DNA from: Pelagomonas calceolata
Lineage: Eukaryota
Direction of reading: 5' to 3'
Assembly: GCA_918797485.1 (NCBI GenBank)
Contig: CAKKNE010000006.1
Location: forward strand, 3,286,001 to 3,350,000
DNA: 64,000 bases
Below are positions 1 through 64,000 of the stretch, piece by piece. The notes under the pieces were generated by a model that worked only from the letters and a program-made list of their open reading frames with translations, searched no databases and had not been told where the DNA came from. Numbering within the stretch: position 1 is the first letter of the stretch; each line of letters opens with the position of its first letter. The translations under genes and the position numbers were made by a program.

Positions 1-231
1 GAGTGCAGAGTGCAGCGATAGTGCCCAGATGGCTTCACAGCGTCGCAAGCAAATGGCCCAAAAAACGAGGTAGCGTGCTTGACACACTAGGAAAAAATGC
101 AAAAACCGGACTCTAGACCAGCATTGATGCCCAGCGGCCTGTAAGACACTAGCAAACAAGCCCTCGGGGCTGCCCGAATAGGATACGCCGGCTGCCCCAC
201 AATTCAAGGCGCCAGCCATGACGACGAGTCC

Positions 232-1248
232 ATGAGGCTGCTGCTGGCCTATGTGATCACAAAAGCACTGGGAGCCACGGTCACGCTCGACAGCAACGAC
301 GTGCGCCACGCCTTTGTGGGCGGCGGGTCCGGGCGCGTCGCGGCGCGCACGCGCGCGGCGCCGCCCGAGCCCGGCTGCGTCGAGCGGCGCGTCGGGGACA
401 CCCACCCGGAGCTCGGCAACACCGACGACGTCTTCGTCCGGCGCTGCGGCCCGCCGCCCGTCACGAACGCGACGCGGGTTGCCTTATGCGTGCCCACGCT
501 CTATGGTGCGTATCTCAGGGCGCCTTCGACGATGCGCTGGGCCGCGGCGTGGCTTGAGCACTATAGAAGCTTGGGCGTCGCCCACTTCTTTGTCTACGCC
601 GCGGCGCCCGTGCGAGGGCTGGACGCCGCCGACGTCACGTTGCTGGACGTGGCGTGGCTCGGCGGCTGCCGCGCGCTACCCAAAACGCACCACGCGCGGT
701 GCGCGTACACACAAAACCGGAGCCTCGTCTACTGGGGCCAGAACTGGGTCCTGAACGACTGCCACCAGCGCGCGGCTGCCCAAGGCTTCGGCTGGGCGCT
801 CGCGGTGGACCTCGACGAGGTCCTCGAGCTCGGGCCGAACCGCACGTTGGCGGACCTCGCCCGCGATCCCGTCGACGTGCACACCTTCGGCTCCTCGGCC
901 GAGCGGCCGCGCCCCTGCGGCGCGCCGTGTGCCGCCGGCGCCGCGCCGCCTCCCGCGCGGCCGCATTGCCTCCCGCGGTACTGCGGCGACTGCGAGCGGT
1001 GCCTCGGCCATCGCGGCCGGCGAAAGCACCTCTCCCGCGTCGCGCGCGTGCACGGTGCGAACATCCACTTCGTCTCGCCCCGCGCCTGCGCGCCGCCGTG
1101 CCAGGTCCGTGACCACGCGGCGACGAACGCCTGGCTTCGGCACTTCGGCGGCCGTAAGTCGCGGTCCGGGATGCGGTCGCTCCGTATCACGGACGGGTGC
1201 CCGAGGACCTACTGCGAGACGGCTGGTTGGATGGGCCCCCAGCAGTAA
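232..1248 (+). CDS. Secreted/Golgi glycosyltransferase, GT92 (DUF23)/GT2-like
   Basis: Signal peptide; 'WLEHYRSLGVAHFFVY', 'QNWVLNDC' and DxD motif 'VDLDE' typical of GT92-like proteins. Confidence 0.65.
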   Translation: MRLLLAYVITKALGATVTLDSNDVRHAFVGGGSGRVAARTRAAPPEPGCVERRVGDTHPELGNTDDVFVRRCGPPPVTNATRVALCVPTLYGAYLRAPSTMRWAAAWLEHYRSLGVAHFFVYAAAPVRGLDAADVTLLDVAWLGGCRALPKTHHARCAYTQNRSLVYWGQNWVLNDCHQRAAAQGFGWALAVDLDEVLELGPNRTLADLARDPVDVHTFGSSAERPRPCGAPCAAGAAPPPARPHCLPRYCGDCERCLGHRGRRKHLSRVARVHGANIHFVSPRACAPPCQVRDHAATNAWLRHFGGRKSRSGMRSLRITDGCPRTYCETAGWMGPQQ

Positions 1249-1547
1249 TCTGGTACGGTGACTAGTGAGTGGAGATCCGGGGGAGACACCGCGCGTCGCC
1301 GATTCATCGGCGGCGGGCGCGTGCCGCGTTTTTTATAGCAGCATACCTCCTTCCAAGCAGAGCCGCCTCGGCAAACCCCCCGCACAAGTGTATGTCTCCA
1401 CGGAGCTAATGTAGACATACTAGATTTTTCACACAGAGCAAAGTTAAAACTGGGCAGCCTCCAGGCTGTGCCGTTCACCACTGTTCAAAGAGGCATGCAT
1501 TCGGTGTCTGGGCTGCTGAAAGGGCAGCTCTCCGACCGCACAAACAC

Positions 1548-2877
1548 ATGAAGGACCATCCCCCGCGGCGCCGCCCGGCGGCGCTCCTGCCCCGACTCCT
1601 TCTCGCCGCGCCCGTCGCGGTCTTCATGGTGCTCTACGCGCGCACCGAACGAACGCGACGACCGGAAACCACGAAGGCGGGCCTCATCTATTTAAGAATC
1701 GCGGACCCGCGCCACCGCCAGGACGCGTTCCGCGCGAGCTGGCCGCCGTGGCTGCCCGCGCTCGAGGCCTCGGCGCGCGCGAACGCGCGGAGCGTGACGT
1801 ACTATTTTATCGGCGCGCCGGCGAACGTGACGTGCGTCAACTGCGTCGAGATTCCATTGGACCTCGCCGGCCTGCGGGCGCGCGTCGCGAAGTATCTGGG
1901 CGTCGCCGACATGGAAATCAAAAGCGTCAAAAATAAAATCTGCGACCTCAAGCCCATGTGGCCCGTGCTCTTCCCCGAGGTCAGCGCGCGCCACGAGTGG
2001 GTCGGCTTCGCGGACGCCGACGTGCTCTTCGGGGACCTCGCGGCCGAGGTCGACCTGCTGACGGCGTCTGATGATTTGCTCGTGCCCTCGAGCTGGCACC
2101 CCTACCCCCTGGCGAACGGCAACTTCATGCTCTTCCGGTCGACGGCGCGCGTGCTGCAGGCCTTCCGGGGCGCCGGCTGGCGCGAGGCGGTGCGCTCGCC
2201 GGGCTACTCGGTCTTCGACGAGTGGCACGGGCGCGGCTCCGCGACGGACTTCGGCCACGCGCTGCTCGAGATGCACCTGAACGGCAAGCTCCGGCCGAAG
2301 CCGACGAGCCGCCTGTTCCTGCAGGACGCGGTGTCCGGCGGCCGCGCGCTCATGGAGCGGCCCGCGGCGCTGCGCGCGACGTGGGCCCGCGGCCGCCTGC
2401 GCGTGGCGTACCGGGGCCCGTGCTACTGCTCCAAAGACGTCGTCCCCCACTGTGTGGAAATCAACCAGTGTGCCGGGTGCACTCATGAAGTCATTTCTCG
2501 GCAATGAGGCTGCCGTGCTGGCTCCGTCGAGTGGTGGGAGACCCATACCGCCACGCCGTTGAGAAGGCGTCGCGTCGATGGCGTGGAGGTCGACGCGACG
2601 ATTCAGCAGAACACGCCGCAAAATTTTGATTTTCACACAGGTCCCCCAGTTCGCCATCGCGCACTGCTCCGAGTGCGTCTTCCGGGCGGGGGCGACGCCG
2701 GACGTCACGGTCGCGCGGGACCTCGAGGTGCTCGCGTACCACATGCTCTACACGAAGCCTTGGATCGGCCGGAAGTACGCCGTCGCGCCGGCGCTGCGCG
2801 ACTGCGAGGCGTTCGCGCTCTGGAAGAGCGAGACGAGCCGCGAGCACCACCTAGAATGCGTCGACGCGCCCCGATAG
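1548..2877 (+). CDS. DUF6625-like type II membrane glycosyltransferase-like protein; join(1548..2441,2641..2877)
   Basis: N-terminal TM anchor; 'KICDLKPMW...WVGFADADVLFGDL' motif; removing intron 2442-2640 joins two ORFs in frame (KDV|VPQFAIAHC). Confidence 0.65.
2450..2640 (+). mobile_element. Introner element copy 1 (GT-AG intron 2442-2640, 199 nt, phase 0)
   Basis: TIRs ctgtgtggaaatca / tgattttcacacag; perfect 8-bp TSD gtccccca at 2442-2449 and 2641-2648. Confidence 0.95.
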
Positions 2878-3155
2878 CGTCGTAACGTATGAGCACCTTC
2901 TCAAACCCATCGGAGCCTAATCGGAGCCGACTCAAGTTCGGCGGCGTGATAGCATAATCGATTTTTTTACGACGGGGTCAAGGGGGGGTCCGATGGGGAC
3001 CGATTAGTTGCGGGGACGTCTCGATCTTGGCGGCGCGAGGAAGGGAGAGGGGATCACAGAGCACGGCCGCGGCGTCGGCTCCGTCGCCGTCGCCCCGGTG
3101 CAGCGACGCCTCTAAATCGCGGGTGATGGAATTGATTAACTCAAGTTGAAGTTTC

Positions 3156-3183
3156 ACTAATGTACCGCATGCGGTACATTAGT
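3156..3183. repeat. Perfect 28-bp palindrome
   Basis: actaatgtaccgcatgcggtacattagt equals its own reverse complement. Confidence 0.95.
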
Positions 3184-3257
3184 CTTACGCTAGCATCATG
3201 TAAGACACTAGCATGCTTGCGTCCTAGTCCAGCCGGACGGGTGGGCCCGGGGGGAGC

Positions 3258-3330
3258 GGGAGGGGTACGGGGGACCCTGCGACGTAACTAGCCTGAGCCT
3301 GAGCTAGCCTGAGCCTGAGCCTGAGCTAGC
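3258..3330 (+). repeat. Dispersed repeat B: G-rich head plus (GCCTGA)n tail
   Basis: gggaggggtacgggggacc..gcgacgtaactagcctgagcctga; related copies at 15663-15710 and 24685-24730. Confidence 0.85.
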
Positions 3331-3369
3331 AATCTCAGCTGCCCGTGGGACAGAAACGCGCATTTTACA

Positions 3370-4731
3370 TTATCCCCCGTCGAGATAAAGCCGCTGCGCG
3401 ACCTCCGCCCGGGACCGGTACATCGTCGCATCGCCCGGTCTTGAGTAGTACGAGCCTCGCGCGTCGCGATTTTTGACGAAGCCGTCGGCGGCCATGCGCT
3501 TTACCACGGCCTCGAGGTCACCCGGCCGCCGCGGGATCTGCGTGACATTTGACTTCCCTGGCTCTCTGGCCCGCAGGCACCGCCGCCGCACCAGGTCCGC
3601 GAATTCGACCGCGAGCCACGACGCGGACGGCCTCTTTTCCCAGCGCAGGGCCAGCATCGCCGCGAGCAGGACGTTCTCCCGCGGAGCCTCGTGTCCTGCG
3701 TGTTGCGCGAGGGGCGCGCATCGTTTCGGTAGCATGTCAAGCAAGCTCGTGAAGTTGTCCCAGGCGGCGGGCGGCGCGGCGCGGGCCCGGGCGGCCGCCG
3801 CAGCCGCGTTCTCAAACGCCTGTCTCTCTCGCTCCGTGGGGATCGGCACTCGCGCGGCGGCGCTCCGCGCGCGCGCCGCCGCCGCCGCCGCCGCCTCCCC
3901 GTACGCTCGATTCAGCCTACTCATCCAATCCCTGTGCGCCCTGTGGCCGTTTCTGTGCCACATTTCAAACGCAAAACACCGAACGAGCAGGAACATGACC
4001 CCCGCGCTCCAGACGTCGGAGGCCGGCGTGAGCGGCACGTGCCCCGCCTCGGGCGCGATCCCCTGCGTGCCGGGCCGCTGCGCGCAACTCGCGTTCACGA
4101 GGCACGCCCGCCCAAAGTCCGCGACGCGCCACCTCAGGTAGTTCCCCTCGCGCCGCATCAGCAGGTTGCCGGCGTGCAGGTCCTGGTTGACGAGTCCCCG
4201 GGCGTGCGTCGCCGCGAGGCCTACGAGCGTCTGGTGCATCATCTGCAACGCAAAGCAGGCGTGCGTCTCGTAGTTTAGGCGCGCGTCGGCCTCCCGCGGG
4301 GGCCGGTCCAGGAGCTGCTTCAAGGTGCCGTCCATCCGCTCGTACGTCGCGACGCGGGAGGACACGCCGTCAAGCACGCCGCCGCGGAAGCACGCCGCCG
4401 CGGTCATCACGTGCGCGCCGGACACGTTCAGCAGGCTCGGGAGGAGCTCGTTCGCGAGGTGAATCGCCATGCCTTCGGGGGCCCGCTTCAGGACCACGGG
4501 CCGTCGCGTCTGCGCGTCCGTGGCCGCGTCGACGGCCAGCACGACACCCCCCGACAGCCGCGTCCGGTCGACGAAGCGCGCCTCGTCGAAGGCCTCGCCG
4601 CAAAACGCGTCAAGCGCCGCGCTCTGCTCAAAGCGCGCTCTGCTCAAAACGCTCCCCCAAAACGCGTTGTGCGCCGTCGGCAGCGGCGTGGCGCGCGCGA
4701 GCAGGAGCAGCAATGGCGGCCATGGCACCAT
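3370..4731 (-). CDS. Protein kinase-like protein with signal peptide
   Basis: VVLK, catalytic loop 'NQDLHAGN', DFG, APE, 'SDVWSAG'; likely start MVPWPPLLLLL at 4731. Confidence 0.75.
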   Translation of the reverse strand: MVPWPPLLLLLARATPLPTAHNAFWGSVLSRARFEQSAALDAFCGEAFDEARFVDRTRLSGGVVLAVDAATDAQTRRPVVLKRAPEGMAIHLANELLPSLLNVSGAHVMTAAACFRGGVLDGVSSRVATYERMDGTLKQLLDRPPREADARLNYETHACFALQMMHQTLVGLAATHARGLVNQDLHAGNLLMRREGNYLRWRVADFGRACLVNASCAQRPGTQGIAPEAGHVPLTPASDVWSAGVMFLLVRCFAFEMWHRNGHRAHRDWMSRLNRAYGEAAAAAAARARSAAARVPIPTERERQAFENAAAAAARARAAPPAAWDNFTSLLDMLPKRCAPLAQHAGHEAPRENVLLAAMLALRWEKRPSASWLAVEFADLVRRRCLRAREPGKSNVTQIPRRPGDLEAVVKRMAADGFVKNRDARGSYYSRPGDATMYRSRAEVAQRLYLDGG

Positions 4732-4941
4732 CCAGCGAGGCTGCCTGCTGCCTCGTCGGTGCAAAAACGCGTTACACCGGCACGGGGCAGCTTGCAAAAC
4801 CGATGAAGACACGCTAGTAGACACACTAGCTTTGCTTGCCCGGAGCATCATCCGAGCATGAGATATTGCTGTGCAGCGCAGGCATTGCTGCTTGGCTTTA
4901 TGCTAAGGACTAGCATGTGGTGAGGAGGTCGCGCGGTCTTT

Positions 4942-5790
4942 ATGCTGCCCCTGCTGCCCCTTCTGCTGCCATGCTGCTCCGCGCAAAGGCGGAAGGCCGT
5001 CGTCGCGCTGCGGGGCGACGCGTTCCGGTTCGGCCACAACTCGAAACAGGGATGCGTCCACGTGAACCAGTCCTACGCGAACCAGCTCTGGCAGGTCGAA
5101 TCGATCAAAAGGTACGTGATGGAGCCGCTGCGGGCGGCGGGGTACACCGTGGCCGTGACCGGCGTGGTGTACGAGGGCTGCGACGCGGCCTGGACGCGCG
5201 CGATCGCCGCGGCGCTCGCCCCCGCGAGCGACGCGACGCGCATCGACTTCGCGCTCCCGCGGCGCGACGAGCACCAGCAGCGCGTCGTGTTCGCGCTGGC
5301 GGTGGACCACGCGTTCCGGCTGCACCCCGACGCGGCCTTCGTGGTCGTCTCGCGGCTCGACGTCACCTACTGCCGGGCCATGCGCCGGCCCAACGGGACG
5401 CTCTGGCGGGCGTCGCTGGGCGTCGGCGTCGGCACCGGCTGGTGGGACCAGGTCCACGTCGTCGGGGCGGGCGCGCGCGACGCCGTCCGCCGCGTCCTGG
5501 CGTCCCCGAAGTCGCTCCACTTCGGCGGCCTCCAGCGGAACTTCGTCGAGCGCGTCGCGACGCCGACGACCTCGCCTCCGCTCTTCACCCTGTTCGACGC
5601 GACGCCCGACCCCTACGCGCACTGCGACCGACCGGGCCCGCCGAGGCCCGGCTACAACTTCGTCGCGTCGACGCCGTGCTGCCTGGCGAACTCGTCGTGC
5701 GGCCAGGGCCGCGACCGCTGCACCGGCAAGCCCACCGTCCGCCGCCACGGCGTCAAGGCCCTGTCGTCGTACGTTCCCGACGTAAGTACT
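4942..5790 (+). CDS. Secreted hypothetical protein, glycosyltransferase-like; 3' end uncertain
   Basis: Signal peptide, 'VVALRG' and 'VVVSRLDV' motifs, strong GC3 bias up to ~5781; no in-frame stop before the convergent gene. Confidence 0.5.
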
Positions 5791-5817
5791 AGTAGTAGCG
5801 CCAACACACAGGGACGG

Positions 5818-6774
5818 TTAGCCCGGCGCGTTCGCGCACGGCCCGCGGACGGGCCGCGGGCAGAGCCTCGTCGCCGCGACGGCGGCGCCCCACCGCGCGA
5901 CGCGCTCCGCGAAGACCCGGTCCGCCAGCGCGTAGAGGGCCGCGTCGCCCTCGAGCCAGCCGGCCGCCGCCGCGTGCGCCGCCGCCGGCCACGCGCGCAT
6001 CGCGCGGGCCGTCCGGTCGCGCGCCCCGCCGTGGACGTGGCCGACGCAGACCCGCTCCGGGCGCACGCCGCCGATCTCGAGCACCGCGACCCTCAGGAAG
6101 GTCTCGAGGCGGTCGAACGTGCCGACGACGACGTCGTCGCGCCGGATGTTCGCGGCGGCCCGCGCGAGCGCGGCGCCGACGTCGTAGGCCGGCGCCGCGT
6201 ACGTCTGCGACAGCACCGCGAGCGGCGACGGCTGCAGGTTGCCGTGCACGCGGCAGCCCTGCCAGCGGCACTTCACATAAAACGACACGTTCGCCGGCGA
6301 GGGCTCCGCGGGCGCCTCACGAGGACCGAAGAAGTAGAACGCGCTCACGAGGCGCGCCACGGGCTCGCGCACGACGACGAAGACGCGGATGGGCGCGACC
6401 GGCGCCACAAAAGGGATGCGGATGGTCTTGTCGTAGTTGACGTGGATCTCCCAGCCCCGGTCGACGGCGTCCTCCGCGGCGCGGCGCTTGTCGCCGAGGC
6501 ACGTGGCCAGCGCGGCGCGCCCGCCCACGCCGTAGATGAGGGGCGCGCGCTCGCCCTGGTACTCGCCGCACCGGCCCTTCCAGAACCAGCGGCCCCGGTC
6601 GCAGATCCGGCCGAAGAGCGCGCGCTTGGCCGTCGCGGAGCCGCTCTTCTTGAGCTTGAGGAAGACGGGGAAGGGGTCCGGCACGACGGCGTCCGCGTGG
6701 GCGGCGAGGCGCTGGTCCGGCGGCACGCCCACCCGCGCGGCGCCGAGCAGGGGCAGGAGCGCGAGGCGCCTCAT
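5818..6774 (-). CDS. Golgi-type carbohydrate sulfotransferase
   Basis: Signal peptide MRRLALLPLL; PAPS-binding motifs 'FLKLKKSGSAT' and 'VREPVARLVSAFYF'. Confidence 0.75.
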   Translation of the reverse strand: MRRLALLPLLGAARVGVPPDQRLAAHADAVVPDPFPVFLKLKKSGSATAKRALFGRICDRGRWFWKGRCGEYQGERAPLIYGVGGRAALATCLGDKRRAAEDAVDRGWEIHVNYDKTIRIPFVAPVAPIRVFVVVREPVARLVSAFYFFGPREAPAEPSPANVSFYVKCRWQGCRVHGNLQPSPLAVLSQTYAAPAYDVGAALARAAANIRRDDVVVGTFDRLETFLRVAVLEIGGVRPERVCVGHVHGGARDRTARAMRAWPAAAHAAAAGWLEGDAALYALADRVFAERVARWGAAVAATRLCPRPVRGPCANAPG

Positions 6775-7544
6775 CCCACGGGCAGCCCCATCCGTCGTGC
6801 TGACCGCGTTTCGTGCACCACGGTGGTAAATGAATGCTGCGCCGCCCGCGCGCGGGATCCCGGGAGCCTCCGCTCGGAGAGGCACTCGGAGGCAGGGGAG
6901 ACGAGGCGACGCTTTTCCAGCGGTCGCGAGGTCCGGGACCGCGTGGCGCGAGCGGTAGCGGATCGCTCCCCGCGCCGTCGGGCGGCTCCGTACGGAAAAA
7001 AATCGCGGGCGGTCGCGCTCGGACGCGCTGCGAGGCGTCGCCGGGGGCGCGGCGGCGCCTCCCAATCAAAGGGGACGCCCGCCGCGCGCCGCGCGTTTCG
7101 GGGGTTTCACCGTAAAGTATCCAGCTTTCGGGCCAACTCGCCCCCCCGGCCTGGCCAACGCCGCTGCCGCTTTGTGCCGCGTCGCAGCGCCCGGACCGCG
7201 AAGACCACGAAGAGGCACCGGCACCGACGAGCCGCAGCAGCCGCCACCGCGCGCCGCCGCGTCCGCACGCCCCGACGCGGGCAGCCCACGCCTAGCGCCA
7301 CGGCGGGGGCCGCGCCCGAGGCGTGCCGGCCGCCCCCGCCCGCCCGCGCCGCCGCGCGGCCCCCGCCGCCGCGCGCGCCCCGCGGCCGCCCGCCGGCGGC
7401 GCGCGCGGACCCGCGCGGGCCGCCCGCTCGCGCGCCAACTGCCGCGCGGGCGCGGCCCGCCGGGGACCCCCTCGCCCGCCCCGGACGCGCGGCCCCCTCA
7501 CGGTTGCACACGCAGGTCCGCCGCCGCCGCCGCCGCCGGGGACG

Positions 7545-10500
7545 ATGAAGGCGCGCCGCAGGAGCCGCCTCGCCGCGCTCGCGCTGGTCGTCGGCCGCGC
7601 GGCCGCGCAGACGCCGACCGCGTCTCCGACCTTCGAGACGTGGACGCCGACGTCGAAGCCGACGGATCGTCCGTCCAACACGCCGACGACCGGCGCGCCG
7701 ACGTACTGGACGCCGGCGCCCTTCGCGGCGCCGCCGGACGACTACGACCGCGACACGTTCGACCACGACCCCGGCACGTGCGGCAACTACGCGCCGAACG
7801 AGGTCTACACGGCGGAGGCGCTCGGGCTGAAGGGCGCCTACGCACTCGCCAACGACGGCGTGGACGGGGACTGCTGCTACGAGTACGTCCACAACGACTG
7901 CACGCACAACCCGACGGGCTTGCCGACCCTGGTGCCCACCGCGCTCCCGACAACCCAGCCCTCGGCGCTGCCCACGGTCGAGAAGCCGACGCCCATGCCG
8001 GTCTCGGACCCGACGAAGGTCCCGACGACCCTACCGACGTCGACGCCGACCTCGGCGCCGACGAAGGCGCCGACGAAGGTCCCGACGTCCCTCCCGACAT
8101 CCGTGCCGACGTCGGAGCCGTCGGAGGCGCCGTCGCCGGCGCCGTCGAAGGTCCCGACGGGCGTTCCGACGGAGCAGGACCCGACACCTTTGCCGACGAG
8201 CCCACCGTCGGCGGAGCCGACGTTAATCCCGTCTCCGACGCCGACGACGCCGCCGTCGTCGGCGCCCTCAGAGGCGCCGGTACCGGCGCCCACGAAACCC
8301 CCCACATCCATACCGACCACTCTGCCTACTTCGGAGCCGACGCCCACGTTCTCGCCGACGCGCACCCCGACGACCGTGCCGACGCCGGTCCCAATCTCCA
8401 AACCGACGCCGGGACCGTCAGCCGTGCCGACTCTCGTCCCGACCTCGTCGCCGTCGGCAAAGCCGACGTCCGAGCCGACGAAGTCGCCGACGACGATCCC
8501 GACCTCGCTGCCGACGGCGAGCCCGACGCCTTCGCCGTCGGCACCGCCGACCTCGGTGCCGACGTCGCCGACGTTTTTGCCAACTCCCCTCCCGAGCTCG
8601 GTGCCGACGTCGCGGCCGTCCGCCTTGCCGACGGCGTCCTGGTCGCCGACTGACTTGCCGACGTCCGTGCCGACGGCGCAGCCCCAGGTCTCGGCCAAAC
8701 CGACGGGGGTGCCGACCACGGTCCCGACGAGCGAGCCGACGATCCCCCTGCCGACGTCCGTGCCGACGGGCATCCCGACACCGGACCCGTCCGTGTCGCC
8801 GACGCCCGCGCCGACCGTGCAGCCGACGAACGGCGACTGCCTCGAGAAGATCACGGACTTCTGCCAGTGCACGTACGTGCTCTTCGAGGTCTCGCACACG
8901 CTCGCGCCGACGCCGGCGCCCACGACGGCGGTGCCCTCGCCGGGCCCGACGCCTGCGCCCACGCCGGTGCCCACGCCGGCGCCCACGCCCCGGCCCTCGG
9001 AACAAAAACCCCCGGGCGCTCCCGATCCGACGCCGAAGCCGACGCGGGTGCCGCGGCCCAGTCCGACCCGGGCCCCGACGAACGTGCCGACCTCGGTCCC
9101 GACGACGCCGCCGTCCCCCGAGCCGTCCGCCGTCCCGACGACGATGCCGACGTCCCGCCCGACGACCACCCCGACGCCCGCGCCGACGCCTCTGCCGACG
9201 CTCCCCCCGACATCCGTGCCAACGTCCATTCCGACGCCCGCGCCGATCCCGGTGCCGACGAAAATCCCGACGAGCGTCCCGACGTCGCTCCCGACGAGCG
9301 ACCCGACGGGCGTGCCGGTACCCGTCCCGACGGGCGCGCCGACGTTACCTCCGACGAGCGCTCCTTCGGCAAGCCCGACCTTCGACAGCTTCGCCCCGAC
9401 GGCCATGCCGACGACGGGAGCGCCGACGGTGAATCCGACGCTCGTCCCGACGTCCGTGCCGACGACCGAGCCGACGTCAGCGCCGACGAAAGTGCCCACC
9501 GCGCAGCCGTCGCTCGAGCCCACGTGGCAATCCCAAGCTCCAACCAAAACCCCGACGTCCGTGCCGACGACCGAGCCGACGTCCCAGCCGACAAGCGTGC
9601 CGTCCGGCGTGCCGACGAGCGCGCCGACGTCCCGGCCGACGCTGCCGCCGTCGCCCGTCCCGACGCCGTCGCCCACGGCCATGTGCCCTGCCATGGCGTG
9701 GCTCGAGGGCGATATGACGACGACCGGCTCCATGACGGCCCGGACCCGAGGGGCTCGAGGGGCTCCATGGACTGCGCACGAGGGCCCCGAGGCCATCACC
9801 AGCGCGGAGGACATCCGCGCCCAGGGCGGGCTTCTGGTCCTCGACCACAACAGGAATTGGGGCATCAAGGCCACGTGCTCCAACAACGCGGCCAAAAGTT
9901 GCGAGAGAGATGAGGATTGCGATCCCGGCAACACATGCGAGGCCAACGGCTGGGAGGGCGGCGTCAACCCGGCGAGCGGCATCGACGCCTGCTGCCGCTT
10001 CGTGCAGACGACGTGCCCGACGCCGCTGCCGTCGTCCGCGCCGACGTCGCCGCCGTCGCCGAGCCCGACGCTGCTGCCGTCGACGACCCCGACCAGCGTG
10101 CCGTCGAGCGTGCCCACGGTGCCGCCGTCGGAGACGCCGACGTCCGTCCCGACGGCCGAGCCCTCGGGAACCCCGACGATGATGCCGACGCCGCGGCCGA
10201 CGTTCACGCGCTACCCCTCGCCCGTGCCGACGATTCCCGCGCCCTCGCCCATCCCGACGAGCGTGCCCACGCCCTGGCCGACGACGGCGGTGCCCTCGCC
10301 GGGCCCGACGCCCGCGCCCACGCCGGCGCCCACGCCGGCGCCGACGAGCTGCCGCTGCGTCGCGTACTACGGCGTCAACCGCAACGTCGGCAACTTTGCG
10401 TTCCGCGACGACGGCCTCGTCTACGGCAGCCTGCCCGCGGTCAACCCGGCGTCGGAGCACTACGACCTCGCCTGGGCCGCCGGCGCGACGCTCAAGGACG

Positions 10501-11341
10501 GCTTCGACTGGGACGACTACCTGGCGGCGCGGGAGCACTTCTCCACGATAGCCACGAAGCAAGCGAACGCGGCCTCCTTCGCCGCGAAGAACGACTACGC
10601 GCCGCTGGGACCGGGCGCCGCGGGGAAGAACGGCGTGATTGCGAACACCGGGAACATCACCGCGGCAGAGCTCGCGCTGCAGGACGGGGGAACGACCCCC
10701 CCCAACAAGTACAGCTACAACATCACGGACATGGACAAGCGGTGCATCTACCGCATGGAACCGGAGCCGTCGGCCGCGCCGACGCCCAAGCCGTCCATCC
10801 CGCCGGGCGTGGCGGCGCCGACGCTCGCGCCGACGGTCACGCAGGCCGTCGTCGAGGTCTCGGCCGCGGTCGTGCTCACGGGCATCGACCCCACCGACTT
10901 CAACTCCGACCCGCAGCAGGTCGAGGCCTTCGCGCAAACGATCCTCGCGACCCTGCCCGCGGAGCTCGCGGGCGCCGAGGTCACGGACATCCGAGCCAAG
11001 TCCGCGCGTCGGCGGCGACTCCAAGCGGGCAGCGTCGAGGTCGAGTACACGATCGTCGTCCGACAGGACGCGACTACCGTGTCAGACGGCGGCCAGAGCA
11101 TCTTCAGCGACATTACGACGTCGCTTTCCGCGGCCGTGTCGAGCGGCGAGTTCCTCCAGACGCTCATCGAAGAGGCGGCCGCGGCGGGCGGGTCCGCCGC
11201 GATGGCGTTCATGACGATCGACGTCGACGTGACGGCGTCGACCGCGGCGATCAGTTCGGCGACCCTGACGCTCGTCATCACGACGCCGGCCCCCGTGGTG
11301 GCGACGCCGGCCCCCGTGGTGGCCCCGGCCGCCGCCGCCGC

Positions 11342-11372
<31 letters not shown>

Positions 11373-11507
11373 AGCGACGGCGGCCTGCTGATCATCATCA
11401 TCGTGGTCGTCGTCGTCGTCGTCATCGGCGGCGGCGCGGCGGCCTTCTTGGTGATGAAGAAGGGAGGCCGAGGCGCCGCCAAGATCGAGGCGTCCCCGCA
11501 CAACTAA
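7545..11507 (+). CDS. Large mucin-like type I membrane glycoprotein (Pro/Thr/Ser repeats, Cys-rich islands)
   Basis: Signal peptide from ATG 7545; long runs of xPT/xPS tetrapeptides; RRRL motif; poly-Gly linker followed by hydrophobic TM and short tail. Confidence 0.85.
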
Positions 11508-11965
11508 ACAAGCCCCCGCCCTCCCCCCGGGGCGCACCGGCCGGCCCGGGCCCCTGTTACCCCCTGACCAAACACCCCCGAGAAAAAAAAAACCGAAACC
11601 CCCAGTTGCACCGTCTAACTAGTTTCACGCTACTAGCTACATCGATCAAGCTTGCTGTCTCCTCGGTGCATAGAACGACTGCGCGCCAGCGTTTGGACTG
11701 CCCCGACGTCGCGTAGTGGAAGTCTTGAATGACACTTGGTGCGGGCAGCCAGGTCGGCTTCCATGTCCTAAGACTCCTAGTTCTAGTGTCTTTACGGGCC
11801 GCTAGCCACGAGCACGCGCGGCGCGGAGCCCTGGAAGCCGCGGTAGGGGCGGTAGCTCCTCAAACTGCAGCTGAAAGAGGCTTGCGATTAAGCAGCAGTT
11901 TTGTCTTGTCGCACGCCGACGGGAAAGGAGTCGCCTGGGGCGCGGACACCGCCTCGTCTGGGACC

Positions 11966-13240
11966 ATGAAGCGCCTCCTCCTCGTCGTGGTCGGCGGCAG
12001 CGCCCTCGTCGCGCGACGCCCGACGACGATGCGCGCGATGCAACCAGAGGCGCGCGCCCTTCGGACGAGGATCAAGACCCAAACTAAAATAAAACGGACG
12101 CTCGTGACGTTAGGAAGGGTCGCGCTGCCGTCCATGATCGCCACGGGCCTCGGCTTTGAGTACTACGACAATTTAAGCAGCTTCATCCAGGCGAACTGGT
12201 TGGATGCGAACTCCATTAAATTCTTGAGCAGCGACGAGATTCAATTTTTGCCGTCCTTTTTAACGGTGATCTCGTTATTATTTTCCATATTGGCGGGGAG
12301 CGCGTACTCGAGCCTCTACGCGCAGCAGGAAGCTATCTACTTCGCTCTGTATGCCGAGGTCTCGGAAGCGAAGTCCCTGCTGGAGCAGATGGCGCTGGTC
12401 TGCGCCGGCCGGCCCTTTTATAGGGACGCGCTGCGGGCGATGCGCGCCTACGTGAAGCAGGATCTGAGGAGACTGGACGTCGCGCCCGCGGATTTGATGG
12501 CGCGGCCGCCGAACGAGGACCCCCTCGAGGCCATCATGTACCTCACTTCTGTTGGGGTCCCGTCCGTCGTCTACGAGACGGTGCGCGACCTGCGGCAGGC
12601 GCGGGGGAGGAGGTTGGGGGCGATGCAGCGGAAATTTCCCCGGCTCGGCATCTTCCTCCTCTATTTACTAGCGCTGCTGGAGCTGGCGGCGTTCCCGCTC
12701 CTGGGCGCGGGGACAACCATCTCAGCGCCCTCGACGATCTTACTGGTCCAGGGCGCGCTGTTCGGGGGGTCAGCGCCTGTGTGGAAATCAACCAGTGTGT
12801 CGGGTGCTCATTTCTCGGTGATGACGCGGCCGTGTTGGCTCCGTCGAGCGGTGAGGAAGGGCATCGCCACGCCATCGAGCAAGCGTCGCGTCTATGGCGT
12901 GGAGGACGACGCGACGATCAAACGCGACGTAAAATTTTGATTTCCACACAGGTTGTGCGGCGCCACCACGTTGGTGTTACGCATCATCCAGGAGCTCTGG
13001 CGCACGTCGGGCGGCGCCTTCAACGTCGACGACGTGTTGCAGACCATGGTGCGGGGGCTGGCGGACGAGCTCGACGGCCGGGCGGAGCGCCTCTCGGAGG
13101 ACGCCTTTCCGGCGCCCGACGCCGCTCGGGGCCTGACGCCGGAGCAGCAGCGCGCCTTCGAGGCGCTCGACGCGGCGGACGCGGCGGCGCCGCGGAGGCG
13201 GTGGTGGCGGCGCGGAGGCGGTGGTAACGGCGGAAGTTAA
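11966..13240 (+). CDS. Multi-TM membrane protein, DUF4239/bestrophin-like, possibly plastid-targeted; join(11966..12768,12952..13240)
   Basis: Signal plus Arg/Thr-rich transit-like peptide; hydrophobic helices; splicing restores ALFGG|LCGATT. Confidence 0.55.
12777..12951 (+). mobile_element. Introner element copy 2 (GT-AG intron 12769-12951, 183 nt, phase 2)
   Basis: Intact TIRs; GT donor exactly 8 nt upstream of left TIR; TSD diverged (gtcagcgc vs gttgtgcg). Confidence 0.9.
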
Positions 13241-13254
13241 CTTGAAGTCATAAA

Positions 13255-15360
13255 TTATCGGTCACGGCCGCCGCCGACCCATCTCCGCGAGTCGTAGCGC
13301 GCGGCGCCCGCCTCCGCCGCGCGGCGCAGCGCCCGGGCTTCGCGGGAGACGGCTTGCGCGTCGGGCCAGGCGCGGCCAGCCATTGCCGCGACGTCGGCGG
13401 CGGAACGGAAGGCGCGGAGCGCGTCGAGCGCGTCGGCGGCGAGGCCCGCGGCTTCGGCCGCCGCGGGCGACGCGCCGAGGCCCTCGCGGGCCAGCGCCTG
13501 TGTGGAAATCAACCGGTGCGTCGGGTGCTACGCGAACGCGCCGTAAAATTTGAATTCCACGCGGGCCAGCGCGTCGCGCCACGCCAGCGCGTGGAAGAGG
13601 GCCAGGCCGTGCGGCGTGCCCCGCGCGCCGAGCGTCGCGCGGGGCAGCACGAGGCGCTCCCGGGCCGCGCGGCCCGCGGCCGCGGCCGCGAGCCCCGCCG
13701 CGCGCCGCGACGACGCGGCGCGCGGGAGCGCCGCCGCGAGCGCCGCCGCGACGTCGCCGGCCTCGAGCAGGTCGTCGACGCCGTCCAGGGCCTCCGCCGC
13801 GGCGTCCGCCTCCGCGCGGTCGGAGACGAAGCCGTGCTGCGCGCGCAAATATGCGTCGCGCCGCGCGACGGAGCACTCGGGCTGGACGTACGACACCGTG
13901 AGCGGGGCGCCCGCCTCCACTTTCCGCTGCGTCCAGACCTCGGCGAGGCCCCCGGCCGTCGTCAGCGCGACGCACGAGGGTTGCGGCGAGTCGTTCAGCA
14001 AACTCCTCAACCGGTAGAGGCCGGACTCGAAGGCGTTGAACTGCCACTTCTGCTCCAGCGTCGCGCCGTGCAGCTGCTCGATATGTAACGACGGGAGCGC
14101 CGCCGTGGGGTCCGCGATCGTCGCCTGCGCCTCGCGTGATAGGAGAGGCGCCTCGAGGAGCAGCAGCGTGCCGGCGTCGAGGTCGCGGGCCGCGGCGAGG
14201 CCGCGGCCGCCGCCCGTGGCCGGCGCGCTCACGAGGCGCAGCGCGGGGTGCGCGTAGAGGGGCGCGTAGCCGGGCGCGAAGGCCGCTAGGCGCGCGCAGG
14301 CGACGGCGGACGGCACGGGCACGGGCAGGGGCTCCGGCGGCGGCGCGGGCGGCGGCGGCGGCGGCGCGACGCCGTCGTCGTCCGACGACGAGCCGCCGAA
14401 GAGCGCCTCCGCCGCGGTCGCGCGGGCGAGGCCGACGCAGAAGCCGCAGCCCGCGGGCGGCACGCGCTCGGACAGCGCGCGCTCGACGGCCGCGGACGCG
14501 TGGTCGAGGCTCCAGGCGACGAGGACCAGCCGGTCCGTGGCCGCGACCAGCCGCGCGGCGACCTGGGGCCCGACGACGTCGGCCGGGTCGATCAAATTCG
14601 TCGCCGCGCCGCCCTGCGCGAAGGCCCGCGGCGCGGCGCCGGCGAGCGCCCCGAGCGCCGGCGCGTTATCTGCGGGCCCGACCCAGGCGAAGGCCGACTT
14701 CGCCCCGAAGCGCACGACGAGGCCCGATACGTTCGCGTCGTCCTCGTCGCGCACGGAAAAGCGTCGCTCCTCGAAACCTGGAGACGGCGCCATATCAAAG
14801 CTCTGCACCGTCCACGGGATTTTGATGATGGACGTGGACCGCAGCTCGACCTCGTCGAAGGCCTCCACGTAATTCGTGCGCTCGAAGCCGAGGGACGCGA
14901 AGAGTTTTAGGGAGGCGGCGTTCTCGGAGGCGATCTTCGCGACGAACGTCTCGAGATGGAGCGCCTCGCGGCCGTAGCGCAGCAGCAGCCGCACGGCCTC
15001 GCCCCCGAAACCGCGGCGCCGCCGTTCCGGAACCATGACGTCGACCTCGGCCGCGAGCGGCTCGTCGGGGACGGTCAGGAACGCGTTCACGTCGCCGACC
15101 ATCGCATTCGTGGGGAAGCGGTCGTCGCCATTCTTGAAGCACTGCGCCCGGTCCAAAACGATGAACGTGAGCTTCTTGGCGTCGTCGCGCCAGCTCTTCT
15201 GGTTCTCGACTTCCTCGTCGAGCGTCAGGCGCTCGCTCGCCGTCAGGGCCAGCAGGTCGTCGTCCTGCATCCAGGCGTGGTAGCGTTTTACGTACTTTTC
15301 CTTGTAGGGCACGAGGACGCAGCGTCTTCCTACGAGCACGGTGTCCTCGTTGAGGCGCAT
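13255..15360 (-). CDS. NAT9: NAT9-like GNAT acetyltransferase fused to PAC4-like and SET domains; complement(join(13255..13497,13573..15360))
   Basis: N-terminus 'MRLNEDTVLVGRRCVLVPY...YHAWMQD...LTASERLTLDEE...QKSWRDD..KLTFIVL' matches NAT9; SET motifs 'GRGLAAARDL', 'SLLNDS', 'LTVSY'. Confidence 0.75.
13498..13564 (+). mobile_element. Introner element copy 3, internally deleted, antisense to host gene (GC-AG intron 13572->13498, 75 nt)
   Basis: Left TIR intact, right TIR decayed (tgaattccacgcgg); perfect TSD gccagcgc at 13490-13497 and 13565-13572. Confidence 0.9.
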
Positions 15361-15662
15361 GGTTGCTTTTGTGTGCGCTGCGCGAGCTCTCGCGTCGCTG
15401 GGAGCACTGCTGCCTCGCTGGTAGGACGCTCTCCGTAGGGCAAACGGTGCGCGGCTCTTTTTTTGCGAGAACTGCTTCGACCCTCACGCGAGCGGAACTC
15501 AAGCGATCCCTCCGCTGCAAAGCACGACAATGTGAGGGCGTCTATGGCCTTTGTCGAGGCACGCTCGTGGTATCGTACCTAGGTATACCGATACCGATAT
15601 CAGTATCCCTACGGTATCTCTAGGCTCTATCTCTACTAGTAGGCTCTATCTCTAGGCTAGTC

Positions 15663-15710
15663 GGGAGGGGTACGGGGAACCCCGCGCGTCGTGACTAGCC
15701 TGAGCCTGAG
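15663..15710 (+). repeat. Dispersed repeat B copy
   Basis: gggaggggtacggggaaccccgcgcgtcgtgactagcctgagcctgag. Confidence 0.8.
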
Positions 15711-15748
15711 TCAGATTCCTACCTCGAGCGTCCAGTGCCGCTACGTTG

Positions 15749-16095
15749 TTAAGCGTGATGGCGGGGTGGAAGAAGAGAGGCATAAGCCGCGACGGACTCG
15801 TCCTCAGACGCAGTCTCGGCGTCGAAGTAGTCGTCGGGGAGCGTCTCGAAGCGCTCGTCGTCCGCCAGCTTCGAGAAGATCATGCAGAAGTCGTCGGCCG
15901 TGATGGCCGCGTCGATGAGGTCGAAGTGGAGCACGGCCTTGAGCTCGCGGTACGTGAGCGCGAGGAGGTCGTCGGCGGTGCGGAACGGGGCGCGCGGGTC
16001 GTTCTGGTTCGCCTATGCTGAGGCGGCGACGCCGTTGGCGCGGGCGCGGCCGCTGGGCGTCGAGGCGGCGCCGTTGCTCACTACGGACGTGTAAT
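15749..16095 (-). pseudogene. Possible degraded gene fragment
   Basis: GC3-biased frame interrupted by in-frame TAG at 16013-16015; the two minus-strand ORFs on either side share a frame. Confidence 0.3.
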
Positions 16096-17452
16096 GTTGT
16101 TGTTTGCTGTGTCTCCTGCTTGTGTTCCAGGGGTCGCGGCGATGGCGTGGGGGGGGGCTCACTTTCTTGTTCTTGGCGTGACGCGCGTCGCCGATTCGCG
16201 CGTCGATTCGTCGTTGGCGGACGCGGGCCGCGTCTTTCACAATAGCATACTTCCTAAGCATAACCGCCTCGGCAACGCCTGGGACTACATGAGAGTGTTC
16301 GCGAAGAAGGGCGACGACGGGACCGCCGCGTCGCGCATCGCGGCGGACCTCGCCAAGGCGCTCGCGCCGGCCGGTGGGGACAAGGTCGCGACCGCGGACC
16401 TCTGGGACGAGCACTTCGAGAAGGTGTACCTTCTTGCCGATGCCGTCATGGACCGCGTCGTCGCCGAGGCGTGAATGCATCGCTTCTGGAGGGGTTAAGA
16501 GGCGCTTGCTTGTACTACGAGTACCCTGGAGGGGGGACAGCGCGTCGCCGACGTCATCGGGTGGCTGCTTTCTAGTGTCTTACAGACAGCTAGCTAATTT
16601 TCAGCACAGCACGGAGGACGAAACGGCCCACGCGGGGTATAACATACTAAGACATCAGAAACGATTAACAGAAAATACACGCCTTTAAAATCTCGCGACA
16701 CAGCGACTAGAGACACCTGAAATCTAAAAAGTGACATCTGAAAGTCAAAGCCATCGCGGCGCGCGTCGACGCGGCGGACTATGAGCGGCTGTTGGGCGAC
16801 CGGCTCCGCGCCGAGGGCTTCGCCGCGCCCCGGAAGAAACGCAGCCGTGCCTCGTCCGGCGACGACGACGCGGCGTTGTACATGTACGTACGAGGAGCGG
16901 AGTTGCCCGCGCGGAAGCGCAGCACGCGCGACGCGGCGAAGAAAGCTAGCTCCAAATGGATCGGCGCCTGAGCGGTCCGAGCGGACGTCCACGCGACAGC
17001 TTCCCCCGCCATCATGATGGTGGCGTCGACGTCAGTATCAAATAATTAAATTTTTTGGCCAGTACGTGACCCATGTTGTTTGCTGTCTCTCACTGTTGTT
17101 CTTCACCGCGCGTCGCGGATTCGTCGGCGGCGTCTTTCACAATCCTACTAGACATCCTTTGTACCAGGACGAGTTTGCTGTGCTAGTCCTAAAGAACAAC
17201 GAGCTAGCGGAGTGAGACACTAGAGCTCACAAGGTCTCCTCGAGTCTAAGGAGGCCCAAAGCACCGCCCCTCTCGCACCAGTGCCGCGGTAACGCCGCCT
17301 GCGAGCCATACGCCATCGCCGCGTGAGATCACAGAGATCATACCCAGCCTCCAGCGACGACGCAGCATAAAACGCCGTCTTGAGCCGTAACTTTGCCAGA
17401 CTTCAGACCTCAGTGGCCTGCACGCAAGCGCCACCGCACGCGGGGCGCCACC

Positions 17453-17869
17453 ATGAACCGCCTCACCGGCTTCTTCGGCGGCGGCAAGAAGTCTAATGAC
17501 GACGGCGGCATGGGCCCCGAGAAGACGGACCTGGCCGTCGGTGGGGAGAACTTCGGGGGCGGCGACTTCGGCGGCCCCGGGTCCATGGCCGCGCCGCGCG
17601 TCGGCGGCGCGCCGCCGGGCCAGGCCGCGACGCAGGCCGAGCTCCAGCGCGCCGTCGTCGCCGAGCAGCAGCGCGCGCTCGTGCAGCAGGTCATCGCGAA
17701 GCTCACCGAGGTGTCCTTCGACACGTGTCTGCAGAAGAAGCCCGACTCCACTCTCTCGGCGGGCGAGCGCGCCTGCATCCACACCGTCGTGGGCAAGTAC
17801 CTCGACACGTCGGAGTTCGTCCTCGGCCGGTCGACGAAGAAGGCGCAGCAGTCGCAGATGCTCTCTTAA
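17453..17869 (+). CDS. Small Tim chaperone (Tim8/Tim13 family)
   Basis: 'VQQVIAKLTEVSFDTCLQKKPDSTLSAGERACIHTVVGKYLDT' matches the Tim10/DDP pattern, with only the two inner Cys. Confidence 0.8.
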   Translation: MNRLTGFFGGGKKSNDDGGMGPEKTDLAVGGENFGGGDFGGPGSMAAPRVGGAPPGQAATQAELQRAVVAEQQRALVQQVIAKLTEVSFDTCLQKKPDSTLSAGERACIHTVVGKYLDTSEFVLGRSTKKAQQSQMLS

Positions 17870-17876
17870 TAAATTA

Positions 17877-18422
17877 TCACAAGCTTTTACGCGCCTCGCG
17901 CCGCCGCTTCTTCCGGAGCTTCCGCTCCTTGCGCTCCTCCGGCGTCTCGTCGCGCGCGCGCTTCGCGGGGACGGCCTCGGCGCGCCGGAGCTTGCCGCCG
18001 CCGCTGCGCTGCGCGCGCATGCCGAGGCGCGCGCCGCCCGTCGCCGCGAAGCACTCGTCGAGGAAATTTTGGGAGGAGTCCTTCTTCGCTGGTTTCGCCT
18101 TCTTCTTCGCCTTCTTCGCCTTCTTCGAACCGTGGCGGTCGTTCATGGCGTCGAGCGCGCCGGCGAAGGCGTCGACCCAGCCCTGGTCGCCGAACGCGGC
18201 CTTGGCCGAGCCCTTGTGCAGGCCCGCGGCGAACTGGGCCTCCACCGTCGCGTCCGCACCCAAGCCCACGTTGTCGCCGCGCTTCCGGTGCTCGACGTGG
18301 CGCTCGGCGCCCTGCTCGTGCTTGCCGAGGCCCTTGCCCTCGGTCCAGCCCATGGACGCCATGAGCTTGCGCGACACGGCGGAGTAGGCGCCGGCGGCCG
18401 GGGCGGCGGGCGGGCTCTTCAT
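17877..18422 (-). CDS. G-patch domain protein (PINX1/GPATCH4-like)
   Basis: 'RKLMASMGWTEGKGLGKHEQG...NVGLGA'; Lys-rich C-terminus. Confidence 0.8.
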   Translation of the reverse strand: MKSPPAAPAAGAYSAVSRKLMASMGWTEGKGLGKHEQGAERHVEHRKRGDNVGLGADATVEAQFAAGLHKGSAKAAFGDQGWVDAFAGALDAMNDRHGSKKAKKAKKKAKPAKKDSSQNFLDECFAATGGARLGMRAQRSGGGKLRRAEAVPAKRARDETPEERKERKLRKKRRREARKSL

Positions 18423-18620
18423 TTTGGGCTCGTCCTGCTTTGCTGTCGTGCTGCAGCCTGCAGCGTTGCAGGAGCGCTGTTTAAAGCTATGCCAGCCGTT
18501 GATCCACGCGTGCCGTGGATGCTGCGGTCCTGTAGACCGGTAATTAGTTGTGTCGGGTTTCAACCGTGCGTTACACACGACAACATCGCCCGATGAATGG
18601 GCCAAGTTTGCTAGGCATCC

Positions 18621-18643
18621 CTAGTGTCTTACAGGCCGCTAGC
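18621..18643 (-). promoter_or_regulatory. Conserved intergenic motif A (GCTAGCGGCCTGTAAGACACTAG), representative copy
   Basis: Eleven near-complete copies in the window, all outside the inferred coding regions; function inferred only. Confidence 0.6.
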
Positions 18644-18906
18644 GCGATTTCCTAGCGGGAGCCCTGGAAGCGTCTTCACACTAGCGCGTCCTAGCACCGT
18701 GACAGCCCACTAGTGCTAGCACCGTAACATGATAACCGTAACAATATATTCTGCAGGATAGCTCCCCCGGAACCCCCCTACGTGCTCAAAAAAATTGACA
18801 AGGCTCGCAAAAAGCTTTTCGAGGTTCGCTACGTACGGGTGCGGAGTTGCTAAAAGCCCGAAAGATCTTTTTGTCTGTCACACAAACACAGGTACATCTT
18901 ATAAAG

Positions 18907-19914
18907 TCAGGACGGCGGCCGCGCCGACGCCACAAAATCACGGTTGACGAACCACGTATTCCGGCCGTCGTGGCCGTGGAGCGCGTACGCGGGCGCCGCC
19001 GCGGCCATGTGCGCGACGACGGCGTCGCGGAACGCTGCGGGCCGCGTGCCCAGCGGCGAACCAGTCTCCACGCAGAGCACGCCGAAGGAGAGCCGGCGCC
19101 AGTCGATCGTGCGCAGGACTTCCAGCTCCGCGCCCTCCACATCCAAAATGGCGAAATCGACATGCGCGACACCGAGGCGGTCGACGAGAATCTCCGTCAG
19201 CGACGCGCACGCGACGAGTGCCACGCGGCGGCCCTGCCGCTCTCGCCGTTTTGCGGGGCCCGCGGTCTCGTACGCCACGTCGTCGGCCGCGAGGGCCCGC
19301 GACAGCTCCGTCCAGTCGACGCGGGCCCACGAGCGCGACGCGTTCGCAAACGCCTCCGCCGCGCGGACGTGGTGGGTCGCCAGGAACTCCTCGGGCGCAA
19401 ATTCGGCGACACATCTCACCTCCGGGAACTTGTCCGCGGCGAGCCAATGCACCGCGCCGCTCGCGTCGCAGATCGCCGCGACGACGCCCGCGGCGCCTGC
19501 TGCCCGCGCGCGGCGCCGCGGCCGCGCCGCCGGCGACGCATCGACGACGACCCTTCGGAACCCTGCCGCCGCGTCGAAGAGGAGGCTCTCGGACGCGCGG
19601 ATGCCGTCGAGGCCGCCCAGCTCGAGGACGACGCCGCGCTCGCGCCGCCAGAAGAAGCGGGCGAGCGCCTCATAGCCCTCGCAGTCCGTGGAGCCATAGC
19701 GTCCCCCCTTGCGGTTCCGCTCGCGGTCGCACGTCTGGAATCGCCGCGACTTGGCCAAGCGCGCGTCCCACGCATCGCCGTCCACCGCCGCACGGAGGCC
19801 GTAGTCCCGCGCCGCGACCCACGGCGGCGCGTCGATGCTCGCGTCGAGCAGCGACGGTCCCGCGGCCGCGCCGCGCGACGCACCGGCGAGTAGCGCCGCC
19901 GCCAGGCGCCGCAT
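18907..19914 (-). CDS. FkbM-family (Methyltransf_21) methyltransferase, secreted
   Basis: 'GVVLELGGLDG' and 'HVDFAILDVEGAELEVLRTIDW' motifs; signal peptide. Confidence 0.85.
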   Translation of the reverse strand: MRRLAAALLAGASRGAAAGPSLLDASIDAPPWVAARDYGLRAAVDGDAWDARLAKSRRFQTCDRERNRKGGRYGSTDCEGYEALARFFWRRERGVVLELGGLDGIRASESLLFDAAAGFRRVVVDASPAARPRRRARAAGAAGVVAAICDASGAVHWLAADKFPEVRCVAEFAPEEFLATHHVRAAEAFANASRSWARVDWTELSRALAADDVAYETAGPAKRRERQGRRVALVACASLTEILVDRLGVAHVDFAILDVEGAELEVLRTIDWRRLSFGVLCVETGSPLGTRPAAFRDAVVAHMAAAAPAYALHGHDGRNTWFVNRDFVASARPPS

Positions 19915-20231
19915 CGCTGCCGCGCGCAGGCAGCGGCGTGCGGAAGGCGGCAGTGTTTTGCCTAGCAGGCTGCCACAACCGGCGCGCGCAGCCGAGCCTC
20001 ACAGGCAGGCGTCGGGCAGCCACAAGCACGCGGCTTGGATATCTCGTACTTCTCGTGACCTGGATATCGTACTTCTAGTAGGGGTAGGGCCCATGGCGCC
20101 CGCGTCGTCCGAGAGTGAGTCCGCGGCGACGCGAGGCCGCGATTCCGCCAGGATCTCGCGGTCGTAGGTGCCTTGAGGATGCCCGCCGCGGCGCCGTCAT
20201 CGCTCCTAGGAGATAAAAAACTACCAGTAGC

Positions 20232-21083
20232 CTAGCCCCCCCCGCACCGCGCCGCGCGCCGGCGCCACGCCCAGGCGTAGAGCGCGTCGTCGAAGCGCAC
20301 GGACTCGCGCACGAGCGCCGCGTCCGTCTCCGAGAGGCGCGGCGGCGCGTGCTTGTCCCGCAACTGCTGGTTCTGGCCCGGCAGCGCCTCGGAAAACAGA
20401 ATCAGGTCGAAGCGCTCCAAGGCGCGCCGCGCCGTTTCCAAATCACTGTTCGTGACGGGGTCGCGCCGCACGGGGCAGCCCCGCAGGCACGTCTCGAGGT
20501 CCAGGACGTAGTGCTGCGGGCACCGCGCCGTGAAGGCCCGGACGAAGTAGTTGTCGCTCATCCGCGACGCCAGGAAGCGCGGCGGGTTCGCGCCCCGCGC
20601 GCTCCACTTCTCCCACGTCTCGCCGAAATTTCCCTCGCGGTGCGACGGCTGCGCATAAAAGGCCGCGACGGCCCGATCCAGGGGCCTCCGCAAGACCGTC
20701 GCCAGGAACACCTTGTGGCGCTCGAACGTCGGGAAGCAATGTGGGTCGAAACCCAAGGCTTCCTGGACCCAGAAGAGCTGCCGATAGCTGACGTGGCGGT
20801 GGTCGTGCCAGAGCTTGCGCTCGTGCGGGCGCGTCGCGATCGTCGTCGTGTTCACTAATTCTTTTTCCAGATATTTCTGGACCCAGCCCGACGACGCCTT
20901 GGCGTTCTTGCGGAAGAGCGAAATGCCGCCCGTCCGCCGCACGTGGCCGGACCGCGGGTGCAGCGTCATGGTCTGCGTCCAGGCGTGCTTCTTTATGATG
21001 TTCGACGGGTCCTCGCAGTCATTACCGTCGGTGGCGTTTTGGACCGCGTGGGCGCACAGCGGGAGGAGGAGGAGGCGGCGCAT
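20232..21083 (-). CDS. Sulfotransferase-like secreted protein
   Basis: Signal peptide MRRLLLLPLCAHA; 'FRKNAKASS', 'TVLRRPLDRAVAAFY', 'ARRALERFDLI', 'FDDALYAWA'. Confidence 0.65.
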   Translation of the reverse strand: MRRLLLLPLCAHAVQNATDGNDCEDPSNIIKKHAWTQTMTLHPRSGHVRRTGGISLFRKNAKASSGWVQKYLEKELVNTTTIATRPHERKLWHDHRHVSYRQLFWVQEALGFDPHCFPTFERHKVFLATVLRRPLDRAVAAFYAQPSHREGNFGETWEKWSARGANPPRFLASRMSDNYFVRAFTARCPQHYVLDLETCLRGCPVRRDPVTNSDLETARRALERFDLILFSEALPGQNQQLRDKHAPPRLSETDAALVRESVRFDDALYAWAWRRRAARCGGG

Positions 21084-21276
21084 CGCGTCGTGGGGCCGCG
21101 GGCCGCCGCGCGACCGTCGCCGTCGTCGACCGCTCCGCGCCGGTCCACCGCAATCGACGGCGGGCGCCGTCCGCGCTGCGGCCGCTTCCCAAGTGTGGAA
21201 ATCGGTGCGCTGGCCTCGTTCGGGGCAGCCCAATTAGCCGGCCGCAGCGGTGCCGATAGCGGCAATATTCGATGCG

Positions 21277-23418
21277 ATGCGGGCCCTCCTCGCGATACTA
21301 GTGCTGCTCCGCGCCGGCACGCAGGCCCGCATGGCCACGCCGTGTCGCGCCGGCACGGACCACTGCAAAATCGTGAACACGCAGAAGAGCATCCGGGCCG
21401 CCGCGGACCGCGCGCGGAAAAGTGCGGCGGAGGCGAAGGACGCCGTGCGCATGAGCCGCGCCACGTCGGTAGCGAGAGAAGCCGCCGTCCGCGCGCTGAC
21501 GAACCTCGTCAATACGCCGCGGCACGTCGAGGCCGCGCAAGCGTCGCTGGCGAAGACGAAGGCGTCGGCTGCTCGCGTCGAAAGGCTGGCACCGTCGATC
21601 CAACGGGATAATCTGGTCGATCTGGCGCTAGCCGCCGTAAACGCGGCAGACGAGGCGACGCAGGCGCAGGTCGCCGCGGCGGCGGCGCGCGCGGCGGCTC
21701 GGGCGTCGGAAGGAGCGCAAAAATCGGATGCACAACGGGCCTGGGGGTCCGGCGACGTGCGATTGATCGAACGGATGGCTAGAGCGGCCGAGGACGCGTT
21801 GGCGGTCGTCGAAGAGACCGAGCGCAAACACCGCCACGAGACGGCCGTCGACGAAGCGTTGGAAGCCTCAGAACTTGTGGAGAGGCAGTCGCGACGGGCG
21901 CACCGCGCCGCGTACGAGGCGCGGATGACGGCTAAGCACATCGCGTTCGGCGCCGACGACGCGCGCGGCCGCATGAGCGCCGCCGCCGACTCCGCGATGA
22001 CCCACGCCGTTGAAGCTGCCGCTGCGGCTCGGGAGGCCAAACCGTTGGGGGCCGAAGCGTCTCGCCTGGCCAAGGAGGCGATCGCGAGAACGGGCATCTG
22101 TTCTTCATCAGAACGGAACGTCTCTTCAGTTGCAGGGACCTGCTCGGCACAAAGGCCTAGACCGCAGGGCGTCGAGGTCGAGAAGTGCGACGAGGACAAG
22201 GGTACGTGTTACCCGGACTGGAACGAACTTGGTTTCTATGCGAAGCGGTTCAAGGCCCAGACGCTGATCTCGAAGGGTGTCCGGCTGTCGCATCTGAATA
22301 TTGATCATTTGGCGGCCTTCAATCCGTCATTGGTGGAATTGCCGGGTCGACTCCGGAAGGAAATTCGACGGCAATATCCACAAGCCTACTACGTGGCTTC
22401 CGTCAGACATAGCTGGGGCCAGTGCCAGCGGTTCAAGTCGTTGTACAAGCTGGCGCCCTACGTCATTTATGGGAAATACAAGTCGACGGCCGAGGTGCCG
22501 GGCCGGCACTCGTCCGTGGTGTTGTTAGATAGGAACTTCTGCGTGCTCGAGATAGCACAGCAGGACTTCGTGGAGGAGCTCGAACGGCCCAATTCCGTCG
22601 GATGGCTCGCGGAGGACGTTAAATTGTTAGAACACAACGGCCGGCTCCTCGCGACGCTCGTGATGTCGTCAGAGAGTGGCAAGTACTTCCAGGCGGGCTT
22701 CGAGCAGCGGTTTGGTGTTTTTGAGTTAATCCTAGAAATACGAGATGAAAAGCTGCACGCCTGGTACGCGCCGCCGTCGCACGAGGTGTTTCCGAGTCTC
22801 TCAAACTACTCCACAGCCTCGCAGATACGGAACCTGGGGTTGTTGGTTTTGGATGGGAGACTACAATTCTTGACGTTCCTGGGACTGCAGGCCGAATTGC
22901 AACCTACTTTACTACCTTTATCCGATTTACCGTCCACCTTACCACTCTTAGGACATTTCGGCAAGTGGCTGCACAACAACGTCAATCCCTTGGTGATTGA
23001 GGAAAGAGGCATGTTCCTCGTCGTGGGCCACGAGCACGAGCACGCCATGAAGGACAAAATTTTCCAGACGACGTCGTGGCATACCTATCTCCATTACTTT
23101 ATGTTATTCAATACGACGGCGCCCTACAACCTGTTGTCGCGGTCCCCTGCGTTTTGTTTTTCTGACCAGAAAGGTGGGAAGTGCGACCTGATCCAGTTCG
23201 TGTCTTCATTAACTTGGGCGTCGCCACAACGCGATTCGGTCGTGGTCAGTTATGGCGTCAACGACTGCGAGGCGTCCTTCGCGTCCATTCCCCTGCGGAC
23301 GATCCTGGAGTTCACGATCGGCTGCGGGTTGGACTGGCGGTTGGAGGCCGCGCAGAACTACGCGTCGCATTCATTTCAATTGCAGGCTCAAGTGGCTCTA
23401 GGAGAGAACGCCATCTAA
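21277..23418 (+). CDS. Secreted protein with Ala-rich coiled coil and C-terminal beta-propeller glycosidase/mannosyltransferase-like domain
   Basis: Signal peptide; 'AEDVKL', 'YLHYFMLF...PYNLLSRSPAFCF', 'IQFVSSL', 'VVVSYGVNDCE' resemble GH130/GT91-like propellers. Confidence 0.5.
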   Translation: MRALLAILVLLRAGTQARMATPCRAGTDHCKIVNTQKSIRAAADRARKSAAEAKDAVRMSRATSVAREAAVRALTNLVNTPRHVEAAQASLAKTKASAARVERLAPSIQRDNLVDLALAAVNAADEATQAQVAAAAARAAARASEGAQKSDAQRAWGSGDVRLIERMARAAEDALAVVEETERKHRHETAVDEALEASELVERQSRRAHRAAYEARMTAKHIAFGADDARGRMSAAADSAMTHAVEAAAAAREAKPLGAEASRLAKEAIARTGICSSSERNVSSVAGTCSAQRPRPQGVEVEKCDEDKGTCYPDWNELGFYAKRFKAQTLISKGVRLSHLNIDHLAAFNPSLVELPGRLRKEIRRQYPQAYYVASVRHSWGQCQRFKSLYKLAPYVIYGKYKSTAEVPGRHSSVVLLDRNFCVLEIAQQDFVEELERPNSVGWLAEDVKLLEHNGRLLATLVMSSESGKYFQAGFEQRFGVFELILEIRDEKLHAWYAPPSHEVFPSLSNYSTASQIRNLGLLVLDGRLQFLTFLGLQAELQPTLLPLSDLPSTLPLLGHFGKWLHNNVNPLVIEERGMFLVVGHEHEHAMKDKIFQTTSWHTYLHYFMLFNTTAPYNLLSRSPAFCFSDQKGGKCDLIQFVSSLTWASPQRDSVVVSYGVNDCEASFASIPLRTILEFTIGCGLDWRLEAAQNYASHSFQLQAQVALGENAI

Positions 23419-23424
23419 CAACAA

Positions 23425-24501
23425 CTATTCTTTAGTTTCGTACTCCTCCTCGAAGGCGAGGAGGTCGTCGAAGCCGACGACTCGTTTGACCTCGTCGAAG
23501 GGCGCGAGGTTTGGTGCCGTTCCGGTCTCAACGAGGCTGGTCGCCGCTTTTTGAAGGGTCGCGATGTAGGCCTGGAGCGCCGTCACGCCGACTAGCGATA
23601 AGTCAAATCCCAAACTCGCGACGTCGGCCGGCGAGAGCATGCCGTCGTGCTGGAGCTGCGCGAGCATGAGATGGCTACTCGAGATTTCGTCGCGGAGCTT
23701 CGCGTATTCGTCCTTGCCTTGGAGGTTCTCCGCTGTGTTTATGCGACTGGTGACGCCATCGACGCGACGTCGGGCGTGATGGCCGAGCAAATGTGAAGGT
23801 ATTCGCACGCTGCAAACGCGCCATAAACGATGTCCGCCCCGAGGGCTTCGAAGGCCGCGCACCGCGCGATGGCCTCGTCGAGGCCCAGCGCCGCCCTGCA
23901 ATCGGTACGCGCGATCACGAGCACATCGTTTCCGGCGTCTCGCGACTCGTCTCGCGCTCGTAGCGCCGCCCGCACGCGTGCGACGGCCGCCTCGCGGTCG
24001 ACTACCCTGACGCCAGTGCCTGCCGCAAATGTGCACCGCTTCGGGAAGGCCTGATCCTCGATGCTGACCGCGGCGGCGCCGGCCTGGGCGAAGCCGCGGA
24101 TCGTCCGCCGGAGGTTCGACGCGCCGCCGAAGCCCGTGTCGCCGTCGACAATGAGCGGCACGCCGCCGGCCGCCCGGACGCACTGCCGCGCGACGTCCTC
24201 CATCTCAACTCGTGTGATGATGCCAGCGTCAGGCTCGCCCCTGCAGGCACTTGCTCCAAATCCCGACAAGAACAGCACCTGCGTGGTTGCAGCGCTGGTG
24301 CTGTCGGTGGGCTTCGCACGGCATCGATTGGACACTGCGCGGGACTTGGGCGCCAGCCTCGGCGAAGACTTTCGTCGACAGCGCGTCGTGGACGCCCGGG
24401 CACACGACGGCTCCGGGCGCTCGCAGCACGGAGCGCAGCTTACCAGCAGCGCTGATTGCGCTGCACTGCGCGGCTGCAGCGGCTGCAAGGAGCAGCCGCA
24501 T
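23425..24501 (-). CDS. Isocitrate lyase/PEP mutase family enzyme (methylisocitrate lyase-like); complement(join(23425..23732,23822..24278,24346..24501))
   Basis: 'PGVHDALS', 'LFLSGFG', 'IVDGDTGFGG', 'IEDQAFPKRC', 'IARTD'; two introns (GT-AG 24345->24279, GC-AG 23821->23733) restore the frame. Confidence 0.85.
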
Positions 24502-24684
24502 GGCCTGCTGCATTGAGTGTGCAGGGCTACTCGTAGAAAAAACGGGCCCTGCAATGGATGCTGCACTACTCGTAGAGCCTCCGAACTCAATGTGTGTCCA
24601 CTCTTAGGGCCACTGAGCTGAGCTTTGCAATCGCCTCGCAAGCTAGCTAGCGCCTGTAAGGCACTAGCATTCCAGCGGGAAGCC

Positions 24685-24730
24685 GGGGAAGGGTACGGGG
24701 GACCCCGCGACGTAACTAGCCTGAGCCTGA
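24685..24730 (+). repeat. Dispersed repeat B copy
   Basis: ggggaagggtacgggggaccccgcgacgtaactagcctgagcctga. Confidence 0.8.
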
Positions 24731-24954
24731 CATCTAGACAAGGTCCCGGCCGCGCCAGGCGACGCGCGCCCGCCCCACGCCATCGACGCGGGGACTCGAG
24801 TGCTACGCTAGAGCAGCAATGCGCGCCCCCGAGTACGCCGTCGACGCGGAGTGCTCCTAGCTTATCCCAATCGCACCGGCTTTACGCAACTACTACACCA
24901 ACCAGAACGTGTCAATGGACCGCCGGAAGGCGCCGATGCTCTTTCTGTCCACGT

Positions 24955-25491
24955 CTATTGGAAGTGCGTCGACGGCCGGCTCGCCGCGAACGTGCTCTTG
25001 AACTTCTTCTCGGGCGCGCGCACGATGCGGTGCGGCAGCGGGAATTTGATGTCGTCCTTGGCGTACTGGATCGTCGCCGGGCGCTTCAGGTCCGCTTTGT
25101 TCTCCACGACGCCCGTTCTAATAATCTGAATCGACCGCGGCCGCGCGCGGTGGCGGCCGGCCATCTCCGAGTAGAGCTGGTCGACGGCGCCCGTGAGTTT
25201 CGTCGCGCGGTACTCGCGGTACATGTTGTGCGTGCCGCTTCTGCTGTTGTAGCGGAGCATGACGTAGTACGTCTTGACGACGCGGTCGTTCTTCTCTCTG
25301 ATTTCGTTGACATCCAACACCTCGCCCGTCGTCTTCTTCATCTTGCGGTACTGGTGCATGTAGTACCAGAAGCGGGACCTTGCCAAAACTTCGTTCGGCG
25401 CGAACAGCTTCATGCGGTAGACCGGCGGGTCCGGCTCGGCCGCCGTCGGCGCCTTGCGGCCGATGACCTGGTAGAGCTTGAAGCCCGGCAT
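24955..25491 (-). CDS. RPL18A: 60S ribosomal protein L18a (eL20)
   Basis: 'YQVIGRK...VYRMKLFAPNEVLARSRFWY...YNSRSGTHNMYREYR...EMAGRHRAR...IKFPLPHR'. Confidence 0.97.
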   Translation of the reverse strand: MPGFKLYQVIGRKAPTAAEPDPPVYRMKLFAPNEVLARSRFWYYMHQYRKMKKTTGEVLDVNEIREKNDRVVKTYYVMLRYNSRSGTHNMYREYRATKLTGAVDQLYSEMAGRHRARPRSIQIIRTGVVENKADLKRPATIQYAKDDIKFPLPHRIVRAPEKKFKSTFAASRPSTHFQ

Positions 25492-26201
25492 CCTTACCGA
25501 GCGCCTCGCGGCTTTCGGTGTCTTAAAAGCTTATTTATATACCGGCGGTCCCGTTGCGAGATAACCTGTGGAGACCGACGCGGGTGAGGGCTTTGATTGG
25601 CGAGTGGCGAGCGCGCGGTCGCGGCGGTACGGTGGTGGGCGCGGCCGAGACGACGTCGGAGAGCGTCCCCGGTGTTTCACCCTCTCAGAGCGGCGACGCG
25701 CCGCGTTTCGGGCGGCAGCGTGCCCCGCGGGCGTCGAGCAGTCCTGCTGCGCGGCGATCGCCGGTGGCGCTCGCTCGCCGCAGGGCTAAACTCGAACTCG
25801 CTGGTAAGCGATTTGGTTAATCTCGGACGTACCGCCGCGAGGCCAGCGCAGTCTTCTCTCACGCGTAGTAGATGGGTCGTAGAATGTATAGCACGCGGCT
25901 GCTGACCGGTTGTCGGCTAGGCGACGGTCTCCAGGCCCGATAATTATCGAGCTCGCCTACCAAGCCCAGCGCTCGCTGGTTCGGGTTCTTGAATCGTTTT
26001 GGCTCTAGAACGAGCTAAGATTTGTCCTAAGAGCAAGCTGGAGGCCTCTTCAATGGCCTGGACACTTCAGCGGGCGATCTGAAATACCCGCACGCTGGAT
26101 TTTCGACTTTCGCAGTACTTTCGCGCTGTGCCGGCAGCCCTGCAGGCAATTACGGCAGCGAAATTGCGTATCGGGACATCGCGCAAGCACGCTGCCCAGC
26201 C

Positions 26202-27545
26202 ATGCGCCTCCTCGCCCTCTTCACACTCTGCTATGCAGCCAAGAAGCCAGACCCAGCCTCGAAACGCCTAGTGATCATCAGCGGCCCGCGGACCGGCTCG
26301 TCGCTACTCATCCAGATGCTGCGCGCCCACGACCAGGTCCTCATGCACGGCGAGCCCTTCCACGAGTTCGACGTGAGACAATCGCGCAAGGACGGCTTCG
26401 ACGGTGGCGTGGTCATCGAGGACTCCGTCTATAATGAAAGGCACAGCGACCCCCAGAAATTGCTCGAGGCCATCACGGCGACGGCCACGAAGGAGCTAGT
26501 GGGCTTCAAGCTCTTCCGGAAGCACGTGCCTTCGCATAAACTAGGTGAGGTGCTGCAGTGGGCCACCCATGTCATCTGGCTGACGAGGGAAGATAGGCTC
26601 GCCCAATATGTCTCAATCTGTCTGGCGCTGAAGTCGGGAAGTTGGGTGCAGTTCGAGGACGCCAAGGATACGAAAAGTGAATTGCGGGTCCGTGGGGCGG
26701 CTCTGAGGCACGCTCGTAAAATAGGCTCCGTCGTACTCTCGGACGAGTACTTTAGGCTGTGGCAGGGCGCCCAGGCGGAGTTCGCGGCTTATGCGGATGG
26801 CATCACGACTTTGCTGGGAGTGGAGAACAAGGCCCCCCAAATACTGAGGTTGTCCTACGAAGCTGATCTCTGCCACTCTACGCTAAGAAATGACACGGCG
26901 CAGCGCATCCAGGCCTTCCTTGGATTGGCTCCACCGTCACGGAACATGAGACTACCTCTAAGACAGGGCCGCGACGACCTTGCAATGCGAGTGAGCAACT
27001 GGGACGACGAGTTCGTGATCGACGCGCGGCGGCAATTCGACGACAAAAGATGTCGGATCGAAGGGCGACGGAAACGCAAGTCCTATTCTGTGAACGCCCC
27101 GGTGACGAAGATCGACGGTGTCCTGGGGGCCGCGAACGCTTTATTGAGGGGCGGCGCGACGGAGTCCTTCGTGGCCCGGTTGGAGCGGCGCGAGAAAGAA
27201 ATGGCGGCGCGCAAGGAGTTCGAGGCGAAGGAGCGTTTGAGGGCTAAAGAAGTGTGGGAGCGCGATAGGCAGCGCTTGGCGCGGCGCCAAGAAGAGGCCG
27301 CGGCGCGCGAGGCCAAGGCGGAGAAACGCGCGGCGCACCTGGGCCGCGACGGCGCCGCGCGTTTGGAGAGGATGATGGCCTTCCGGCGCGCGAAGGGCCT
27401 CGGCGGCTCGTCTCGCGTTCCTCCTCCTCGCCGGCGAGAAGAGCCCCGGCGGCTCCAGGAGCGGGAGCGGGATTTGGACGAGGAGAGGAACGTGTGCATC
27501 GAGGGGCGGGAGGTGCTCGCGGGCATGACGCGGGGCGTCGGGTAG
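26202..27545 (+). CDS. Stf0-like sulfotransferase with C-terminal coiled coil
   Basis: 'ISGPRTGSSLL', 'HGEPF', 'VGFKLF', 'VIWLTREDRLAQYVS', 'LSYEAD'. Confidence 0.75.
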   Translation: MRLLALFTLCYAAKKPDPASKRLVIISGPRTGSSLLIQMLRAHDQVLMHGEPFHEFDVRQSRKDGFDGGVVIEDSVYNERHSDPQKLLEAITATATKELVGFKLFRKHVPSHKLGEVLQWATHVIWLTREDRLAQYVSICLALKSGSWVQFEDAKDTKSELRVRGAALRHARKIGSVVLSDEYFRLWQGAQAEFAAYADGITTLLGVENKAPQILRLSYEADLCHSTLRNDTAQRIQAFLGLAPPSRNMRLPLRQGRDDLAMRVSNWDDEFVIDARRQFDDKRCRIEGRRKRKSYSVNAPVTKIDGVLGAANALLRGGATESFVARLERREKEMAARKEFEAKERLRAKEVWERDRQRLARRQEEAAAREAKAEKRAAHLGRDGAARLERMMAFRRAKGLGGSSRVPPPRRREEPRRLQERERDLDEERNVCIEGREVLAGMTRGVG

Positions 27546-27910
27546 GGTCAATGTGTGTAAGTTGTTGAAGGCGTTCGCGTCGATGGCGTACGGGGGGAGC
27601 CAGCAGATGTGCCGGCGGCGGAGTCGAGGGGTCGTAAACTTGAGCCAGGCGATTCAAGACGACGAGACTGGCCGAGTGTACTGGCTCCTTAGGCCTCGTG
27701 GGGGAGATTATCTCTATTATTGTTACGGTGCTAGGACTAGTGGCGCGGGTCTGGGCTAGTTTAGAGACACACTAGCATTTCACGAAGGTTTGCCTGGCGC
27801 CGCACGGGTCAAGCTGCGGGCTGCCGGGCAGCATCGACAGCACAAGTCCACCACAGCTCGGCTGGCGCCATAGCGGAGCAGCACAGATGCATCGATACGT
27901 GTGAGCCGGG

Positions 27911-30310
27911 ATGATGAGGCGTGCTGCCCCCCTGCTGGCCCTCGTCGCGGCCGCGATGGCGGACGGCAACGCCACGAAACAATGCGAGCCCTTCCGCATC
28001 GTCAGCGACCACAACGGCTTCGGGAACGCGATCTTCGCGTTGTATCGAGCCTTCGCGCAAGCACAGCGGTGCGGGACATCAGTAGAAATCCTCTCCAATA
28101 AAGAGAAGCACGACCGCCTGTCTCGCATCTGCGCGCGCCTTACGTGTGAAGGCGCGACCATCAAGGACCAGGGTTCATTTAGATGGGGCGAGGATCGAGC
28201 TGGTTTATTATCGACTTCCTTGGGGGGCCAGGAGAACGCCTGCCCGCCCGGGTGTGGGCTGCGGGGCGGCAAGCGTATTCATGTTACTCGCATGCCAGTC
28301 GATTCTGCAAAGTTCACGCCCTCCAACAATGGCGCGTGGCTGGCGCCGTTGACATGCGTCGGTGGTGATAATACTGGTAAGTTCACCACAGCAGCACATA
28401 TCCGGTCGATCCGCTTTGATTTTGAAAAATCGCCGAAGGAGGTCCTGACGCGCGCGCGGACCCACCCCGACGACCGGGAGAATGATACGATGTCGTCCTA
28501 CAAAGGGCGCGACGACGGTCACATGTTGTACGACGTGGACGAGTGGCGGTTCCTCGCCAATCATATACGAGACGGTGTGAATAACATCTACATCGCCTCG
28601 GACAACGCGCCGGCGCGCGATGAATTAGCAATGAGGATCGCCGATGGTGGAGGCACGGCGTGCTTCGTTAACAGAGCGTCGGGCCACTCGTCCTGGCATT
28701 ATGGGGAGGAGGCCGACGACCACGCGCTGACGGACTGGTGGCATTTAGCACAAGCCCAGACCATCCACCAGATCGATTTGCGGTGCCGGGGGAGGACGGC
28801 GCATTCCTGCCAGTTCAATCGCAAAAGATGTCCCCGGGGCTCGGTCAAGCGCGGCCGCAACAACGCCGGGTCAAGCCACTGCCGCGGGTCCTCCTTCTCG
28901 CACGCGGCGCACCGGCTCTACGCGGGCACTCGAACGCGCGCCTACACGTGCGTTAATTGTCAGACCTTGTCGTCGGCGGCGCCGGGGGCCAAGGAGTCGC
29001 GTCGCGACGCCGACACGGCGGCGGCGGCGGCGGCGGCAGCACCCGCCGCGGCAATCAAAGGCAACTGCACGTCCGACATCGAACGGAAACTTATTGAACT
29101 CCTCCCCGGCCCGGGCATCCTATCAAGAGGAGAGCTGAGCAAGAAAATCGCGTGGGTCCCCGACGAGCGAAAGTCGTGCGTCGTCGCGCGGAGCTTGCTG
29201 GAGATCCGCGCGACGCTAAACCCGGCGCACGACCTCGTGGAGGCCGTATCCAAAAGCGTGTCCGGGCGACGCACGACGCGGCTCTCGGCGACGACGCGGA
29301 GGCGCTCCCGCAAGGCCCTCGGCGACGTCTTCTTCGAGGCGTTTCTGGACATTGCGTCAGATAGGCTCCTGGCGCTGGACGCCTGCCCCGCATCGACTCC
29401 GACGAAAACGTTGATCTGGTTCGTCACGCGCCGCGACGCCAAAGCTCGGCTCTGCGTCAAATTGGCATTGGCGGCGCTCGAGGCCGAGGCGCGAGGCTGG
29501 GGTTTGGGACTTGTCCATACTGATCCAGAAGCCGCCGCGGCCGTCGTCGACGCCCTGCCGGAGCGCTGCCGCGGCCGCGTCGCCCTCAAATCGGCCAAAG
29601 GGCTTGCTGACGTGATCCTAATGAAGCAGAAATGGGGCGACGATAATCCCCAATTTACGAGGTGGGACCTGTCCTGCCTCCAGGCGTCTTCGGTCTACTA
29701 CGAGGGGCTGGACGCGCCCGTTGTGATCGCGGGCGGCGAAGATGTTTTAGTGAGACGCCCGATCACGGACGACGAACTGGCCTACACGATGCTCGGGGCG
29801 CCGTGGCGGCGGACGCAGATTAGGTTCGGGGGCAACGGGGGCTTCGCCGTGCGCGACCCGGCTTTTGTCAGGGCCGAAGGCCGTGTGGAAATCAACCAGT
29901 GCGTCGGGTGCACGAACCGGCATCGCCACGCCATCGAGAAGGCGTCGCGTCGATGGCGTGGAGGTCGACGCGAAGATTCAGCAGAACGTTCCGCACAGGC
30001 CGAAGGGATTACGATCGACCCGCGCGAGAATTTGGACGCGTGGGCGAACGCCTGCCGGAAGATGGGTAAAAGGGCCGACGACGTCCACCTCTCATATAAG
30101 CTCGGACTGCTCTATGATCGAGGGAACCTAGGCGCGTTCAAGCCCGCGTCGCGGGAAGTTTTGTTGAACTTCGCCGCGGAGATGGTCGAGAGCCCGGGCG
30201 ACCCCGCGGCGCTCCACGCGGCCTGGCGCCATCTATCGATAGACTACGTCGTCCGGCAGTTCGAGAAGGTTGTTAGTGTCGTCCGCGACTTCGAAGCGCC
30301 TGCGGCCTAA
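27911..30310 (+). CDS. Fucosyltransferase-like (NodZ/GT23-type) plus DUF5672-like two-domain protein; join(27911..29872,29999..30310) if spliced
   Basis: 'NGFGNAI', 'AAHIRS', 'IYIASDN', 'DWWHLAQA'; then 'LGAPW...GGNGGFAVRD'. Confidence 0.6.
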   Translation: MMRRAAPLLALVAAAMADGNATKQCEPFRIVSDHNGFGNAIFALYRAFAQAQRCGTSVEILSNKEKHDRLSRICARLTCEGATIKDQGSFRWGEDRAGLLSTSLGGQENACPPGCGLRGGKRIHVTRMPVDSAKFTPSNNGAWLAPLTCVGGDNTGKFTTAAHIRSIRFDFEKSPKEVLTRARTHPDDRENDTMSSYKGRDDGHMLYDVDEWRFLANHIRDGVNNIYIASDNAPARDELAMRIADGGGTACFVNRASGHSSWHYGEEADDHALTDWWHLAQAQTIHQIDLRCRGRTAHSCQFNRKRCPRGSVKRGRNNAGSSHCRGSSFSHAAHRLYAGTRTRAYTCVNCQTLSSAAPGAKESRRDADTAAAAAAAAPAAAIKGNCTSDIERKLIELLPGPGILSRGELSKKIAWVPDERKSCVVARSLLEIRATLNPAHDLVEAVSKSVSGRRTTRLSATTRRRSRKALGDVFFEAFLDIASDRLLALDACPASTPTKTLIWFVTRRDAKARLCVKLALAALEAEARGWGLGLVHTDPEAAAAVVDALPERCRGRVALKSAKGLADVILMKQKWGDDNPQFTRWDLSCLQASSVYYEGLDAPVVIAGGEDVLVRRPITDDELAYTMLGAPWRRTQIRFGGNGGFAVRDPAFVRAEGRVEINQCVGCTNRHRHAIEKASRRWRGGRREDSAERSAQAEGITIDPRENLDAWANACRKMGKRADDVHLSYKLGLLYDRGNLGAFKPASREVLLNFAAEMVESPGDPAALHAAWRHLSIDYVVRQFEKVVSVVRDFEAPAA
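29881..29998 (+). mobile_element. Introner element copy 4 (GC-AG intron 29873-29998, 126 nt, stop-free and in frame)
   Basis: Perfect TSD gccgaagg at 29873-29880 and 29999-30006; left TIR ccgtgtggaaatca; right TIR eroded to ttccgcacag. Confidence 0.9.
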
Positions 30311-30468
30311 TGATGTGTGTTTTTTACTACATGGGCACCATGACGCCATCGACGCGACGCATCGACGCCAATGGCTCCTGAAGTCCCCGAGGACGCCGCG
30401 CGAAACACCAGTACTAGGATGCAAGACCCGTTAGAACACACAAAATAAAGGTGCCGGCGCAAGGCCGG

Positions 30469-31683
30469 TCAAGAGAAGGACGAGTCCGACAGCACGGACC
30501 CCAAATCAAACGGCGAGGCCTCGACGTTCTCCGGCGGCTTGTCGACGTGCAGCGCCACGACGGAGTCGGGCGAGACGTGCTTGACCGCCCCGTAGGGGTC
30601 GATCCGCGGCAGATCCGGGGCGCTCGCCGCGGGCCGGGGCGAAGAGGGGGCGCTGCCGGCCTTCGGAGGGGGCGCGAGGCCCGCCTTACGCGCGCGCTCG
30701 AACACCTCGTGCACGGCCGTCGCCTGGAGGCCAGGCACGCACGCCGCCAGGGCCAAACAAGCTTGCGCCGCCGCGCCTCTCTTCGCCAGCTGGGGCGCAT
30801 CTCGAAAGGCGACGCAGGCGATGGACGCCGCGGCGACGCAACGCGCGTCGTCCCTGGGGAAATGCGTTTCCAGTACTCCCGCGAACGCGGCGGCTCTAGA
30901 CTGATCACAGGGCGCCAGCGCGAAGGTGCTCTCCCGGTTGCGAGCCAAGCGGTCGCCGAGGACGGCCACGAATTGGCACGCGCGGCCCGCGTCGTCGTTC
31001 ACCAAACGCTGGCCGCAGGCCTCGACGAGGGCGCTCGTCGCCCGTTGGATGGCCCTGGCGTCGATGTCTACGAGGCAAGCTCGTGAGACGTCATCAGGAT
31101 GCAGCGGGTAGGAGGACGACCGGGCGGCCCAGACAACCAAAGCGCAGGCTTGTGAGGCGCTCGCGCGGCCCGGTTGCGTAACGCCCCGGGCCGCGGACGC
31201 CGCCGCCTTCAACCCTTCACTTGGAGCCGCCTGGTCGTGGAGCAGCGACCTAGCTCGCGCCCTTACGTGGTCCGGGAGCCGCAGTCGATCGCTCAGCGCG
31301 TCCATAGACGATTGCGCCTCGGCCACGCGCCGCCTCCTACGACTTTCGGCGGCTCTTAACTGCTCCAGCGTCGCGCTCGGCCCGGCGTTGCGCCCCCACT
31401 GGGATTGATCTTCAAAACGCTTGCGCTTCCGCTCGGAATCCAGAGCCTCGACGTCGACGTCTCCTTCCACTTCCGCCGTGAAGTGGTAGCTCCGGTGCCG
31501 CGTCACGTCTCCACCGGTATTCTCGAGCCTCGTGCAGGAGTCGTCTACCTCCAATCGGTCCTGGAGCACGGTGCCGCAGGACCGGCAGACCACGTCGCCC
31601 GCCTGTTGGTCGACTATGACGTTGGCGCTTCGACACGCACTGCAGTGCGTGGGGTAGCGGTCCGGGCGGAGGAGCTCGGCCAT
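30469..31683 (-). CDS. Divergent TFIIB/BRF-family factor
   Basis: Zn ribbon 'CSAC...DQQAGDVVCRSCGTVL' followed by a cyclin-like helical region ('RLRLPDHVRARA', 'ACALVVWAAR'). Confidence 0.7.
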   Translation of the reverse strand: MAELLRPDRYPTHCSACRSANVIVDQQAGDVVCRSCGTVLQDRLEVDDSCTRLENTGGDVTRHRSYHFTAEVEGDVDVEALDSERKRKRFEDQSQWGRNAGPSATLEQLRAAESRRRRRVAEAQSSMDALSDRLRLPDHVRARARSLLHDQAAPSEGLKAAASAARGVTQPGRASASQACALVVWAARSSSYPLHPDDVSRACLVDIDARAIQRATSALVEACGQRLVNDDAGRACQFVAVLGDRLARNRESTFALAPCDQSRAAAFAGVLETHFPRDDARCVAAASIACVAFRDAPQLAKRGAAAQACLALAACVPGLQATAVHEVFERARKAGLAPPPKAGSAPSSPRPAASAPDLPRIDPYGAVKHVSPDSVVALHVDKPPENVEASPFDLGSVLSDSSFS

Positions 31684-32283
31684 CTTTCAGATGCTCGCGC
31701 GCGCCGCGCGGCGGCCGGAGACGGGCGCGCGCGGCGGCGAAGGGAGCTCAGCGAGTTTGGCCCCTCAAAGTCAGCCGCACCGCGCCGCGCGCCAGCGATG
31801 GGCTGTGACAGCGAGCAGCGGGCAGAATGGCGCCGACTGCTGCCGCATCGGTCCGGGCTCGTAGTGAGCCGCGCGCGCCGCGTTTTGGCAAAGTTGCCAC
31901 GGGTTTTGTAAACCCGCGCGCCAAGCGAAGATCCTTCGGTTGCGTCCGTTCATCCTCGCACGCCTTGCTAACGATAGAAACGCGTCCTTCGATCGGTCCG
32001 ACTCGGACTCGACGGCGTCCGGCTGGTTTGCAAACTCGCGAGCGGGTGCTGGCTACGGCCGCCCCCTTCGCACGCGTGCAAAGTGCACCGTACCGAGCGT
32101 TCGCACGCCGAGCCCTCGGAGCGCAGCCGACCGGTGCCGTAGGCTCGCGGCCGAGGCTTGGCTGCCTGCCTAGGCCTTCGGCAGCGGGCGCAGCCGCGTC
32201 GCGCGGGAGCCCGGGGCGAGCCGCGGCACGCGCGGCGGACCCGGCGCGCGGGCCATAGCGCGCGGAAGCGCGAGGCCCGAGCC

Positions 32284-34230
32284 ATGGCCGACACGCCGGC
32301 GGCCGTCGCGGGCCTCGACTTCGACCCCGTCGAATTGCTAGAGACGGAGTTGAAAGCGGCCGATAGAGCGCGGCGTCTGAGAGCCGTACGAGGTTTGTCC
32401 GCCGTCGCGACGGCGTGTGGGGTCGAGGCCGCCAAGGCTCGGGTGCTGCCGGTCATCGAGGCGCACGTTTCTGCCGGTGGCGAAGAGGATGAGGTCCATT
32501 TGAGGATCGCCGAGGTCCTCGATTTCAGCTTCGTGACGTGTCTCGGGGGTGGTGATTCAGCACAGTTATTGCTGCCGGTCCTAGAAGCTTTATGCAGGGT
32601 CGAGGAGACGACGGTGCGAGACCGAGCCTGCGTATCGTTAGCTGATATCTTAGAAAAGTTGGACGCGGGCAAGGCGCCGAAGACCGGCGATCGCGTCGTG
32701 AAGCTCGTGTCTCAGTTAGCTGATCCTTCCGGGGAAGCCTCGGGCTTCGGGTCGAAGTGCTCGGCCGCGGCGCTCTGCGCTCCGGTCCTAGCGTTTCTGG
32801 CGCGATGTTCGGATCGCGACGACGACAAGAACAAGGTCCGAAAAGTTTTCAGAGGCGTTTGTGAGGATGATGCGCCTTTGGTAAGGCGGGCAGCGGCCGC
32901 GAAGCTTTCGGAGGTCTGTGCGTCGATCGACGGGCCCCAGGACTTCGCCACGTCGTTGACGCCGTCCATCACGAAGCTGCTGGAAGATGAGCTCGATGCG
33001 GTTCGGGTCGTGGCCGTGTCTCAACTAGGTGCCGTGTTGCGAGAGGAGAAGTGCCGAGCGGGCTCGGAGGCCTGGTCCCGGACCATCCAGCAGGATCTGG
33101 AGAGTGATGGTGAGGCAGCATGGTATTCCACACAACCCGCAGCTCGAGTAGTACATGCGGCGCACAGCGATACGTCCTGGCGGGTCCGCGAAGCCGTCGC
33201 GAAAAGTTTTGATGGGTACTGCGCCTATCTCTCGGCGCAAGCAGACGCGGAGAGCGTGGCTCCCGGTTTGCTGGACGCCTTCGCTTCATTACTAGACGAC
33301 GGAGAAGTGGAAGTGCGAGCCGCGGCGTTCCAGTCGTGTGTGGCGGTCGCGAAGCTCCTCCCGAAGCACTTCGCCGCGTCGGAAGGCGTCATGGCGTCGA
33401 CCTGCGGCGGTGCGGACAATCGCGTCGAGTTCAAGGTACGGCTCGCGGCGGCCGGTGCTTTGGCACGATTATTGGGCGCATTAGCTCCGGTAAATGGCGC
33501 CCCCCAAACGGCCCAGGACACGATTTTTAGGACCGTCGACGCTCGATTATTCAGTGATGAGCACGTCGAGGTCGCTCTCGCGACGCTAGGTGCTCTAGCG
33601 GACGTCGTGCCACACCTCAACGAAGAGGCCGCGGCACGAGTGGCAGCTTTATGTGCCGCGAACCCCGTGAGTGATAATTGGAGAGTGAGAAGAGCACTAC
33701 TGAACGCCCTGCCCGCACTAGCCCAAGCGAGAGGCAAAAAGGCCTTCGAGGAACAGCTCGTCACGGGTTTAGTGGAACGGTTCCGCGACCGCACCGCGGA
33801 GGTGCGCAAGTCGGCGGTTTCAATACTAGCTCGATTACGAGATCTACCTGAAAACGAGGAGGACGAGGACGGCCCTCGCTTATTTGATGGGGACTGGCTC
33901 ATGTCGAATGTGGGTAGCAAGCTCAAGAGCGGCTACGGGGACCTCGAAAAGTACCTACATCGGGTCACGGTGGTCCAGGCCTTCGAGCAGCTGAGTCACG
34001 ACCAGCTCGCGCCGGAGCACGTCGAGGTCATCGTGGAGTTTCTGTGCGAGGCCGCCAGGGATCCCGTGGCGAACGTCCGTTTTACCGCGGTGAAGGCGCT
34101 GGAGACATGTTCTAAACATGCTGGCGACGAGGCCGTCTCGACGCACATCCGGCCCCTGTTGGATTCGCTCAAGGAGGACGGGGATGATGACGTGCGCGCG
34201 CACGTCGCGAGCGCGGCCGCGGCGCTGTAG
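32284..34230 (+). CDS. PPP2R1: PP2A scaffold subunit A (PR65)-like HEAT-repeat protein
   Basis: 'LLLPVLEALCRVEETTVRDRA', 'EDDAPLVRRAAA', 'DTSWRVR', 'DNWRVR', 'YLHRVT', 'DPVANVRF', 'DDDVR'. Confidence 0.85.
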   Translation: MADTPAAVAGLDFDPVELLETELKAADRARRLRAVRGLSAVATACGVEAAKARVLPVIEAHVSAGGEEDEVHLRIAEVLDFSFVTCLGGGDSAQLLLPVLEALCRVEETTVRDRACVSLADILEKLDAGKAPKTGDRVVKLVSQLADPSGEASGFGSKCSAAALCAPVLAFLARCSDRDDDKNKVRKVFRGVCEDDAPLVRRAAAAKLSEVCASIDGPQDFATSLTPSITKLLEDELDAVRVVAVSQLGAVLREEKCRAGSEAWSRTIQQDLESDGEAAWYSTQPAARVVHAAHSDTSWRVREAVAKSFDGYCAYLSAQADAESVAPGLLDAFASLLDDGEVEVRAAAFQSCVAVAKLLPKHFAASEGVMASTCGGADNRVEFKVRLAAAGALARLLGALAPVNGAPQTAQDTIFRTVDARLFSDEHVEVALATLGALADVVPHLNEEAAARVAALCAANPVSDNWRVRRALLNALPALAQARGKKAFEEQLVTGLVERFRDRTAEVRKSAVSILARLRDLPENEEDEDGPRLFDGDWLMSNVGSKLKSGYGDLEKYLHRVTVVQAFEQLSHDQLAPEHVEVIVEFLCEAARDPVANVRFTAVKALETCSKHAGDEAVSTHIRPLLDSLKEDGDDDVRAHVASAAAAL

Positions 34231-34699
34231 AGGGTGATTTTTGGTGGGGTCACACATAAACTACGTTCAAACTTTTCTTTTTTCGCGTCGCGGCGACGGC
34301 GTGGGGCTCTCTACACCCACGAAGCGCCGGGAACTCTGCTCCCCCGCCCTCCCGGGCGCCGGACGACCACGTCTCGATGCCGGGCCCATGCCTTTCGAGG
34401 TCTGGTCCTATTGTACCCGCCCCCTAGGTGCTAGCGCCCCCCAAACCCGAGGACCAGCTATCATCTATCAGCGCGATCTATCCGTGCGCGCAGCTAGCGG
34501 CCTGTAAGACACACTAGCATCAAAAATCAGCGCCGCGGCTCCAGCGCGCAAAGGACTGCTTGAAGCGCTCGTGCTGTGCTTTGGCTGAGCTAGGCTTGCT
34601 CGCGCATTGCATGCTGCAGCGGCAGTGGGACAGCAGCTCACGCCATCGCCGCGACGCGCCACAGGGGCAGCCCTTACTTAGGTTAAGCACCAAAGCCAG

Positions 34700-37600
34700 A
34701 TGGAGCGCCTCGCCACCCTACTGAGCGACGCGCCACTCGACCAAATACGGACGAAGTGGTCCGAGCTCTCGTCCAAGTCCCTCCTACGCTTGGCACCACC
34801 CTCCAGCAAACTGCGAACGACACCCTGCGCCGCCGACCACCTCCCGGAAGGAGGCCCGTTGCGATGCGAAGATTTCCTGATATTGCTGCACCACTTCCGG
34901 CCCGGTGAAAATGAAGAAAAATGGTCGCAGGACGCCCTCGACTTATTTAAACAACTAGACGTCACGGGCGATGGCTTGGTGGAGTGGTCCGAGTTTGCCG
35001 ATTTCATATTAGCGCAGGACATGTCGAGACCTCCCGGCGGCATGTACGAATTGGCTGTGGATGAGAACAAAGCGGCGGAACTAGTAGGTTGTTATTTTCC
35101 CAGAACATATGAAGTGATTGACGGTGGGGAGTGTAGTTGGGACGTTCAGATCAGAAAATTAGTCTACCTCCCACCACCGATCCACCGAGTGGCGGCCTTC
35201 CCGACGAAGCAGCGAGACAACGTCATGATCGTCAGCGCGAACCATCCACCAAGGAAGCAGAGCGGCATGCTCAAGCACCACACCTCGTACCGCGAACACG
35301 AGGTCTGGGACTGCGTTGGTGTGGATGGGACGGAGATTTGTGTGACATCCTCATCACTAGAAGCGCCTGTGCGCACGCGACGGGACCAGGACGATCCAGG
35401 GGATAAACACTACCTGACGATGTGGCGAATAACAAAGGGCATGCCCGATGTGGTCCATCGTAGGGAGACTCCTACATCACAATCAGCGCTGTGTTATGCG
35501 CAGCGGTTAGATCGACTCTTTACGGGCGGTATCGAGGAAGGATTCGTGTATGAGTACGCCTTCGACGACCCCCCCAGGATAGATCATAACGTGCCGGAGT
35601 GGAAGAAGCCCCCGCCCGGACCGGTGGCGTTGGTGAAATGTCGCTGTTTGCGGTGCCACGTCTTTGGGATTAGCGTGATCCAAGACTTACACCGACGGCT
35701 GGAGGACACAAATCTCATCGCGACGGGCAGTACGGACGGCACTTTGCATGTCTGGTTGCAGGGCGACTGGCACGCCAATCAAGCAACAGATTACGACACG
35801 GTCACGTCCCAGGACTCGGCGATGACTGATATATCCCATTCTCATGCGAGTTCTGTTATCCCAAAACCTCAAGATAGAACTGAATTAGAACCATTAGCAC
35901 GGTTATCGGCGCAGACGGCTGGTTCGGCCGTACTGGCCCATTCCGACAGGCATGAACTGCTGTTTTCCTGTGGGCGCAAGCCCGTGCATGGAGACTATAG
36001 CTCAGGTGACATCCTGGTCTGGGACGTGTCGAACGTCGAAATAGGCATGAGGCTCCAGGCCCTGACGCCCATGACGTCCCATGAGAACCGTGTTACTGAT
36101 CTACTCGAGTTGCCGGACGAGGATCGACTTTTATCAGCGGATATTGATTGTAAAGTTATAGCGTGGTCCTTACCTGGTTTGGTGCCTCTCCAGACCTTCC
36201 AGGGAGGGAACTGCGTCGAACGAGTACCCTTATATAGAGATGCCCCGCCTCTGGAAGCTGGTAAAGAAGACGGCTGCGTGATCTACGGCGCGGGACCACT
36301 GAAAGCCTTCCGCCGAACCCAACCGGCAGTCAAGGAACCCCTCGTAAAGGCCCACTACGATTGTAATATGGGGACCTTCCTCTGTGGGTCAGCCCATAGG
36401 ATATGTGTCTGGGATGGTTCGACAGGTAAAATGAGGAGCCAGGTCGGCATCCCTCATCTATTAGCTCAGGACACGGCTCCCCAGTCGCCCACCAAACTCA
36501 GAAGCAGACGACCGGTCATAAAAGGCAGAGGCAAGAAGTTCGAGGTCGACCTCTACAAAGAAGTCGCAGAGATTAGTGGACCGGAGCCGACGGGCGAGGC
36601 CGTCGCTTATAGCGTAGCGCAAGATGGGCGGAAACTCGCTGTGTGTACGGCCAAAGGTGGGGTCCATGTTTGTGTGGTCCCTTCTGGAGGTCATGCCCCG
36701 AGGTTGTCGAAGAACTTGGATCCCCACGGCTCATCTTGTTCAGATGTATGTCTCGTCGATGAAGATAAATTAGTATTATCAGGTGGCTTGGACGGGAAGG
36801 TGGCCGTGGCGGACGACGCGTTGGCTACGGGCTATGAGGAGCCTACTGAGGGCGTACAGGGCAAGTTCGTGCGGCTGCGGGACGTCAACGTCGTGCGCGC
36901 GCGGAAGAAGAAGCGAAAGCAGCGCATCAAGACGAAGCTGAAGGCCGTTCATGCCCTTAGTTCACCTACACAATCAGTGGCCTCCGACGACCTCTCGGCC
37001 ACGTCCCCCCAGTCCCAATCTTCAGAAATGTCGTCAATAGGCTCGCCGACGAACGCTCGAAGTTCCTTCGAGTCCATGTCCGCGTGCTCGTTCTCCTTCG
37101 CTTCTTCACCAGCATCCCCAACGGGGACCGAAAGCAAAGCATTTGCGTCGAAGGATGTGAGACATGAAGTTTTATGTTGCGTGGCCGATGCTGGCTTGTC
37201 GTTAGTAGCCTCGGTGTCACGCTCGTCAAATGACCCGCACGAGCCCTTTATATGTGTCTGGGATTTCGAGCATTTGGAGTTGCGAGGGACTTGTAGTCCA
37301 CCTGTGGGGGATCTACAAAAGGCCGCGCAGCAGGGCACGCCGCCGCCTCGAGTGACGTCTGTCGTGTTCGTGAGACCCTATCCCGTGTTATGCGGTTCTA
37401 CCTCGACCGGTACACTGCATTTGTGGCGCGTGCCCGAGTGCACCCTTGTAGCATCACTGACGTTCGTCGATTCACCAGCAACGATGCCATTTCTTCAAAA
37501 ACCCGAGTATCCCGCTTTTTTGACCGATGTTTCGAAGCCGGAGGTCAAGGAAGTGTCGTTCGGGTGCGTCGACGTGTGCGTCCATGACGCGGGCTGCACG

Positions 37601-38788
37601 TTGTCAGCGGGTGCGGACGACGGCACGTGCGTCGTCTGGTCCTTATCAGCTGACTTCTTCACGCATGCGTCCCTCGTACCAAATTCATTAACAAAGCGCG
37701 ACAACTACAATCCGCGGCGCCAAGCGCATCCGGTGGTGGAGTGGGGCGAACTTAGACGTAGTAGGCGTTTATCGCGTATCTCGTTTGGAGCGAACCCATC
37801 ACCACAAGCTCTTGACGACGCCCAAACGGCATCCGATGAAGCCAAATGCTGGGACGCCCATGCGGGGGTCGTATCATCAGTGCAAGTCGTCGCGAGACCG
37901 CAAGCCATCGTTACGGCCGGCGAGGACGGCATGGCGCGCGTCTGGACGTTTGACGGTCAACCAATCGGTTTGCTGGACGTCAACGCCCCGGAGGGTAATG
38001 GTATCCCGTGGCACTTCCGCACGGCGGCCTTCGAAGAACATGGTGGTGATGGGGAAGCGCGCGAGATGCTCCACGAGGCGAAGGCGGCGGCGGCGTTTTA
38101 TGCGGGGATGAAATCTCGAGCGACGCGGGACGAGAAAGCGCGAGCACGCGAAATAGCCCTCACGAAGCTCAAGCAGGGCACGCCCGAAGGTTTGGAAGAT
38201 CTCGCGTCCCATACCATACGGTCTAGAGCAACGTCGCCTCCTAGATCACCTATTACCTCGCATAGAAAGTCGACGCTGGTCATCGAGGACGTTTCGCTAG
38301 AAGAGGGCTGGGCCCTGGCGATCAAGAGCCCGACGGCCTTCCAGCTTCGAGATGAAAATGCCACATTGAATCCGCACGACACGGCGAGCGAGGGCCGCAA
38401 GGGCTGGGACGCCGTCTTCAACGGCATCAACGCCCTCGAGGAGCAGAACCGGGCCAACGAACTTGCCTTGAACTCGCCGTCGAAATTGAGGCGGCGGCGG
38501 TCCATTAGAGGCGCGATAAAAACAAGCGGCAAGACGTGGCGCACCTTACCTTCGTTGATCGACCTGTCTCATTTAGCTTCGGAGTTGCCCGGGCCTCCTG
38601 GAAGGTGCGATCCTCCCGTTGTCAGGAAGCCGAGGCCCCACGGCCGCGTCAAGTCGCTGCGCGAGCGCGTTTTGAGTAGAAGGGACCAGCTCATTCCCCG
38701 AAAACTGGGACCGGACCCGGCCGAGGGCTTCGCGGACAACGGCCAGTCCGTGGCGCGCATGATGCGGCTGGCGCACATGGGGTACTAA
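34700..38788 (+). CDS. EF-hand plus WD40 repeat protein (WDR49/EFCAB8-like)
   Basis: EF-hand 'LFKQLDVTGDGLVEWSEF'; several WD40 blades ('IATGSTDGTLHVW', 'IVTAGEDGMARVW'). Confidence 0.75.
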   Translation: MERLATLLSDAPLDQIRTKWSELSSKSLLRLAPPSSKLRTTPCAADHLPEGGPLRCEDFLILLHHFRPGENEEKWSQDALDLFKQLDVTGDGLVEWSEFADFILAQDMSRPPGGMYELAVDENKAAELVGCYFPRTYEVIDGGECSWDVQIRKLVYLPPPIHRVAAFPTKQRDNVMIVSANHPPRKQSGMLKHHTSYREHEVWDCVGVDGTEICVTSSSLEAPVRTRRDQDDPGDKHYLTMWRITKGMPDVVHRRETPTSQSALCYAQRLDRLFTGGIEEGFVYEYAFDDPPRIDHNVPEWKKPPPGPVALVKCRCLRCHVFGISVIQDLHRRLEDTNLIATGSTDGTLHVWLQGDWHANQATDYDTVTSQDSAMTDISHSHASSVIPKPQDRTELEPLARLSAQTAGSAVLAHSDRHELLFSCGRKPVHGDYSSGDILVWDVSNVEIGMRLQALTPMTSHENRVTDLLELPDEDRLLSADIDCKVIAWSLPGLVPLQTFQGGNCVERVPLYRDAPPLEAGKEDGCVIYGAGPLKAFRRTQPAVKEPLVKAHYDCNMGTFLCGSAHRICVWDGSTGKMRSQVGIPHLLAQDTAPQSPTKLRSRRPVIKGRGKKFEVDLYKEVAEISGPEPTGEAVAYSVAQDGRKLAVCTAKGGVHVCVVPSGGHAPRLSKNLDPHGSSCSDVCLVDEDKLVLSGGLDGKVAVADDALATGYEEPTEGVQGKFVRLRDVNVVRARKKKRKQRIKTKLKAVHALSSPTQSVASDDLSATSPQSQSSEMSSIGSPTNARSSFESMSACSFSFASSPASPTGTESKAFASKDVRHEVLCCVADAGLSLVASVSRSSNDPHEPFICVWDFEHLELRGTCSPPVGDLQKAAQQGTPPPRVTSVVFVRPYPVLCGSTSTGTLHLWRVPECTLVASLTFVDSPATMPFLQKPEYPAFLTDVSKPEVKEVSFGCVDVCVHDAGCTLSAGADDGTCVVWSLSADFFTHASLVPNSLTKRDNYNPRRQAHPVVEWGELRRSRRLSRISFGANPSPQALDDAQTASDEAKCWDAHAGVVSSVQVVARPQAIVTAGEDGMARVWTFDGQPIGLLDVNAPEGNGIPWHFRTAAFEEHGGDGEAREMLHEAKAAAAFYAGMKSRATRDEKARAREIALTKLKQGTPEGLEDLASHTIRSRATSPPRSPITSHRKSTLVIEDVSLEEGWALAIKSPTAFQLRDENATLNPHDTASEGRKGWDAVFNGINALEEQNRANELALNSPSKLRRRRSIRGAIKTSGKTWRTLPSLIDLSHLASELPGPPGRCDPPVVRKPRPHGRVKSLRERVLSRRDQLIPRKLGPDPAEGFADNGQSVARMMRLAHMGY

Positions 38789-38806
38789 TCTACTTGTGTT
38801 TCTTAG

Positions 38807-39598
38807 TTAGTTCGTTGCCTGCCAGAAGGACAGGATGGTCCACAGGACGCCGTTGTCGGCCCGGCGGAGGATGAACTTGATCGCTGGCGTCGCCGCGAGG
38901 CGCTCGCGCGCGCGGCCCCGGGTGATGAGGCTTCGCAGGCGCAAGATTCTTTTGTGATCTTGGCGGCAGAACGCCTTCCAGCTTCCCGCGGCGCGGACGC
39001 CGTTAATCAGGGCCTTGACCTGGACGAAGGTGTCGCTGTCGCGCAGAGCAGGATTCGCCTCCTCAGCTGCCCGAAGTTCCATCTCAGCCGTCCTTTCGTC
39101 GGAGACGGCATCCAACGAAGCCCCCGCGCGCAGCAACAACGTGGTTATGCGATATATAATTGTAAAACGTTCTTCCGAGGACCCTTCGTTCGGAAAGCCC
39201 AAAAGTGTCATGCCGAGTGGAGTATCGGCCGGGTATGAGGCATCCTCGGGGTTCGGTTGTGCTCTGCAGTGCACATTGGCTTTTGCGTCCAGGAGCAACG
39301 CGACCATGTCCGCGGAATGATCAACTAATCGGTCGCAGGCGTAATGCAGCGGGGAGAGGCCCAATGCAGGTGGCTGTTCTTCTGCACAGATGTTGACGTC
39401 CGCCCCGTGCTTTATCAGCAACCGGGCCAAATCAACGTGTGACCTGGTACGGGTGTGCGGGGTACCCGCACAAATGAGGAGCATGGTATGTCCCCGTCCA
39501 CCGCGCTCATTCACGTCGTTCCCCTCGTTAAGCCACGCCTCGATCGGAGCGACGTCTCCATGTCCAGCGGCATTCGAAAGGTAATCTGGTAAAACCAT
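38807..39598 (-). CDS. Ankyrin-repeat protein, paralog 1
   Basis: 'LARLLIKHGADVN', 'SPLHYAC', 'LLLDAKANV', 'LLLRAGA'. Confidence 0.85.
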   Translation of the reverse strand: MVLPDYLSNAAGHGDVAPIEAWLNEGNDVNERGGRGHTMLLICAGTPHTRTRSHVDLARLLIKHGADVNICAEEQPPALGLSPLHYACDRLVDHSADMVALLLDAKANVHCRAQPNPEDASYPADTPLGMTLLGFPNEGSSEERFTIIYRITTLLLRAGASLDAVSDERTAEMELRAAEEANPALRDSDTFVQVKALINGVRAAGSWKAFCRQDHKRILRLRSLITRGRARERLAATPAIKFILRRADNGVLWTILSFWQATN

Positions 39599-39956
39599 AA
39601 GCCAACTCGGAGTCCGGGCGCGACGTAAAATAAACTTGCCTCTAGGCTCTGGAGTGACAGTGGAGTCTGTGTCTGCTGTAGGGACCTCGCGTACACGGCG
39701 TGGCCGCGTTGCCCGGCACTGTGGGGTTCTAAATTAAGGACTACGTCAGTCACCAAACGACGGGGCGTACGCCGCGCGTACGCCGCAAATTTGCGGTGAA
39801 AAACCCGTTTTTTTTGCTCGGCACGCGCGCGTAGCTCGCAGCCGCGGGCCCACGCGTGGCCACGCTACCGTCAACGAGGCCTTGTCGTGGCGCTGTGTGC
39901 CAGTGTGTCATTCATTCACCAACTTACACAGAGACGCCTCTCCCGCGGCGGGCCGA

Positions 39957-40808
39957 CTACTTGTCCGCGCGCCAGTACGACAGCACCTTCCAGACGATCC
40001 CGTTGTCGCCCTGTTTGGCGACGAACGCGATGGCCCGTTCGTACTTGCTCCCGCCGCCGGGGGGCGCGAGGAAGCCCTTCGTCACGAGGCCGCGCACAGC
40101 GCAGACGTCCTTGTGCGGCCGGCGAATGTAGGCCTTCCAGCTGCCCGCGGCGCGCACGCCGGTGATCATCTTCTTGCACTCGATGCACTTTTCTTTCGTC
40201 TCGGCGATGACAGTTGGGTTCGCCCCGGGGATAGAGTTAATAAATTGCCAAAATTGCCGGAGAAGATTTTCGGCTGACATGTATGAGGCACCAGATACCG
40301 CCCGCACACAAATGTCGTCCAACTCCGCCCCGGCGCGCAAAAGTGCAGCGACCTTCGACGGAAAGTTCCGTACTGGGCCGTAGACGTGATTCATAGATCT
40401 CACCGTCCTGAGGAGTCTCCCGAGCGGCGTCTCAATATAGCCGCTGCCGCCGCCCGATGTCCTCGCCTTCACGTTCCCTCCCGCCGCTAGCAGGAGGTCG
40501 AGCATGTCTCGATTGGGAATCGCATCAGTAGAGGCCGCATGCAACGGAGAGCATCGCCCCATATGGTCGTTGTGCGAATCACTAGCGCATCGGTTCACGT
40601 CGGCGCCACGCTCCAAAAGCAGACGAGCTAGCGCGACGCGTCGATCGGGGGGCGCAGACATTGAGCAGGCGATGAGCAGGGTGCATCCGTACTCGTCGTA
40701 CTCGTTTATACATGCGCGGCCGCCATCTGGCTTGCCATCGAGCCACGCTCTCACGGCGTCCAAATCTCCGTTCTCTGCCGCAGTCGCGATTTCTGCTGGG
40801 AGGACCAT
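39957..40808 (-). CDS. Ankyrin-repeat protein, paralog 2
   Basis: 'LARLLLERGADVN', 'SPLHAAS'; shares MVLP start, 'GVRAAGSWKA' and 'DNGxxWxxLSxW' with paralog 1. Confidence 0.85.
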   Translation of the reverse strand: MVLPAEIATAAENGDLDAVRAWLDGKPDGGRACINEYDEYGCTLLIACSMSAPPDRRVALARLLLERGADVNRCASDSHNDHMGRCSPLHAASTDAIPNRDMLDLLLAAGGNVKARTSGGGSGYIETPLGRLLRTVRSMNHVYGPVRNFPSKVAALLRAGAELDDICVRAVSGASYMSAENLLRQFWQFINSIPGANPTVIAETKEKCIECKKMITGVRAAGSWKAYIRRPHKDVCAVRGLVTKGFLAPPGGGSKYERAIAFVAKQGDNGIVWKVLSYWRADK

Positions 40809-41801
40809 TTACGACAAGCACGCGTCTGCCCGCCTGCTGAACTGGTGCTGCTCCTCGCACCCAGGGAGTATAGTGGCGTTGCAAGTCTTGGCGCCTCGCG
40901 CAAGAGAGGTGGACAGCAGGGTAATTCTAAGACTCCACTCGTCACTAATCTCAGGATCAAGCCACAGCGCTACGTAGCGCTACGCAACTTGCAAGAGCAG
41001 CTTTGCTTGCTTGCTAGTGTCTTACAGGCCGCTAGCGCGCGGGATTTCCTAAACGCGGGAGCCCTTTGCTTGCTTGCTAGTGTCTTACCAACCTAGCTCG
41101 AGTCATCCAGATTATCCAAAGGGGGAAAGGATTTCTGTGCACGAGGCGAAAGGAAGTCAATCCTCCCCTCGTCCGACCGCATCCATCATCGGCGGCGCCG
41201 CTCGACGCCGCGACGATGAACTTCCCGTCGGAAAACCAATCCGCGACCTCGCTCAGGCGTCCGCGGCCACGGATGTATGACCGAGCCGCCCTTTTGCCGC
41301 TCCGCGCGCCGCGTCGCCGGCGCCGACGTGTAAAATCCAGTGGCTTTCACACAGCCCGTGTGCGAGGCGTCACGGCGTCGGGCCAGCGGTCGCCGGTCGG
41401 CGCGATGAAGGTCAGAGTAATGCGAACTCGTTACGCATTCGTCCCAAACTACGGTCGTGGACGTGGCCCTATCAATTGGCCTGCATGCCCAGCAAAGCGC
41501 AGCTTTGCCAAAGCCATCAAAAATACGACTCATTACGCGCCGAACGACCCTTCCGAGGCTTCGAAACGACGTGTGTCTGCAAACCAAAACAAAAACGCCA
41601 ATGGTTTGCGCGCGCGGCGATGCGGCGATCGCGAGGCAGACCGCAGTTCCAGACGGAAACACTGGTCGAGTAGACGTCCTCCTTATGTAAAGTCCGCCCG
41701 ATTATCGTGCAGACAGAGCTACACGGGGTAGTGTGGAGACACACTAGGATCAAGCTTCTTGTGGAACAAACTGTTGGCTGCCCGAGAACCACACGACGCT
41801 C

Positions 41802-42632
41802 ATGGCAGCCCAACAAACGATGGGGAAAGAGAATGTAGCCACAGCGGCGACAGCGGAAAAGCCCGAGCCGCCGGCCCTGGCCGCCCTGGATTTAACTGGC
41901 GCCACGCCGCCTCCATTGCCCATGGCGCCGCCCGCCGCCACGCCGTCCAAGCCGCCGGCGCCTCTGTTAACCCCGCGATCGGCCCCGCCGCCGCCGCCGC
42001 CGCCGGCGCCCATCGCCTGCCCGCGCATCGAGGCCAAGGACTTTGAGACGTTGGCCGCAGCGCTCGAGGCGGCCCACGTCAAGCCGGGCCGCGTCGACGT
42101 CGTCGTCGCGGAGGGCACGACGCTCACGGGGACCATAAAAGTGCCGGCCGGCGTCCGATTGGTCGGTTCCGCCGGGACCAGGCCTATCATCATGAGTACT
42201 TTGACGCTCAATGGTGACGGCGCGGGCGTCATGAATTGTGACTTGCGGGAGGGCGTCAAGGTACAAATGGGCACGAAGGATACTGAAGTAAGAGGCTGCG
42301 CCGTGACGAACCCCTGCGACGCCGGGATATTGTCGCGCGGCGCCGCGTTGACGATCAGCGACTGCGAGCTCTACGAGTGCGAGGACGCCGTGCGCCACAC
42401 CTACGGCGACCGCCTGACTTTAGTAAGATGCCAAATCAGGAACATCGACGGCGACGGCATCTGCTCGATTCCCAAGATTTCACTCCTCGAGGACGTTTCC
42501 TTTGAAAACATTGGGCGCCACGAGGTCATGTGCAAGGCCGGCGTCCTGCGCAAAGTGACGTCGCCCGTCGTCGAGCCGCCGCCGCCGCCGCCCGTGCCCA
42601 TCTCACAACTACCCTACGGGCCCGCGGGCTAG
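41802..42632 (+). CDS. Right-handed beta-helix (pectin-lyase fold) protein with Pro-rich termini
   Basis: Repeating 'GI...LTISDCEL', 'LTLVRCQIRNIDGDGI' strands. Confidence 0.55.
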   Translation: MAAQQTMGKENVATAATAEKPEPPALAALDLTGATPPPLPMAPPAATPSKPPAPLLTPRSAPPPPPPPAPIACPRIEAKDFETLAAALEAAHVKPGRVDVVVAEGTTLTGTIKVPAGVRLVGSAGTRPIIMSTLTLNGDGAGVMNCDLREGVKVQMGTKDTEVRGCAVTNPCDAGILSRGAALTISDCELYECEDAVRHTYGDRLTLVRCQIRNIDGDGICSIPKISLLEDVSFENIGRHEVMCKAGVLRKVTSPVVEPPPPPPVPISQLPYGPAG

Positions 42633-42707
42633 ACTTCTACCGGATTGGATCCCTCGACCGCCTAAGTCTGTAGTACCGGCATTTTATTCATGTCACATTT
42701 AAACATT

Positions 42708-45700
42708 CTAGCCCGGGCCTGGCGCGGCGTACCCAGCCGGGACCGCGGTAGGATTCCAGTGTTGGACCGACGTCGCGGTGTAGCCCGGGAGCGGCCAGAC
42801 CCGCCCCCGCGCGTTCAGGACGGACGAGAAGTCCCGCGTGAGTTTGGCCAAATACGGGTGGGGCGGTCCAATCTCGAACGCCAGCGCCTCCGGCGTGAAG
42901 GACGCGTTCACCGCGTACGGCGCGACGCGCACGACCCTCCCTTGTAATTCGTGCGCCCACATCCCCGGCGTGTCGTCCACGATCGCTAGACGATCGTCCG
43001 CGATCAGCGACAGCGACAGGTCCGCCGGCAACGACTTCTGGGGCATCCCCGTCTCCCTATATCTTTGTCGAGCTTCCGCGTCGATGACCGTGACAGGCAG
43101 GTCCCGCCAGATCAAGGATATCGCCGAGTAGTAGGCGGCGTTCCCGATATTGGCAGAAGCTAAGCCATCGAGGTGGTCCGCGATGGCCCTGATGACGCCC
43201 GCGCCCTCCAAGTTCATCGTCACGATCCTCAAATCCACGTTGCCCGCGTTCCGCAGCGCCCAGATTAAATCTGACGCGCCCTTGCGCACGGCCACCATCA
43301 GATCCAAACCCTGGTCCTCGTGGTTTTGCGACGCCTGGAGCCTGCAGACGCCCTCCGCGAGCATGTCGGCGTTGCCCGGAAAAACCTTGGAAGGGAGCAC
43401 GTGCACTAAAGTTTGATCTAAATCCAACAAAACGACGTTGCGCCGCACGGCGGGGTGGTGTTGGAGCACCGGCGCAGTTTCCGTGGTGGGTTCCTCCGGC
43501 CCGGCCCAGCCCTGGGCGTTATTTGCCAATGGTAACCTATTGGGATTGGACGGCGCGAGGCTCCCGGTCAGCACGAGGGCAGGACTGCCAGGGGCGAGCT
43601 TCTTGATCCCGGTGCCATACGAGTACGTCTGGGGGAACGCCGTCTCCGTCGCTGGCCCGCCGGGGCCGTACGCGCCCGCGTCCTCGGGCGCCCGGAAGTC
43701 GTCTCCATGTTGTTCGCGGCCGACCACGACCACGCGCCCATTACCCTTGCCGCCCGGCGCGTGGGCCCATCTTAACTTGTCGCCACCAAACTGCGTGATC
43801 GTTCGCTTGATGCCCGTGCCCTTGCACTTCTTCGCGCGGTGCCCCGGACACGCGTCGTGGAACTCCGTCATAAACGTGGGATCGATGCCATCTCTATTAT
43901 TCGCGACGAGCCAGTCGTACAAGGCGTCCACCAAACGCTGGCCCGGTAACCTATTGTCGCCGGGGACCGGCGCCGCCGGCGCGGCGCCCATGCCCGCGGG
44001 CCCGTAGGTGCCCGCGGCCACCGCGGCGTTGCCGTCCGGGCCGTACGTCGGCACGACGCCCGCCGCCGCCTTTTTCAGATAGGCGGCCGTGTGCGGCAGG
44101 CCCGTCGCCGGGTTCAGGCCGCCGGCGGCCGCCGCCGCCGCCGCGCCGGGCAGGAAGGGCGCCGGGATGCTCGTGCTCAGCTCCCGGTGGCCCAGGGGCC
44201 CCGAGAGGGCGTCCGTCGGCCAGCCAGTTGGTGGCGGCGCGCATGCCTCGATCGTGTGCGGCAGGCCCGTCTTCGCCGATTGGCCGGCGAGCGTCTGCGT
44301 CACGTCCTCGATGCACGCATCAATAGCCTCGGGCGCGCCCGTGAACGCGATGCGCCTCCTTCTATTACAGCCAAGAGTCGAGGGCTCGTCGCGGTCCGCT
44401 ATTCTAGTCTGCGTGTTTCCGTACAAACGCCGCAGCCTATCTAAGTTCGACCCCTTGCCGCCGACAATCAACCCCACGACGACGCTTGGCACCGAGACGA
44501 CCCTCAACACCTCGCCGATATTCGTATCCGGCGCGCGCGGGAACGTCTTCGGGCCCCAGCCACTGTCGTCGCCGTCCTTCTCCGTTGAAGCCGGCTGCAG
44601 CCGGGCCCAGCCCACCGTTTGTAAGCTGGGCGGTTCTGCGGAAGGGACGACGGGCGCCGCGCCGCCCGGACCATAAGTCTCCGAGGCGATGGGGCCGTAA
44701 CTACCAGAGGCGCCGACCTGAGTCGTAGTTCCCGCGTCGCCGGGGCCATAGGCGGCCAAGAACGGGCCCTCGACGGGCGGCGAGAACTTCGACTTCTTGC
44801 GGCGGGCCTTGTCCTTCTGGCGCAGCATGCGCCGCTCGTGCGCCGAGCCCTCGGCCGGCGCGGCGCGCGGCGACCGCTCGCGCTTGGGGATGCGGGCGGC
44901 GCCCGCCGGCGGCGGCGCGTAGCTCGCGAGGCCGGCGAGGCCGCCGCGCGCCGGCGCCGGCGGCGCGTGGCTCCCGAGGCCGCCGAGGCCGCCGCTCCGC
45001 GCCGGCTGCGCGGCTGCCGGCGCGGCCGTGGCGCCGCCTGGTGGCGCGTAGCTTCCTAAGCCGCCGAGGCCGCCGCTCCGTGCTGGCGCCGGCGGCGCAC
45101 ATCTCGCGACAATGATCTCGCTACCATCTACGAGGCCGAGGCTCGCTGGCGTCTCGTTGCCCGTGAGCGCCGGCGAGCTGAGATTACCAACCGAGAAGTG
45201 CAGCGCATCCACTTCGAAGCCTTTGCGCGTCGCATGGGCCTTGAACAATTCACGCAATGCCGCCGTCGAATTCACCACGCAGGTCTCCTCTTCGAGAGCG
45301 CGGGGGCCGAGGACCTGAATTGTAATACGACCCGGCGCCGGCGCGCCGTAGCTTCCTAAGCCGCCGAGGCCGCCGCGCTGCGCCGGCGCCGGCGCCGCGG
45401 CGTCCGCCGCGGCCGCCTGCAGCGCCTTCGCCGAGACCTTCTTCGCCCGCTTCCGCGCCCGCGGGTCCGCGGCCGGCGGCGCGGCGGCCCGCGGCTTCTG
45501 GCCCTCACCGCGCGCGGCGGCCCAGAAGGCAGCGTCGGGCGGCGGCGCCATCGGCGGCAGCCCGGGTGCCAGCCCCAGCGCCTTGCTCTGCGCGTCGGTG
45601 CCCCAGAAGGCAGCGTCGGGCGGCGCCTTCCCGAGGGGCGTTTTGGGCGGCTTCGCGCTGAATCCGTACGGCGGTGCCCCACCCGGCGTCGGTCGGCCTG

Positions 45701-46433
45701 ACAGCGCGACTGTCGCCGCCGGGGTCGCCTTCGGGCGCGGGATCGGCGCGGCGGCGGCCGCCGGGGCCGGCGCGCGCGCGCTGGGCCGCACTGGCGCGGC
45801 GAACGACGCCGCGAGGGGCGGCGGGCCCGGCGCTGGTGCCGGCGCGGGCGCCGGTTTCGGCGTCTTGCGCGGGACGCACTCGAGCGCGGCCTCCTCCTCC
45901 TTCGGCGGCGGCCGCGGCGGCGGCGACGGCCGCTTCTTGACGGGCGCGGGCGCCGCGGCCGCGGCCGCCTTCGACGCGACCTTCTTCGGCCGCGGCGCCG
46001 GCGCCGGCGCGGAAGCCCAGACGGCCTCGGCCCGCGCGAGCGCCTGCTCGCCGACGGACGACGCCTTCTTGGCCTTCTTCTTCGGGCGGGGCTGCGATGG
46101 CGGCGCGGCCGCGACGGGCGCCGGCCGCTCCGACGCCTTCACGGGCGCGGGCGCGGCGTCGTCCTCCTCGTCGAAGAGGGCATCGACGCTCGCCGCGGGC
46201 GCCGGCGCCGGCGCCGCAACGACAGCGGGCCCGCGCCGCGTGACCCAGCCCTCGACGTCACGACGCTTGTGCCACTGGTGGTCGACGACGGCCCTATCTC
46301 TCGGATCCACCCAAGCCACGCAATACATCCCTTTGTCGTCGGGGCCGCGCGTCACCGTGCCGGGCCAGGGCGCGTTGCCGTAGCCCGAGAATTTTCTGGA
46401 GACGGCCGAGCCCAGCAAGGAGTCGGCCTCCAT
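42708..46433 (-). CDS. Multidomain protein: Tudor-like, SUMO-like, KH and FCP1/SCP-type HAD phosphatase domains
   Basis: Likely start MEADSLLG at 46433; 'ETPASLGLVDGSEI' (SUMO-like), 'VGLIVGGKGSNL' (KH GxxG), 'LLDLDQTLVH' and 'IVDDTPGMW' (FCP1-like). Confidence 0.7.
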   Translation of the reverse strand: MEADSLLGSAVSRKFSGYGNAPWPGTVTRGPDDKGMYCVAWVDPRDRAVVDHQWHKRRDVEGWVTRRGPAVVAAPAPAPAASVDALFDEEDDAAPAPVKASERPAPVAAAPPSQPRPKKKAKKASSVGEQALARAEAVWASAPAPAPRPKKVASKAAAAAAPAPVKKRPSPPPRPPPKEEEAALECVPRKTPKPAPAPAPAPGPPPLAASFAAPVRPSARAPAPAAAAAPIPRPKATPAATVALSGRPTPGGAPPYGFSAKPPKTPLGKAPPDAAFWGTDAQSKALGLAPGLPPMAPPPDAAFWAAARGEGQKPRAAAPPAADPRARKRAKKVSAKALQAAAADAAAPAPAQRGGLGGLGSYGAPAPGRITIQVLGPRALEEETCVVNSTAALRELFKAHATRKGFEVDALHFSVGNLSSPALTGNETPASLGLVDGSEIIVARCAPPAPARSGGLGGLGSYAPPGGATAAPAAAQPARSGGLGGLGSHAPPAPARGGLAGLASYAPPPAGAARIPKRERSPRAAPAEGSAHERRMLRQKDKARRKKSKFSPPVEGPFLAAYGPGDAGTTTQVGASGSYGPIASETYGPGGAAPVVPSAEPPSLQTVGWARLQPASTEKDGDDSGWGPKTFPRAPDTNIGEVLRVVSVPSVVVGLIVGGKGSNLDRLRRLYGNTQTRIADRDEPSTLGCNRRRRIAFTGAPEAIDACIEDVTQTLAGQSAKTGLPHTIEACAPPPTGWPTDALSGPLGHRELSTSIPAPFLPGAAAAAAAGGLNPATGLPHTAAYLKKAAAGVVPTYGPDGNAAVAAGTYGPAGMGAAPAAPVPGDNRLPGQRLVDALYDWLVANNRDGIDPTFMTEFHDACPGHRAKKCKGTGIKRTITQFGGDKLRWAHAPGGKGNGRVVVVGREQHGDDFRAPEDAGAYGPGGPATETAFPQTYSYGTGIKKLAPGSPALVLTGSLAPSNPNRLPLANNAQGWAGPEEPTTETAPVLQHHPAVRRNVVLLDLDQTLVHVLPSKVFPGNADMLAEGVCRLQASQNHEDQGLDLMVAVRKGASDLIWALRNAGNVDLRIVTMNLEGAGVIRAIADHLDGLASANIGNAAYYSAISLIWRDLPVTVIDAEARQRYRETGMPQKSLPADLSLSLIADDRLAIVDDTPGMWAHELQGRVVRVAPYAVNASFTPEALAFEIGPPHPYLAKLTRDFSSVLNARGRVWPLPGYTATSVQHWNPTAVPAGYAAPGPG

Positions 46434-46830
46434 TTTTAAGGGGTGCGGAGTTCGCCTCCGAGCGCCGGTCGCGCGGAGTCGGCCTCCAGGCGGGCGAAGT
46501 TTTCCTTCGGGGCCGTGGAGCTGCCTCCGGCGATCGGCGCGCGGAGTCAAACGCGCTGACGGACGTCGCGCGCGGAGTTTCACTCCGGCGACTGGTTAGG
46601 TCCTGTTCGCAGCGGGAGTACACTCCCACGCCTTGATCCAGCTGCTGAACGCTGGGTATCGCTGTCTGGAGTTAACCTCCAATCTTTACAGGTTTTCCGC
46701 GTCCGTTGCGCGCGTTCAGAACTGTTTTTGTGGCCCGCTGGCGCGATTATTTTTTTCGAGCTTAGCGGCTTGTAAGACACTAGGAAACAAAAACCGAGAG
46801 TCTATCACGTACAATCATTACACAGGCGCC

Positions 46831-48333
46831 TCACTCATCCGGCGTATCGACGCGCCGAGCGGCCACCAGGTCCTCCTCGTCGAAGGACCCCAGGAACCGG
46901 GGAGCCGTCGCTCTAGCTCGCGTCGCCAGCGCCTCGGCGTGCCAGGGCGCCACCGACCGCCCAATTGTCGGCGAGGCGACGGCGGCCTCATCCAACAGCC
47001 CTTCCACATCACCGGAAGACGCTGGCACGTCGCCGAAGACGTGCTCCCGTAAAAATCTCTCGACGCGCTGGGACACACCCCTAGGCCGCACGGAGTTGTG
47101 CGTCCCGGGGCACACGCAGAGCTCAGCTTTTGGGAGTGCCGCATGCACGGCGTGCGAGTGTGCTGGCGGTACTAAAGCATCATCAAGAGCACACAGTACC
47201 AATGTAGGACACGCACACTCGCGCGCGTGCCTCTCGATGTCGACATCATAGATATCAAAACCAGCGCGCCTTCGAACAGCACCCCTTACCAGTCGCAACG
47301 CCCCGATCGACGCGACGCGCGCGGCGCCGTTGAGTTCGGAGCCACCGAGAGCGGATTGCACGACATCTAAAGCAAGCTGCCGTAGCGATTGGAAGGGCGA
47401 GTCGAGTATTAACGCTACTACATTGGGATCCCTTGTAGCAGCGTACAACAACGCCGTCGCCGCGCCCATACTGCGCCCCCACAACGTCACTTGCCCGCAG
47501 TCCTCCGCATCAATAACTGCTCTCACATCGTCCCGTTCCCGCCACCCGAGCGTCGTGTGCTCGCCACCACTCAAACCAGACCCGGCGCAGTCCAACGCGA
47601 TGACCTGGAACCCCATTTGTAGACATGGGCCGAGCACCGACAGCGCTTCCAACCTACACCCTGCATTCGCGTGTACGTACAGTAAAGTCTTCCTGTCCCT
47701 GTCCTCCACTCCGCGCCACACCGAATACCGCACGACCTCGCCTCTTTGATTCGCTGTCGTGGCGTCCTGCCGTCTATACGCTTTCCCACCAAAAGGAAAA
47801 GCTCGCGGACCGAGCTGCGACATGTCGTACCGCGCGCGCGGCGGCCGCACGAAGGCCTGCACGGCCTGCTCGAAGGCCTGGCGCGTCTTCTTGAGCGTCG
47901 AGGCGTCCTCATCTATGTCACCGTCCGAGTCCTCCTCGGAGATGGCTGTCGTAATTTGGTCGAGCTCGTCGGCGGTTTCGTATTGGGACGGCGTCGTCAA
48001 TTGCGCCACGGCGCGCCACCAGTTGATTTTGGCTTCCAAGGTCTCGAAGCGGAGGAGTAGTGCGGCGTCGTCGTCGCGTGGTTGGATCCTCACCAGTAGG
48101 TGGGGCTCGCCCGTCAGTTCGACGCTGTCGAGGCTCGCTCGATAAATGGGCGTGGATCGGTTGCCTTCTGGGTAGATTAGTAGTGCCGGCCTCGGGCCCC
48201 TTTGGACGACGACGACGCGCCTCAGCTCCCGCGCCAGTGCTTTATCGATTCGCGCTTGTAACACGTCGGTGCGCCAGGGCGGCAGGGCCGGGTCGCCGCG
48301 CTGCTCGGCGACGTCGTAGCACTGGCAGAACAT
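46831..48333 (-). CDS. Alpha/beta hydrolase (YqkD-like) with N-terminal PH-like domain
   Basis: 'VRPPRARY', 'LDCAGSGLSGGE..TLGWRERDD', 'WGRSMGA', 'GTHNSVRP'; likely start MFCQC at 48333. Confidence 0.8.
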   Translation of the reverse strand: MFCQCYDVAEQRGDPALPPWRTDVLQARIDKALARELRRVVVVQRGPRPALLIYPEGNRSTPIYRASLDSVELTGEPHLLVRIQPRDDDAALLLRFETLEAKINWWRAVAQLTTPSQYETADELDQITTAISEEDSDGDIDEDASTLKKTRQAFEQAVQAFVRPPRARYDMSQLGPRAFPFGGKAYRRQDATTANQRGEVVRYSVWRGVEDRDRKTLLYVHANAGCRLEALSVLGPCLQMGFQVIALDCAGSGLSGGEHTTLGWRERDDVRAVIDAEDCGQVTLWGRSMGAATALLYAATRDPNVVALILDSPFQSLRQLALDVVQSALGGSELNGAARVASIGALRLVRGAVRRRAGFDIYDVDIERHARECACPTLVLCALDDALVPPAHSHAVHAALPKAELCVCPGTHNSVRPRGVSQRVERFLREHVFGDVPASSGDVEGLLDEAAVASPTIGRSVAPWHAEALATRARATAPRFLGSFDEEDLVAARRVDTPDE

Positions 48334-48893
48334 CTTTTTTTGCGCTCGCGCGTCGTCGGCGTCGCGCGTATTCAAATGAATGCGAGAGTCTCTTGGCCTG
48401 TCCGGAGTGTAGGGCTGTGCTGCGCGGGTAGCAGCCGAGGAAATCAATACAGCTATGGAAAATGCTTCGCCGGCAGTCGCTACCGCTGCGAAACGAGCCA
48501 GCCGGGCTCCGCGCGGCGCGAATTTCGACTCTGCTGTCTGCCTGCCCAGCTTGGCCGACGCGAAGCAAGGCGTCAAGCGCCAACTGTAGCTCTCCAACGC
48601 GTCGGGCTGGACCACTACGAGGTCGCACTCGCGAAACAAAGCATGCCCAAAAAGCGACAAAATCAGCCCACGTACCATCGCATTGGCATCGATAGCGCCG
48701 CCATAACTGCATCCCGGAGGATACAGAGCTGCGAAACGGAGCACTGTGAAGCCTATACCACGAATTGAGTCGCTTGCTTGCATTGAGAGCAGCAGCGACT
48801 AGTACCACTTGCAAGACAGCAGCAGCCATATTTGCTTGCAAAAAGGCAGCCGCCAGACGACACAAGCCACCAGCAGCCCTACGCAACGCAACC

Positions 48894-49637
48894 ATGAAGT
48901 ACTACCCCCAGTACAACAATTTCGTGACATGGCCCGCCATGTTGATCCCGCCGGCGGTTTATGTGGTCGTCGCCGTCCTGGCAAGTAGGAGTGTCACCCC
49001 GGGCAAGCCGGTATTACCGGCAGGACTACTCAAAAACGTTTTGAGAGTATACAACGTCGTGCAGATCGTGCTCTGCACCTACATGACTTGGGGATTACTA
49101 CCCGTCGTCCAACCCCCGAACATCTTCGGCATCTCTACGGAATTCGACGCCCGAGGCGAGTGGTTCATCTTCGTGCACTACCTTTCCAAATTCCTCGACT
49201 GGTTCGACACCTTTTTTATTATCGTGAAGGGCAACGCGAAGAAGCAGTTATCTTTCTTACACGTCTACCACCACTCGTCGATTGGGCTCATGTGGGGTAT
49301 TCTACTCATGTACGACAACGCGGGCGGGACGGCGCGCTACGGCGCCATGATCAATAGTGTGACGCATGTCCTGATGTACTCCCACTACCTCTGGACGTCT
49401 TTTGGAAGAAAGAACCCCTTCAAGGCACTTTTGACCAAATGGCAAATCGCGCAATTCTACTCGTGTTTTGTTCATGCGGTGCTCGTGCTGACGGGCGTCT
49501 GGATCGTCGAGACGCAGCTCAAGCTCGAGCTGGCCTGGCTCCAGTTCTGCTACCACATCACGATGGTCTACCTCTTCACGTTCAAGATGGCGTGGATCCC
49601 CAAAATTTATATCGACCTCGAGGACAAGTCCGCTTAA
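48894..49637 (+). CDS. Fatty acid elongase (ELO/GNS1/SUR4 family)
   Basis: 'SKFLDWFDT', 'QLSFLHVYHH', 'NSVTHVLMYSHY', 'TKWQIAQF'. Confidence 0.92.
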   Translation: MKYYPQYNNFVTWPAMLIPPAVYVVVAVLASRSVTPGKPVLPAGLLKNVLRVYNVVQIVLCTYMTWGLLPVVQPPNIFGISTEFDARGEWFIFVHYLSKFLDWFDTFFIIVKGNAKKQLSFLHVYHHSSIGLMWGILLMYDNAGGTARYGAMINSVTHVLMYSHYLWTSFGRKNPFKALLTKWQIAQFYSCFVHAVLVLTGVWIVETQLKLELAWLQFCYHITMVYLFTFKMAWIPKIYIDLEDKSA

Positions 49638-49727
49638 TTTTTATTAATATTACTACATATACACACCCGTCGAGTCGATGGCGTCGGAGTGGACGCGATG
49701 ACTTGCGCTGCCGCGTCACACAAAAGT

Positions 49728-51211
49728 TCACGACAGGAAGTCGTCGTCGTCGGCGTAGGCCTCCGCCAGCGCCGCGGCCGTCGTGCGCGCCGTCAGCGTC
49801 GTCGTCACCACGACCAACAGCACGCCCGCTATGAGTAAAACGGCGTCCTCCGCCACCGGGAGGCCGTTGCGCTTTGCCAACAACAAATGTACCAAAGGAG
49901 GCAGCGCAAATGATAAAGTGCACACCGCGACGGCGCCCACTAAACCGACGACCAAGGCGAAGGCCGGCATGGCGTAGGCGACGAGCGCCGCGGCGACGGC
50001 GACGAGGCCTCTTACCACAAGCCGACGGCACCGCGGGATCCGCGCCTCGACGATCTCGCCGCAGCCCACCAAACCAATAGGAATCGACGCCACGCAGGCC
50101 GCGGCCATGGCCAACCGTACCAAAGTAGGAGTAACCCCCATGGGGAGGGCGTCCAAGACGTTGCCGGGCACCGAGTCGTCTGGTGCTGGCCCATCATAAA
50201 GTCGGGCCACGCCGGCGCCCACGATCACGTACGCCGCGAACGCCGTAAACAAAGCGACTCTTTGTGCTGCGGCAAAGCGCTCGGGAGCGGCCATCGATGC
50301 TTCCAAATGCAGCGCCACGGGCGCGACCTGTGTGCACCCGACAAGTCCTCACTAAGTCATTTCTCGGCGATGACGCGGCCGTCCTGGCTCGGTCGAGCGG
50401 TGAAGAACCGGCATCGGCACGCCATCGAGCAGGCGTCGCGTCGATGGCGTGGAGGACGACGCGAAGATTCAGCACGAACGCGCCGTAAAATTTTGATTTC
50501 CACACAGGTCGCGACGCCGAAACAAAAGGCCATCACTCCCACCGCGGCCCCCACATCAGCGACGGAGTCGGGCTTCGTCCAGTCGAAGGTGCCGCTCTGC
50601 GCCCATCCCAATCTTTCCCTTCTCAAAACGCCGTAGAGCGCGATGGCCGCGAGCGAGCAGGCGAGGGCTACCAACGCAGCAGCTCCCGCGGCCGCGAGCG
50701 AGCCGAAGTCGTCGACCAACGCGAGCGGTACGGCGGCCGCGGCGGCCAGCGCGACGTCGACGCCGAGCGGCAGTGCTAAGGGAGTAGCTCTCACGAAGTC
50801 GTGGAGCGCTACTAAATATGCCACAGCTACGCCAAACATCAAAACGAAGAAGACGGCCTCGACGACGCCCGCGACCGCCGCGCCACAGACCTCGCGGGTC
50901 AGCGCCGCGAGCGGGGACTCGCCGCCGCCTTCGTTAAATCGACGCAGCGCATCGGCGTCGAGGAGGTCGCGCGCCTGGATGAGCCGGCGCCCCGCCCAAT
51001 CATTCCACGCCAACAACGCGAGCAGCGCCAGTGCGCATGGCAATACGCCTCCGGTCGAGAATGCGTGCGGCACAGCGAGCACGCCTGTACCGATACAAAA
51101 CTTTAGCATCGTCGTCACAGCCCCGAGAAATGACGTGTTGCCCGTCTTGCTCCCGCTGCCGGCGAGTGGCAGGGTCTCGCTGGGTCTACGCGAGCCGAGT
51201 GGTTCCGGCAT
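49728..51211 (-). CDS. Amino acid transporter (AAAP/SLC36-38 family); complement(join(49728..50327,50516..51211))
   Basis: 'LKFCIGTGVLAVPHAF', 'LVVGLVGAV..CTLSFALPPL'; splicing gives FCFG|VAPVALHLEASM. Confidence 0.85.
50328..50507 (+). mobile_element. Introner element copy 5, antisense to host gene (GT-AG intron 50515->50328, 188 nt, phase 0)
   Basis: TSD ggcgcgac (50320-50327) / gtcgcgac (50508-50515); right TIR intact; left TIR shortened to ctgtgtg by a deletion. Confidence 0.92.
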
Positions 51212-51494
51212 TGCTGCAGCCTCGTCTTTGAGCACGAGTGGTTGCAAAATGTAGGGCACTGTAGCGAGAAAGCTGTTGTCACACCAGCAGGCTGCAACAC
51301 AACGAGGCGAAGAGTAATGTGGTGGCTGGGCGGCCTAGCATTACCTAAGCAATGTGTGTCAAAAACGCGACGAGTGAAAACGCGAAGAGCAGGGAGCTAG
51401 CGTCTGTGTAAGACACTAGCAATCATTCACATCTCTCCTTTGTACCTCTATTTCGTACCCTTACGAAGAAGACCGCAACAAAAAAAGACACTTT

Positions 51495-53348
51495 CTAGTA
51501 CTTACCCTCCCGCCCCGTCATCGCGAACACGCTCGCGCCGGGTTTCCGGCCGTGCGCGTAGGCCCACGGCACATACGTGTCCGCCATGTTCACGGCGCAC
51601 GGCTTCACTTGATAGGGCCCGGCGTGCCGCGGGTTCGCGTTCAGGTCCGCGGGGTTCGGCGCCGTGACGTGCAGAGGCGACGGCGTGAAGGACGGCGGCA
51701 TGAACGTTCCACCGCAGATGCTATCATACGTCGCGTTCTCGCCCCGAATCGCCGTGGCGAAGGTCGCAGATGCACCCACGGCCTTGGCTTTCACGTCCTT
51801 GCGAGCTTTGACCCGTGCGATAGCATTTGCAGTGCTATCGTCCATGACCTCCGACACCGTTGCCAAAGAAGCTCGCTCCAGCGACGTGCTCCTTGCTTCT
51901 CGTATTTCCGAAGCTCTCTGACGGGTATACTTCTGGGCCTCCATGCGCGCGGGCCCTCGTCCCGGATAGTGTACTCGTAAGTCATACACGGGACCCGGAC
52001 TGACAATGTCCTTGATCGGTCGATGCAGCCCCAGACCCGGCTCCTTCGCTTGCGCTCCACATTTTTCATCGGGAAGAGCAAAGATCGTCACGCGCTCATC
52101 CGTCAGGAACCGTTGTTGGCCCGCTTTTGCAGGTCTAAAAGGAAAATCGACTTGATTCGGGACCTTCGCCAGGTACTTCGCGTCGGTCTTTTTCATCGTT
52201 ATGAGTGCCTTGCCGGGCGTCGGGGGTTGGACCTTCACAACAGGAGCGAAGGCTCGAGCGATTTTGATCTCGTGGTCGGTGTGCGTACTATCGCAAAAAG
52301 ACGGCTCAAAGTCCGTGAAGGACATCGTCTTGCCGAACAGACTATGCGTATAGGTGGAAGGTTGCTTTTTTGGTTTTTTGAACATGACTCCGGGTTTGGA
52401 GATACATCTCGTAGGACCGGGCATCCCGGGACCGCGGTCCGTCATCCTACTAAATGGTAAACCTTTGACGTCCTCGCCCATGAAGTTCCCGTGGGGCTGC
52501 ACGAAGTCATCACTGGTGGTAGGACCGGGCGTCACGATGGGCATCTTGTTCGGGTCCCAGCAGCACCGTCCCGTACTAAACGTATGGGCCGATACATAAC
52601 CCTTGAACACATCTCGCCCGCGAAGGTCGTCGGAGTGCCAGGGTACGGCGCGATTTTTGGTCCAAATATCGGTATGGGGAAACCTCTTGAGGGGGGCTTT
52701 ATCACTTAAAGTTCGTCCGTGGAACTCCCGCGGTGGCTTGTTGAGCAGTCGGTCACCCGCCAACCGCTTGGCCAATCGTCGCGCACTCGCTTCGCGTGTG
52801 GCAGACTCGCGCATCATCTTGTCGCCGCGCGCGTCATGATACGACTCCCCAATGATCGCGCCATCTTCAATATGCCAAAAGTCGGCCTTGTCCGGCGGAT
52901 CCCGGTAAGGTACTTTTTCTACCACTAAAGCTCTTTTAGCGATCGTAGAAGCCAGGCCATCCTCCAATAATTTAGCCGCGGCCTCCAACCTGTCGCGAGG
53001 ACACTTGTCCATGACGGCTTCGGCGAGCTGCGGCATCCAGGGCCCCTGGACGTCTGACCACGCTCCAGCGAGCACTTTCAAGGCATCCTTCAAACCAACC
53101 GCATCCTGGGCCTTCTCGCACTCGTTCAGCAAAGTCTGGGCACCGGCAGGCGGCGTGAAGGCCGGCTGCGGCTTTGCTGGAGGTGGCGCGTCCCACATCC
53201 TTTTTGTGGCAGTGCCCGGCGTCCGCGTCATCGTCGAGCGGCTCCGGTCCCAGGCGACATCCTCGAGGTCGGCCTCCCTCCTGCCGTCCGTGTCGCAGCG
53301 GCCCGCGCCGAGGTAGCCCTTGCGGAGCGCTTGCACGATGTTGCTCAT
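51495..53348 (-). CDS. Hypothetical protein with PGP-type motifs (possibly ODF3/SHIPPO-like, ciliary)
   Basis: 617-aa ORF from ATG; 'TPGPT', 'SPGPVYD', 'AGPYQV' motifs. Confidence 0.5.
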   Translation of the reverse strand: MSNIVQALRKGYLGAGRCDTDGRREADLEDVAWDRSRSTMTRTPGTATKRMWDAPPPAKPQPAFTPPAGAQTLLNECEKAQDAVGLKDALKVLAGAWSDVQGPWMPQLAEAVMDKCPRDRLEAAAKLLEDGLASTIAKRALVVEKVPYRDPPDKADFWHIEDGAIIGESYHDARGDKMMRESATREASARRLAKRLAGDRLLNKPPREFHGRTLSDKAPLKRFPHTDIWTKNRAVPWHSDDLRGRDVFKGYVSAHTFSTGRCCWDPNKMPIVTPGPTTSDDFVQPHGNFMGEDVKGLPFSRMTDRGPGMPGPTRCISKPGVMFKKPKKQPSTYTHSLFGKTMSFTDFEPSFCDSTHTDHEIKIARAFAPVVKVQPPTPGKALITMKKTDAKYLAKVPNQVDFPFRPAKAGQQRFLTDERVTIFALPDEKCGAQAKEPGLGLHRPIKDIVSPGPVYDLRVHYPGRGPARMEAQKYTRQRASEIREARSTSLERASLATVSEVMDDSTANAIARVKARKDVKAKAVGASATFATAIRGENATYDSICGGTFMPPSFTPSPLHVTAPNPADLNANPRHAGPYQVKPCAVNMADTYVPWAYAHGRKPGASVFAMTGREGKY

Positions 53349-53785
53349 ATTGCTCTGCCCTTGGCTCTGGGTCGGTGCGACCGCAGCCCTTCGGGCAGCT
53401 TTGCAACGGCTGCGCGACGGCGTATGCGCTCGTGCGGCGAACGGCTGCCCTTTTGACCGCTGTCGCGCGCCCAGCGCGATGCCTCGGAGACCGCGTTGGG
53501 CTCGGCGGCCGAGCGCTACTAGGCTGGTCGACGGACAGGCCTCCCGGCCGCCCCTCCACGACTAGAGACGTCCCGGGGCAGCCCCGGCACGCCGTAGCGA
53601 GCGCCCACGGAGCCGTGCGGGTCGCGGAGCATTTCGAATGCCAGCCAGCCGAAAACTGGGCAGCCACGCGCACACCGCCGCGCACGATACGGCAGCACTA
53701 CGCCAGCCGCCGACACATACAGCCACCAGCGCGCCAGCAACGAGCAGCCGCACCAACCCCACCGGCAAATCAAACCAAACCAACC

Positions 53786-55115
53786 ATGGGCAAGTACACG
53801 GCCTCCGACGGCAAGGAGTTCGACACGAAGCGCGAATGGCGCAAGTACGAGATGCTCCTCATGTACACCTTCAAGGAGCAGACGGGCCACACCTTCGATA
53901 TGAAAAAGCCCGGAGACGTCAACGGCCAGCAATTTGATATGATGAACCTGACGAAGTAGGATCTCGGCGTCCCACGTCGGTGCCTTCACTTCCATACGAC
54001 TCGTCTCCAGGAGTGATGGCCGTGGGTGGTCTGTTTTTCGAATTTGGGGTCAATCGTGATGCTCCGCGCAGGTGCGAAGCGGTGGTGGCCGACAGCACGG
54101 ACATGGTCCAGATCGACGAGTGTATCGATTGCAAGGTGTTCCTCGGGGCCTCTGGTGAAAGTGTTTTTATCAGAGACTGCAAGGGGTGCACGTTCTATGT
54201 CGCGTGTAAACAACTCAGATTAAGGGACTGCCACGACTGCAAGTTCTCCCTGTATTCGCAGACGGAGCCCGTCATCGAGACGTCCGATGGGATCGTATTC
54301 ACGCCCTTCGCGGGAGGGTTCGACGGGCAAGAACAATGTATGCGTTCCGTGAATTTGGACCCTTCCATTAACTTCTGGTGGGGGATTTTTGATTTCAACG
54401 ACGAGGCGAAGACGGTCCGTGACTCAGTGTTGTGAATGAACTTGAACTTGATCCGGTGGAGACGATGGCGTCTTCATGAAGCCACGTCGCCTCGACGCCG
54501 TCGACGTGTCCGCGCGCGAGTCTACGCGTCTCGCGACCGCGTCGTTCCACGCAGGGCAAGAACTTTAAAGTAGTGAACGTGCCCATGGAGCCCTGGTGGC
54601 CGCTCGGTGAGGCTTCCCAGGTATGTGAACAGACCGCTCCCAATAGTGCGACGCTGCCTTCCACGCTCACTGATGATGGCGGTGGTCACGGCGGCCCGTC
54701 ACAAATGAACTCCTTCAAGATCGGCACGAGCGCCGAGGACGCCCAGAACAAGGTCGACTCGCAAGCGCCGCCGCCGCCGCCAGACTTGGAATTAATTCCC
54801 GACGAGGTCCAGAAGCCCGCGGCGGACTGGACGGCCTTCCGGGTCGGGGTTCGGTACGATCCTCCACTATTAGCTCTGGAGTGGAAAGGAAATGAGAAAA
54901 CTCTGAGGAAGGACATCCCGTTTCCCGAGGTCACGGAGTTGGCGGCTTTGGTGGCGGAGGTCGCCGACGACGAGTGCGCCGCCGCGGTCTTAGATCACAT
55001 GGTGAAGACGCACGGCGCGCAGTGGTTGGATTTTGAGAAGTTCTTCTCGAAGAAGCAGGTCTTACGGCTGGTGGACATGGTCCTCCAGGGCGGGCCGGAC
55101 TCGGTGGAGATGTAG
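53786..55115 (+). CDS. RP2: XRP2/TBCC-domain protein with C-terminal CEP19-like domain; join(53786..53955,54072..54414,54555..55115)
   Basis: 'KKPGDVNGQQF', 'VQIDECIDCKVFLG...SVFIRDC...ACKQLRLRDC...PVIETS', 'WWGIFDFN'; two GT-AG introns restore the frame. Confidence 0.75.
54415..54554 (+). repeat. Repeated intron family 2, copy a (140 nt GT-AG intron)
   Basis: Shares tcgcctcgacgccgtcga, gagtctacgcgtctcgcga and tcgttccac(g/a)cag blocks with intron 56396-56557. Confidence 0.8.
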
Positions 55116-55401
55116 GCATCGGTGGCGTAAGGTCTTTCCCTTTACCTTGTCGCGGCGACGGCCCGGGGACGCGTTTATTTTGCTAGTGTCTTACTGCGCT
55201 AGCCCACGCATACGCTGCTTTTGGATCGGCTTGCGCGCGCACGCTACGGGCCGCGCAGCACTTGGAGAACTGTGGGACGTCAACGTTTTGCTATCTCTTC
55301 CGCACGAGACCGTTGGTTTTGCTGCAAATAGCGCGAGCGCACGCATTGCATCTCACACTGTAGCCTGCATCTATTCGTCGCAGCAGTCAAGGGCTCGCAC
55401 C

Positions 55402-57114
55402 ATGATGCGCCGCCGCGCGACGCTCCTCCTCCAGGCCGGCGTCCTGCAAGCGCTCGTGATGCCCCGACAACCACCCATCAAAACAGCATTGCGAGCCGCC
55501 CCGGACATGGAGGACCTCACGCGACGAGTGTTTTGTAGCCGAGAACTAAACATGGCGAACATCGAGGCCGTGGGCTTCGACATGGATTATACGTTAGCGC
55601 AGTACAACGAGGCCTTCGACATGCTGGCGTTCGAAGGCGCAAAAGATAAGTTAATCGACATGGGCTACCCCAGCGAAGAGATACAAAAATTCAAGTTCGA
55701 CCCCCTGCAGCACACGCGTGGGTTGGTCATAGATAAGCGACGCGGAAACATCCTGAAGATGGATAGACATAAATATGTACGAAGGGCCTACCACGGGACG
55801 AGGGAGCTATCTAGAGCAGAAAGAAAAGCCCAATATATCTTAGATGCGGGCGCGACGCCGACGTTCGTCGGCAACGATTATGTGAACGTCGACAGTCTCT
55901 TCCAGTTGGTCGACGCGTCGCTATTCGCGCAGCTCGTAGATGTATTAGACGAGGGCGGGCCGTCGTATGCCCAAGCGTTTCGGGACGTGAGGCATGCGGT
56001 GGACTTGTGTCATCAGGACGGCGTCATCAAGGACCAGGTCGCGATTGAACCATCTAAATACATAATACCAGATGATAACTTGGTACCCATGTTGACACAA
56101 TATCGATTGGCAGGCAAGAAAGTGTTCCTACTCACCAACAGTTTATTTGACTACACGAACGTGGTCATGAACTTTCTAGTGGGGAAGGATGTGAATGATA
56201 GGGCCTGGGTCGATCTCTTCGACGTTGTTGTGGTCGGTGCCGGCAAGCCCGCCTTTCTGGGGGATGGTCGACGGGACATGCTGCGCGTCGACGCTGGCAC
56301 GAACATGGGCACGCTCCATAATTTTGTAGGGAAGCCCGTGTCGGAGGTCGGCGGCCCCGCCTTCCTGCAGCGCGAGGGAAAGATCTTCCAGTCCGGTGCT
56401 GACTCGGCGTCCGTTTCCGACCGTTTCTGAACTTCAAGGTCGCGTCGATGGCGTCGACGTGATGCCACATCGCCTCGACGCCGTCGATGCGGCCGCACGA
56501 GAGTCTACGCGTCTCGCGAGAGCTGCGGCAGTTCCGCGACGGAATCGTTCCACACAGGTACCTGGAAGGAGCTCCACGAGATGCTCGAAGTCGGTTCCGG
56601 CTCGGAGGTGCTGTATGTCGGCGACCACATGTACGGCGACATGATCCGCTCCAAAAGATCGCTGGGCTGGCGGACGACGCTGATCGTGCCCGAGCTCGAG
56701 CCTGAACTCGTGCTGGACGCTCAGTTGGACTTGCCATTACGTCATGTGGTAGCAGAGAAGGAGAAAGAATGCGAAGAAGCGGAGCTGGCCGTGCAAGAAT
56801 TGCGTTTATCTTTATTATCGCAGGGTCTGGATTTTCTTGAATCTGACGAGAGAGAAGCATTAGAAAAAGCACAGGAGGAGTCGCGAGAAGCTCTGAAGGA
56901 GGCGAGGGACGCCTTGCACCGGGCCTACCACCCCCACTGGGGCCCGCTCTTTAGATCGGGCAACCAGGCGTCGAGGTTCGCGAAGCAGGTCGTGGACTAC
57001 TCCTGCATTTATACCTCAAGAGCGTCGAATTTGTTAGCGACGTCGCCCTCGCGGACCTTCCGGCCGCCTTCCGACTTCATGCCGCACGACGATGATGAGC
57101 GGCCGCCCATGTAA
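55402..57114 (+). CDS. HAD-superfamily 5'-nucleotidase (cN-II/NT5DC family), probably organelle-targeted; join(55402..56395,56558..57114)
   Basis: 'VGFDMDYTLAQY', 'KVFLLTNS', 'LYVGDHMYGDM', 'GWRTTLIVPEL', 'WGPLFRSG'. Confidence 0.92.
56396..56557 (+). repeat. Repeated intron family 2, copy b (162 nt GT-AG intron)
   Basis: Homologous to intron 54415-54554; splicing gives FQSG|TWKELH. Confidence 0.8.
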
Positions 57115-57117
57115 ATA

Positions 57118-57648
57118 CTAAGTCTTATGGTAGTCACTCTTGCCCCCCGTCTTTTCGATGAGTCGCAGGTCCTCCACTCTTATGGAGTGACTGAGGGCCT
57201 TGGTCATGTCGTAGACGGCTAATGCCGCGATTGAAGCTCCAGACAGAGCCTCCATCTCGACCCCAGTTCTGTGAGTTGTGGTGACCGCACAAGTCACCTC
57301 CAACGCAAGCTCCTGCTCCTCGAAGGACACGTCGCACGCGTCGAGCGCGACGGGATGGCAAAACGGTATGAGTGAAGAAGTTCTCTTCGCCCCTTGGACG
57401 CCGGCGACGACGGCCGTCGCCAGGACCGGGCCCTTCTTTCCAGCGAAGCCGCTCGCGGTTAACGTGTCCCAGGCATCCCGCGGGAAGACGACGCGGCACC
57501 TTGCAATAGCTTTGCGCGTCGTCGTCGTTTTGTTCGACACGTCGACCATGCGCGGCAGGCCTTTGGTCGCGTCGACGTGGGAGAGCGTCTTCGACGACAA
57601 AGCGCGGTGGCTTGCGCGCCGCGCAACAATGGTACAGCAGCGCTGCAT
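57118..57648 (-). CDS. moaC: Cyclic pyranopterin monophosphate synthase (MoaC/CNX3)
   Basis: 'LSHVD...MVDVSNK', 'AKRTSSLIPFCHP', 'TGVEMEAL', 'YDMTKA', 'EKTGGKS'. Confidence 0.95.
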   Translation of the reverse strand: MQRCCTIVARRASHRALSSKTLSHVDATKGLPRMVDVSNKTTTTRKAIARCRVVFPRDAWDTLTASGFAGKKGPVLATAVVAGVQGAKRTSSLIPFCHPVALDACDVSFEEQELALEVTCAVTTTHRTGVEMEALSGASIAALAVYDMTKALSHSIRVEDLRLIEKTGGKSDYHKT

Positions 57649-58001
57649 CGTGTGTGCAGGGTGTCAAAGCGATCCGAAACGCCGCTGGAGCGTCGTCTGC
57701 GATCTGTATTTGACTTTTACGTGCGTTTGACGATCTGTGTTATGCCGCGGCGGGCGCACTAGTGCAGCTTGGCGGCTGCACCTCGGGCAGCTCTGCGCAG
57801 CGTCGAGTGATGCCTCCGAGACGCGCAGCTCTCTGACACAAGACCGATCTCCAACAGTCACATATGTTGGGGCATTGGTCGAAAAGCGCGTTTGTTATCC
57901 GGTAACGCGCCTCGCGCGCGCGTTTCAGCCCTGTGGTAAAGAACGCTCTCTGGGCTTTCATTTGCTCCCGCGCCGCCGGCTGACGCATCAGGATAGGCAG
58001 G

Positions 58002-59879
58002 ATGCGGTCCCTCGTCTGCGCACTACTGTTGCTCGCATGCTACGCCGTCGACGCGCTCTGCAGCGAGACGCGCGACCCGGTCGGCTGCGTCGCGAAGGGG
58101 TGCACGTGGTGCGCCGCCGCAACGCACCGCGGCTGCAGTCGGAGCGGCGGTGCGTGCCCAAAGCACTGCAGCACGACCAAGCACCTCGGTGACCTGGCGT
58201 CGTGTCCCGACCTGCCGGTCACACGAGTTTCGGCGACCGATGCGGGCCCGACCGTAGGCGCCGCAGGGCCTGACACGTCGGCCATAGCGTCCTCGGTCCT
58301 GGTGTCCGGCCCTAGCTCGCCCGTCGGCGTCGGCGTGGGCTTCAGCGGCGGCGGCTCACGCGCGTTCGCGTGCACGTTCGGCTGGGTCCGCGCGTTGCGC
58401 GACCTCGGGCTCTGGCACGCGAACCTGACGGTCGCCGGCATCTCAGGGGCGGCCTGGTTTTTGGCCCCGTTCGCGTACGCGACCGCGGACGAGGCGGCGC
58501 TCTTAGGCGAATACCTCGAGCCGGAGCGCCTCTCGGCCAAAATGGTCGCGGCGTCCGGCGGCAGCATGGCCTCGTTACCCGGTCCGATCATCGCGAAATG
58601 CACAGCGCGCCTCCTCGGCGTCCTCGGGACGCTCGACAGCGAGGGTCTCGGGCGCATCTGGCGCGACGTTATTGATTCTACATTCCTCAAACCGTTGGGA
58701 GTGGTGGGAACGCGGCCGGTCGCTGCCTCTGCGGCCGCAGCCGCCGATCTGAAGCGGCGAAACCCCGGGACCTTTGATCGGAAGCTTTATAAGCCGCTCG
58801 TGCCGCGCAACGCGAGCGCACCGGTGCCCATTATGCTCGGCGCGCTGGAGGGCCCCGCCTCTATAGCGCCGCTCAAAAGTGACGCGCCGTACTTTTCACT
58901 CGCAATGGGGCCTAATTGGGCGGGCGTGCCCGGCGCCCGGCGCGTCACCTACACGTCTCGACGGAAGAACCACACGGAAACGGTCGCGGTGGGTGGTTTT
59001 GTCGAATCCTGGGCGTTGGGGGCGATACCATTCCTCACCGTCGAGCAGACGATGCCGCGGGGACGGCGCCGCGTCGATGGCGTCGGGGAACACGTCGAAG
59101 TCGCGTTGGGCACGGCACCCACCGGCATCGCGGACTCGCTCGGCATCGCGTCGATGGCGCCGGCGCGGCTTTTTCTGGAGAGCCTGCCGCCGATTGGCCG
59201 CGCCATCTCGGCGGGCACGGGCTTCCTCGACACGGTGCCTACCGTCCGCGTCTGGGCGTCCTCCGTCGACGAGGCGCCGACGACGCCTCCCCTCCAAGCC
59301 GTCGGCGACGGCGGCGACCTGAGCAACACCGGCGCGCCGTATTTGCTCCAGCGCGGCCACGACCGCCTGGTGATATTTGATTGCGCCGAAACTCCTCTTA
59401 ACGTGTCCTGGGACCCGCGCGCGCGGTCGCCGACGACGACGGACGTCGACGCCTATTTGCCGCCGCTCTTCGGTCTCCGGTCTCGCGGAGACAAGGGCGT
59501 CGAGGCGGAGACCGCCCGCAATCACGTGTTCGACACCGAGGGTTTCCCGCGGTTGGTCGAGGCGCTCCAGGCGGCGGCCAGGAGCGGCTTCGGCGCCGTG
59601 GCGCGCGTGGCGCTCACGACAGTGCGCAACGACTTCTTCGGCGTCGAGGCCGGGCGCGCCGTCGACGTGACGCTCGTTTATTTAGATCTCCCGAAACGAT
59701 GGGTCGACGCGCTCCCGAAGGAGACGGTCAAGGCAATCCGCCGCTACCGAGGATTCCCGGAGACGCCGACGATCTCGGACCTCGACCTTACGCGGAGCGA
59801 GGTGTCGCTGCTCGCGCAGCTCTGCTCCTGGGTCGTCCGGCAGCACGCGGACCTGCTCCGCGACGCGTTGTTGTACTAA
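58002..59879 (+). CDS. Secreted lysophospholipase/patatin-like (cPLA2-type) hydrolase
   Basis: Signal peptide, Cys-rich N-terminus, 'FSGGGSRA', 'GISGAAW' nucleophile motif, 'DGG'. Confidence 0.7.
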   Translation: MRSLVCALLLLACYAVDALCSETRDPVGCVAKGCTWCAAATHRGCSRSGGACPKHCSTTKHLGDLASCPDLPVTRVSATDAGPTVGAAGPDTSAIASSVLVSGPSSPVGVGVGFSGGGSRAFACTFGWVRALRDLGLWHANLTVAGISGAAWFLAPFAYATADEAALLGEYLEPERLSAKMVAASGGSMASLPGPIIAKCTARLLGVLGTLDSEGLGRIWRDVIDSTFLKPLGVVGTRPVAASAAAAADLKRRNPGTFDRKLYKPLVPRNASAPVPIMLGALEGPASIAPLKSDAPYFSLAMGPNWAGVPGARRVTYTSRRKNHTETVAVGGFVESWALGAIPFLTVEQTMPRGRRRVDGVGEHVEVALGTAPTGIADSLGIASMAPARLFLESLPPIGRAISAGTGFLDTVPTVRVWASSVDEAPTTPPLQAVGDGGDLSNTGAPYLLQRGHDRLVIFDCAETPLNVSWDPRARSPTTTDVDAYLPPLFGLRSRGDKGVEAETARNHVFDTEGFPRLVEALQAAARSGFGAVARVALTTVRNDFFGVEAGRAVDVTLVYLDLPKRWVDALPKETVKAIRRYRGFPETPTISDLDLTRSEVSLLAQLCSWVVRQHADLLRDALLY

Positions 59880-59890
59880 TAGTATGCTTG

Positions 59891-60685
59891 TTACCAAGGT
59901 ACTTGCCTTCCATCGTAGTCGATGAATGACCCGGACGCCGACGCGTTCAGCGCAGCGATGCGCCGGAAGAGGCCCGCCGCGGACACGGTGGCGACGACGT
60001 CGCCGCGGTCACCTGTCATGGGTGTCGCCACGTACCCAGGATGCAACAATACGACGGACATACCTTTTGGCCGCAGGTCCACGGCGAGCGAGCGGCCCGC
60101 GGCGTTGAGGGCCGACTTGCTCATGCGGTAGGCGTAGTTCGCGCCGAGTCGCGTGTTCGAGGCGACGGAGCCGAGCTTCGAGGAGACGAAGGCGATCTTC
60201 GCGCCGGTCCCGAGGAGGCCCTCCTTGAGGCAGGCTTCCGTGAGGCGCAGCGGCCCGACCGCGTTGATCTCGAAGGCTCTAGCTACGAGGCCATAGTCCA
60301 ACGATCCAAGGGTCATCGGCTCCGTCGTGCCCGGGTAGACTACAGAAGACAGCTGCCAGGTCGCGACGCCGGCGGCGTGGACCAGGACATCGACGGCCGT
60401 CCGCTGCCGCTTCAGCCCGTCGACGAAGGCGTTCACCTTCTCGGGACTCGTCACGTCGAGGCCGAGCAGGACCTTCACGCGATTCGCGACGCTCGCTTTT
60501 GATACTAACTGGTGGACGTGGGCGCTCCGGCTGCGGCACGCGGCGACGACGTCGTAGCCCGCGCGGGCGAATTGCACGACGAGCTCGGCGCCGATGCCGC
60601 CGTTCGCACCAGTAATTAAGGCGACGGCGCCGCGGGCAGTGTGCGTCGTTATGACGAGGAGCAGGCAGCGCAACGCGCGGCGCAT
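59891..60685 (-). CDS. Short-chain dehydrogenase (C-factor/CsgA-like SDR)
   Basis: 'LITGANGGIG', 'YRMSKSALN', 'LHPGYVATPM', 'FIDYDGRQVPW'. Confidence 0.9.
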   Translation of the reverse strand: MRRALRCLLLVITTHTARGAVALITGANGGIGAELVVQFARAGYDVVAACRSRSAHVHQLVSKASVANRVKVLLGLDVTSPEKVNAFVDGLKRQRTAVDVLVHAAGVATWQLSSVVYPGTTEPMTLGSLDYGLVARAFEINAVGPLRLTEACLKEGLLGTGAKIAFVSSKLGSVASNTRLGANYAYRMSKSALNAAGRSLAVDLRPKGMSVVLLHPGYVATPMTGDRGDVVATVSAAGLFRRIAALNASASGSFIDYDGRQVPW

Positions 60686-61000
60686 CCTTATCTGCTGCCC
60701 GGCGGTACGTGTGCGCGCGGCTGGTCTCACGCTGCCTTTTGCTGTGTGTCCGAGCCGCGCGCCCGCGAGCGGCGGCTCCTGCTTGCTGCCCGCGCCTGTT
60801 GAGGGTGGCTGGAGGCTGCCCGCCTCGCGAATTGTGCCGATCTTTGCCGTAGCGCGGGAGGCCAAGCGCTGTGCAGAGCGCCAGGCTGGACAGCCAGTTG
60901 GCGCCCCCCAATCTCTGGCGGTCGGACGCCGCGCGGGGCCACGCCCGTTTGTTTGCGGCGTCGAGGAGCTCTCTTCGACGGCGCCCCCGACGGCCCGAGT

Positions 61001-61079
61001 GGGCAGCGCCCGCGTGGGCGGCGCCCCCAGCAGACGGTCGTGACCGACCGAGGGCAGCGCCTGCGTGGGCGGCGCCCCC
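61001..61079 (+). repeat. 28-bp direct repeat (2 copies, 51-bp period) in a divergent promoter
   Basis: gggcagcgcc(c/t)gcgtgggcggcgccccc at 61001-61028 and 61052-61079. Confidence 0.85.
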
Positions 61080-61085
61080 GAGAAG

Positions 61086-62648
61086 ATGATGCGCTACGCT
61101 TTGCTGGTGGCGCTCGTCCGGGCGAGCAGCCACTGGCTCGACGCCTACGAGCAGCGGGGCTACTTCGTGCTGCCGCGCGTCTTCTCGGGCGCGCGGCTGA
61201 TGCACCTGCGGGCCGCGGTCGCGCGGTACCTCCGCGACCACGGGAAGGATCATGAGTACATGATGCGCGGCGAGAAGCTGGGCGGCTGGTGCGCGTCAGT
61301 GCATAAATCAAGTCGTCGCGTCTCCGCGCGGCCGTGTTATCGCGGAGACACACAGGTTCGTGCCCGGCATCGAGCGCATCGACCAATTAAAAATCTTCGA
61401 GGCCGAGGTCGCGAGGGACGAGCGGCTGGCGAGGATATTAAGAAGAATACTGGGAGACGACTTTAAGCTCCTGGAACGGAGCGAGATCTACGTGTCGAGG
61501 ATCGGCAACTGGCACTCCGACGACTTGTACGACGCCTTTGATTTGTACGCGACATCATTACCGTACGTCGCCGAGGAGTGGTGCCCGCCGACGGGCCCGA
61601 AGAGGCCGCCGCCCCTCGCGAAGCCCAACACGCGCGCCGCCCCGCCGAAGGACGACGACGAGCTCTGCGCGCAGGGCATGGAGTATGGCTTCGGGAAGGC
61701 GACGACGTTCTGGGCGGGCGAAGGCACCGCCCACGAGCGGCGGGTGACGACGGTCGCCGTCTACCTCGAGGACCACGCCGACAACGAGGGCGGGCTGTCC
61801 GTGGCGCCCGGGAGCCACCGGAACGCGAGCGTGCACGGCGACACCGTCGCGCGATTGGATCCGTGGAGCCCGTCGCACCGGCCCGAGGCCGAGACGCCCT
61901 TCGATTTGATACGGAGCGGCGCGGGCGACGCCGTCGTCTTCGACTCGCGGCTGGTGCACCGGGGCCCGCGCGACGACGTCGCCGACTTCAAGCGGGAGCT
62001 GAGCCGGTCGAGGCGGACGGTGGCGACCTGTGTGGAAACCAACCAGTGCGTCGGGTGCACCCGACAATTCTTCACTAAGTCATTCCTCGGCGATGACGCT
62101 GCCGTGCTGGCTCCGTCGAGCGGTGAGGAACCGGCACCGCCACGCCATCGAGCACGCGCAACGCGCCGTAAAATTTTGATTTCCACACAGGTGGCGACAT
62201 TTTCGTTCGGGCGGAACAACGCAGTGTCCGAGGCTGTGTGGAAATCAACCAGTGCGTCGGGTGCAATTCTTCACTAAGTCATTTCCCGGCGATGACGCGG
62301 CCATCCTGGCTCGGTCGAGCGGTGAGGAACCGGCATCACCACGCCATCGAGCAGGCGGCGCGTCGATGGCGTGGAGGTCGACGCGAAGATTCAGCACGAA
62401 CGCGCCGTAAAATTTTGATTTCCACACACAGGTCCGAGGCCTTCTCGCGGGGCATGCGCTTCCGCACGGACATGCTCTTCAACGGCAGCATCTGCGGCGC
62501 GCAGCGCGACAAGAATGGGGATCCGGACTTCGGCGCGCCGTGCGCGTTCGACGCCGTCCGCGAGGACCTGGCGCGGCGGCCGCTGCGGGGCGTGCCGGAC
62601 GGGAGGCCGTTCCTCGAGGCCCGCCGGGACCTGGCTCGGAGGCGATGA
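61086..62648 (+). CDS. PhyH-like 2OG-Fe(II) dioxygenase; join(61086..61288,61356..62019,62191..62225,62432..62648)
   Basis: 'YEQRGYFVLPRVF', 'WHSD', 'GGLSVAPGSH', 'AGDAVVFDSRLVHRG'; three introns restore the frame. Confidence 0.8.
62028..62190 (+). mobile_element. Introner element copy 6 (GT-AG intron 62020-62190, 171 nt, phase 0, stop-free)
   Basis: Perfect TSD gtggcgac at 62020-62027 and 62191-62198; both TIRs present. Confidence 0.95.
62234..62431 (+). mobile_element. Introner element copy 7 (GT-AG intron 62226-62431, 206 nt, phase 2)
   Basis: Perfect TSD gtccgagg at 62226-62233 and 62432-62439; right TIR has an extra CA unit. Confidence 0.95.
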
Positions 62649-62701
62649 CACGAGTAATTACCATCGGATGGACCATTGCGGGGCGGGCGGAGGCGAAGCG
62701 A

Positions 62702-64000
62702 CTACGCGGGCGCGACCGCGCCGGTGCGGCTCGGCGCCCGCAGGCACCACACCGCGCACGGGTGGCAGAACATCGTCCAGCCCATCAGGCTAATTCCCAC
62801 GAGTAGGCCCATCGGCGAGTAATAGAACCTGTGTGGAAATCAAATTTTTACGGCGCGTTCGTGGCCGTCGAGTCATCGACGCGACGCCGGCTCGATGGCG
62901 TGGCGATGCCGGTTCCTCGCCGCTCGACCGAGCCAGGACGGCCGCGTCATCGCCGGGAAATGACTTAGTGAAGAATTGTCGGGTGCACCCGACGCACTGG
63001 TTGATTTCCACACAGAGTAGAACATCGTGGGGGCCTTGAACCAGTAGTCGTGCCTGCCGCATCTCCGCAAGTGCCCCTTCGATTCGTGATGCTCCCACCA
63101 AACGCACGTGTCAAAGCGTTGTGGTACAAGAGCGGAGACCATCCAGAGGCCGGTAAAGAAGAAAAACCAAGCGAAACTGTGGAAGCACAGATTATCCCAC
63201 GCGAACCGCGTGCAGCCGCAACTCGTCGCCTCGGAGAAGACCACCTTATCGAGTTCCTTCTGCGCGTCGTCGTCGGCCTCGGCCTGGAGCATCTCGGCGA
63301 TCTCCCGGCCGAGCCGCGACTGCGCCAGACCCTCCTCGCCGCCGGCAATCCTCAAAAACACCTTCTCCATCGTCGCGCGCGCGAGCGAAAAGTCGATCAC
63401 GCCGAGCCGCGCGCAAGCGTCGTCGTCGAACGCGCGGAACGCGAGCGCCGGCGTCCGCCGCGGGTCGACGCCCGCGAGCTCGAGCGTCGCAATGTCCGCG
63501 TCCGCGGCGGCGACGTCGACGTCCGGCGACGAAAAGGCCTCGCGCGCGAACGCCACGAGGTCCGCAACGTGCGCGTCGTCCCGCGTCTCCAGGCGGCACG
63601 AGATCTCGTAGCCCGCCGCGTAGCGCTCCTTGAGCTCCTGCGGCGTCCCGATGCAGCGCATGGTGCCCTTGACCATGATGCCGAGGCGGTCGCAGAGGAG
63701 ATCAGCCTCGCCCATCGAGTGTGTCGTCAGGACGACGGCGCGGCCCTTCATAGTGACCTTGATGAGGTCCCAGAGATTCCTTTGCGCTCCTGGATCCAGG
63801 CCCGACGACGGCTCGTCCAGCAACACCACCGAGGGGCCGCCGACCAGCGCCACCGCGACCGCCAGCTTGCGCTTCATGCCCCCCGACAGGCGGCCGGCCG
63901 CTTTGTCGGCGTGGTCGGACAGGCCGACGACGGCGAGCGCTTGCTCCGCGGCGTGGCGCGCGTCTCCTTCGATGTCGACGCCCCGGAGCCGCGCGAAGAG
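62702..64000 (-). CDS. ABCA-family transporter, 3' part; complement(join(62702..62828,63024..>64000))
   Basis: 'LSGGMKRKLAVAVAL', 'LLDEPSSGLDP', 'LTTHSMGEAD.LCDRLGIM', 'TMEKVFL'; runs off the window end. Confidence 0.88.
62829..63015 (-). mobile_element. Introner element copy 8 (GT-AG intron 63023->62829, 195 nt, phase 2)
   Basis: TSD aatagaac (62821-62828) / agtagaac (63016-63023); both TIRs intact; element lies on the minus strand. Confidence 0.95.

Follow-up and report, generated by a model that had tools for sequence, protein, structure and literature searches.

A recurrent 24-bp intergenic palindrome of Pelagomonas calceolata: a putative chromatin-organising site and, more tentatively, a replication origin mark

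In yeast, the sites of the general regulatory factors Reb1, Abf1, Rap1 and Cbf1 are intergenic, occur in both orientations close to the starts of numerous unrelated genes, and number about a thousand or more. These sites form the centres of nucleosome-free regions (PMC5880240) and block RNA and DNA polymerases (PMC5052057), the bound factors acting as roadblocks to RNA polymerase II. The motif described here, from the stramenopile alga Pelagomonas calceolata, shares the intergenic position, the unrelated neighbouring genes, the indifference to orientation and the abundance, but it is longer (about 24 bp), pseudo-palindromic, dominated by one inner haplotype and inverted between lineages, and no likeness of sequence is claimed. 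The ARS consensus of budding yeasts is AT-rich and directional; the motif is also intergenic, but it is neither AT-rich nor directional, being pseudo-symmetric, and it is denser. High copy number, shortness, CTAG ends and an extension on a minority of copies recall MITEs, Helitron ends and the introners of pelagophytes, whereas a target-site duplication, an A-T insertion context and a strong hairpin are lacking, and the introners of the same stretch of DNA are about 200 bp long and lie inside genes. Bacterial REP sequences are likewise short, dispersed, intergenic and present in many copies; unlike them, the motif has no long stem, and no match to it was found in the E. coli genomes. Pelagophytes are abundant primary producers of the ocean, and the host is among the most abundant ocean picoeukaryotes; to our knowledge, almost nothing is known of their cis-acting DNA, and we found no description of the motif in the literature searched.

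The stretch analysed, called the window, comprises 64,000 nucleotides. The motif is a real recurrent signal in it: five sites differ from the consensus at no more than three positions, as against none in 100 shuffles. It is an imperfect palindrome made of two inverted 9-bp arms with a 5-7-bp spacer between them; the 9+6+9 geometry is modal (98 of 137 sites), and the arm spacing differs elsewhere. A weight matrix trained on metagenome loci only, and then applied to the window, gave 15 matches above 10 bits, of which 13 exceeded 20 bits, whereas no match above 18 bits arose in five shuffles of the window. Every match was in non-coding DNA, which bears out the claim of the earlier note that no site falls in an inferred coding sequence. 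The information content stays at 27 bits or more even when the frequencies are floored. When window sites were picked by the right half alone, the left GCTAG was present in 11 of 13 (background 1.9%); because the left arm was kept unasked while inner positions vary, conservation is uneven. One inner haplotype is dominant (39 of 94), and at arm position 8 the commonest variant raises the symmetry of the arms (21 T versus 6 A or C, p = 3e-6). The motif lies at the centre of a low-CpG gap of about 400 bp. There was no significant hairpin in the two full copies folded (z = +0.5 and −0.6), no flank covariation around motif sites, no tRNA match, no RNA pile-up seen over the motif, and no Rfam match in the window or in the 20 of 122 loci searched.

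All 11 sites listed in the earlier note are present and as described, except that the copy given as 133-153 begins at 130 and is without an intact left GCTAG. This copy (130-153, plus strand, 32.7 bits), with its degenerate left arm, has an ATG 79 bp on at 232, and lies 62 bp from a degenerate plus-strand copy with an extra AC (69-90, 16 bits). The full copy at 3189-3212 (plus) occupies a long convergent spacer (2877/3370) and is followed by repeat B, and a short palindromic partial copy at 4813-4830 (plus, below 10 bits) lies in the divergent spacer 4731/4942. In a tandem spacer, the copy at 11783-11806 (minus) is 154 bp past RNA 3′ ends at 11611-11629, with an ATG 160 bp on at 11966. Two gene-like fragments flank the full copy at 16572-16594 (minus), which is unchanged in a wild contig; the fragments, at 15.7-17.0 kb, have no credible Pfam match. 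A full copy absent from the earlier list, at 17203-17223 (plus), precedes a Tim10-family gene at 17453, and RNA 5′ ends at 17251-17255 fall 28-32 bp downstream of it. The full copy at 18621-18643 (minus, tandem spacer) is accompanied by a CTAG-flanked 6-bp piece at 18611-18624. The copy at 24646-24668 (plus, tandem spacer, followed by repeat B) is 197 bp past the RPL18a RNA 3′ end at 24865, and a degenerate 12-bit copy at 27755-27776 (plus) has an RNA 5′ end 32 bp downstream, at 27807 (8 molecules, one run). A full copy with an extra AC at 34493-34518 (plus, tandem spacer) has an ATG 182 bp on at 34700.

Three sites share the divergent spacer 40808/41802. The copy at 41013-41036 (minus) matches the consensus exactly, and 63 bp from it lies a second copy, a local duplication, at 41076-41097 (minus); the latter had been listed as partial but is nearly complete (27 bits), whereas two other sites so listed, 4813-4830 and 41727-41747, do score below 10 bits. 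In a wild contig a 1-bp insertion at 41090 separates the left CTAG of the second copy from its conserved core. The third site, at 41727-41747 (plus), is a symmetric variant whose inverted repeat is perfect over 7 bp; it lies 55 bp ahead of the ATG at 41802. The remaining copies are all in tandem spacers: 46761-46783 (plus) points away from the gene start at 46433, the full copy at 51396-51420 (plus) is 184 bp from the minus-strand ATG at 51211, and 55182-55203 (minus) is 57 bp past an RNA 3′ end at 55126 and has an ATG 198 bp on at 55402. The GCGG(G)AGCCCT extension reported on three copies was found at 11823-11834, 18655-18667 and 41055-41066. The majority of promoters are without the motif: motif-free spacers make up 13 of the 25 start-containing ones in the window, and the matrix found no match in any of the six divergent promoters named earlier as lacking the motif.

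Beyond the window, a metagenome scan yielded 124 further motif-bearing stretches. Since the flanks are unique in nearly all of them, the motif is genome-wide, with very roughly 1,300-1,700 near-exact copies in the genome. Genome-wide statements are based on 122 metagenome loci and on read depth; loci L017 and L102 were removed as duplicates before counting, and long flanks were used for 80 loci only. Genes at the loci were called with a purpose-made codon model, with a Pfam match in only 19 of 90 flanking ORFs; the mixed families show the flanking genes to be functionally unrelated. None of 139 sites lies in called coding DNA. Viral contigs gave no match to the motif and none to repeat B, and the four pattern matches in a prokaryote collection were all on marine metagenome-assembled contigs.

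The earlier note had placed the motif mostly at tail-to-head junctions and had read it as a roadblock terminator or insulator. A hand tally of motif-bearing window spacers fits this placement (10 of 14 tandem, 2 of 11 divergent and 1 of 12 convergent; Fisher p = 0.015), but the contrast weakens to 8 of 11, 3 of 11 and 1 of 12 (p = 0.086) when the fragments at 15.7-17.0 kb are discounted as genes. Many copies do lie in tandem spacers, whereas the site at 3189-3212 is convergent and those at 4813, 41013, 41076 and 41737 are divergent; spacer 40808/41802 was counted as divergent because the ORF within it has an RNA depth of about 0.1 and frame-breaking indels in a wild contig. Outside the window, 46 of 130 sites had genes called on both sides, and 23 of these are divergent, 21 tandem and 2 convergent. 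At stricter gene scores the counts are 7-12 divergent versus 6-8 tandem; 8 of the 23 divergent sites have a Pfam-confirmed flank, and locus L077 is confirmed on both sides. The class counts match the expectation from spacer length (p = 0.34), so that no enrichment at tandem junctions is left after this correction, and a tandem share of 80% is rejected (p = 2e-18); this is the outcome that the earlier note had named as refuting its reading. A dedicated roadblock at tail-to-head junctions would be in keeping with the RNA 3′ ends 57-197 bp ahead of the motif at three tandem sites, and has a precedent in the yeast general regulatory factors (PMC5052057). Transcripts do not arrive in the divergent spacers that hold half of the outside-window sites, the distance from stop codon to motif is loose, and three window sites share one divergent spacer. 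The tail-to-head roadblock as a defining role is thus largely refuted, and we regard it as highly improbable, although the motif may still act as a roadblock or insulator at tandem sites. The putatively protein-bound, orientation-independent intergenic site that the earlier reading also assumed is supported. Because the classes fit plain spacer length, class alone cannot distinguish a promoter-side position from any untranscribed one.

Of the called sides at the loci, 103 of 140 face a gene start. The motif centre is 178 bp from the ATG on one side (IQR 146-216, n = 45) and 198 bp on the other (165-231, n = 38; p = 0.28), and the distance to the ATG is tighter than that to the stop codon (CV 0.37 versus 0.69). 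The motif is orientation-independent; in tandem spacers, 12 copies point one way and 9 the other (p = 0.66). The two transcript starts observed, taken from ordinary poly(A) read ends, are both 28-32 bp downstream of a motif. Base composition showed no feature at a constant offset that would mark transcript starts. One interpretation is that the motif is the putative target of a chromatin-organising factor, abundant and dimeric, that acts like the yeast general regulatory factors, a reading that we accept and doubt in equal measure. According to this model, the protein would bind the palindrome in gaps ahead of unrelated genes, hold the gap nucleosome-free and set the position of the transcription start; in a tandem spacer a single site would act for one gene, in a divergent spacer for both. 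In this model, protein binding, dimerisation, nucleosome exclusion and any block to read-through are inferred. No nucleosome-period phasing of CpG or GC could be detected outward from the motif (best p = 0.08, n = 73), and the variable arm spacing is loose for a rigid dimer. A long conserved site of such distribution could serve as bait for the main chromatin-organising protein and aid promoter design.

A different role is suggested by strand composition. The motif might be a sequence-defined replication origin, where a bound factor recruits or licenses the origin complex and bidirectional forks leave from promoter-side gaps; we hold this to be possible but doubtful. That factor may be the same protein as the proposed chromatin organiser, and one could envision, with similar hesitation, an origin mark of a stramenopile alga in the form of a self-copying, invertible 24-bp palindrome, whose putative binding protein opens promoter-side chromatin and fires forks. 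In an exploratory analysis, made after several tests and corrected for codon family and position within the gene, A+C skew at four-fold sites was +0.025 in 118 genes reading away from the nearest motif versus −0.032 in 81 reading toward it (gene-level permutation p = 0.0003). The skew persists when mid-gene positions (p = 0.013) or complete genes (p = 0.035) alone are considered, and likewise in genes without a motif in their own flanks (30 versus 52, p = 0.02). Its sign is that of the yeast leading strand, which carries an A+C excess (PMC3459929), and the symmetric placement and orientation independence of the motif are compatible with an origin. The raw effect, however, is mostly a 5′-to-3′ gradient common to all genes, of a kind known in fungi (PMC3315797), and an uncorrected contrast (p = 0.003) was discarded as largely this gradient. 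Two-fold sites have the same sign at p = 0.13, and the first 400 nt of genes show no effect (p = 0.64). Matched controls do not confirm the skew: arrangement-matched motif and non-motif spacers gave p = 0.05-0.94, with no difference between divergent spacers. A placebo with random window spacers gave p = 0.18-0.26. The window holds one site per 4-5 kb, which is dense for replication origins. We know of no such origin sequence outside the budding yeasts, so that this would be the first, and none is described for this lineage in the literature searched. If the strand asymmetry proves true genome-wide, a sequence-defined origin becomes directly testable.

Homologous spacers that keep the motif in diverged lineages also speak for the binding-site reading. 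Five cross-lineage pairs with the motif were found among 120 loci, where 0.45-0.9 would be expected by chance; the presence of the motif in both members was the ground for retrieving them, except for one L002 copy, and two are possibly paralogues. Flank similarity in them is mostly near the unrelated baseline. The motif is inverted in two of the five; in L022 and L047 it is flipped, yet lies 91 versus 93 bp from a common block. Identity of the motif within pairs (0.88-0.92) is no higher than between unrelated copies (0.88), and the pairs therefore do not establish descent in place. A copy at L113 that looked decayed by eye was dropped, as it scored 1 bit or less. The flipped copies would be accounted for by a loxP- or dif-type site of a tyrosine recombinase, active or domesticated. 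Such sites have two inverted arms around a fixed, asymmetric spacer of 6-8 bp, with arms longer than those of the motif. The 9+6+9 geometry with its asymmetric spacer and the occurrence of the CTAG-flanked 6-bp piece in both orientations (3 versus 2 sites) agree with this idea, and domesticated Crypton recombinases serve as DNA-binding regulators in yeast (PMC3212892). The short arms, the inconstant spacer length and the lack of a tyrosine-recombinase gene among the P. calceolata genes listed argue against it, and we give it very little credence.

The alternative that the motif is what remains of a small mobile repeat, a relic or end without function, spared only in untranscribed gaps and re-inserting near old copies, seems unlikely but has more in its favour. 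Point mutation would seldom create a site of about 24 bp and at least 27 bits. The dominant inner haplotype, the four pairs of copies less than 150 bp apart, the further CTAG-rich intergenic repeats close by and the agreement of the class counts with spacer length all fit, as do an upstream extension common to 8 of 139 sites and a CAAG-repeat tail shared by 6; the extension makes the domesticated transposon end suggested earlier partly possible. MITEs are defined by a target-site duplication outside their inverted repeats, and a Helitron 3′ end has CTRR followed by T, with a hairpin 10-12 bp upstream. The motif has neither anatomy: no target-site duplication beyond CTAG was found (134 sites, 252 boundary combinations, best z = 2.1), and T follows the terminal CTAG in 1% of 139 sites. 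In most copies similarity stops sharply at the arms, and the motif is kept where flanks have diverged. Empty sites were not found in the few comparisons made, among the matches listed for two wild metagenomes and in L003 and L102, and the P. calceolata genes listed include one Tc1-like transposase but no Helitron or Harbinger gene. Under the proposed binding-site role, new copies would come more readily from copying (local duplication and flipping between the arms) than from point mutation, and their original source was perhaps a longer mobile repeat. How sites of this kind originate and move is a question prompted by the length of the motif and by its opposite orientations in different lineages.

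The motif is a real, genome-wide element that is not specific to tandem junctions. With up to three mismatches to the consensus, five sites were found in the window and none in 100 shuffles, and a search with the 12-bp core returned 13 sites, 11 of which carried a left GCTAG that was not part of the query (background 1.9%). A matrix trained only on loci outside the window gave 15 window matches above 10 bits, 13 of them above 20 bits and all in non-coding DNA, with none above 18 bits in five shuffles. Re-reading of the sequence confirmed every motif position listed in the earlier note, which had overlooked one full site (17203–17223).

Motif information is limited to approximately 28 bp and is at background level beyond either side. 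GCTAGCG(G/T)C is the left arm, and the right arm is GCTAGTGTC when read on the opposite strand; arm bases are set by the search pattern and are thus assessable from the window sites only, not from the metagenome loci. Of 137 sites, 98 have a 6-bp spacer between the arms and most of the others one of 5 or 7 bp. At the arm position that varies, the less common base is the one that raises the symmetry (21 T versus 6 A or C). Full copies folded no better than shuffles. An upstream extension is common to 8 of 139 sites and a CAAG-repeat tail to 6 of 139; at 5 of 139 a 6-bp piece, which occurs in both orientations, lies past the last CTAG. This piece was noted at window 18611–18624 and in metagenome loci L003, L102, L034, L037, L064 and L065; L003 and L102, which are near-identical, differ by it as a 10-bp indel. 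One could envision the paired inverted arms as a recombinase site, which we consider very improbable.

A strict-pattern metagenome search returned at least 124 stretches, and the 122 loci kept contain 128 matches with 126 distinct flank pairs. The viral contigs searched gave no match to the motif. Prokaryote genomes gave four matches, all in marine metagenome-assembled contigs of 60–64% GC (L123 to L126). Because L125 and L126 read identically around the motif, yet are filed as a bacterium and an archaeon, respectively, these four contigs are probably mis-binned algal DNA. At metagenome locus L058, a protein next to the motif falls into one cluster with a protein of Pelagomonas calceolata. One DNA sequencing run of the organism covers the 41.0 kb bin to a depth of 43,742, versus about 570 for single-copy DNA. 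This suggests 1,260–1,740 near-exact motif copies, a rough figure, as read depth is not the same as copy number. Over this bin, poly(A) RNA showed no comparable pile-up (depth 1.7 on the strand without a neighbouring gene), although short matches may align poorly there; an intron-repeat bin had RNA depths of 164 and 239 and a DNA depth ten times higher than that of the motif bin. At 40985–41044, 13 RNA reads start at 41044 on the strand opposite to the neighbouring gene, and they may come from another motif copy or a short antisense transcript.

Genes were called with a codon model built from window genes and self-trained on the loci, which recovered most window genes. Called coding DNA contained none of the 139 sites, of which 130 are in loci and 9 in the window. 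The motif had been proposed to mark mostly tail-to-head junctions, and three of the junction calls in the window fail: site 3189 lies in a convergent spacer, 4813 in a divergent one, and 41013, 41076 and 41737 share a divergent spacer, where they are placed because ORF 41216–41731 shows an RNA depth of about 0.1 and carries frame-breaking indels in a wild contig. The window leans tandem, with the motif in 10 of 14 tandem versus 2 of 11 divergent spacers (p=0.015) if the fragments at 15.7–17.0 kb are counted as genes, and in 8 of 11 versus 3 of 11 (p=0.086) if they are not. Outside the window, 46 of the 130 locus sites had gene calls on both sides within 900 bp, and these were 23 divergent, 21 tandem and 2 convergent, so that an 80% tandem share, and with it tail-to-head specificity, is rejected; at stricter gene scores the counts were 12/8/1, 8/8/1 and 7/6/1. 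Pfam matches were found in 19 of 90 flanking ORFs, and 8 of the 23 divergent sites had such a match on at least one flank. The class split agrees with spacer length (p=0.34) or with one site for each spacer that contains a gene start (p=0.59), and less with one site per gene start (p=0.04). Convergent spacers have a median of 24–54 bp and are mostly too short for the motif. A roadblock confined to tandem junctions, toward which the window itself leans, is scarcely credible given the divergent cases.

The next ATG lies at 178 or 198 bp depending on the side, and orientation has no effect. RNA 5′ read ends were seen 28–32 bp beyond the motif at 17251–17255 (two runs) and 27807 (one run), and RNA 3′ ends at three tandem sites 154, 197 and 57 bp before it; all are ordinary read ends, with strand assigned by the usual library convention. 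At five further positions, RNA 5′ ends pile up with no motif in the vicinity.

The anatomy and spread of the motif were observed here, as were its placement, its independence of orientation and its retention. It is a candidate binding site of an abundant, probably dimeric factor that would keep the gap before gene starts open, a reading by analogy with the yeast general regulatory factors (PMC5052057, PMC5880240) to which we give an even chance. The factor would bind the motif and act on chromatin there. The motif would then work like a yeast general regulatory factor site, and it is a candidate member of that class. Phasing at the nucleosome period around the motif was null.

Retention was evident among 120 loci, in which five pairs from diverged lineages had homologous neighbouring sequence and the motif in both members, versus 0.45–0.9 expected for random placement among 8,000–16,000 spacers; the pairs were ascertained, and two are possibly paralogous. 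Motif orientation is the same in three pairs (L002/L116, L104/L105 and L031/L056), where flank identity is 0.36–0.63 (one block 0.89) versus a baseline of 0.43. The motif is inverted in L022/L047, at 91 versus 93 bp from a common block, and in L034/L113, a divergent gene pair, with a shift of about 45 bp. Within-pair motif identity equals that between unrelated copies. A functionless mobile relic seems unlikely with such pairs at hand, and no target-site duplication was found at motif sites. Directly downstream of the motif, in spacers that have diverged elsewhere, lie conserved blocks of about 70 bp (L002:1850–1910 and L116:330–396; L104 and L105), and these had no Rfam match.

Another hypothesis is that the motif marks replication origins. 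In an exploratory test, genes that point away from the motif had more A+C at four-fold sites, the same sign as the skew reported for yeast leading strands (PMC3459929). The raw contrast was mostly a 5′-to-3′ gradient present in all genes; the gradient-corrected difference was about 0.056 (p=0.0002–0.0003) and also appeared in genes without the motif in their own flanks (p=0.02–0.04). Two-fold sites (p=0.13), arrangement-matched spacers (p=0.05–0.94), the 5′ parts of genes (p=0.64) and a window placebo (p=0.18–0.26) did not confirm it. We regard origin marking as possible but doubtful, and it may be an additional function of the putative binding factor. Coding four-fold sites in the window and loci pass from C-/A-biased at gene 5′ ends to G-/T-biased at 3′ ends; GC skew along genes is reported likewise for unicellular fungi (PMC3315797).

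The motif is apparently undescribed in the literature searched; Huff and Zilberman 2014 and Huff et al. 2016 could mention it. In the available portions of the P. calceolata genome paper (PMC9481584), the words “motif” and “intergenic” are absent from the main text and “CTAG” from the supplement.

With motif copies masked, CTAG is about four times denser in non-coding window DNA (54 in 14,250 bp) than in coding DNA (44 in 49,287 bp). Repeat B, a G-rich element of 45–50 bp that ends in CTAG and CCTGAG repeats, occurs in the window at 3257–3330, 15662–15711 and 24684–24730; each copy is directed toward the 3′ end of a gene or fragment on the minus strand, two come after the motif, and none was found in the metagenome loci or viral contigs. 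Repeat D, which is 70–140 bp long and has a short hairpin and an end rich in CTAG, occurs at window positions 1255–1381, 16190–16275, 16500–16560, 17085–17150, 18691–18729 and 27721–27744 and in metagenome loci L041, L051, L069 and L073, with up to 96% identity between loci. In many cases it lies 10–100 bp downstream of the motif.

The window, a GC-rich stretch of eukaryotic DNA, contains about 35 genes, and Pfam matches were obtained for 29 of its 45 candidate ORFs. The closest named relatives of its elongase are from pelagophytes, which together with the L058 protein points to a Pelagomonas-type alga as host. Three short gene-like fragments at 15749–16971 have no Pfam matches, and RNA reads at 16375–16477 derive from a diverged paralogue. 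Repeated introns of about 200 bp (2452–2640, 12777–12953, 29880–29990, 50330–50510, 62028–62437 and 62827–63015) share their ends, as introner elements would, and have very high DNA depth. The highly expressed RPL18a gene has a 341-bp intron (25564–25904) inside its 5′ leader, and its RNA 5′ ends lie at 25933–25946.

Follow-up and report, generated by a model that had tools for sequence, protein, structure and literature searches.

Eight inverted-repeat elements in coding exons of Pelagomonas calceolata, spliced out without a scar at four copies and likely at the others, and probably members of an introner set already reported from this alga

The window analysed in the present study is a stretch of 64,000 nt from Pelagomonas calceolata (assembly GCA_918797485.1, contig CAKKNE010000006.1, positions 3,286,001-3,350,000, forward strand), and it contains eight homologous elements within coding exons, all at the coordinates given in an initial annotation of this DNA. 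The copies, which are named below by the first position of the element, are 76-93% identical to one another over aligned columns, and each fills an intron up to the splice boundaries. Intron 1 (2442..2640, plus strand, 199 nt), in a DUF6625-like ORF, is composed of one target-site duplication (TSD, 2442-2449) and a sense-oriented element (2450-2640), the second TSD (2641-2648) being left in the exon; it has a GT donor, phase 0, and a perfect TSD. Intron 2 (12769..12951, plus strand, 183 nt) interrupts a bestrophin-like gene in phase 2 with a GT donor and consists of an 8-mer and the element 12777-12951, with no recognisable TSD. The shortest, intron 3 (13498..13572, minus strand, 75 nt), lies in a GNAT/SET gene and combines a perfect TSD (13565-13572) with an antisense element (13498-13564), so that the left terminal inverted repeat (TIR) of the element provides the acceptor; the donor is GC and the phase 0. 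Intron 4 (29873..29998, plus strand, 126 nt), made up of a TSD and the element 29881-29998, is in frame without a stop and also has a GC donor in phase 0, and its terminal CACAG is retained despite an eroded right TIR. Intron 5 (50328..50515, minus strand, 188 nt) belongs to an amino-acid transporter gene, where a TSD (50508-50515) adjoins an antisense element (50328-50507) whose left TIR is shortened by a deletion; the donor is GT and the phase 0. A single PhyH gene hosts intron 6 (62020..62190, plus strand, 171 nt; TSD and element 62028-62190; GT donor, phase 0, in frame without a stop) and, beginning 35 nt past it, intron 7 (62226..62431, plus strand, 206 nt; TSD and element 62234-62431; GT donor, phase 2). 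Finally, intron 8 (62829..63023, minus strand, 195 nt), in an ABC-transporter gene, joins a TSD (63016-63023) to a sense-oriented element (62829-63015) with a GT donor in phase 2. Relative to the host genes, six elements are thus sense and two antisense (13498 and 50328). The family model is 202 nt long, which gives 210 nt together with the 8-nt target, and a perfect 16-bp palindrome at its positions 23-38 is intact in the 62028 copy (62050..62065) and in the 62829 copy. A core 14-mer of the element has further scattered matches, mostly intergenic or coding, which were left out of the copy count. The summed contig depth reached 4-5e5 on the element, as compared with roughly 600 for unique DNA, a rough figure that is not a copy number.

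The TIRs are 14-15 bp long. A TIR 14-mer has 16 matches in the window at up to three mismatches, against 1.82 expected, and none of 100 shuffles reached 16; element ends account for 14 of these matches. Both ends are complete or nearly so in five copies, and one end is eroded in the other three (the left end of 50328 and the right ends of 29881 and 13498). Among duplication lengths from 3 to 12, only 8 fits: the first 8 intron bases are a copy of the first 8 bases of the next exon in seven of the eight cases, with 7 or 8 positions matching, whereas at least seven matches occur in 0.16% of random 8-mer pairs. The earlier description of the TSDs holds for the five perfect copies and for the two with one mismatch (50328 and 62829), but the 12777 copy, which had been called diverged, shows 6 mismatches in 8 between its flanking 8-mers and hence no recognisable duplication. 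As had been claimed for the splice signals, the upstream 8-mer begins, in the host sense, with GT in six copies and GC in two, and every element ends in CAG, in fact in CACAG, in the same sense. GT or GC occupies 18.4% of positions in the host exons, so that eight of eight would arise by chance with p ~1e-6. The CAG at the end used as the acceptor is intact in all copies, whereas that at the opposite, unused end is mutated in two of the eight.

Removal of the 8-mer and the element leaves a continuous, high-GC3 reading frame in all eight cases, which agrees with the initial annotation. Five of the introns have lengths that are multiples of three, and because those at 29881 and 62028 hold no in-frame stop, frame restoration alone is no proof of splicing there. 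At the 2450 copy, the spliced frame comprises 344 and 78 codons with a GC3 of 0.98 on both sides, and retention would lead to a stop after 21 codons. RNA joints were sought for seven elements in two read-mapped stretches, one of which (44500-64000) covers the 50328, 62028, 62234, and 62829 copies; the 2450 copy lies outside both. At the predicted junctions, the reads established exact removal at 12777 and 29881, while the other five of the seven have no joint among the rows listed. The 12777 joint skips 183 nt between GT and AG and is carried by 23, 20, 18, and 23 sense-strand reads (84 in total); the 29881 joint skips 126 nt and is carried by 28, 32, 28, and 17 reads (105), with 9 letters that fit either side. 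Both joints are present in all four runs, which came from one sample. The spliced products of the two host genes are also represented by proteins, that of 12777 by CAH0380118.1 of P. calceolata (363/363 residues), which also identifies the host species, and that of 29881 by P0269 (756/756). A transcriptome protein (P0013) agrees over 372/372 residues with the PhyH protein of the window spliced at both 62028 and 62234. Exact removal from mRNA is therefore shown at four copies, two by RNA reads and two by the transcriptome protein. It is likely at the other four, judging from homology or reading frame: at 13498, a 75% identical homolog (P0280) crosses the junction without a gap; at 50328, the Pfam Aa_trans model is divided between the upstream exon (model positions 2-207) and the downstream exon (211-406); and at 62829, as at 2450, the frame is continuous after removal. 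No joint was seen for 13498 among 15 of 72 joints listed, with the host gene at a depth of about 5, nor for 50328, 62028, 62234, and 62829 among 15 of 482 rows listed from the mapping of 44500-64000, which was swamped by reads from other copies. PhyH proteins of 428 aa were considered as products of intron retention and rejected, their extra length being N-terminal extensions. The 12777 copy is spliced exactly despite its absent TSD. Inside this copy, 11, 3, 6, and 12 sense reads show the window letter at 12893, as compared with the 23, 20, 18, and 23 junction reads; these may reflect incomplete removal or reads from other copies.

Orthologous empty sites, a check proposed earlier, were found at all three positions covered by the DNA comparison: 62028, 62234, and 62829 are vacant in closely similar or outgroup DNA. 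Empty sites with a single target copy occur in metagenome DNA of about 95% identity. One such sequence (L002, 94.7% identical) lacks the three elements, each together with exactly 8 nt, and because it spans three genes of alternating strand, it is genomic. In another (L001), the 62028 site is empty and the 62234 site is occupied by the same copy carrying other deletions. Both PhyH elements are absent from three more distant sequences (L004, L005, and L006), and the PhyH sites are empty in Aureococcus anophagefferens orthologs of 61-63% identity, a level at which this species was rejected as the host of the window; no intron of any kind is present at these sites in sister-lineage or Aureococcus-like DNA. 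An empty allele by itself would look alike whether the element had never inserted or the intron had been lost precisely, but the outgroups favour gain. Two DNA runs over 44500-64000 yielded no empty sites and 0-1 differences from the window in the 16 pieces listed. The proposal of a recent burst of intron gain stands insofar as some insertions segregate among haplotypes of about 95% identity, but the 76-93% likeness among copies, along with occupation of the 29881 site in a relative whose protein identity is about 90%, points to insertions of several ages rather than to one burst. The 62234 copy in L001 has no differences from that of the window in 159 aligned bases, against 29/913 in exons. 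Homing was considered for this copy and dropped, as the haplotypes are mosaic and contain identical stretches of up to 384 bp; the p of 0.006 computed for independent sites is, for the same reason, not valid.

These observations support the core of the initial annotation, that is, an introner MITE taking its donor from the TSD and its acceptor from the TIR and leaving no scar, in the mode of Aureococcus; RNA junctions, proteins derived from transcripts or annotation, and empty sites all agree with it. We are highly confident that the elements form a TIR family in P. calceolata coding exons that is removed by scarless splicing and likely represents a non-autonomous DNA transposon that depends for its movement on an enzyme encoded elsewhere. 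Insertion duplicates 8 bp of exon, as comparison of occupied with empty sites shows, and a copy in coding sequence would persist if the duplicated 8-mer starts with GT or GC in the sense of the gene, as it does in eight of eight, presumably through selection. The spliceosome, whose involvement is suggested by the GT/GC-AG boundaries, would then take its donor from the GT or GC of the TSD and its acceptor from the CAG at the element's far end, so that one target copy leaves with the element and the original mRNA is restored, as seen at the junctions. Either orientation should work, since both TIRs read outward end in CAG. The interior would later erode by deletion, often from the internal palindrome, with the acceptor in use being kept.

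The 8-bp TSD and short TIR are a feature of the hAT (or P) superfamily, and those of the present elements would fit it, but they are common to other superfamilies and thus not diagnostic. As noted earlier, the window appears to be without a transposase: no transposase Pfam match was obtained in 92 of the 97 ORFs of at least 200 codons, five alternative frames in a Pro-Thr repeat gene having been excluded from the scans. The searched part of the gene table of Guerin et al. 2022 contains one Tc1-like DDE gene and none of PF05699, PF02892, PF05485, PF12017, PF10551, and PF12762. The TIR 21-mer has no match in viral contigs; its single match among prokaryote genomes lies where a 2.7-kb contig of a bacterial MAG ends, a contig that is likely algal contamination. 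The cut-and-paste step is accordingly deduced from the TIRs and TSDs, no transposase or autonomous element having been found. This scarcity of candidate enzymes, and the long hairpin into which the intron folds, with the TIRs closing it (z = -3.35), would also suit genuine introners that spread via RNA, the excised intron being reverse-spliced or reverse-transcribed and the TIRs serving RNA structure. We nevertheless regard such a route as very improbable, because reverse splicing would be expected to yield only sense copies with a donor of their own, whereas two of the eight are antisense to the host and the donor is supplied by an 8-bp exon duplication at each copy, which means that what is copied is something other than the excised intron. 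Even less credible, to the point of being nearly negligible, is the idea that MITEs hit old introns and that the empty alleles are intron losses. The missing TSD at 12777 and the sharing of the 29881 site with the relative could be cited in its favour, but the elements extend exactly to the acceptor AG, the TSD matches the exon in seven of eight copies, and the intron-less sister-lineage and Aureococcus-like DNA contradicts it at 62028 and 62234.

The transposon reading of scarless introners agrees with what has been described for Aureococcus anophagefferens, introner elements of which were reportedly the subject of a study by Huff, Zilberman, and Roy in 2016. According to the passages available, one splice site of the Aureococcus introners lies in the element and its counterpart is drawn from the TSD (10.1101/2020.10.14.339549; PMC7789003), and insertion takes place in nucleosome linkers (PMC9860276). 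The division of splice sites between TSD and element, the TIRs, and the constant length of the direct repeats are shared, while the host differs, and the comparison is one of features rather than of sequence homology. Homologous repeats, TIRs, an 8-nt TSD that gives the donor, both orientations, exact removal, and empty sites are all found here; the antisense copies behind the either-orientation feature (13498 and 50328) draw on a homolog, Pfam, and reading frame, with no RNA joint among the rows listed. The accessible text on ILE classes 6, 8, and 10 of Polarella glacialis, a dinoflagellate of an unrelated lineage, likewise describes an 8-nt TSD donor, an acceptor at the element end, and copies in either orientation, one of them favoured, but donors there include GA (10.1101/2020.10.14.339549). 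Micromonas introners are, in the portions consulted, also MITE-like and scarless (PMC11282704) and show presence-absence polymorphism in wild populations (Simmons et al. 2015, PMC4540971), but they have a 3-nt TSD and take the donor from the element and the acceptor from the TSD, the reverse of the Pelagomonas copies (PMC11282704).

In P. calceolata itself, passages of Guerin et al. 2022 (PMC9481584; preprint 10.1101/2021.10.25.465678) describe 956 putative introner elements with GT and GC donors, an AG acceptor, a conserved TIR, and an intron peak near 210 bp. The present elements resemble them in species, splice signals, TIRs, and length (210 nt against the peak of ~210 bp). On these features, they are most likely already catalogued there, and the family very likely makes up the bulk of the 956. 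It is unlikely that they form a distinct, uncatalogued family unlike the published elements. Such a family would accord with the TIR not being found as text in the searched part of the Gozashti 2022 supplement, where the Pelagomonas MAG families give TSD and TIR as "?", but it would have to coincide with the published set in species, GT/GC-AG signals, TIRs, and 210-nt length, and a family of hundreds of copies would hardly be overlooked by RepeatScout. The finding is therefore real but known, as both the mechanism, in Aureococcus, and the presence in P. calceolata have been published, and the present copies add a clean worked example of a process by which hundreds of introns are added to genomes in brief episodes. 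The passages of Guerin et al. 2022 available are silent on TSD length, element orientation, empty sites, polymorphism within populations, and patterns of deletion, and within the open literature, to which our search was confined, no paper was found that deals with the TSDs of Pelagomonas introners, their polymorphism, or a decay linked to the palindrome. What we did not find in print is thus the segregation of insertions in the wild and the clustering of deletions at the internal palindrome.

Deletions do cluster at this palindrome: measured against the family model, a breakpoint falls inside the 16 bp in six of the eight copies, and the palindrome itself might be the cause. It seems to us an even chance that intron gain is ongoing in wild P. 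calceolata, that single insertions are present at differing frequencies on recombining haplotypes, and that new introns shrink fast by palindrome-triggered deletions to give an allele series at a single site. If so, ocean metagenomes would make it possible to measure directly how selection acts on newborn introns and how these decay into short introns of ordinary appearance. The population side could still merit study; public ocean data contain P. calceolata in abundance. The PhyH gene already presents empty, singly occupied, and doubly occupied alleles, and one inserted copy in it occurs in several versions that differ by deletions.

All eight homologous elements claimed in the initial annotation were found in the window, and they are named here by the position at which each starts (2450, 12777, 13498, 29881, 50328, 62028, 62234, and 62829). 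Pairwise likeness among the copies is 76–93% over aligned columns. The 14-mer of the terminal inverted repeat (TIR), with up to 3 mismatches allowed, occurs 16 times in the window against 1.82 expected, a number reached in 0 of 100 shuffles, and element ends account for 14 of the 16 matches. The upstream 8-mer, read in host sense, starts with GT in six copies and GC in two, as had been proposed, and all elements end in CACAG, in line with the CAG end noted initially; because GT or GC occupies 18.4% of host-exon positions, the p value for eight of eight is ∼1e-6. When 8-mer and element are taken out together, a long high-GC3 frame is regained at every site. The resulting introns are in phase 0 (five copies) or phase 2 (three copies), never phase 1, and the elements lie in sense (six) or antisense (two) orientation relative to the host. 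The intron of copy 62234 folds into a hairpin closed by the TIRs (z = −3.35). The target-site duplication (TSD) is indeed 8 bp long, perfect in five copies and with one mismatch in two, but copy 12777, described earlier as diverged, is rather without a recognisable TSD (6 of 8 positions mismatched); matches of at least 7/8 arise in 0.16% of draws of random 8-mer pairs. The left flank of this copy (12767–12776) agrees at 9 of 10 bases with that of copy 13498 (13488–13497), which lies 721 bp away. The original target copy at 12777 may have been overwritten by gene conversion, or the flanks may be alike by chance.

The intron length is divisible by three in five of the eight copies, and the introns of 29881 and 62028 hold no in-frame stop, so that RNA evidence is needed for splicing. 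In poly-A RNA from a single sample (four runs), inspected over 11700–30500, the expected joints were found at 12777 (183 nt skipped, GT..AG; 23, 20, 18, and 23 reads) and at 29881 (126 nt skipped; 28, 32, 28, and 17 reads), with 187 of the 189 junction reads in the direction expected of sense RNA. At the latter joint nine letters fit both sides, corresponding to the TSD, and GC..AG is obtained at the first shift. The window's own letter at 12893, within copy 12777, is carried by 11, 3, 6, and 12 sense reads, which may reflect partial retention or reads from other copies. No joint for 13498, whose host has a depth of ∼5, appeared among the 15 of 72 entries listed for 11700–30500, and none of the four joints expected in 44500–64000 appeared among the 15 of 482 listed for that region, which is swamped by reads of other copies. 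An ordinary 341-nt intron near the start of the ribosomal protein L18a gene (25564–25905, − strand) had 500–2000 reads per run. Protein evidence extends to further copies. P0013, a protein from a transcriptome, is identical at 372/372 residues to the product of the window's PhyH gene once three introns (61289–61355 and those of 62028 and 62234) are taken out, CAH0380118.1 is the spliced product of the 12777 host (363/363), and P0269 is the 29881 host protein (756/756). A 75%-identical homolog aligns without a gap across the 13498 junction, and the Aa_trans profile runs on from position 207 to 211 across that of 50328. Splicing of copy 2450 is judged from its frame and TSD.

The identical NCBI protein CAH0380118.1 names the host as Pelagomonas calceolata; Aureococcus anophagefferens was rejected because its orthologs are just 61–63% identical. 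The elements form a genuine and well-supported introner family. It works like the introners of Aureococcus and displays the features tested of that type, and the original comparison with them is supported. The Aureococcus mechanism was reportedly set out by Huff et al. 2016. It is relayed in the available portions of Roy et al. (10.1101/2020.10.14.339549), PMC7789003, and a review (PMC11282704). The accessible part of Guerin et al. 2022 (PMC9481584) gives 956 putative introner elements in P. calceolata. Their donors are GT and GC and their acceptors AG, their TIRs are conserved, and the intron lengths peak near 210 bp, which compares with 210 nt for our 202-nt family model plus target. Species, length, and splice signals make it very likely that the window family belongs to this published set. 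In the portion available of Gozashti et al. 2022, Pelagomonas MAG introner families appear with TSD and TIR unresolved, and a term search of the text of PMC12130899 did not find the genus named.

Eight metagenome loci were found by PhyH alignment, five of which (L001, L002, L004, L005, and L006) cover both PhyH sites. Locus L002, which is 94.7% identical and spans three genes on alternating strands, lacks elements 62028, 62234, and 62829, each together with exactly 8 more bases (gaps of 171, 206, and 195 nt). L001 (95.7%) lacks 62028 and retains 62234, and both sites are empty in L004 and L005 (80% protein identity) and in L006 (61%). Stored proteins read into the element in 3 of 41 cases covering 62028 and 24 of 47 covering 62234, counts that mix DNA and RNA contigs, come from cluster samples, and do not yield an allele frequency; insertion 62028 looks the rarer. 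The proposal of a recent burst has to be modified, in that a single recent burst is opposed by P0272, a protein from a 35.7-kb contig (90% identical over the matched part) in which the 29881 site holds an insert that is in frame, bounded by a TSD, and starts like the element. Over 61356–62645, comparison of the window with L001–L003 shows mosaic haplotypes in which identical tracts reach 384 bp, indicating that wild populations recombine.

The family model, the column majority over the eight copies, contains a perfect 16-bp palindrome at positions 23–38 and two more inverted repeats. A deletion breakpoint lies inside the palindrome in six of the eight copies, accounting for 6 of the 12 deletions of at least 5 nt (naive binomial 0.005, from a post hoc test that ignores shared descent). 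Of the 24 proteins whose sequence extends into element 62234, 3 keep the full palindrome, and shortened versions of at least five kinds occur; some of these variants may be due to chimeric assembly. The L001 copy shares 159/159 aligned bases and an odd end with the window's 62234 copy; their deletions differ. All eight copies keep an intact acceptor at the end used for splicing, and two have mutations at the unused end; in P0372, a wild allele at 13498, the unused end is still intact. Presence-absence polymorphism is known for Micromonas introners (Simmons et al. 2015, PMC4540971), and fast degeneration is known for fungal introner elements. The literature searched yielded nothing on polymorphism or palindrome-linked decay of Pelagomonas introners. 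What merits follow-up here is the variation among populations and the decay of the copies.

As stated initially, the window appears to carry no transposase: no family match was found in 92 of the 97 ORFs of at least 200 codons. From the TIRs, the TSDs, the two orientations, and the empty sites, we infer cut-and-paste transposition in trans, with hAT/P, suggested earlier, as a candidate superfamily. Tc1 elements make 2-bp TA duplications. Among the listed rows of the gene table published for P. calceolata, the sole transposase-like entry is a Tc1-like DDE gene, and it therefore does not match a family with duplications of 8 bp. Summed contig depth is 4–5e5 on the element versus ∼600 on unique DNA, which is not a copy count but would be in keeping with a family of several hundred. 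The left end of the element also occurs at the edge of a 2.7-kb contig in a proteobacterial MAG (L009:2643–2675), likely algal contamination.

Other introns and repeats accompany the family. The 67-nt GT-AG intron at 61289–61355 (+) of the PhyH gene ends in ACACAG, is absent in L001–L006, and shows no BLAST likeness to the introners and no clear TSD; another recent gain and a far-eroded element are candidate readings. Introns 54415–54554 and 56396–56557 (+), 82% alike over 94 nt, end in TTCCACGCAG and TTCCACACAG and contain the main family's core motif, with 5′ ends unlike those of that family; the latter splits a 5′-nucleotidase and is not present in L004. The two likely represent a second, older introner subfamily. 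A predicted 89-nt GC-AG intron of a PEP-mutase/isocitrate-lyase-like gene (23733–23821, −), with the family core 14-mer and an ACACAG end, is possibly an eroded introner, and a predicted intron at ∼53957–54072 (+), where reads and contigs of other loci pile up, probably represents a third repeat family. Foreign RNA reads link the family TIR, via 8 other letters, to sequence matching the intergenic spot 24771–24790, which suggests a further subfamily whose TIR is the same but whose interior differs. A large mucin-like gene at 7880–11100 (−) has Pro-Thr-X-X (12-bp) repeats and no Pfam match. Short CTAG-rich intergenic repeats are common to distant spacers, one at 3258–3302, 15663–15709, and 24686–24730 and one at 18621–18665 and 41014–41065.

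What the first reader, a model, noticed from the sequence alone, without database searches (positions are those of the whole stretch)
13490..50515. The introner splices in both orientations, and the acceptor-side CAG is always preserved
Seen: copies 3 (13498-13564) and 5 (50328-50507) are antisense to their host genes and use the opposite TIR (CTG read as CAG) as acceptor. The terminal CAG is intact on the acceptor side in all 8 copies. The unused end is mutated in copy 3 (ccacgcgg for ccacacag) and copy 4 (ccgtgtgg for ctgtgtgg). Copy 5 has a deletion just inside its acceptor TIR yet keeps the terminal 7 nt. Inference: selection acts on splicing rather than mobility, and a symmetric CAG-ended TIR doubles the tolerated insertion sites.
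Basis: partly seen in the sequence, partly recalled or inferred. Interest (0 to 1): 0.7.

Follow-up and report, generated by a model that had tools for sequence, protein, structure and literature searches.

The report
Two-way intron-making transposon of marine alga
A short mobile DNA repeat in the marine alga Pelagomonas calceolata sits inside genes facing either way and is likely cut out as an intron in both cases, because both of its ends finish in the splice signal AG; this behaviour is already known from a sister alga, and the new part is a count showing that the AG stays intact at the end in use while the other end changes.

Summary
Observation largely confirmed; mechanism already known. 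The window holds 8 copies of a ~200-nt element with 15-nt TIRs and 8-nt target duplications. Copies 3 and 5 are antisense to their hosts. Removing copy 5 gives a public P. calceolata protein exactly (431/431 aa); removing copy 3 matches an uninterrupted ortholog. The window's 2-versus-0 asymmetry is not significant alone. In 79 further copies from marine metagenomes, oriented by codon usage, 43 are sense and 36 antisense, all 79 have a GT/GC donor in the duplication, and the terminal AG is changed at 8 donor-side and 0 acceptor-side ends (p 0.008; about 0.003-0.08 for 87 copies after a strand-bias correction). Corrections: AG, not CAG, is invariant (3 acceptors read TAG/AAG); the rest of the TIR decays equally at both ends; symmetry doubles tolerated events, not sites. 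Either-orientation intron creation is reported for Aureococcus, and such elements are reported in this genome. Side finding: copy 5's site carries opposite orientations in wild lineages.

The parts
2442..2640 (+). Copy 1 predicted intron (GT donor in upstream 8-nt duplication 2442-2449; element 2450-2640, sense; exonic duplicate 2641-2648); host has DUF6625
12769..12951 (+). Copy 2 intron, 183 nt GT..AG, sense, in a bestrophin-like gene; duplication matches only 2 of 8
   Evidence: joint in 23/20/18 reads and one contig of another study
13498..13572 (-). Copy 3 predicted intron, 75 nt GC..AG; element 13498-13564 antisense to a GNAT+SET gene; in-frame stop inside; donor-side end changed and part of a 13-nt direct repeat
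   Evidence: (ortholog colinear after 75-nt removal); no read coverage of flanks
29873..29998 (+). Copy 4 intron, 126 nt GC..AG, sense; donor-side end changed at position 2; acceptor-side TIR lost from position 11 inward
   Evidence: 126-nt skip in 28/32/28 reads and one contig of another study
50328..50515 (-). Copy 5 predicted intron, 188 nt GT..AG; element 50328-50507 antisense to an amino-acid transporter gene; acceptor-side TIR reduced to 7 nt
62020..62190 (+). Copy 6 predicted intron, 171 nt GT..AG, sense, PhyH-domain gene
62226..62431 (+). Copy 7 predicted intron, 206 nt GT..AG, sense, same gene; 2-nt insertion in acceptor-side TIR
62829..63023 (-). Copy 8 predicted intron, 195 nt GT..AG; element 62829-63015 reversed in a minus-strand ABC-transporter gene, so sense to its host
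13255..15483 (-). Host reading frame of copy 3 (GNAT and SET domains), transcribed on the minus strand
49728..51208 (-). Host gene of copy 5 (Aa_trans amino-acid transporter)

Best explanation
These are copies of a non-autonomous DNA transposon (introner) whose two inverted ends both finish in AG, so each copy is likely spliced out whichever way it faces, using a GT or GC at the start of its 8-nt target duplication as donor, and selection likely removes only changes that destroy the AG in use. Shown: TIR, duplication and orientation anatomy; exact removal in RNA reads for two sense copies; protein colinearity after removal for both antisense copies; near 1:1 orientation; AG changed only at donor-side ends. 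Inferred: splicing of antisense copies; mobilisation by a transposase in trans; that donor-side changes are neutral point mutations (mostly T to C) plus end-replacement events that lengthen the duplication and are survivable only at the donor side; that the rest of both TIRs is free to decay.
For: 79 of 79 copies oriented by a codon model have GT (60) or GC (19) at the donor-side duplication against 17% background; in the 59 copies whose duplication fits one strand only, the model agrees 59 of 59. Orientation 43:36, p 0.50. AG changed donor-side 8 vs acceptor-side 0 of 79, sign p 0.008; 10 vs 0 of 87 with the window, p 0.002; same direction at both physical ends, 4 of 49 and 6 of 38 as donor side, 0 of 38 and 0 of 49 as acceptor. 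TIR positions 6-15: 36 vs 43 substitutions. Reads: copies 2 and 4 removed exactly. Copy 5 removal = CAH0380138.1, with uninterrupted orthologs at 75% identity; copy 3 removal matches a 74% identical uninterrupted protein and the unspliced frame has a stop. Duplication mismatches fall at third codon positions in 21 of 31 cases, as expected if one duplicate is coding.
Against: Inside the element, T on the transcript strand changes 1.2-2.1 times as often as A (87/1635 vs 61/1683, p 0.019, first setting); with this as null the 10:0 split has p 0.003-0.020 in three settings and 0.030-0.075 with single-copy changes only. The G of AG is uninformative (no substitution at either end). The window alone is not significant. 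About 2,600-2,900 reads per run carry the unspliced acceptor junction of an apparently antisense copy elsewhere in the genome, so removal is not always complete; the spliced share there is unknown.
Confidence: 0.85

Rival explanations
1. The donor/acceptor difference at the terminal A is mutational: a transcript-strand bias (T to C over A to G) and ascertainment, with no detectable selection.
For: Inner columns show the bias; expected acceptor changes are only 0.3-4.9 in 87 depending on the setting, so zero has p 0.007-0.77 taken alone.
Against: 10:0 stays below p 0.05 in 7 of 8 corrected tests; A to G does occur nearby on the acceptor side (position 6: 6 of 47 non-subfamily right ends, partly inherited); copies were picked by an inner motif and oriented by flanks, not by their ends; AG is required by the major spliceosome (established knowledge).
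Confidence: 0.07
2. Donor-side changes are favoured, because the two TIRs pair in the pre-mRNA and hide the acceptor AG, and a change opposite the A opens the stem.
For: Predicted folds pair the A of AG with p>0.8 in 40 of 45 sense and 26 of 32 antisense intact copies but in 2 of 9 copies with a changed donor end. Donor-side positions 2 and 4 change in 10 and 8 of 87.
Against: Without the 4 end-replacement cases the position-2 rate is 6 of 83, like T sites in the duplication (5 of 78); donor-side C1, G3, G5, whose change would also open the stem, show no substitution; copy 2 with an intact stem is spliced. Folding is a prediction, and a mismatch opposite the A lowers its pairing by construction.
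Confidence: 0.12
3. The 'unused' end is the real donor in GC-duplication copies: the GT at TIR positions 5-6 is used and 12 nt stay in the mRNA, as described for an Aureococcus sp. introner.
For: Gozashti 2022 Fig. 2F legend; both window copies with a changed end have GC duplications.
Against: Copy 4 reads skip 126 nt, the duplication donor, and no 114-nt skip is among the 15 joints shown (109 hidden); the copy 3 ortholog fits the 75-nt removal without a gap and the 63-nt one with a 4-aa gap; changed ends are not enriched in GC copies (3 of 10 vs 19 of 79).
Confidence: 0.05
4. Antisense copies are unspliced, gene-breaking insertions.
For: No joint seen for copy 3.
Against: 36 of 36 antisense copies have a host-strand GT/GC donor and an intact AG; only 1 of 36 could be read through in frame; both flanking exons stay conserved with orthologs; the public gene model removes copy 5.
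Confidence: 0.03

Closest known systems
Aureococcus anophagefferens introner elements (Huff, Zilberman, Roy 2016; paper not held; seen only through passages of citing papers)
   Same: One splice site carried in the element, the other taken from the target duplication; 8-nt duplication and intron creation in either orientation are ascribed to it in 10.1101/2020.10.14.339549 (passage); length about 210 nt (PMC9481584 passage).
   Different: Different species; sequence identity to the Aureococcus family could not be tested. A donor-side versus acceptor-side count was not found in searches, but the primary paper and its extended data were not readable.
Pelagomonas calceolata putative introner elements (Guerin et al. 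2022, PMC9481584; passages and supplement passages)
   Same: Same species; 956 putative elements with GT and GC donors, AG acceptor and conserved TIRs; intron peak near 210 nt (203 + 8 here).
   Different: The passages seen say nothing on orientation or end decay; the logo figure and one supplementary file could not be seen, so identity of the family is likely, not shown.
Polarella glacialis ILE classes 6, 8, 10 (10.1101/2020.10.14.339549, passage)
   Same: 8-nt duplication donor, either orientation.
   Different: Those classes are biased to one orientation; here 43:36. Donor GH there, GT/GC here.
Aureococcus sp. family 4 introner adding 12 nt (10.1101/2022.06.06.494994, passage)
   Same: Pelagophyte, 8-nt duplication.
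   Different: It uses its own donor and adds 4 aa; here removal is exact where tested.
Parallel intron gains by fungal ILEs (PMC4457414, abstract)
   Same: Independent insertions within about 15-25 nt of one gene in different lineages, as at copy 5's site.
   Different: There between species; here among close wild relatives (93-98% aa) and with opposite orientations at one site.

Membership tests
MITE-type introner of the Aureococcus kind | Multi-copy, near-identical short introns with similarity ending at the element borders | tested here: met
   8 copies in the window, 122 hits in metagenomes
MITE-type introner of the Aureococcus kind | Terminal inverted repeats | tested here: met
   15-nt TIR at both ends
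MITE-type introner of the Aureococcus kind | 8-nt target site duplication | tested here: met
   7 of 8 window copies match at 7-8 of 8; 83 of 96 unique wild sites match at 6 or more of 8
MITE-type introner of the Aureococcus kind | Acceptor carried by the element, donor co-opted from the duplication | tested here: met
   79 of 79 GT/GC; read joints for copies 2 and 4
MITE-type introner of the Aureococcus kind | Exact removal, mRNA unchanged | tested here: met
MITE-type introner of the Aureococcus kind | Introns formed in either orientation | tested here: met
   43 sense, 36 antisense; protein evidence for copies 3 and 5; no read joint for an antisense copy
MITE-type introner of the Aureococcus kind | Insertion into nucleosome linkers | tested here: inconclusive
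   No CpG periodicity in flanks (119 of 200 shuffles as high); a weak proxy, no nucleosome data
MITE-type introner of the Aureococcus kind | Sequence homology to the published Aureococcus element | not testable with these tools
   Paper and eukaryotic genomes not held
Named DNA transposon superfamily with 8-nt duplication (hAT, P, Merlin; recalled) | Autonomous partner with matching ends and a diagnostic transposase | not testable with these tools
   No genome held; no partner in the window or viral contigs

The most novel reading that the evidence does not exclude
Because both ends are interchangeable acceptors, orientation is a neutral, polymorphic state of one intron: at copy 5's exact site wild lineages carry the element in both directions (3 sense records, 2 antisense records plus the window), with further independent insertions 8 and 21 nt upstream and unrelated introns beside them. 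Either introners flip in place through their TIRs, or one 25-nt stretch is hit again and again within a species complex; both would let intron gain, orientation and splicing cost be measured as population polymorphisms in a dominant ocean alga. The bold form (in-place flipping) is weakened by copy 2's site, where 29 of 29 read-through records share one orientation.
Probability: 0.2. Interest if true: 0.6.

Novelty: already known. Interest (0 to 1): 0.3.

Why it matters
It confirms with independent copies the accepted model of how transposons create introns, and shows how narrow the constraint is afterwards: one dinucleotide at one end. That predicts how such introns lose every trace of their origin. 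The more useful lead is population-level: wild Pelagomonas lineages differ in presence, position and orientation of these introns at one site, which makes parallel intron gain and orientation neutrality countable.

Tried and rejected
Whole-genome test: no genome held, so metagenome copies were used instead. Reads across copy 3: no coverage, no verdict. Use of the TIR's own GT as donor (+12 nt): rejected for copy 4, disfavoured for copy 3. Selection against cryptic GT donors: T in GT changes no more often than other T (25/503 vs 62/1132). A mobile subfamily with a changed end: changed copies do not form a clear group and are no more diverged (p 0.89; neighbours), and one shared site is changed in L018 but intact in L065. 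A branch point inside the TIR as a needed signal: positions 10-15 change equally (8 vs 10) and copy 4 lacks it yet splices. Palindromic target preference: 20 of 79 duplications fit both strands, background 20%. CpG periodicity as a linker proxy: none. Viral contigs: 53 hits of the 15-mer, none aligning over more than 23 nt of the element. Prokaryote genomes: 1 hit at a contig end, probably misbinned. Orientation flips at copy 2's site: none in 29 records. Earlier scan notes: three look-ups, nothing.
Full report
What is there. The window (65% GC) holds 8 copies of one element, 67-198 nt, with a 15-nt terminal inverted repeat whose outer end reads CAG on the outgoing strand, and an 8-nt target duplication. 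A codon model trained on the window's own frames, and agreeing with RNA strand in the stretch laid, puts copies 1, 2, 4, 6, 7 in plus-strand genes and 3, 5, 8 in minus-strand genes. The species is Pelagomonas calceolata: the translation with copy 5 and one duplicate removed equals CAH0380138.1 at 431 of 431 residues.

Splicing. PolyA reads of one sample (X21-X23, about 6 in 100 of each run) show the 183-nt removal of copy 2 in 23, 20, 18 reads and the 126-nt removal of copy 4 in 28, 32, 28 reads; contigs of a run from another study (X5, RNA by guess) show both (15 joints shown, 109 hidden). Both copies are sense. For copy 3 the gene is transcribed on the minus strand at 13756-14217, but the flanks of the copy have no coverage; they are 80% and 88% GC. 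Antisense splicing therefore rests on proteins. Copy 5's exons cover Aa_trans positions 2-207 and 211-406, the public model removes it, and 13 records of a cluster at about 75% identity read straight across. Copy 3 contains an in-frame stop, and a 74% identical protein aligns without a gap after the 75-nt removal, with the downstream exon conserved.

Is the asymmetry real? In the window, 2 of 8 against 0 of 8 is chance-level, and the acceptor-side TIRs are otherwise as damaged. Of 122 hits, 99 showed both ends (4 admitted and 3 re-bounded by eye), 3 were duplicates, 13 had duplications matching under 6 of 8, and 4 had weak strand calls; 79 remained. They are 43 sense and 36 antisense (p 0.50). 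All 79 have GT (60) or GC (19) at the donor-side duplication; background is 17%, and in 59 of 59 copies where only one strand fits the model chose it. The terminal AG is changed at 8 donor-side and 0 acceptor-side ends (sign p 0.008); with the window 10 and 0 of 87 (p 0.002), in the same direction at both physical ends. Among set-aside ends, 2 of 21 donor-side and 1 of 20 acceptor-side were flagged, the latter a 2-nt boundary shift with CAG intact; 13 ends had no strand call.

Limits of that result. The C at -3 is changed in 3 acceptors (TAG, TAG, AAG), so for CAG the split is 8 to 3, p 0.21. The G of AG shows no substitution at either end. TIR positions 6-15 carry 36 donor-side and 43 acceptor-side substitutions, the whole TIR 54 and 48, deleted bases 28 and 26. 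Inside the element T on the transcript strand changes more often than A (87/1635 vs 61/1683). With that null, 10:0 has p 0.003-0.020 in three settings and 0.030-0.075 when only single-copy changes are counted. Four of the 10 donor-side changes (copy 3, L033, L049, L114) make the element end copy the exon that follows the duplication, which points to end replacement at or after insertion; the other 6 of 83 match the rate at T sites of the duplication (5 of 78). So selection on the A of the acceptor is supported at modest strength, and nothing more is needed.

How it works. Inferred: a transposase in trans inserts the element with an 8-nt duplication. Shown by the counts: only insertions whose duplication starts with GT or GC on the host strand are seen in coding flanks. 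The upstream duplicate gives the donor, the far TIR gives the AG, and the downstream duplicate restores the codons; mismatches between duplicates sit at third codon positions in 21 of 31 cases. Since either end supplies AG, direction does not matter. This doubles the share of insertion events that can be spliced at a suitable site; it does not add sites. Afterwards both TIRs decay except the AG in use. Predicted folds pair the two TIRs over the acceptor, which leaves open a weak benefit of donor-side changes; the data do not require it.

What is known. Either-orientation intron creation with an 8-nt duplication is ascribed to A. anophagefferens in 10.1101/2020.10.14.339549 (passages) and both orientations in PMC10228655 (passage). 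Huff et al. 2016 itself was not held (reference seen in PMC11282704), so what I say of it is second-hand. PMC9481584 reports 956 putative elements in this species with GT/GC donors, AG and TIRs (passages; supplement passages; the logo figure and one file not seen). 10.1101/2022.06.06.494994 reports negative selection on poorly spliced introners (section 10; passages). PMC12130899 passages gave no count of end decay. Searches (listings) showed no paper on donor-side versus acceptor-side decay, but the unread primary paper may hold it.

Side finding. Read-through proteins of wild relatives at copy 5's gene (65 records examined, protein only) show this family at the window's site antisense (P0057, P0059) and sense (P0017, P0060, P0061), sense 8 nt upstream (P0002, P0049, P0050, P0055) and 21 nt upstream (P0007, P0018), other intron-like sequences at or next to the site in 10 records, and a continuous junction in 5 close records. 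At copy 2's site all 29 read-through records share one orientation and the same odd intronic flank. A local hot spot with repeated insertion is the simpler reading; parallel gains within 15 bp are known in fungi (PMC4457414, abstract). In-place flipping is not excluded.

Verdict. A correct reading of a known mechanism in a species where the elements are already reported, with a modest new count and an open population-level lead. Interest 0.3.

Noticed in passing
window 50508-50536 (copy 5 site) and P0002, P0007, P0017, P0018, P0049, P0050, P0055, P0057, P0059-P0061: Wild relatives carry this element at the same site in both orientations and at sites 8 and 21 nt upstream; 10 more records have other intron-like sequence at or beside the site. 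Protein evidence only.
   Followed up: partly
window 12769-12776 and 13490-13497: Copy 2's intronic duplicate matches its exonic one at 2 of 8 but shares the 6 nt next to the element with copy 3's left flank (chance 0.3% per pair) and a variant found in 7 of 87 copies; the odd flank is in all 29 wild read-through records. Possible local hop or conversion carrying flank.
   Followed up: partly
window 13485-13497 and 13560-13572; L033, L049, L114: Donor-side element ends replaced by the exon sequence that follows the duplication, giving direct repeats of 9-16 nt.
   Followed up: partly
loose ends at window 13497: About 2,600-2,900 polyA reads per run hold the unspliced end of another, apparently antisense copy in a highly expressed gene elsewhere in the genome; 340-610 reads hold the donor-side junction of a further copy.
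   Followed up: no
L010, L043, L045, L050, L057, L082, L104, L109: A subfamily with different TIR positions 6-9, 8 of 87 copies.
   Followed up: no
inner columns of 87 copies: T on the transcript strand changes more often than A, and TpG/CpA sites mostly gain CpG (56 of 71 inner changes).
   Followed up: partly
79 wild copies: Intron phase differs by donor type: GT 35/6/19 and GC 5/11/3 for phases 0/1/2.
   Followed up: no
window 13255-15483 (-): One reading frame joins a GNAT acetyltransferase and a SET domain; a 675-aa relative (P0067) suggests the length is real.
   Followed up: no
window 62020-62431: Copies 6 and 7 interrupt one PhyH gene and are separated by an exon of only 35 nt.
   Followed up: no
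window 25564-25904 (-): A 341-nt GT-AG intron of another kind in a very highly expressed gene.
   Followed up: no
window about 7900-10900 (+): Long 12-nt-period Pro/Thr/Ser-rich coding repeat, mucin-like.
   Followed up: no
L175 301-326: The element's left end at the end of a 2.7-kb contig in a marine proteobacterial MAG, probably misbinned.
   Followed up: partly
L008, L012, L026, L036, L040, L059, L066, L075, L081, L089, L098, L101, L110: 13 of 96 wild sites have poorly matching duplications; some look like assembly joins through the repeat, others may be real like copy 2.
   Followed up: partly
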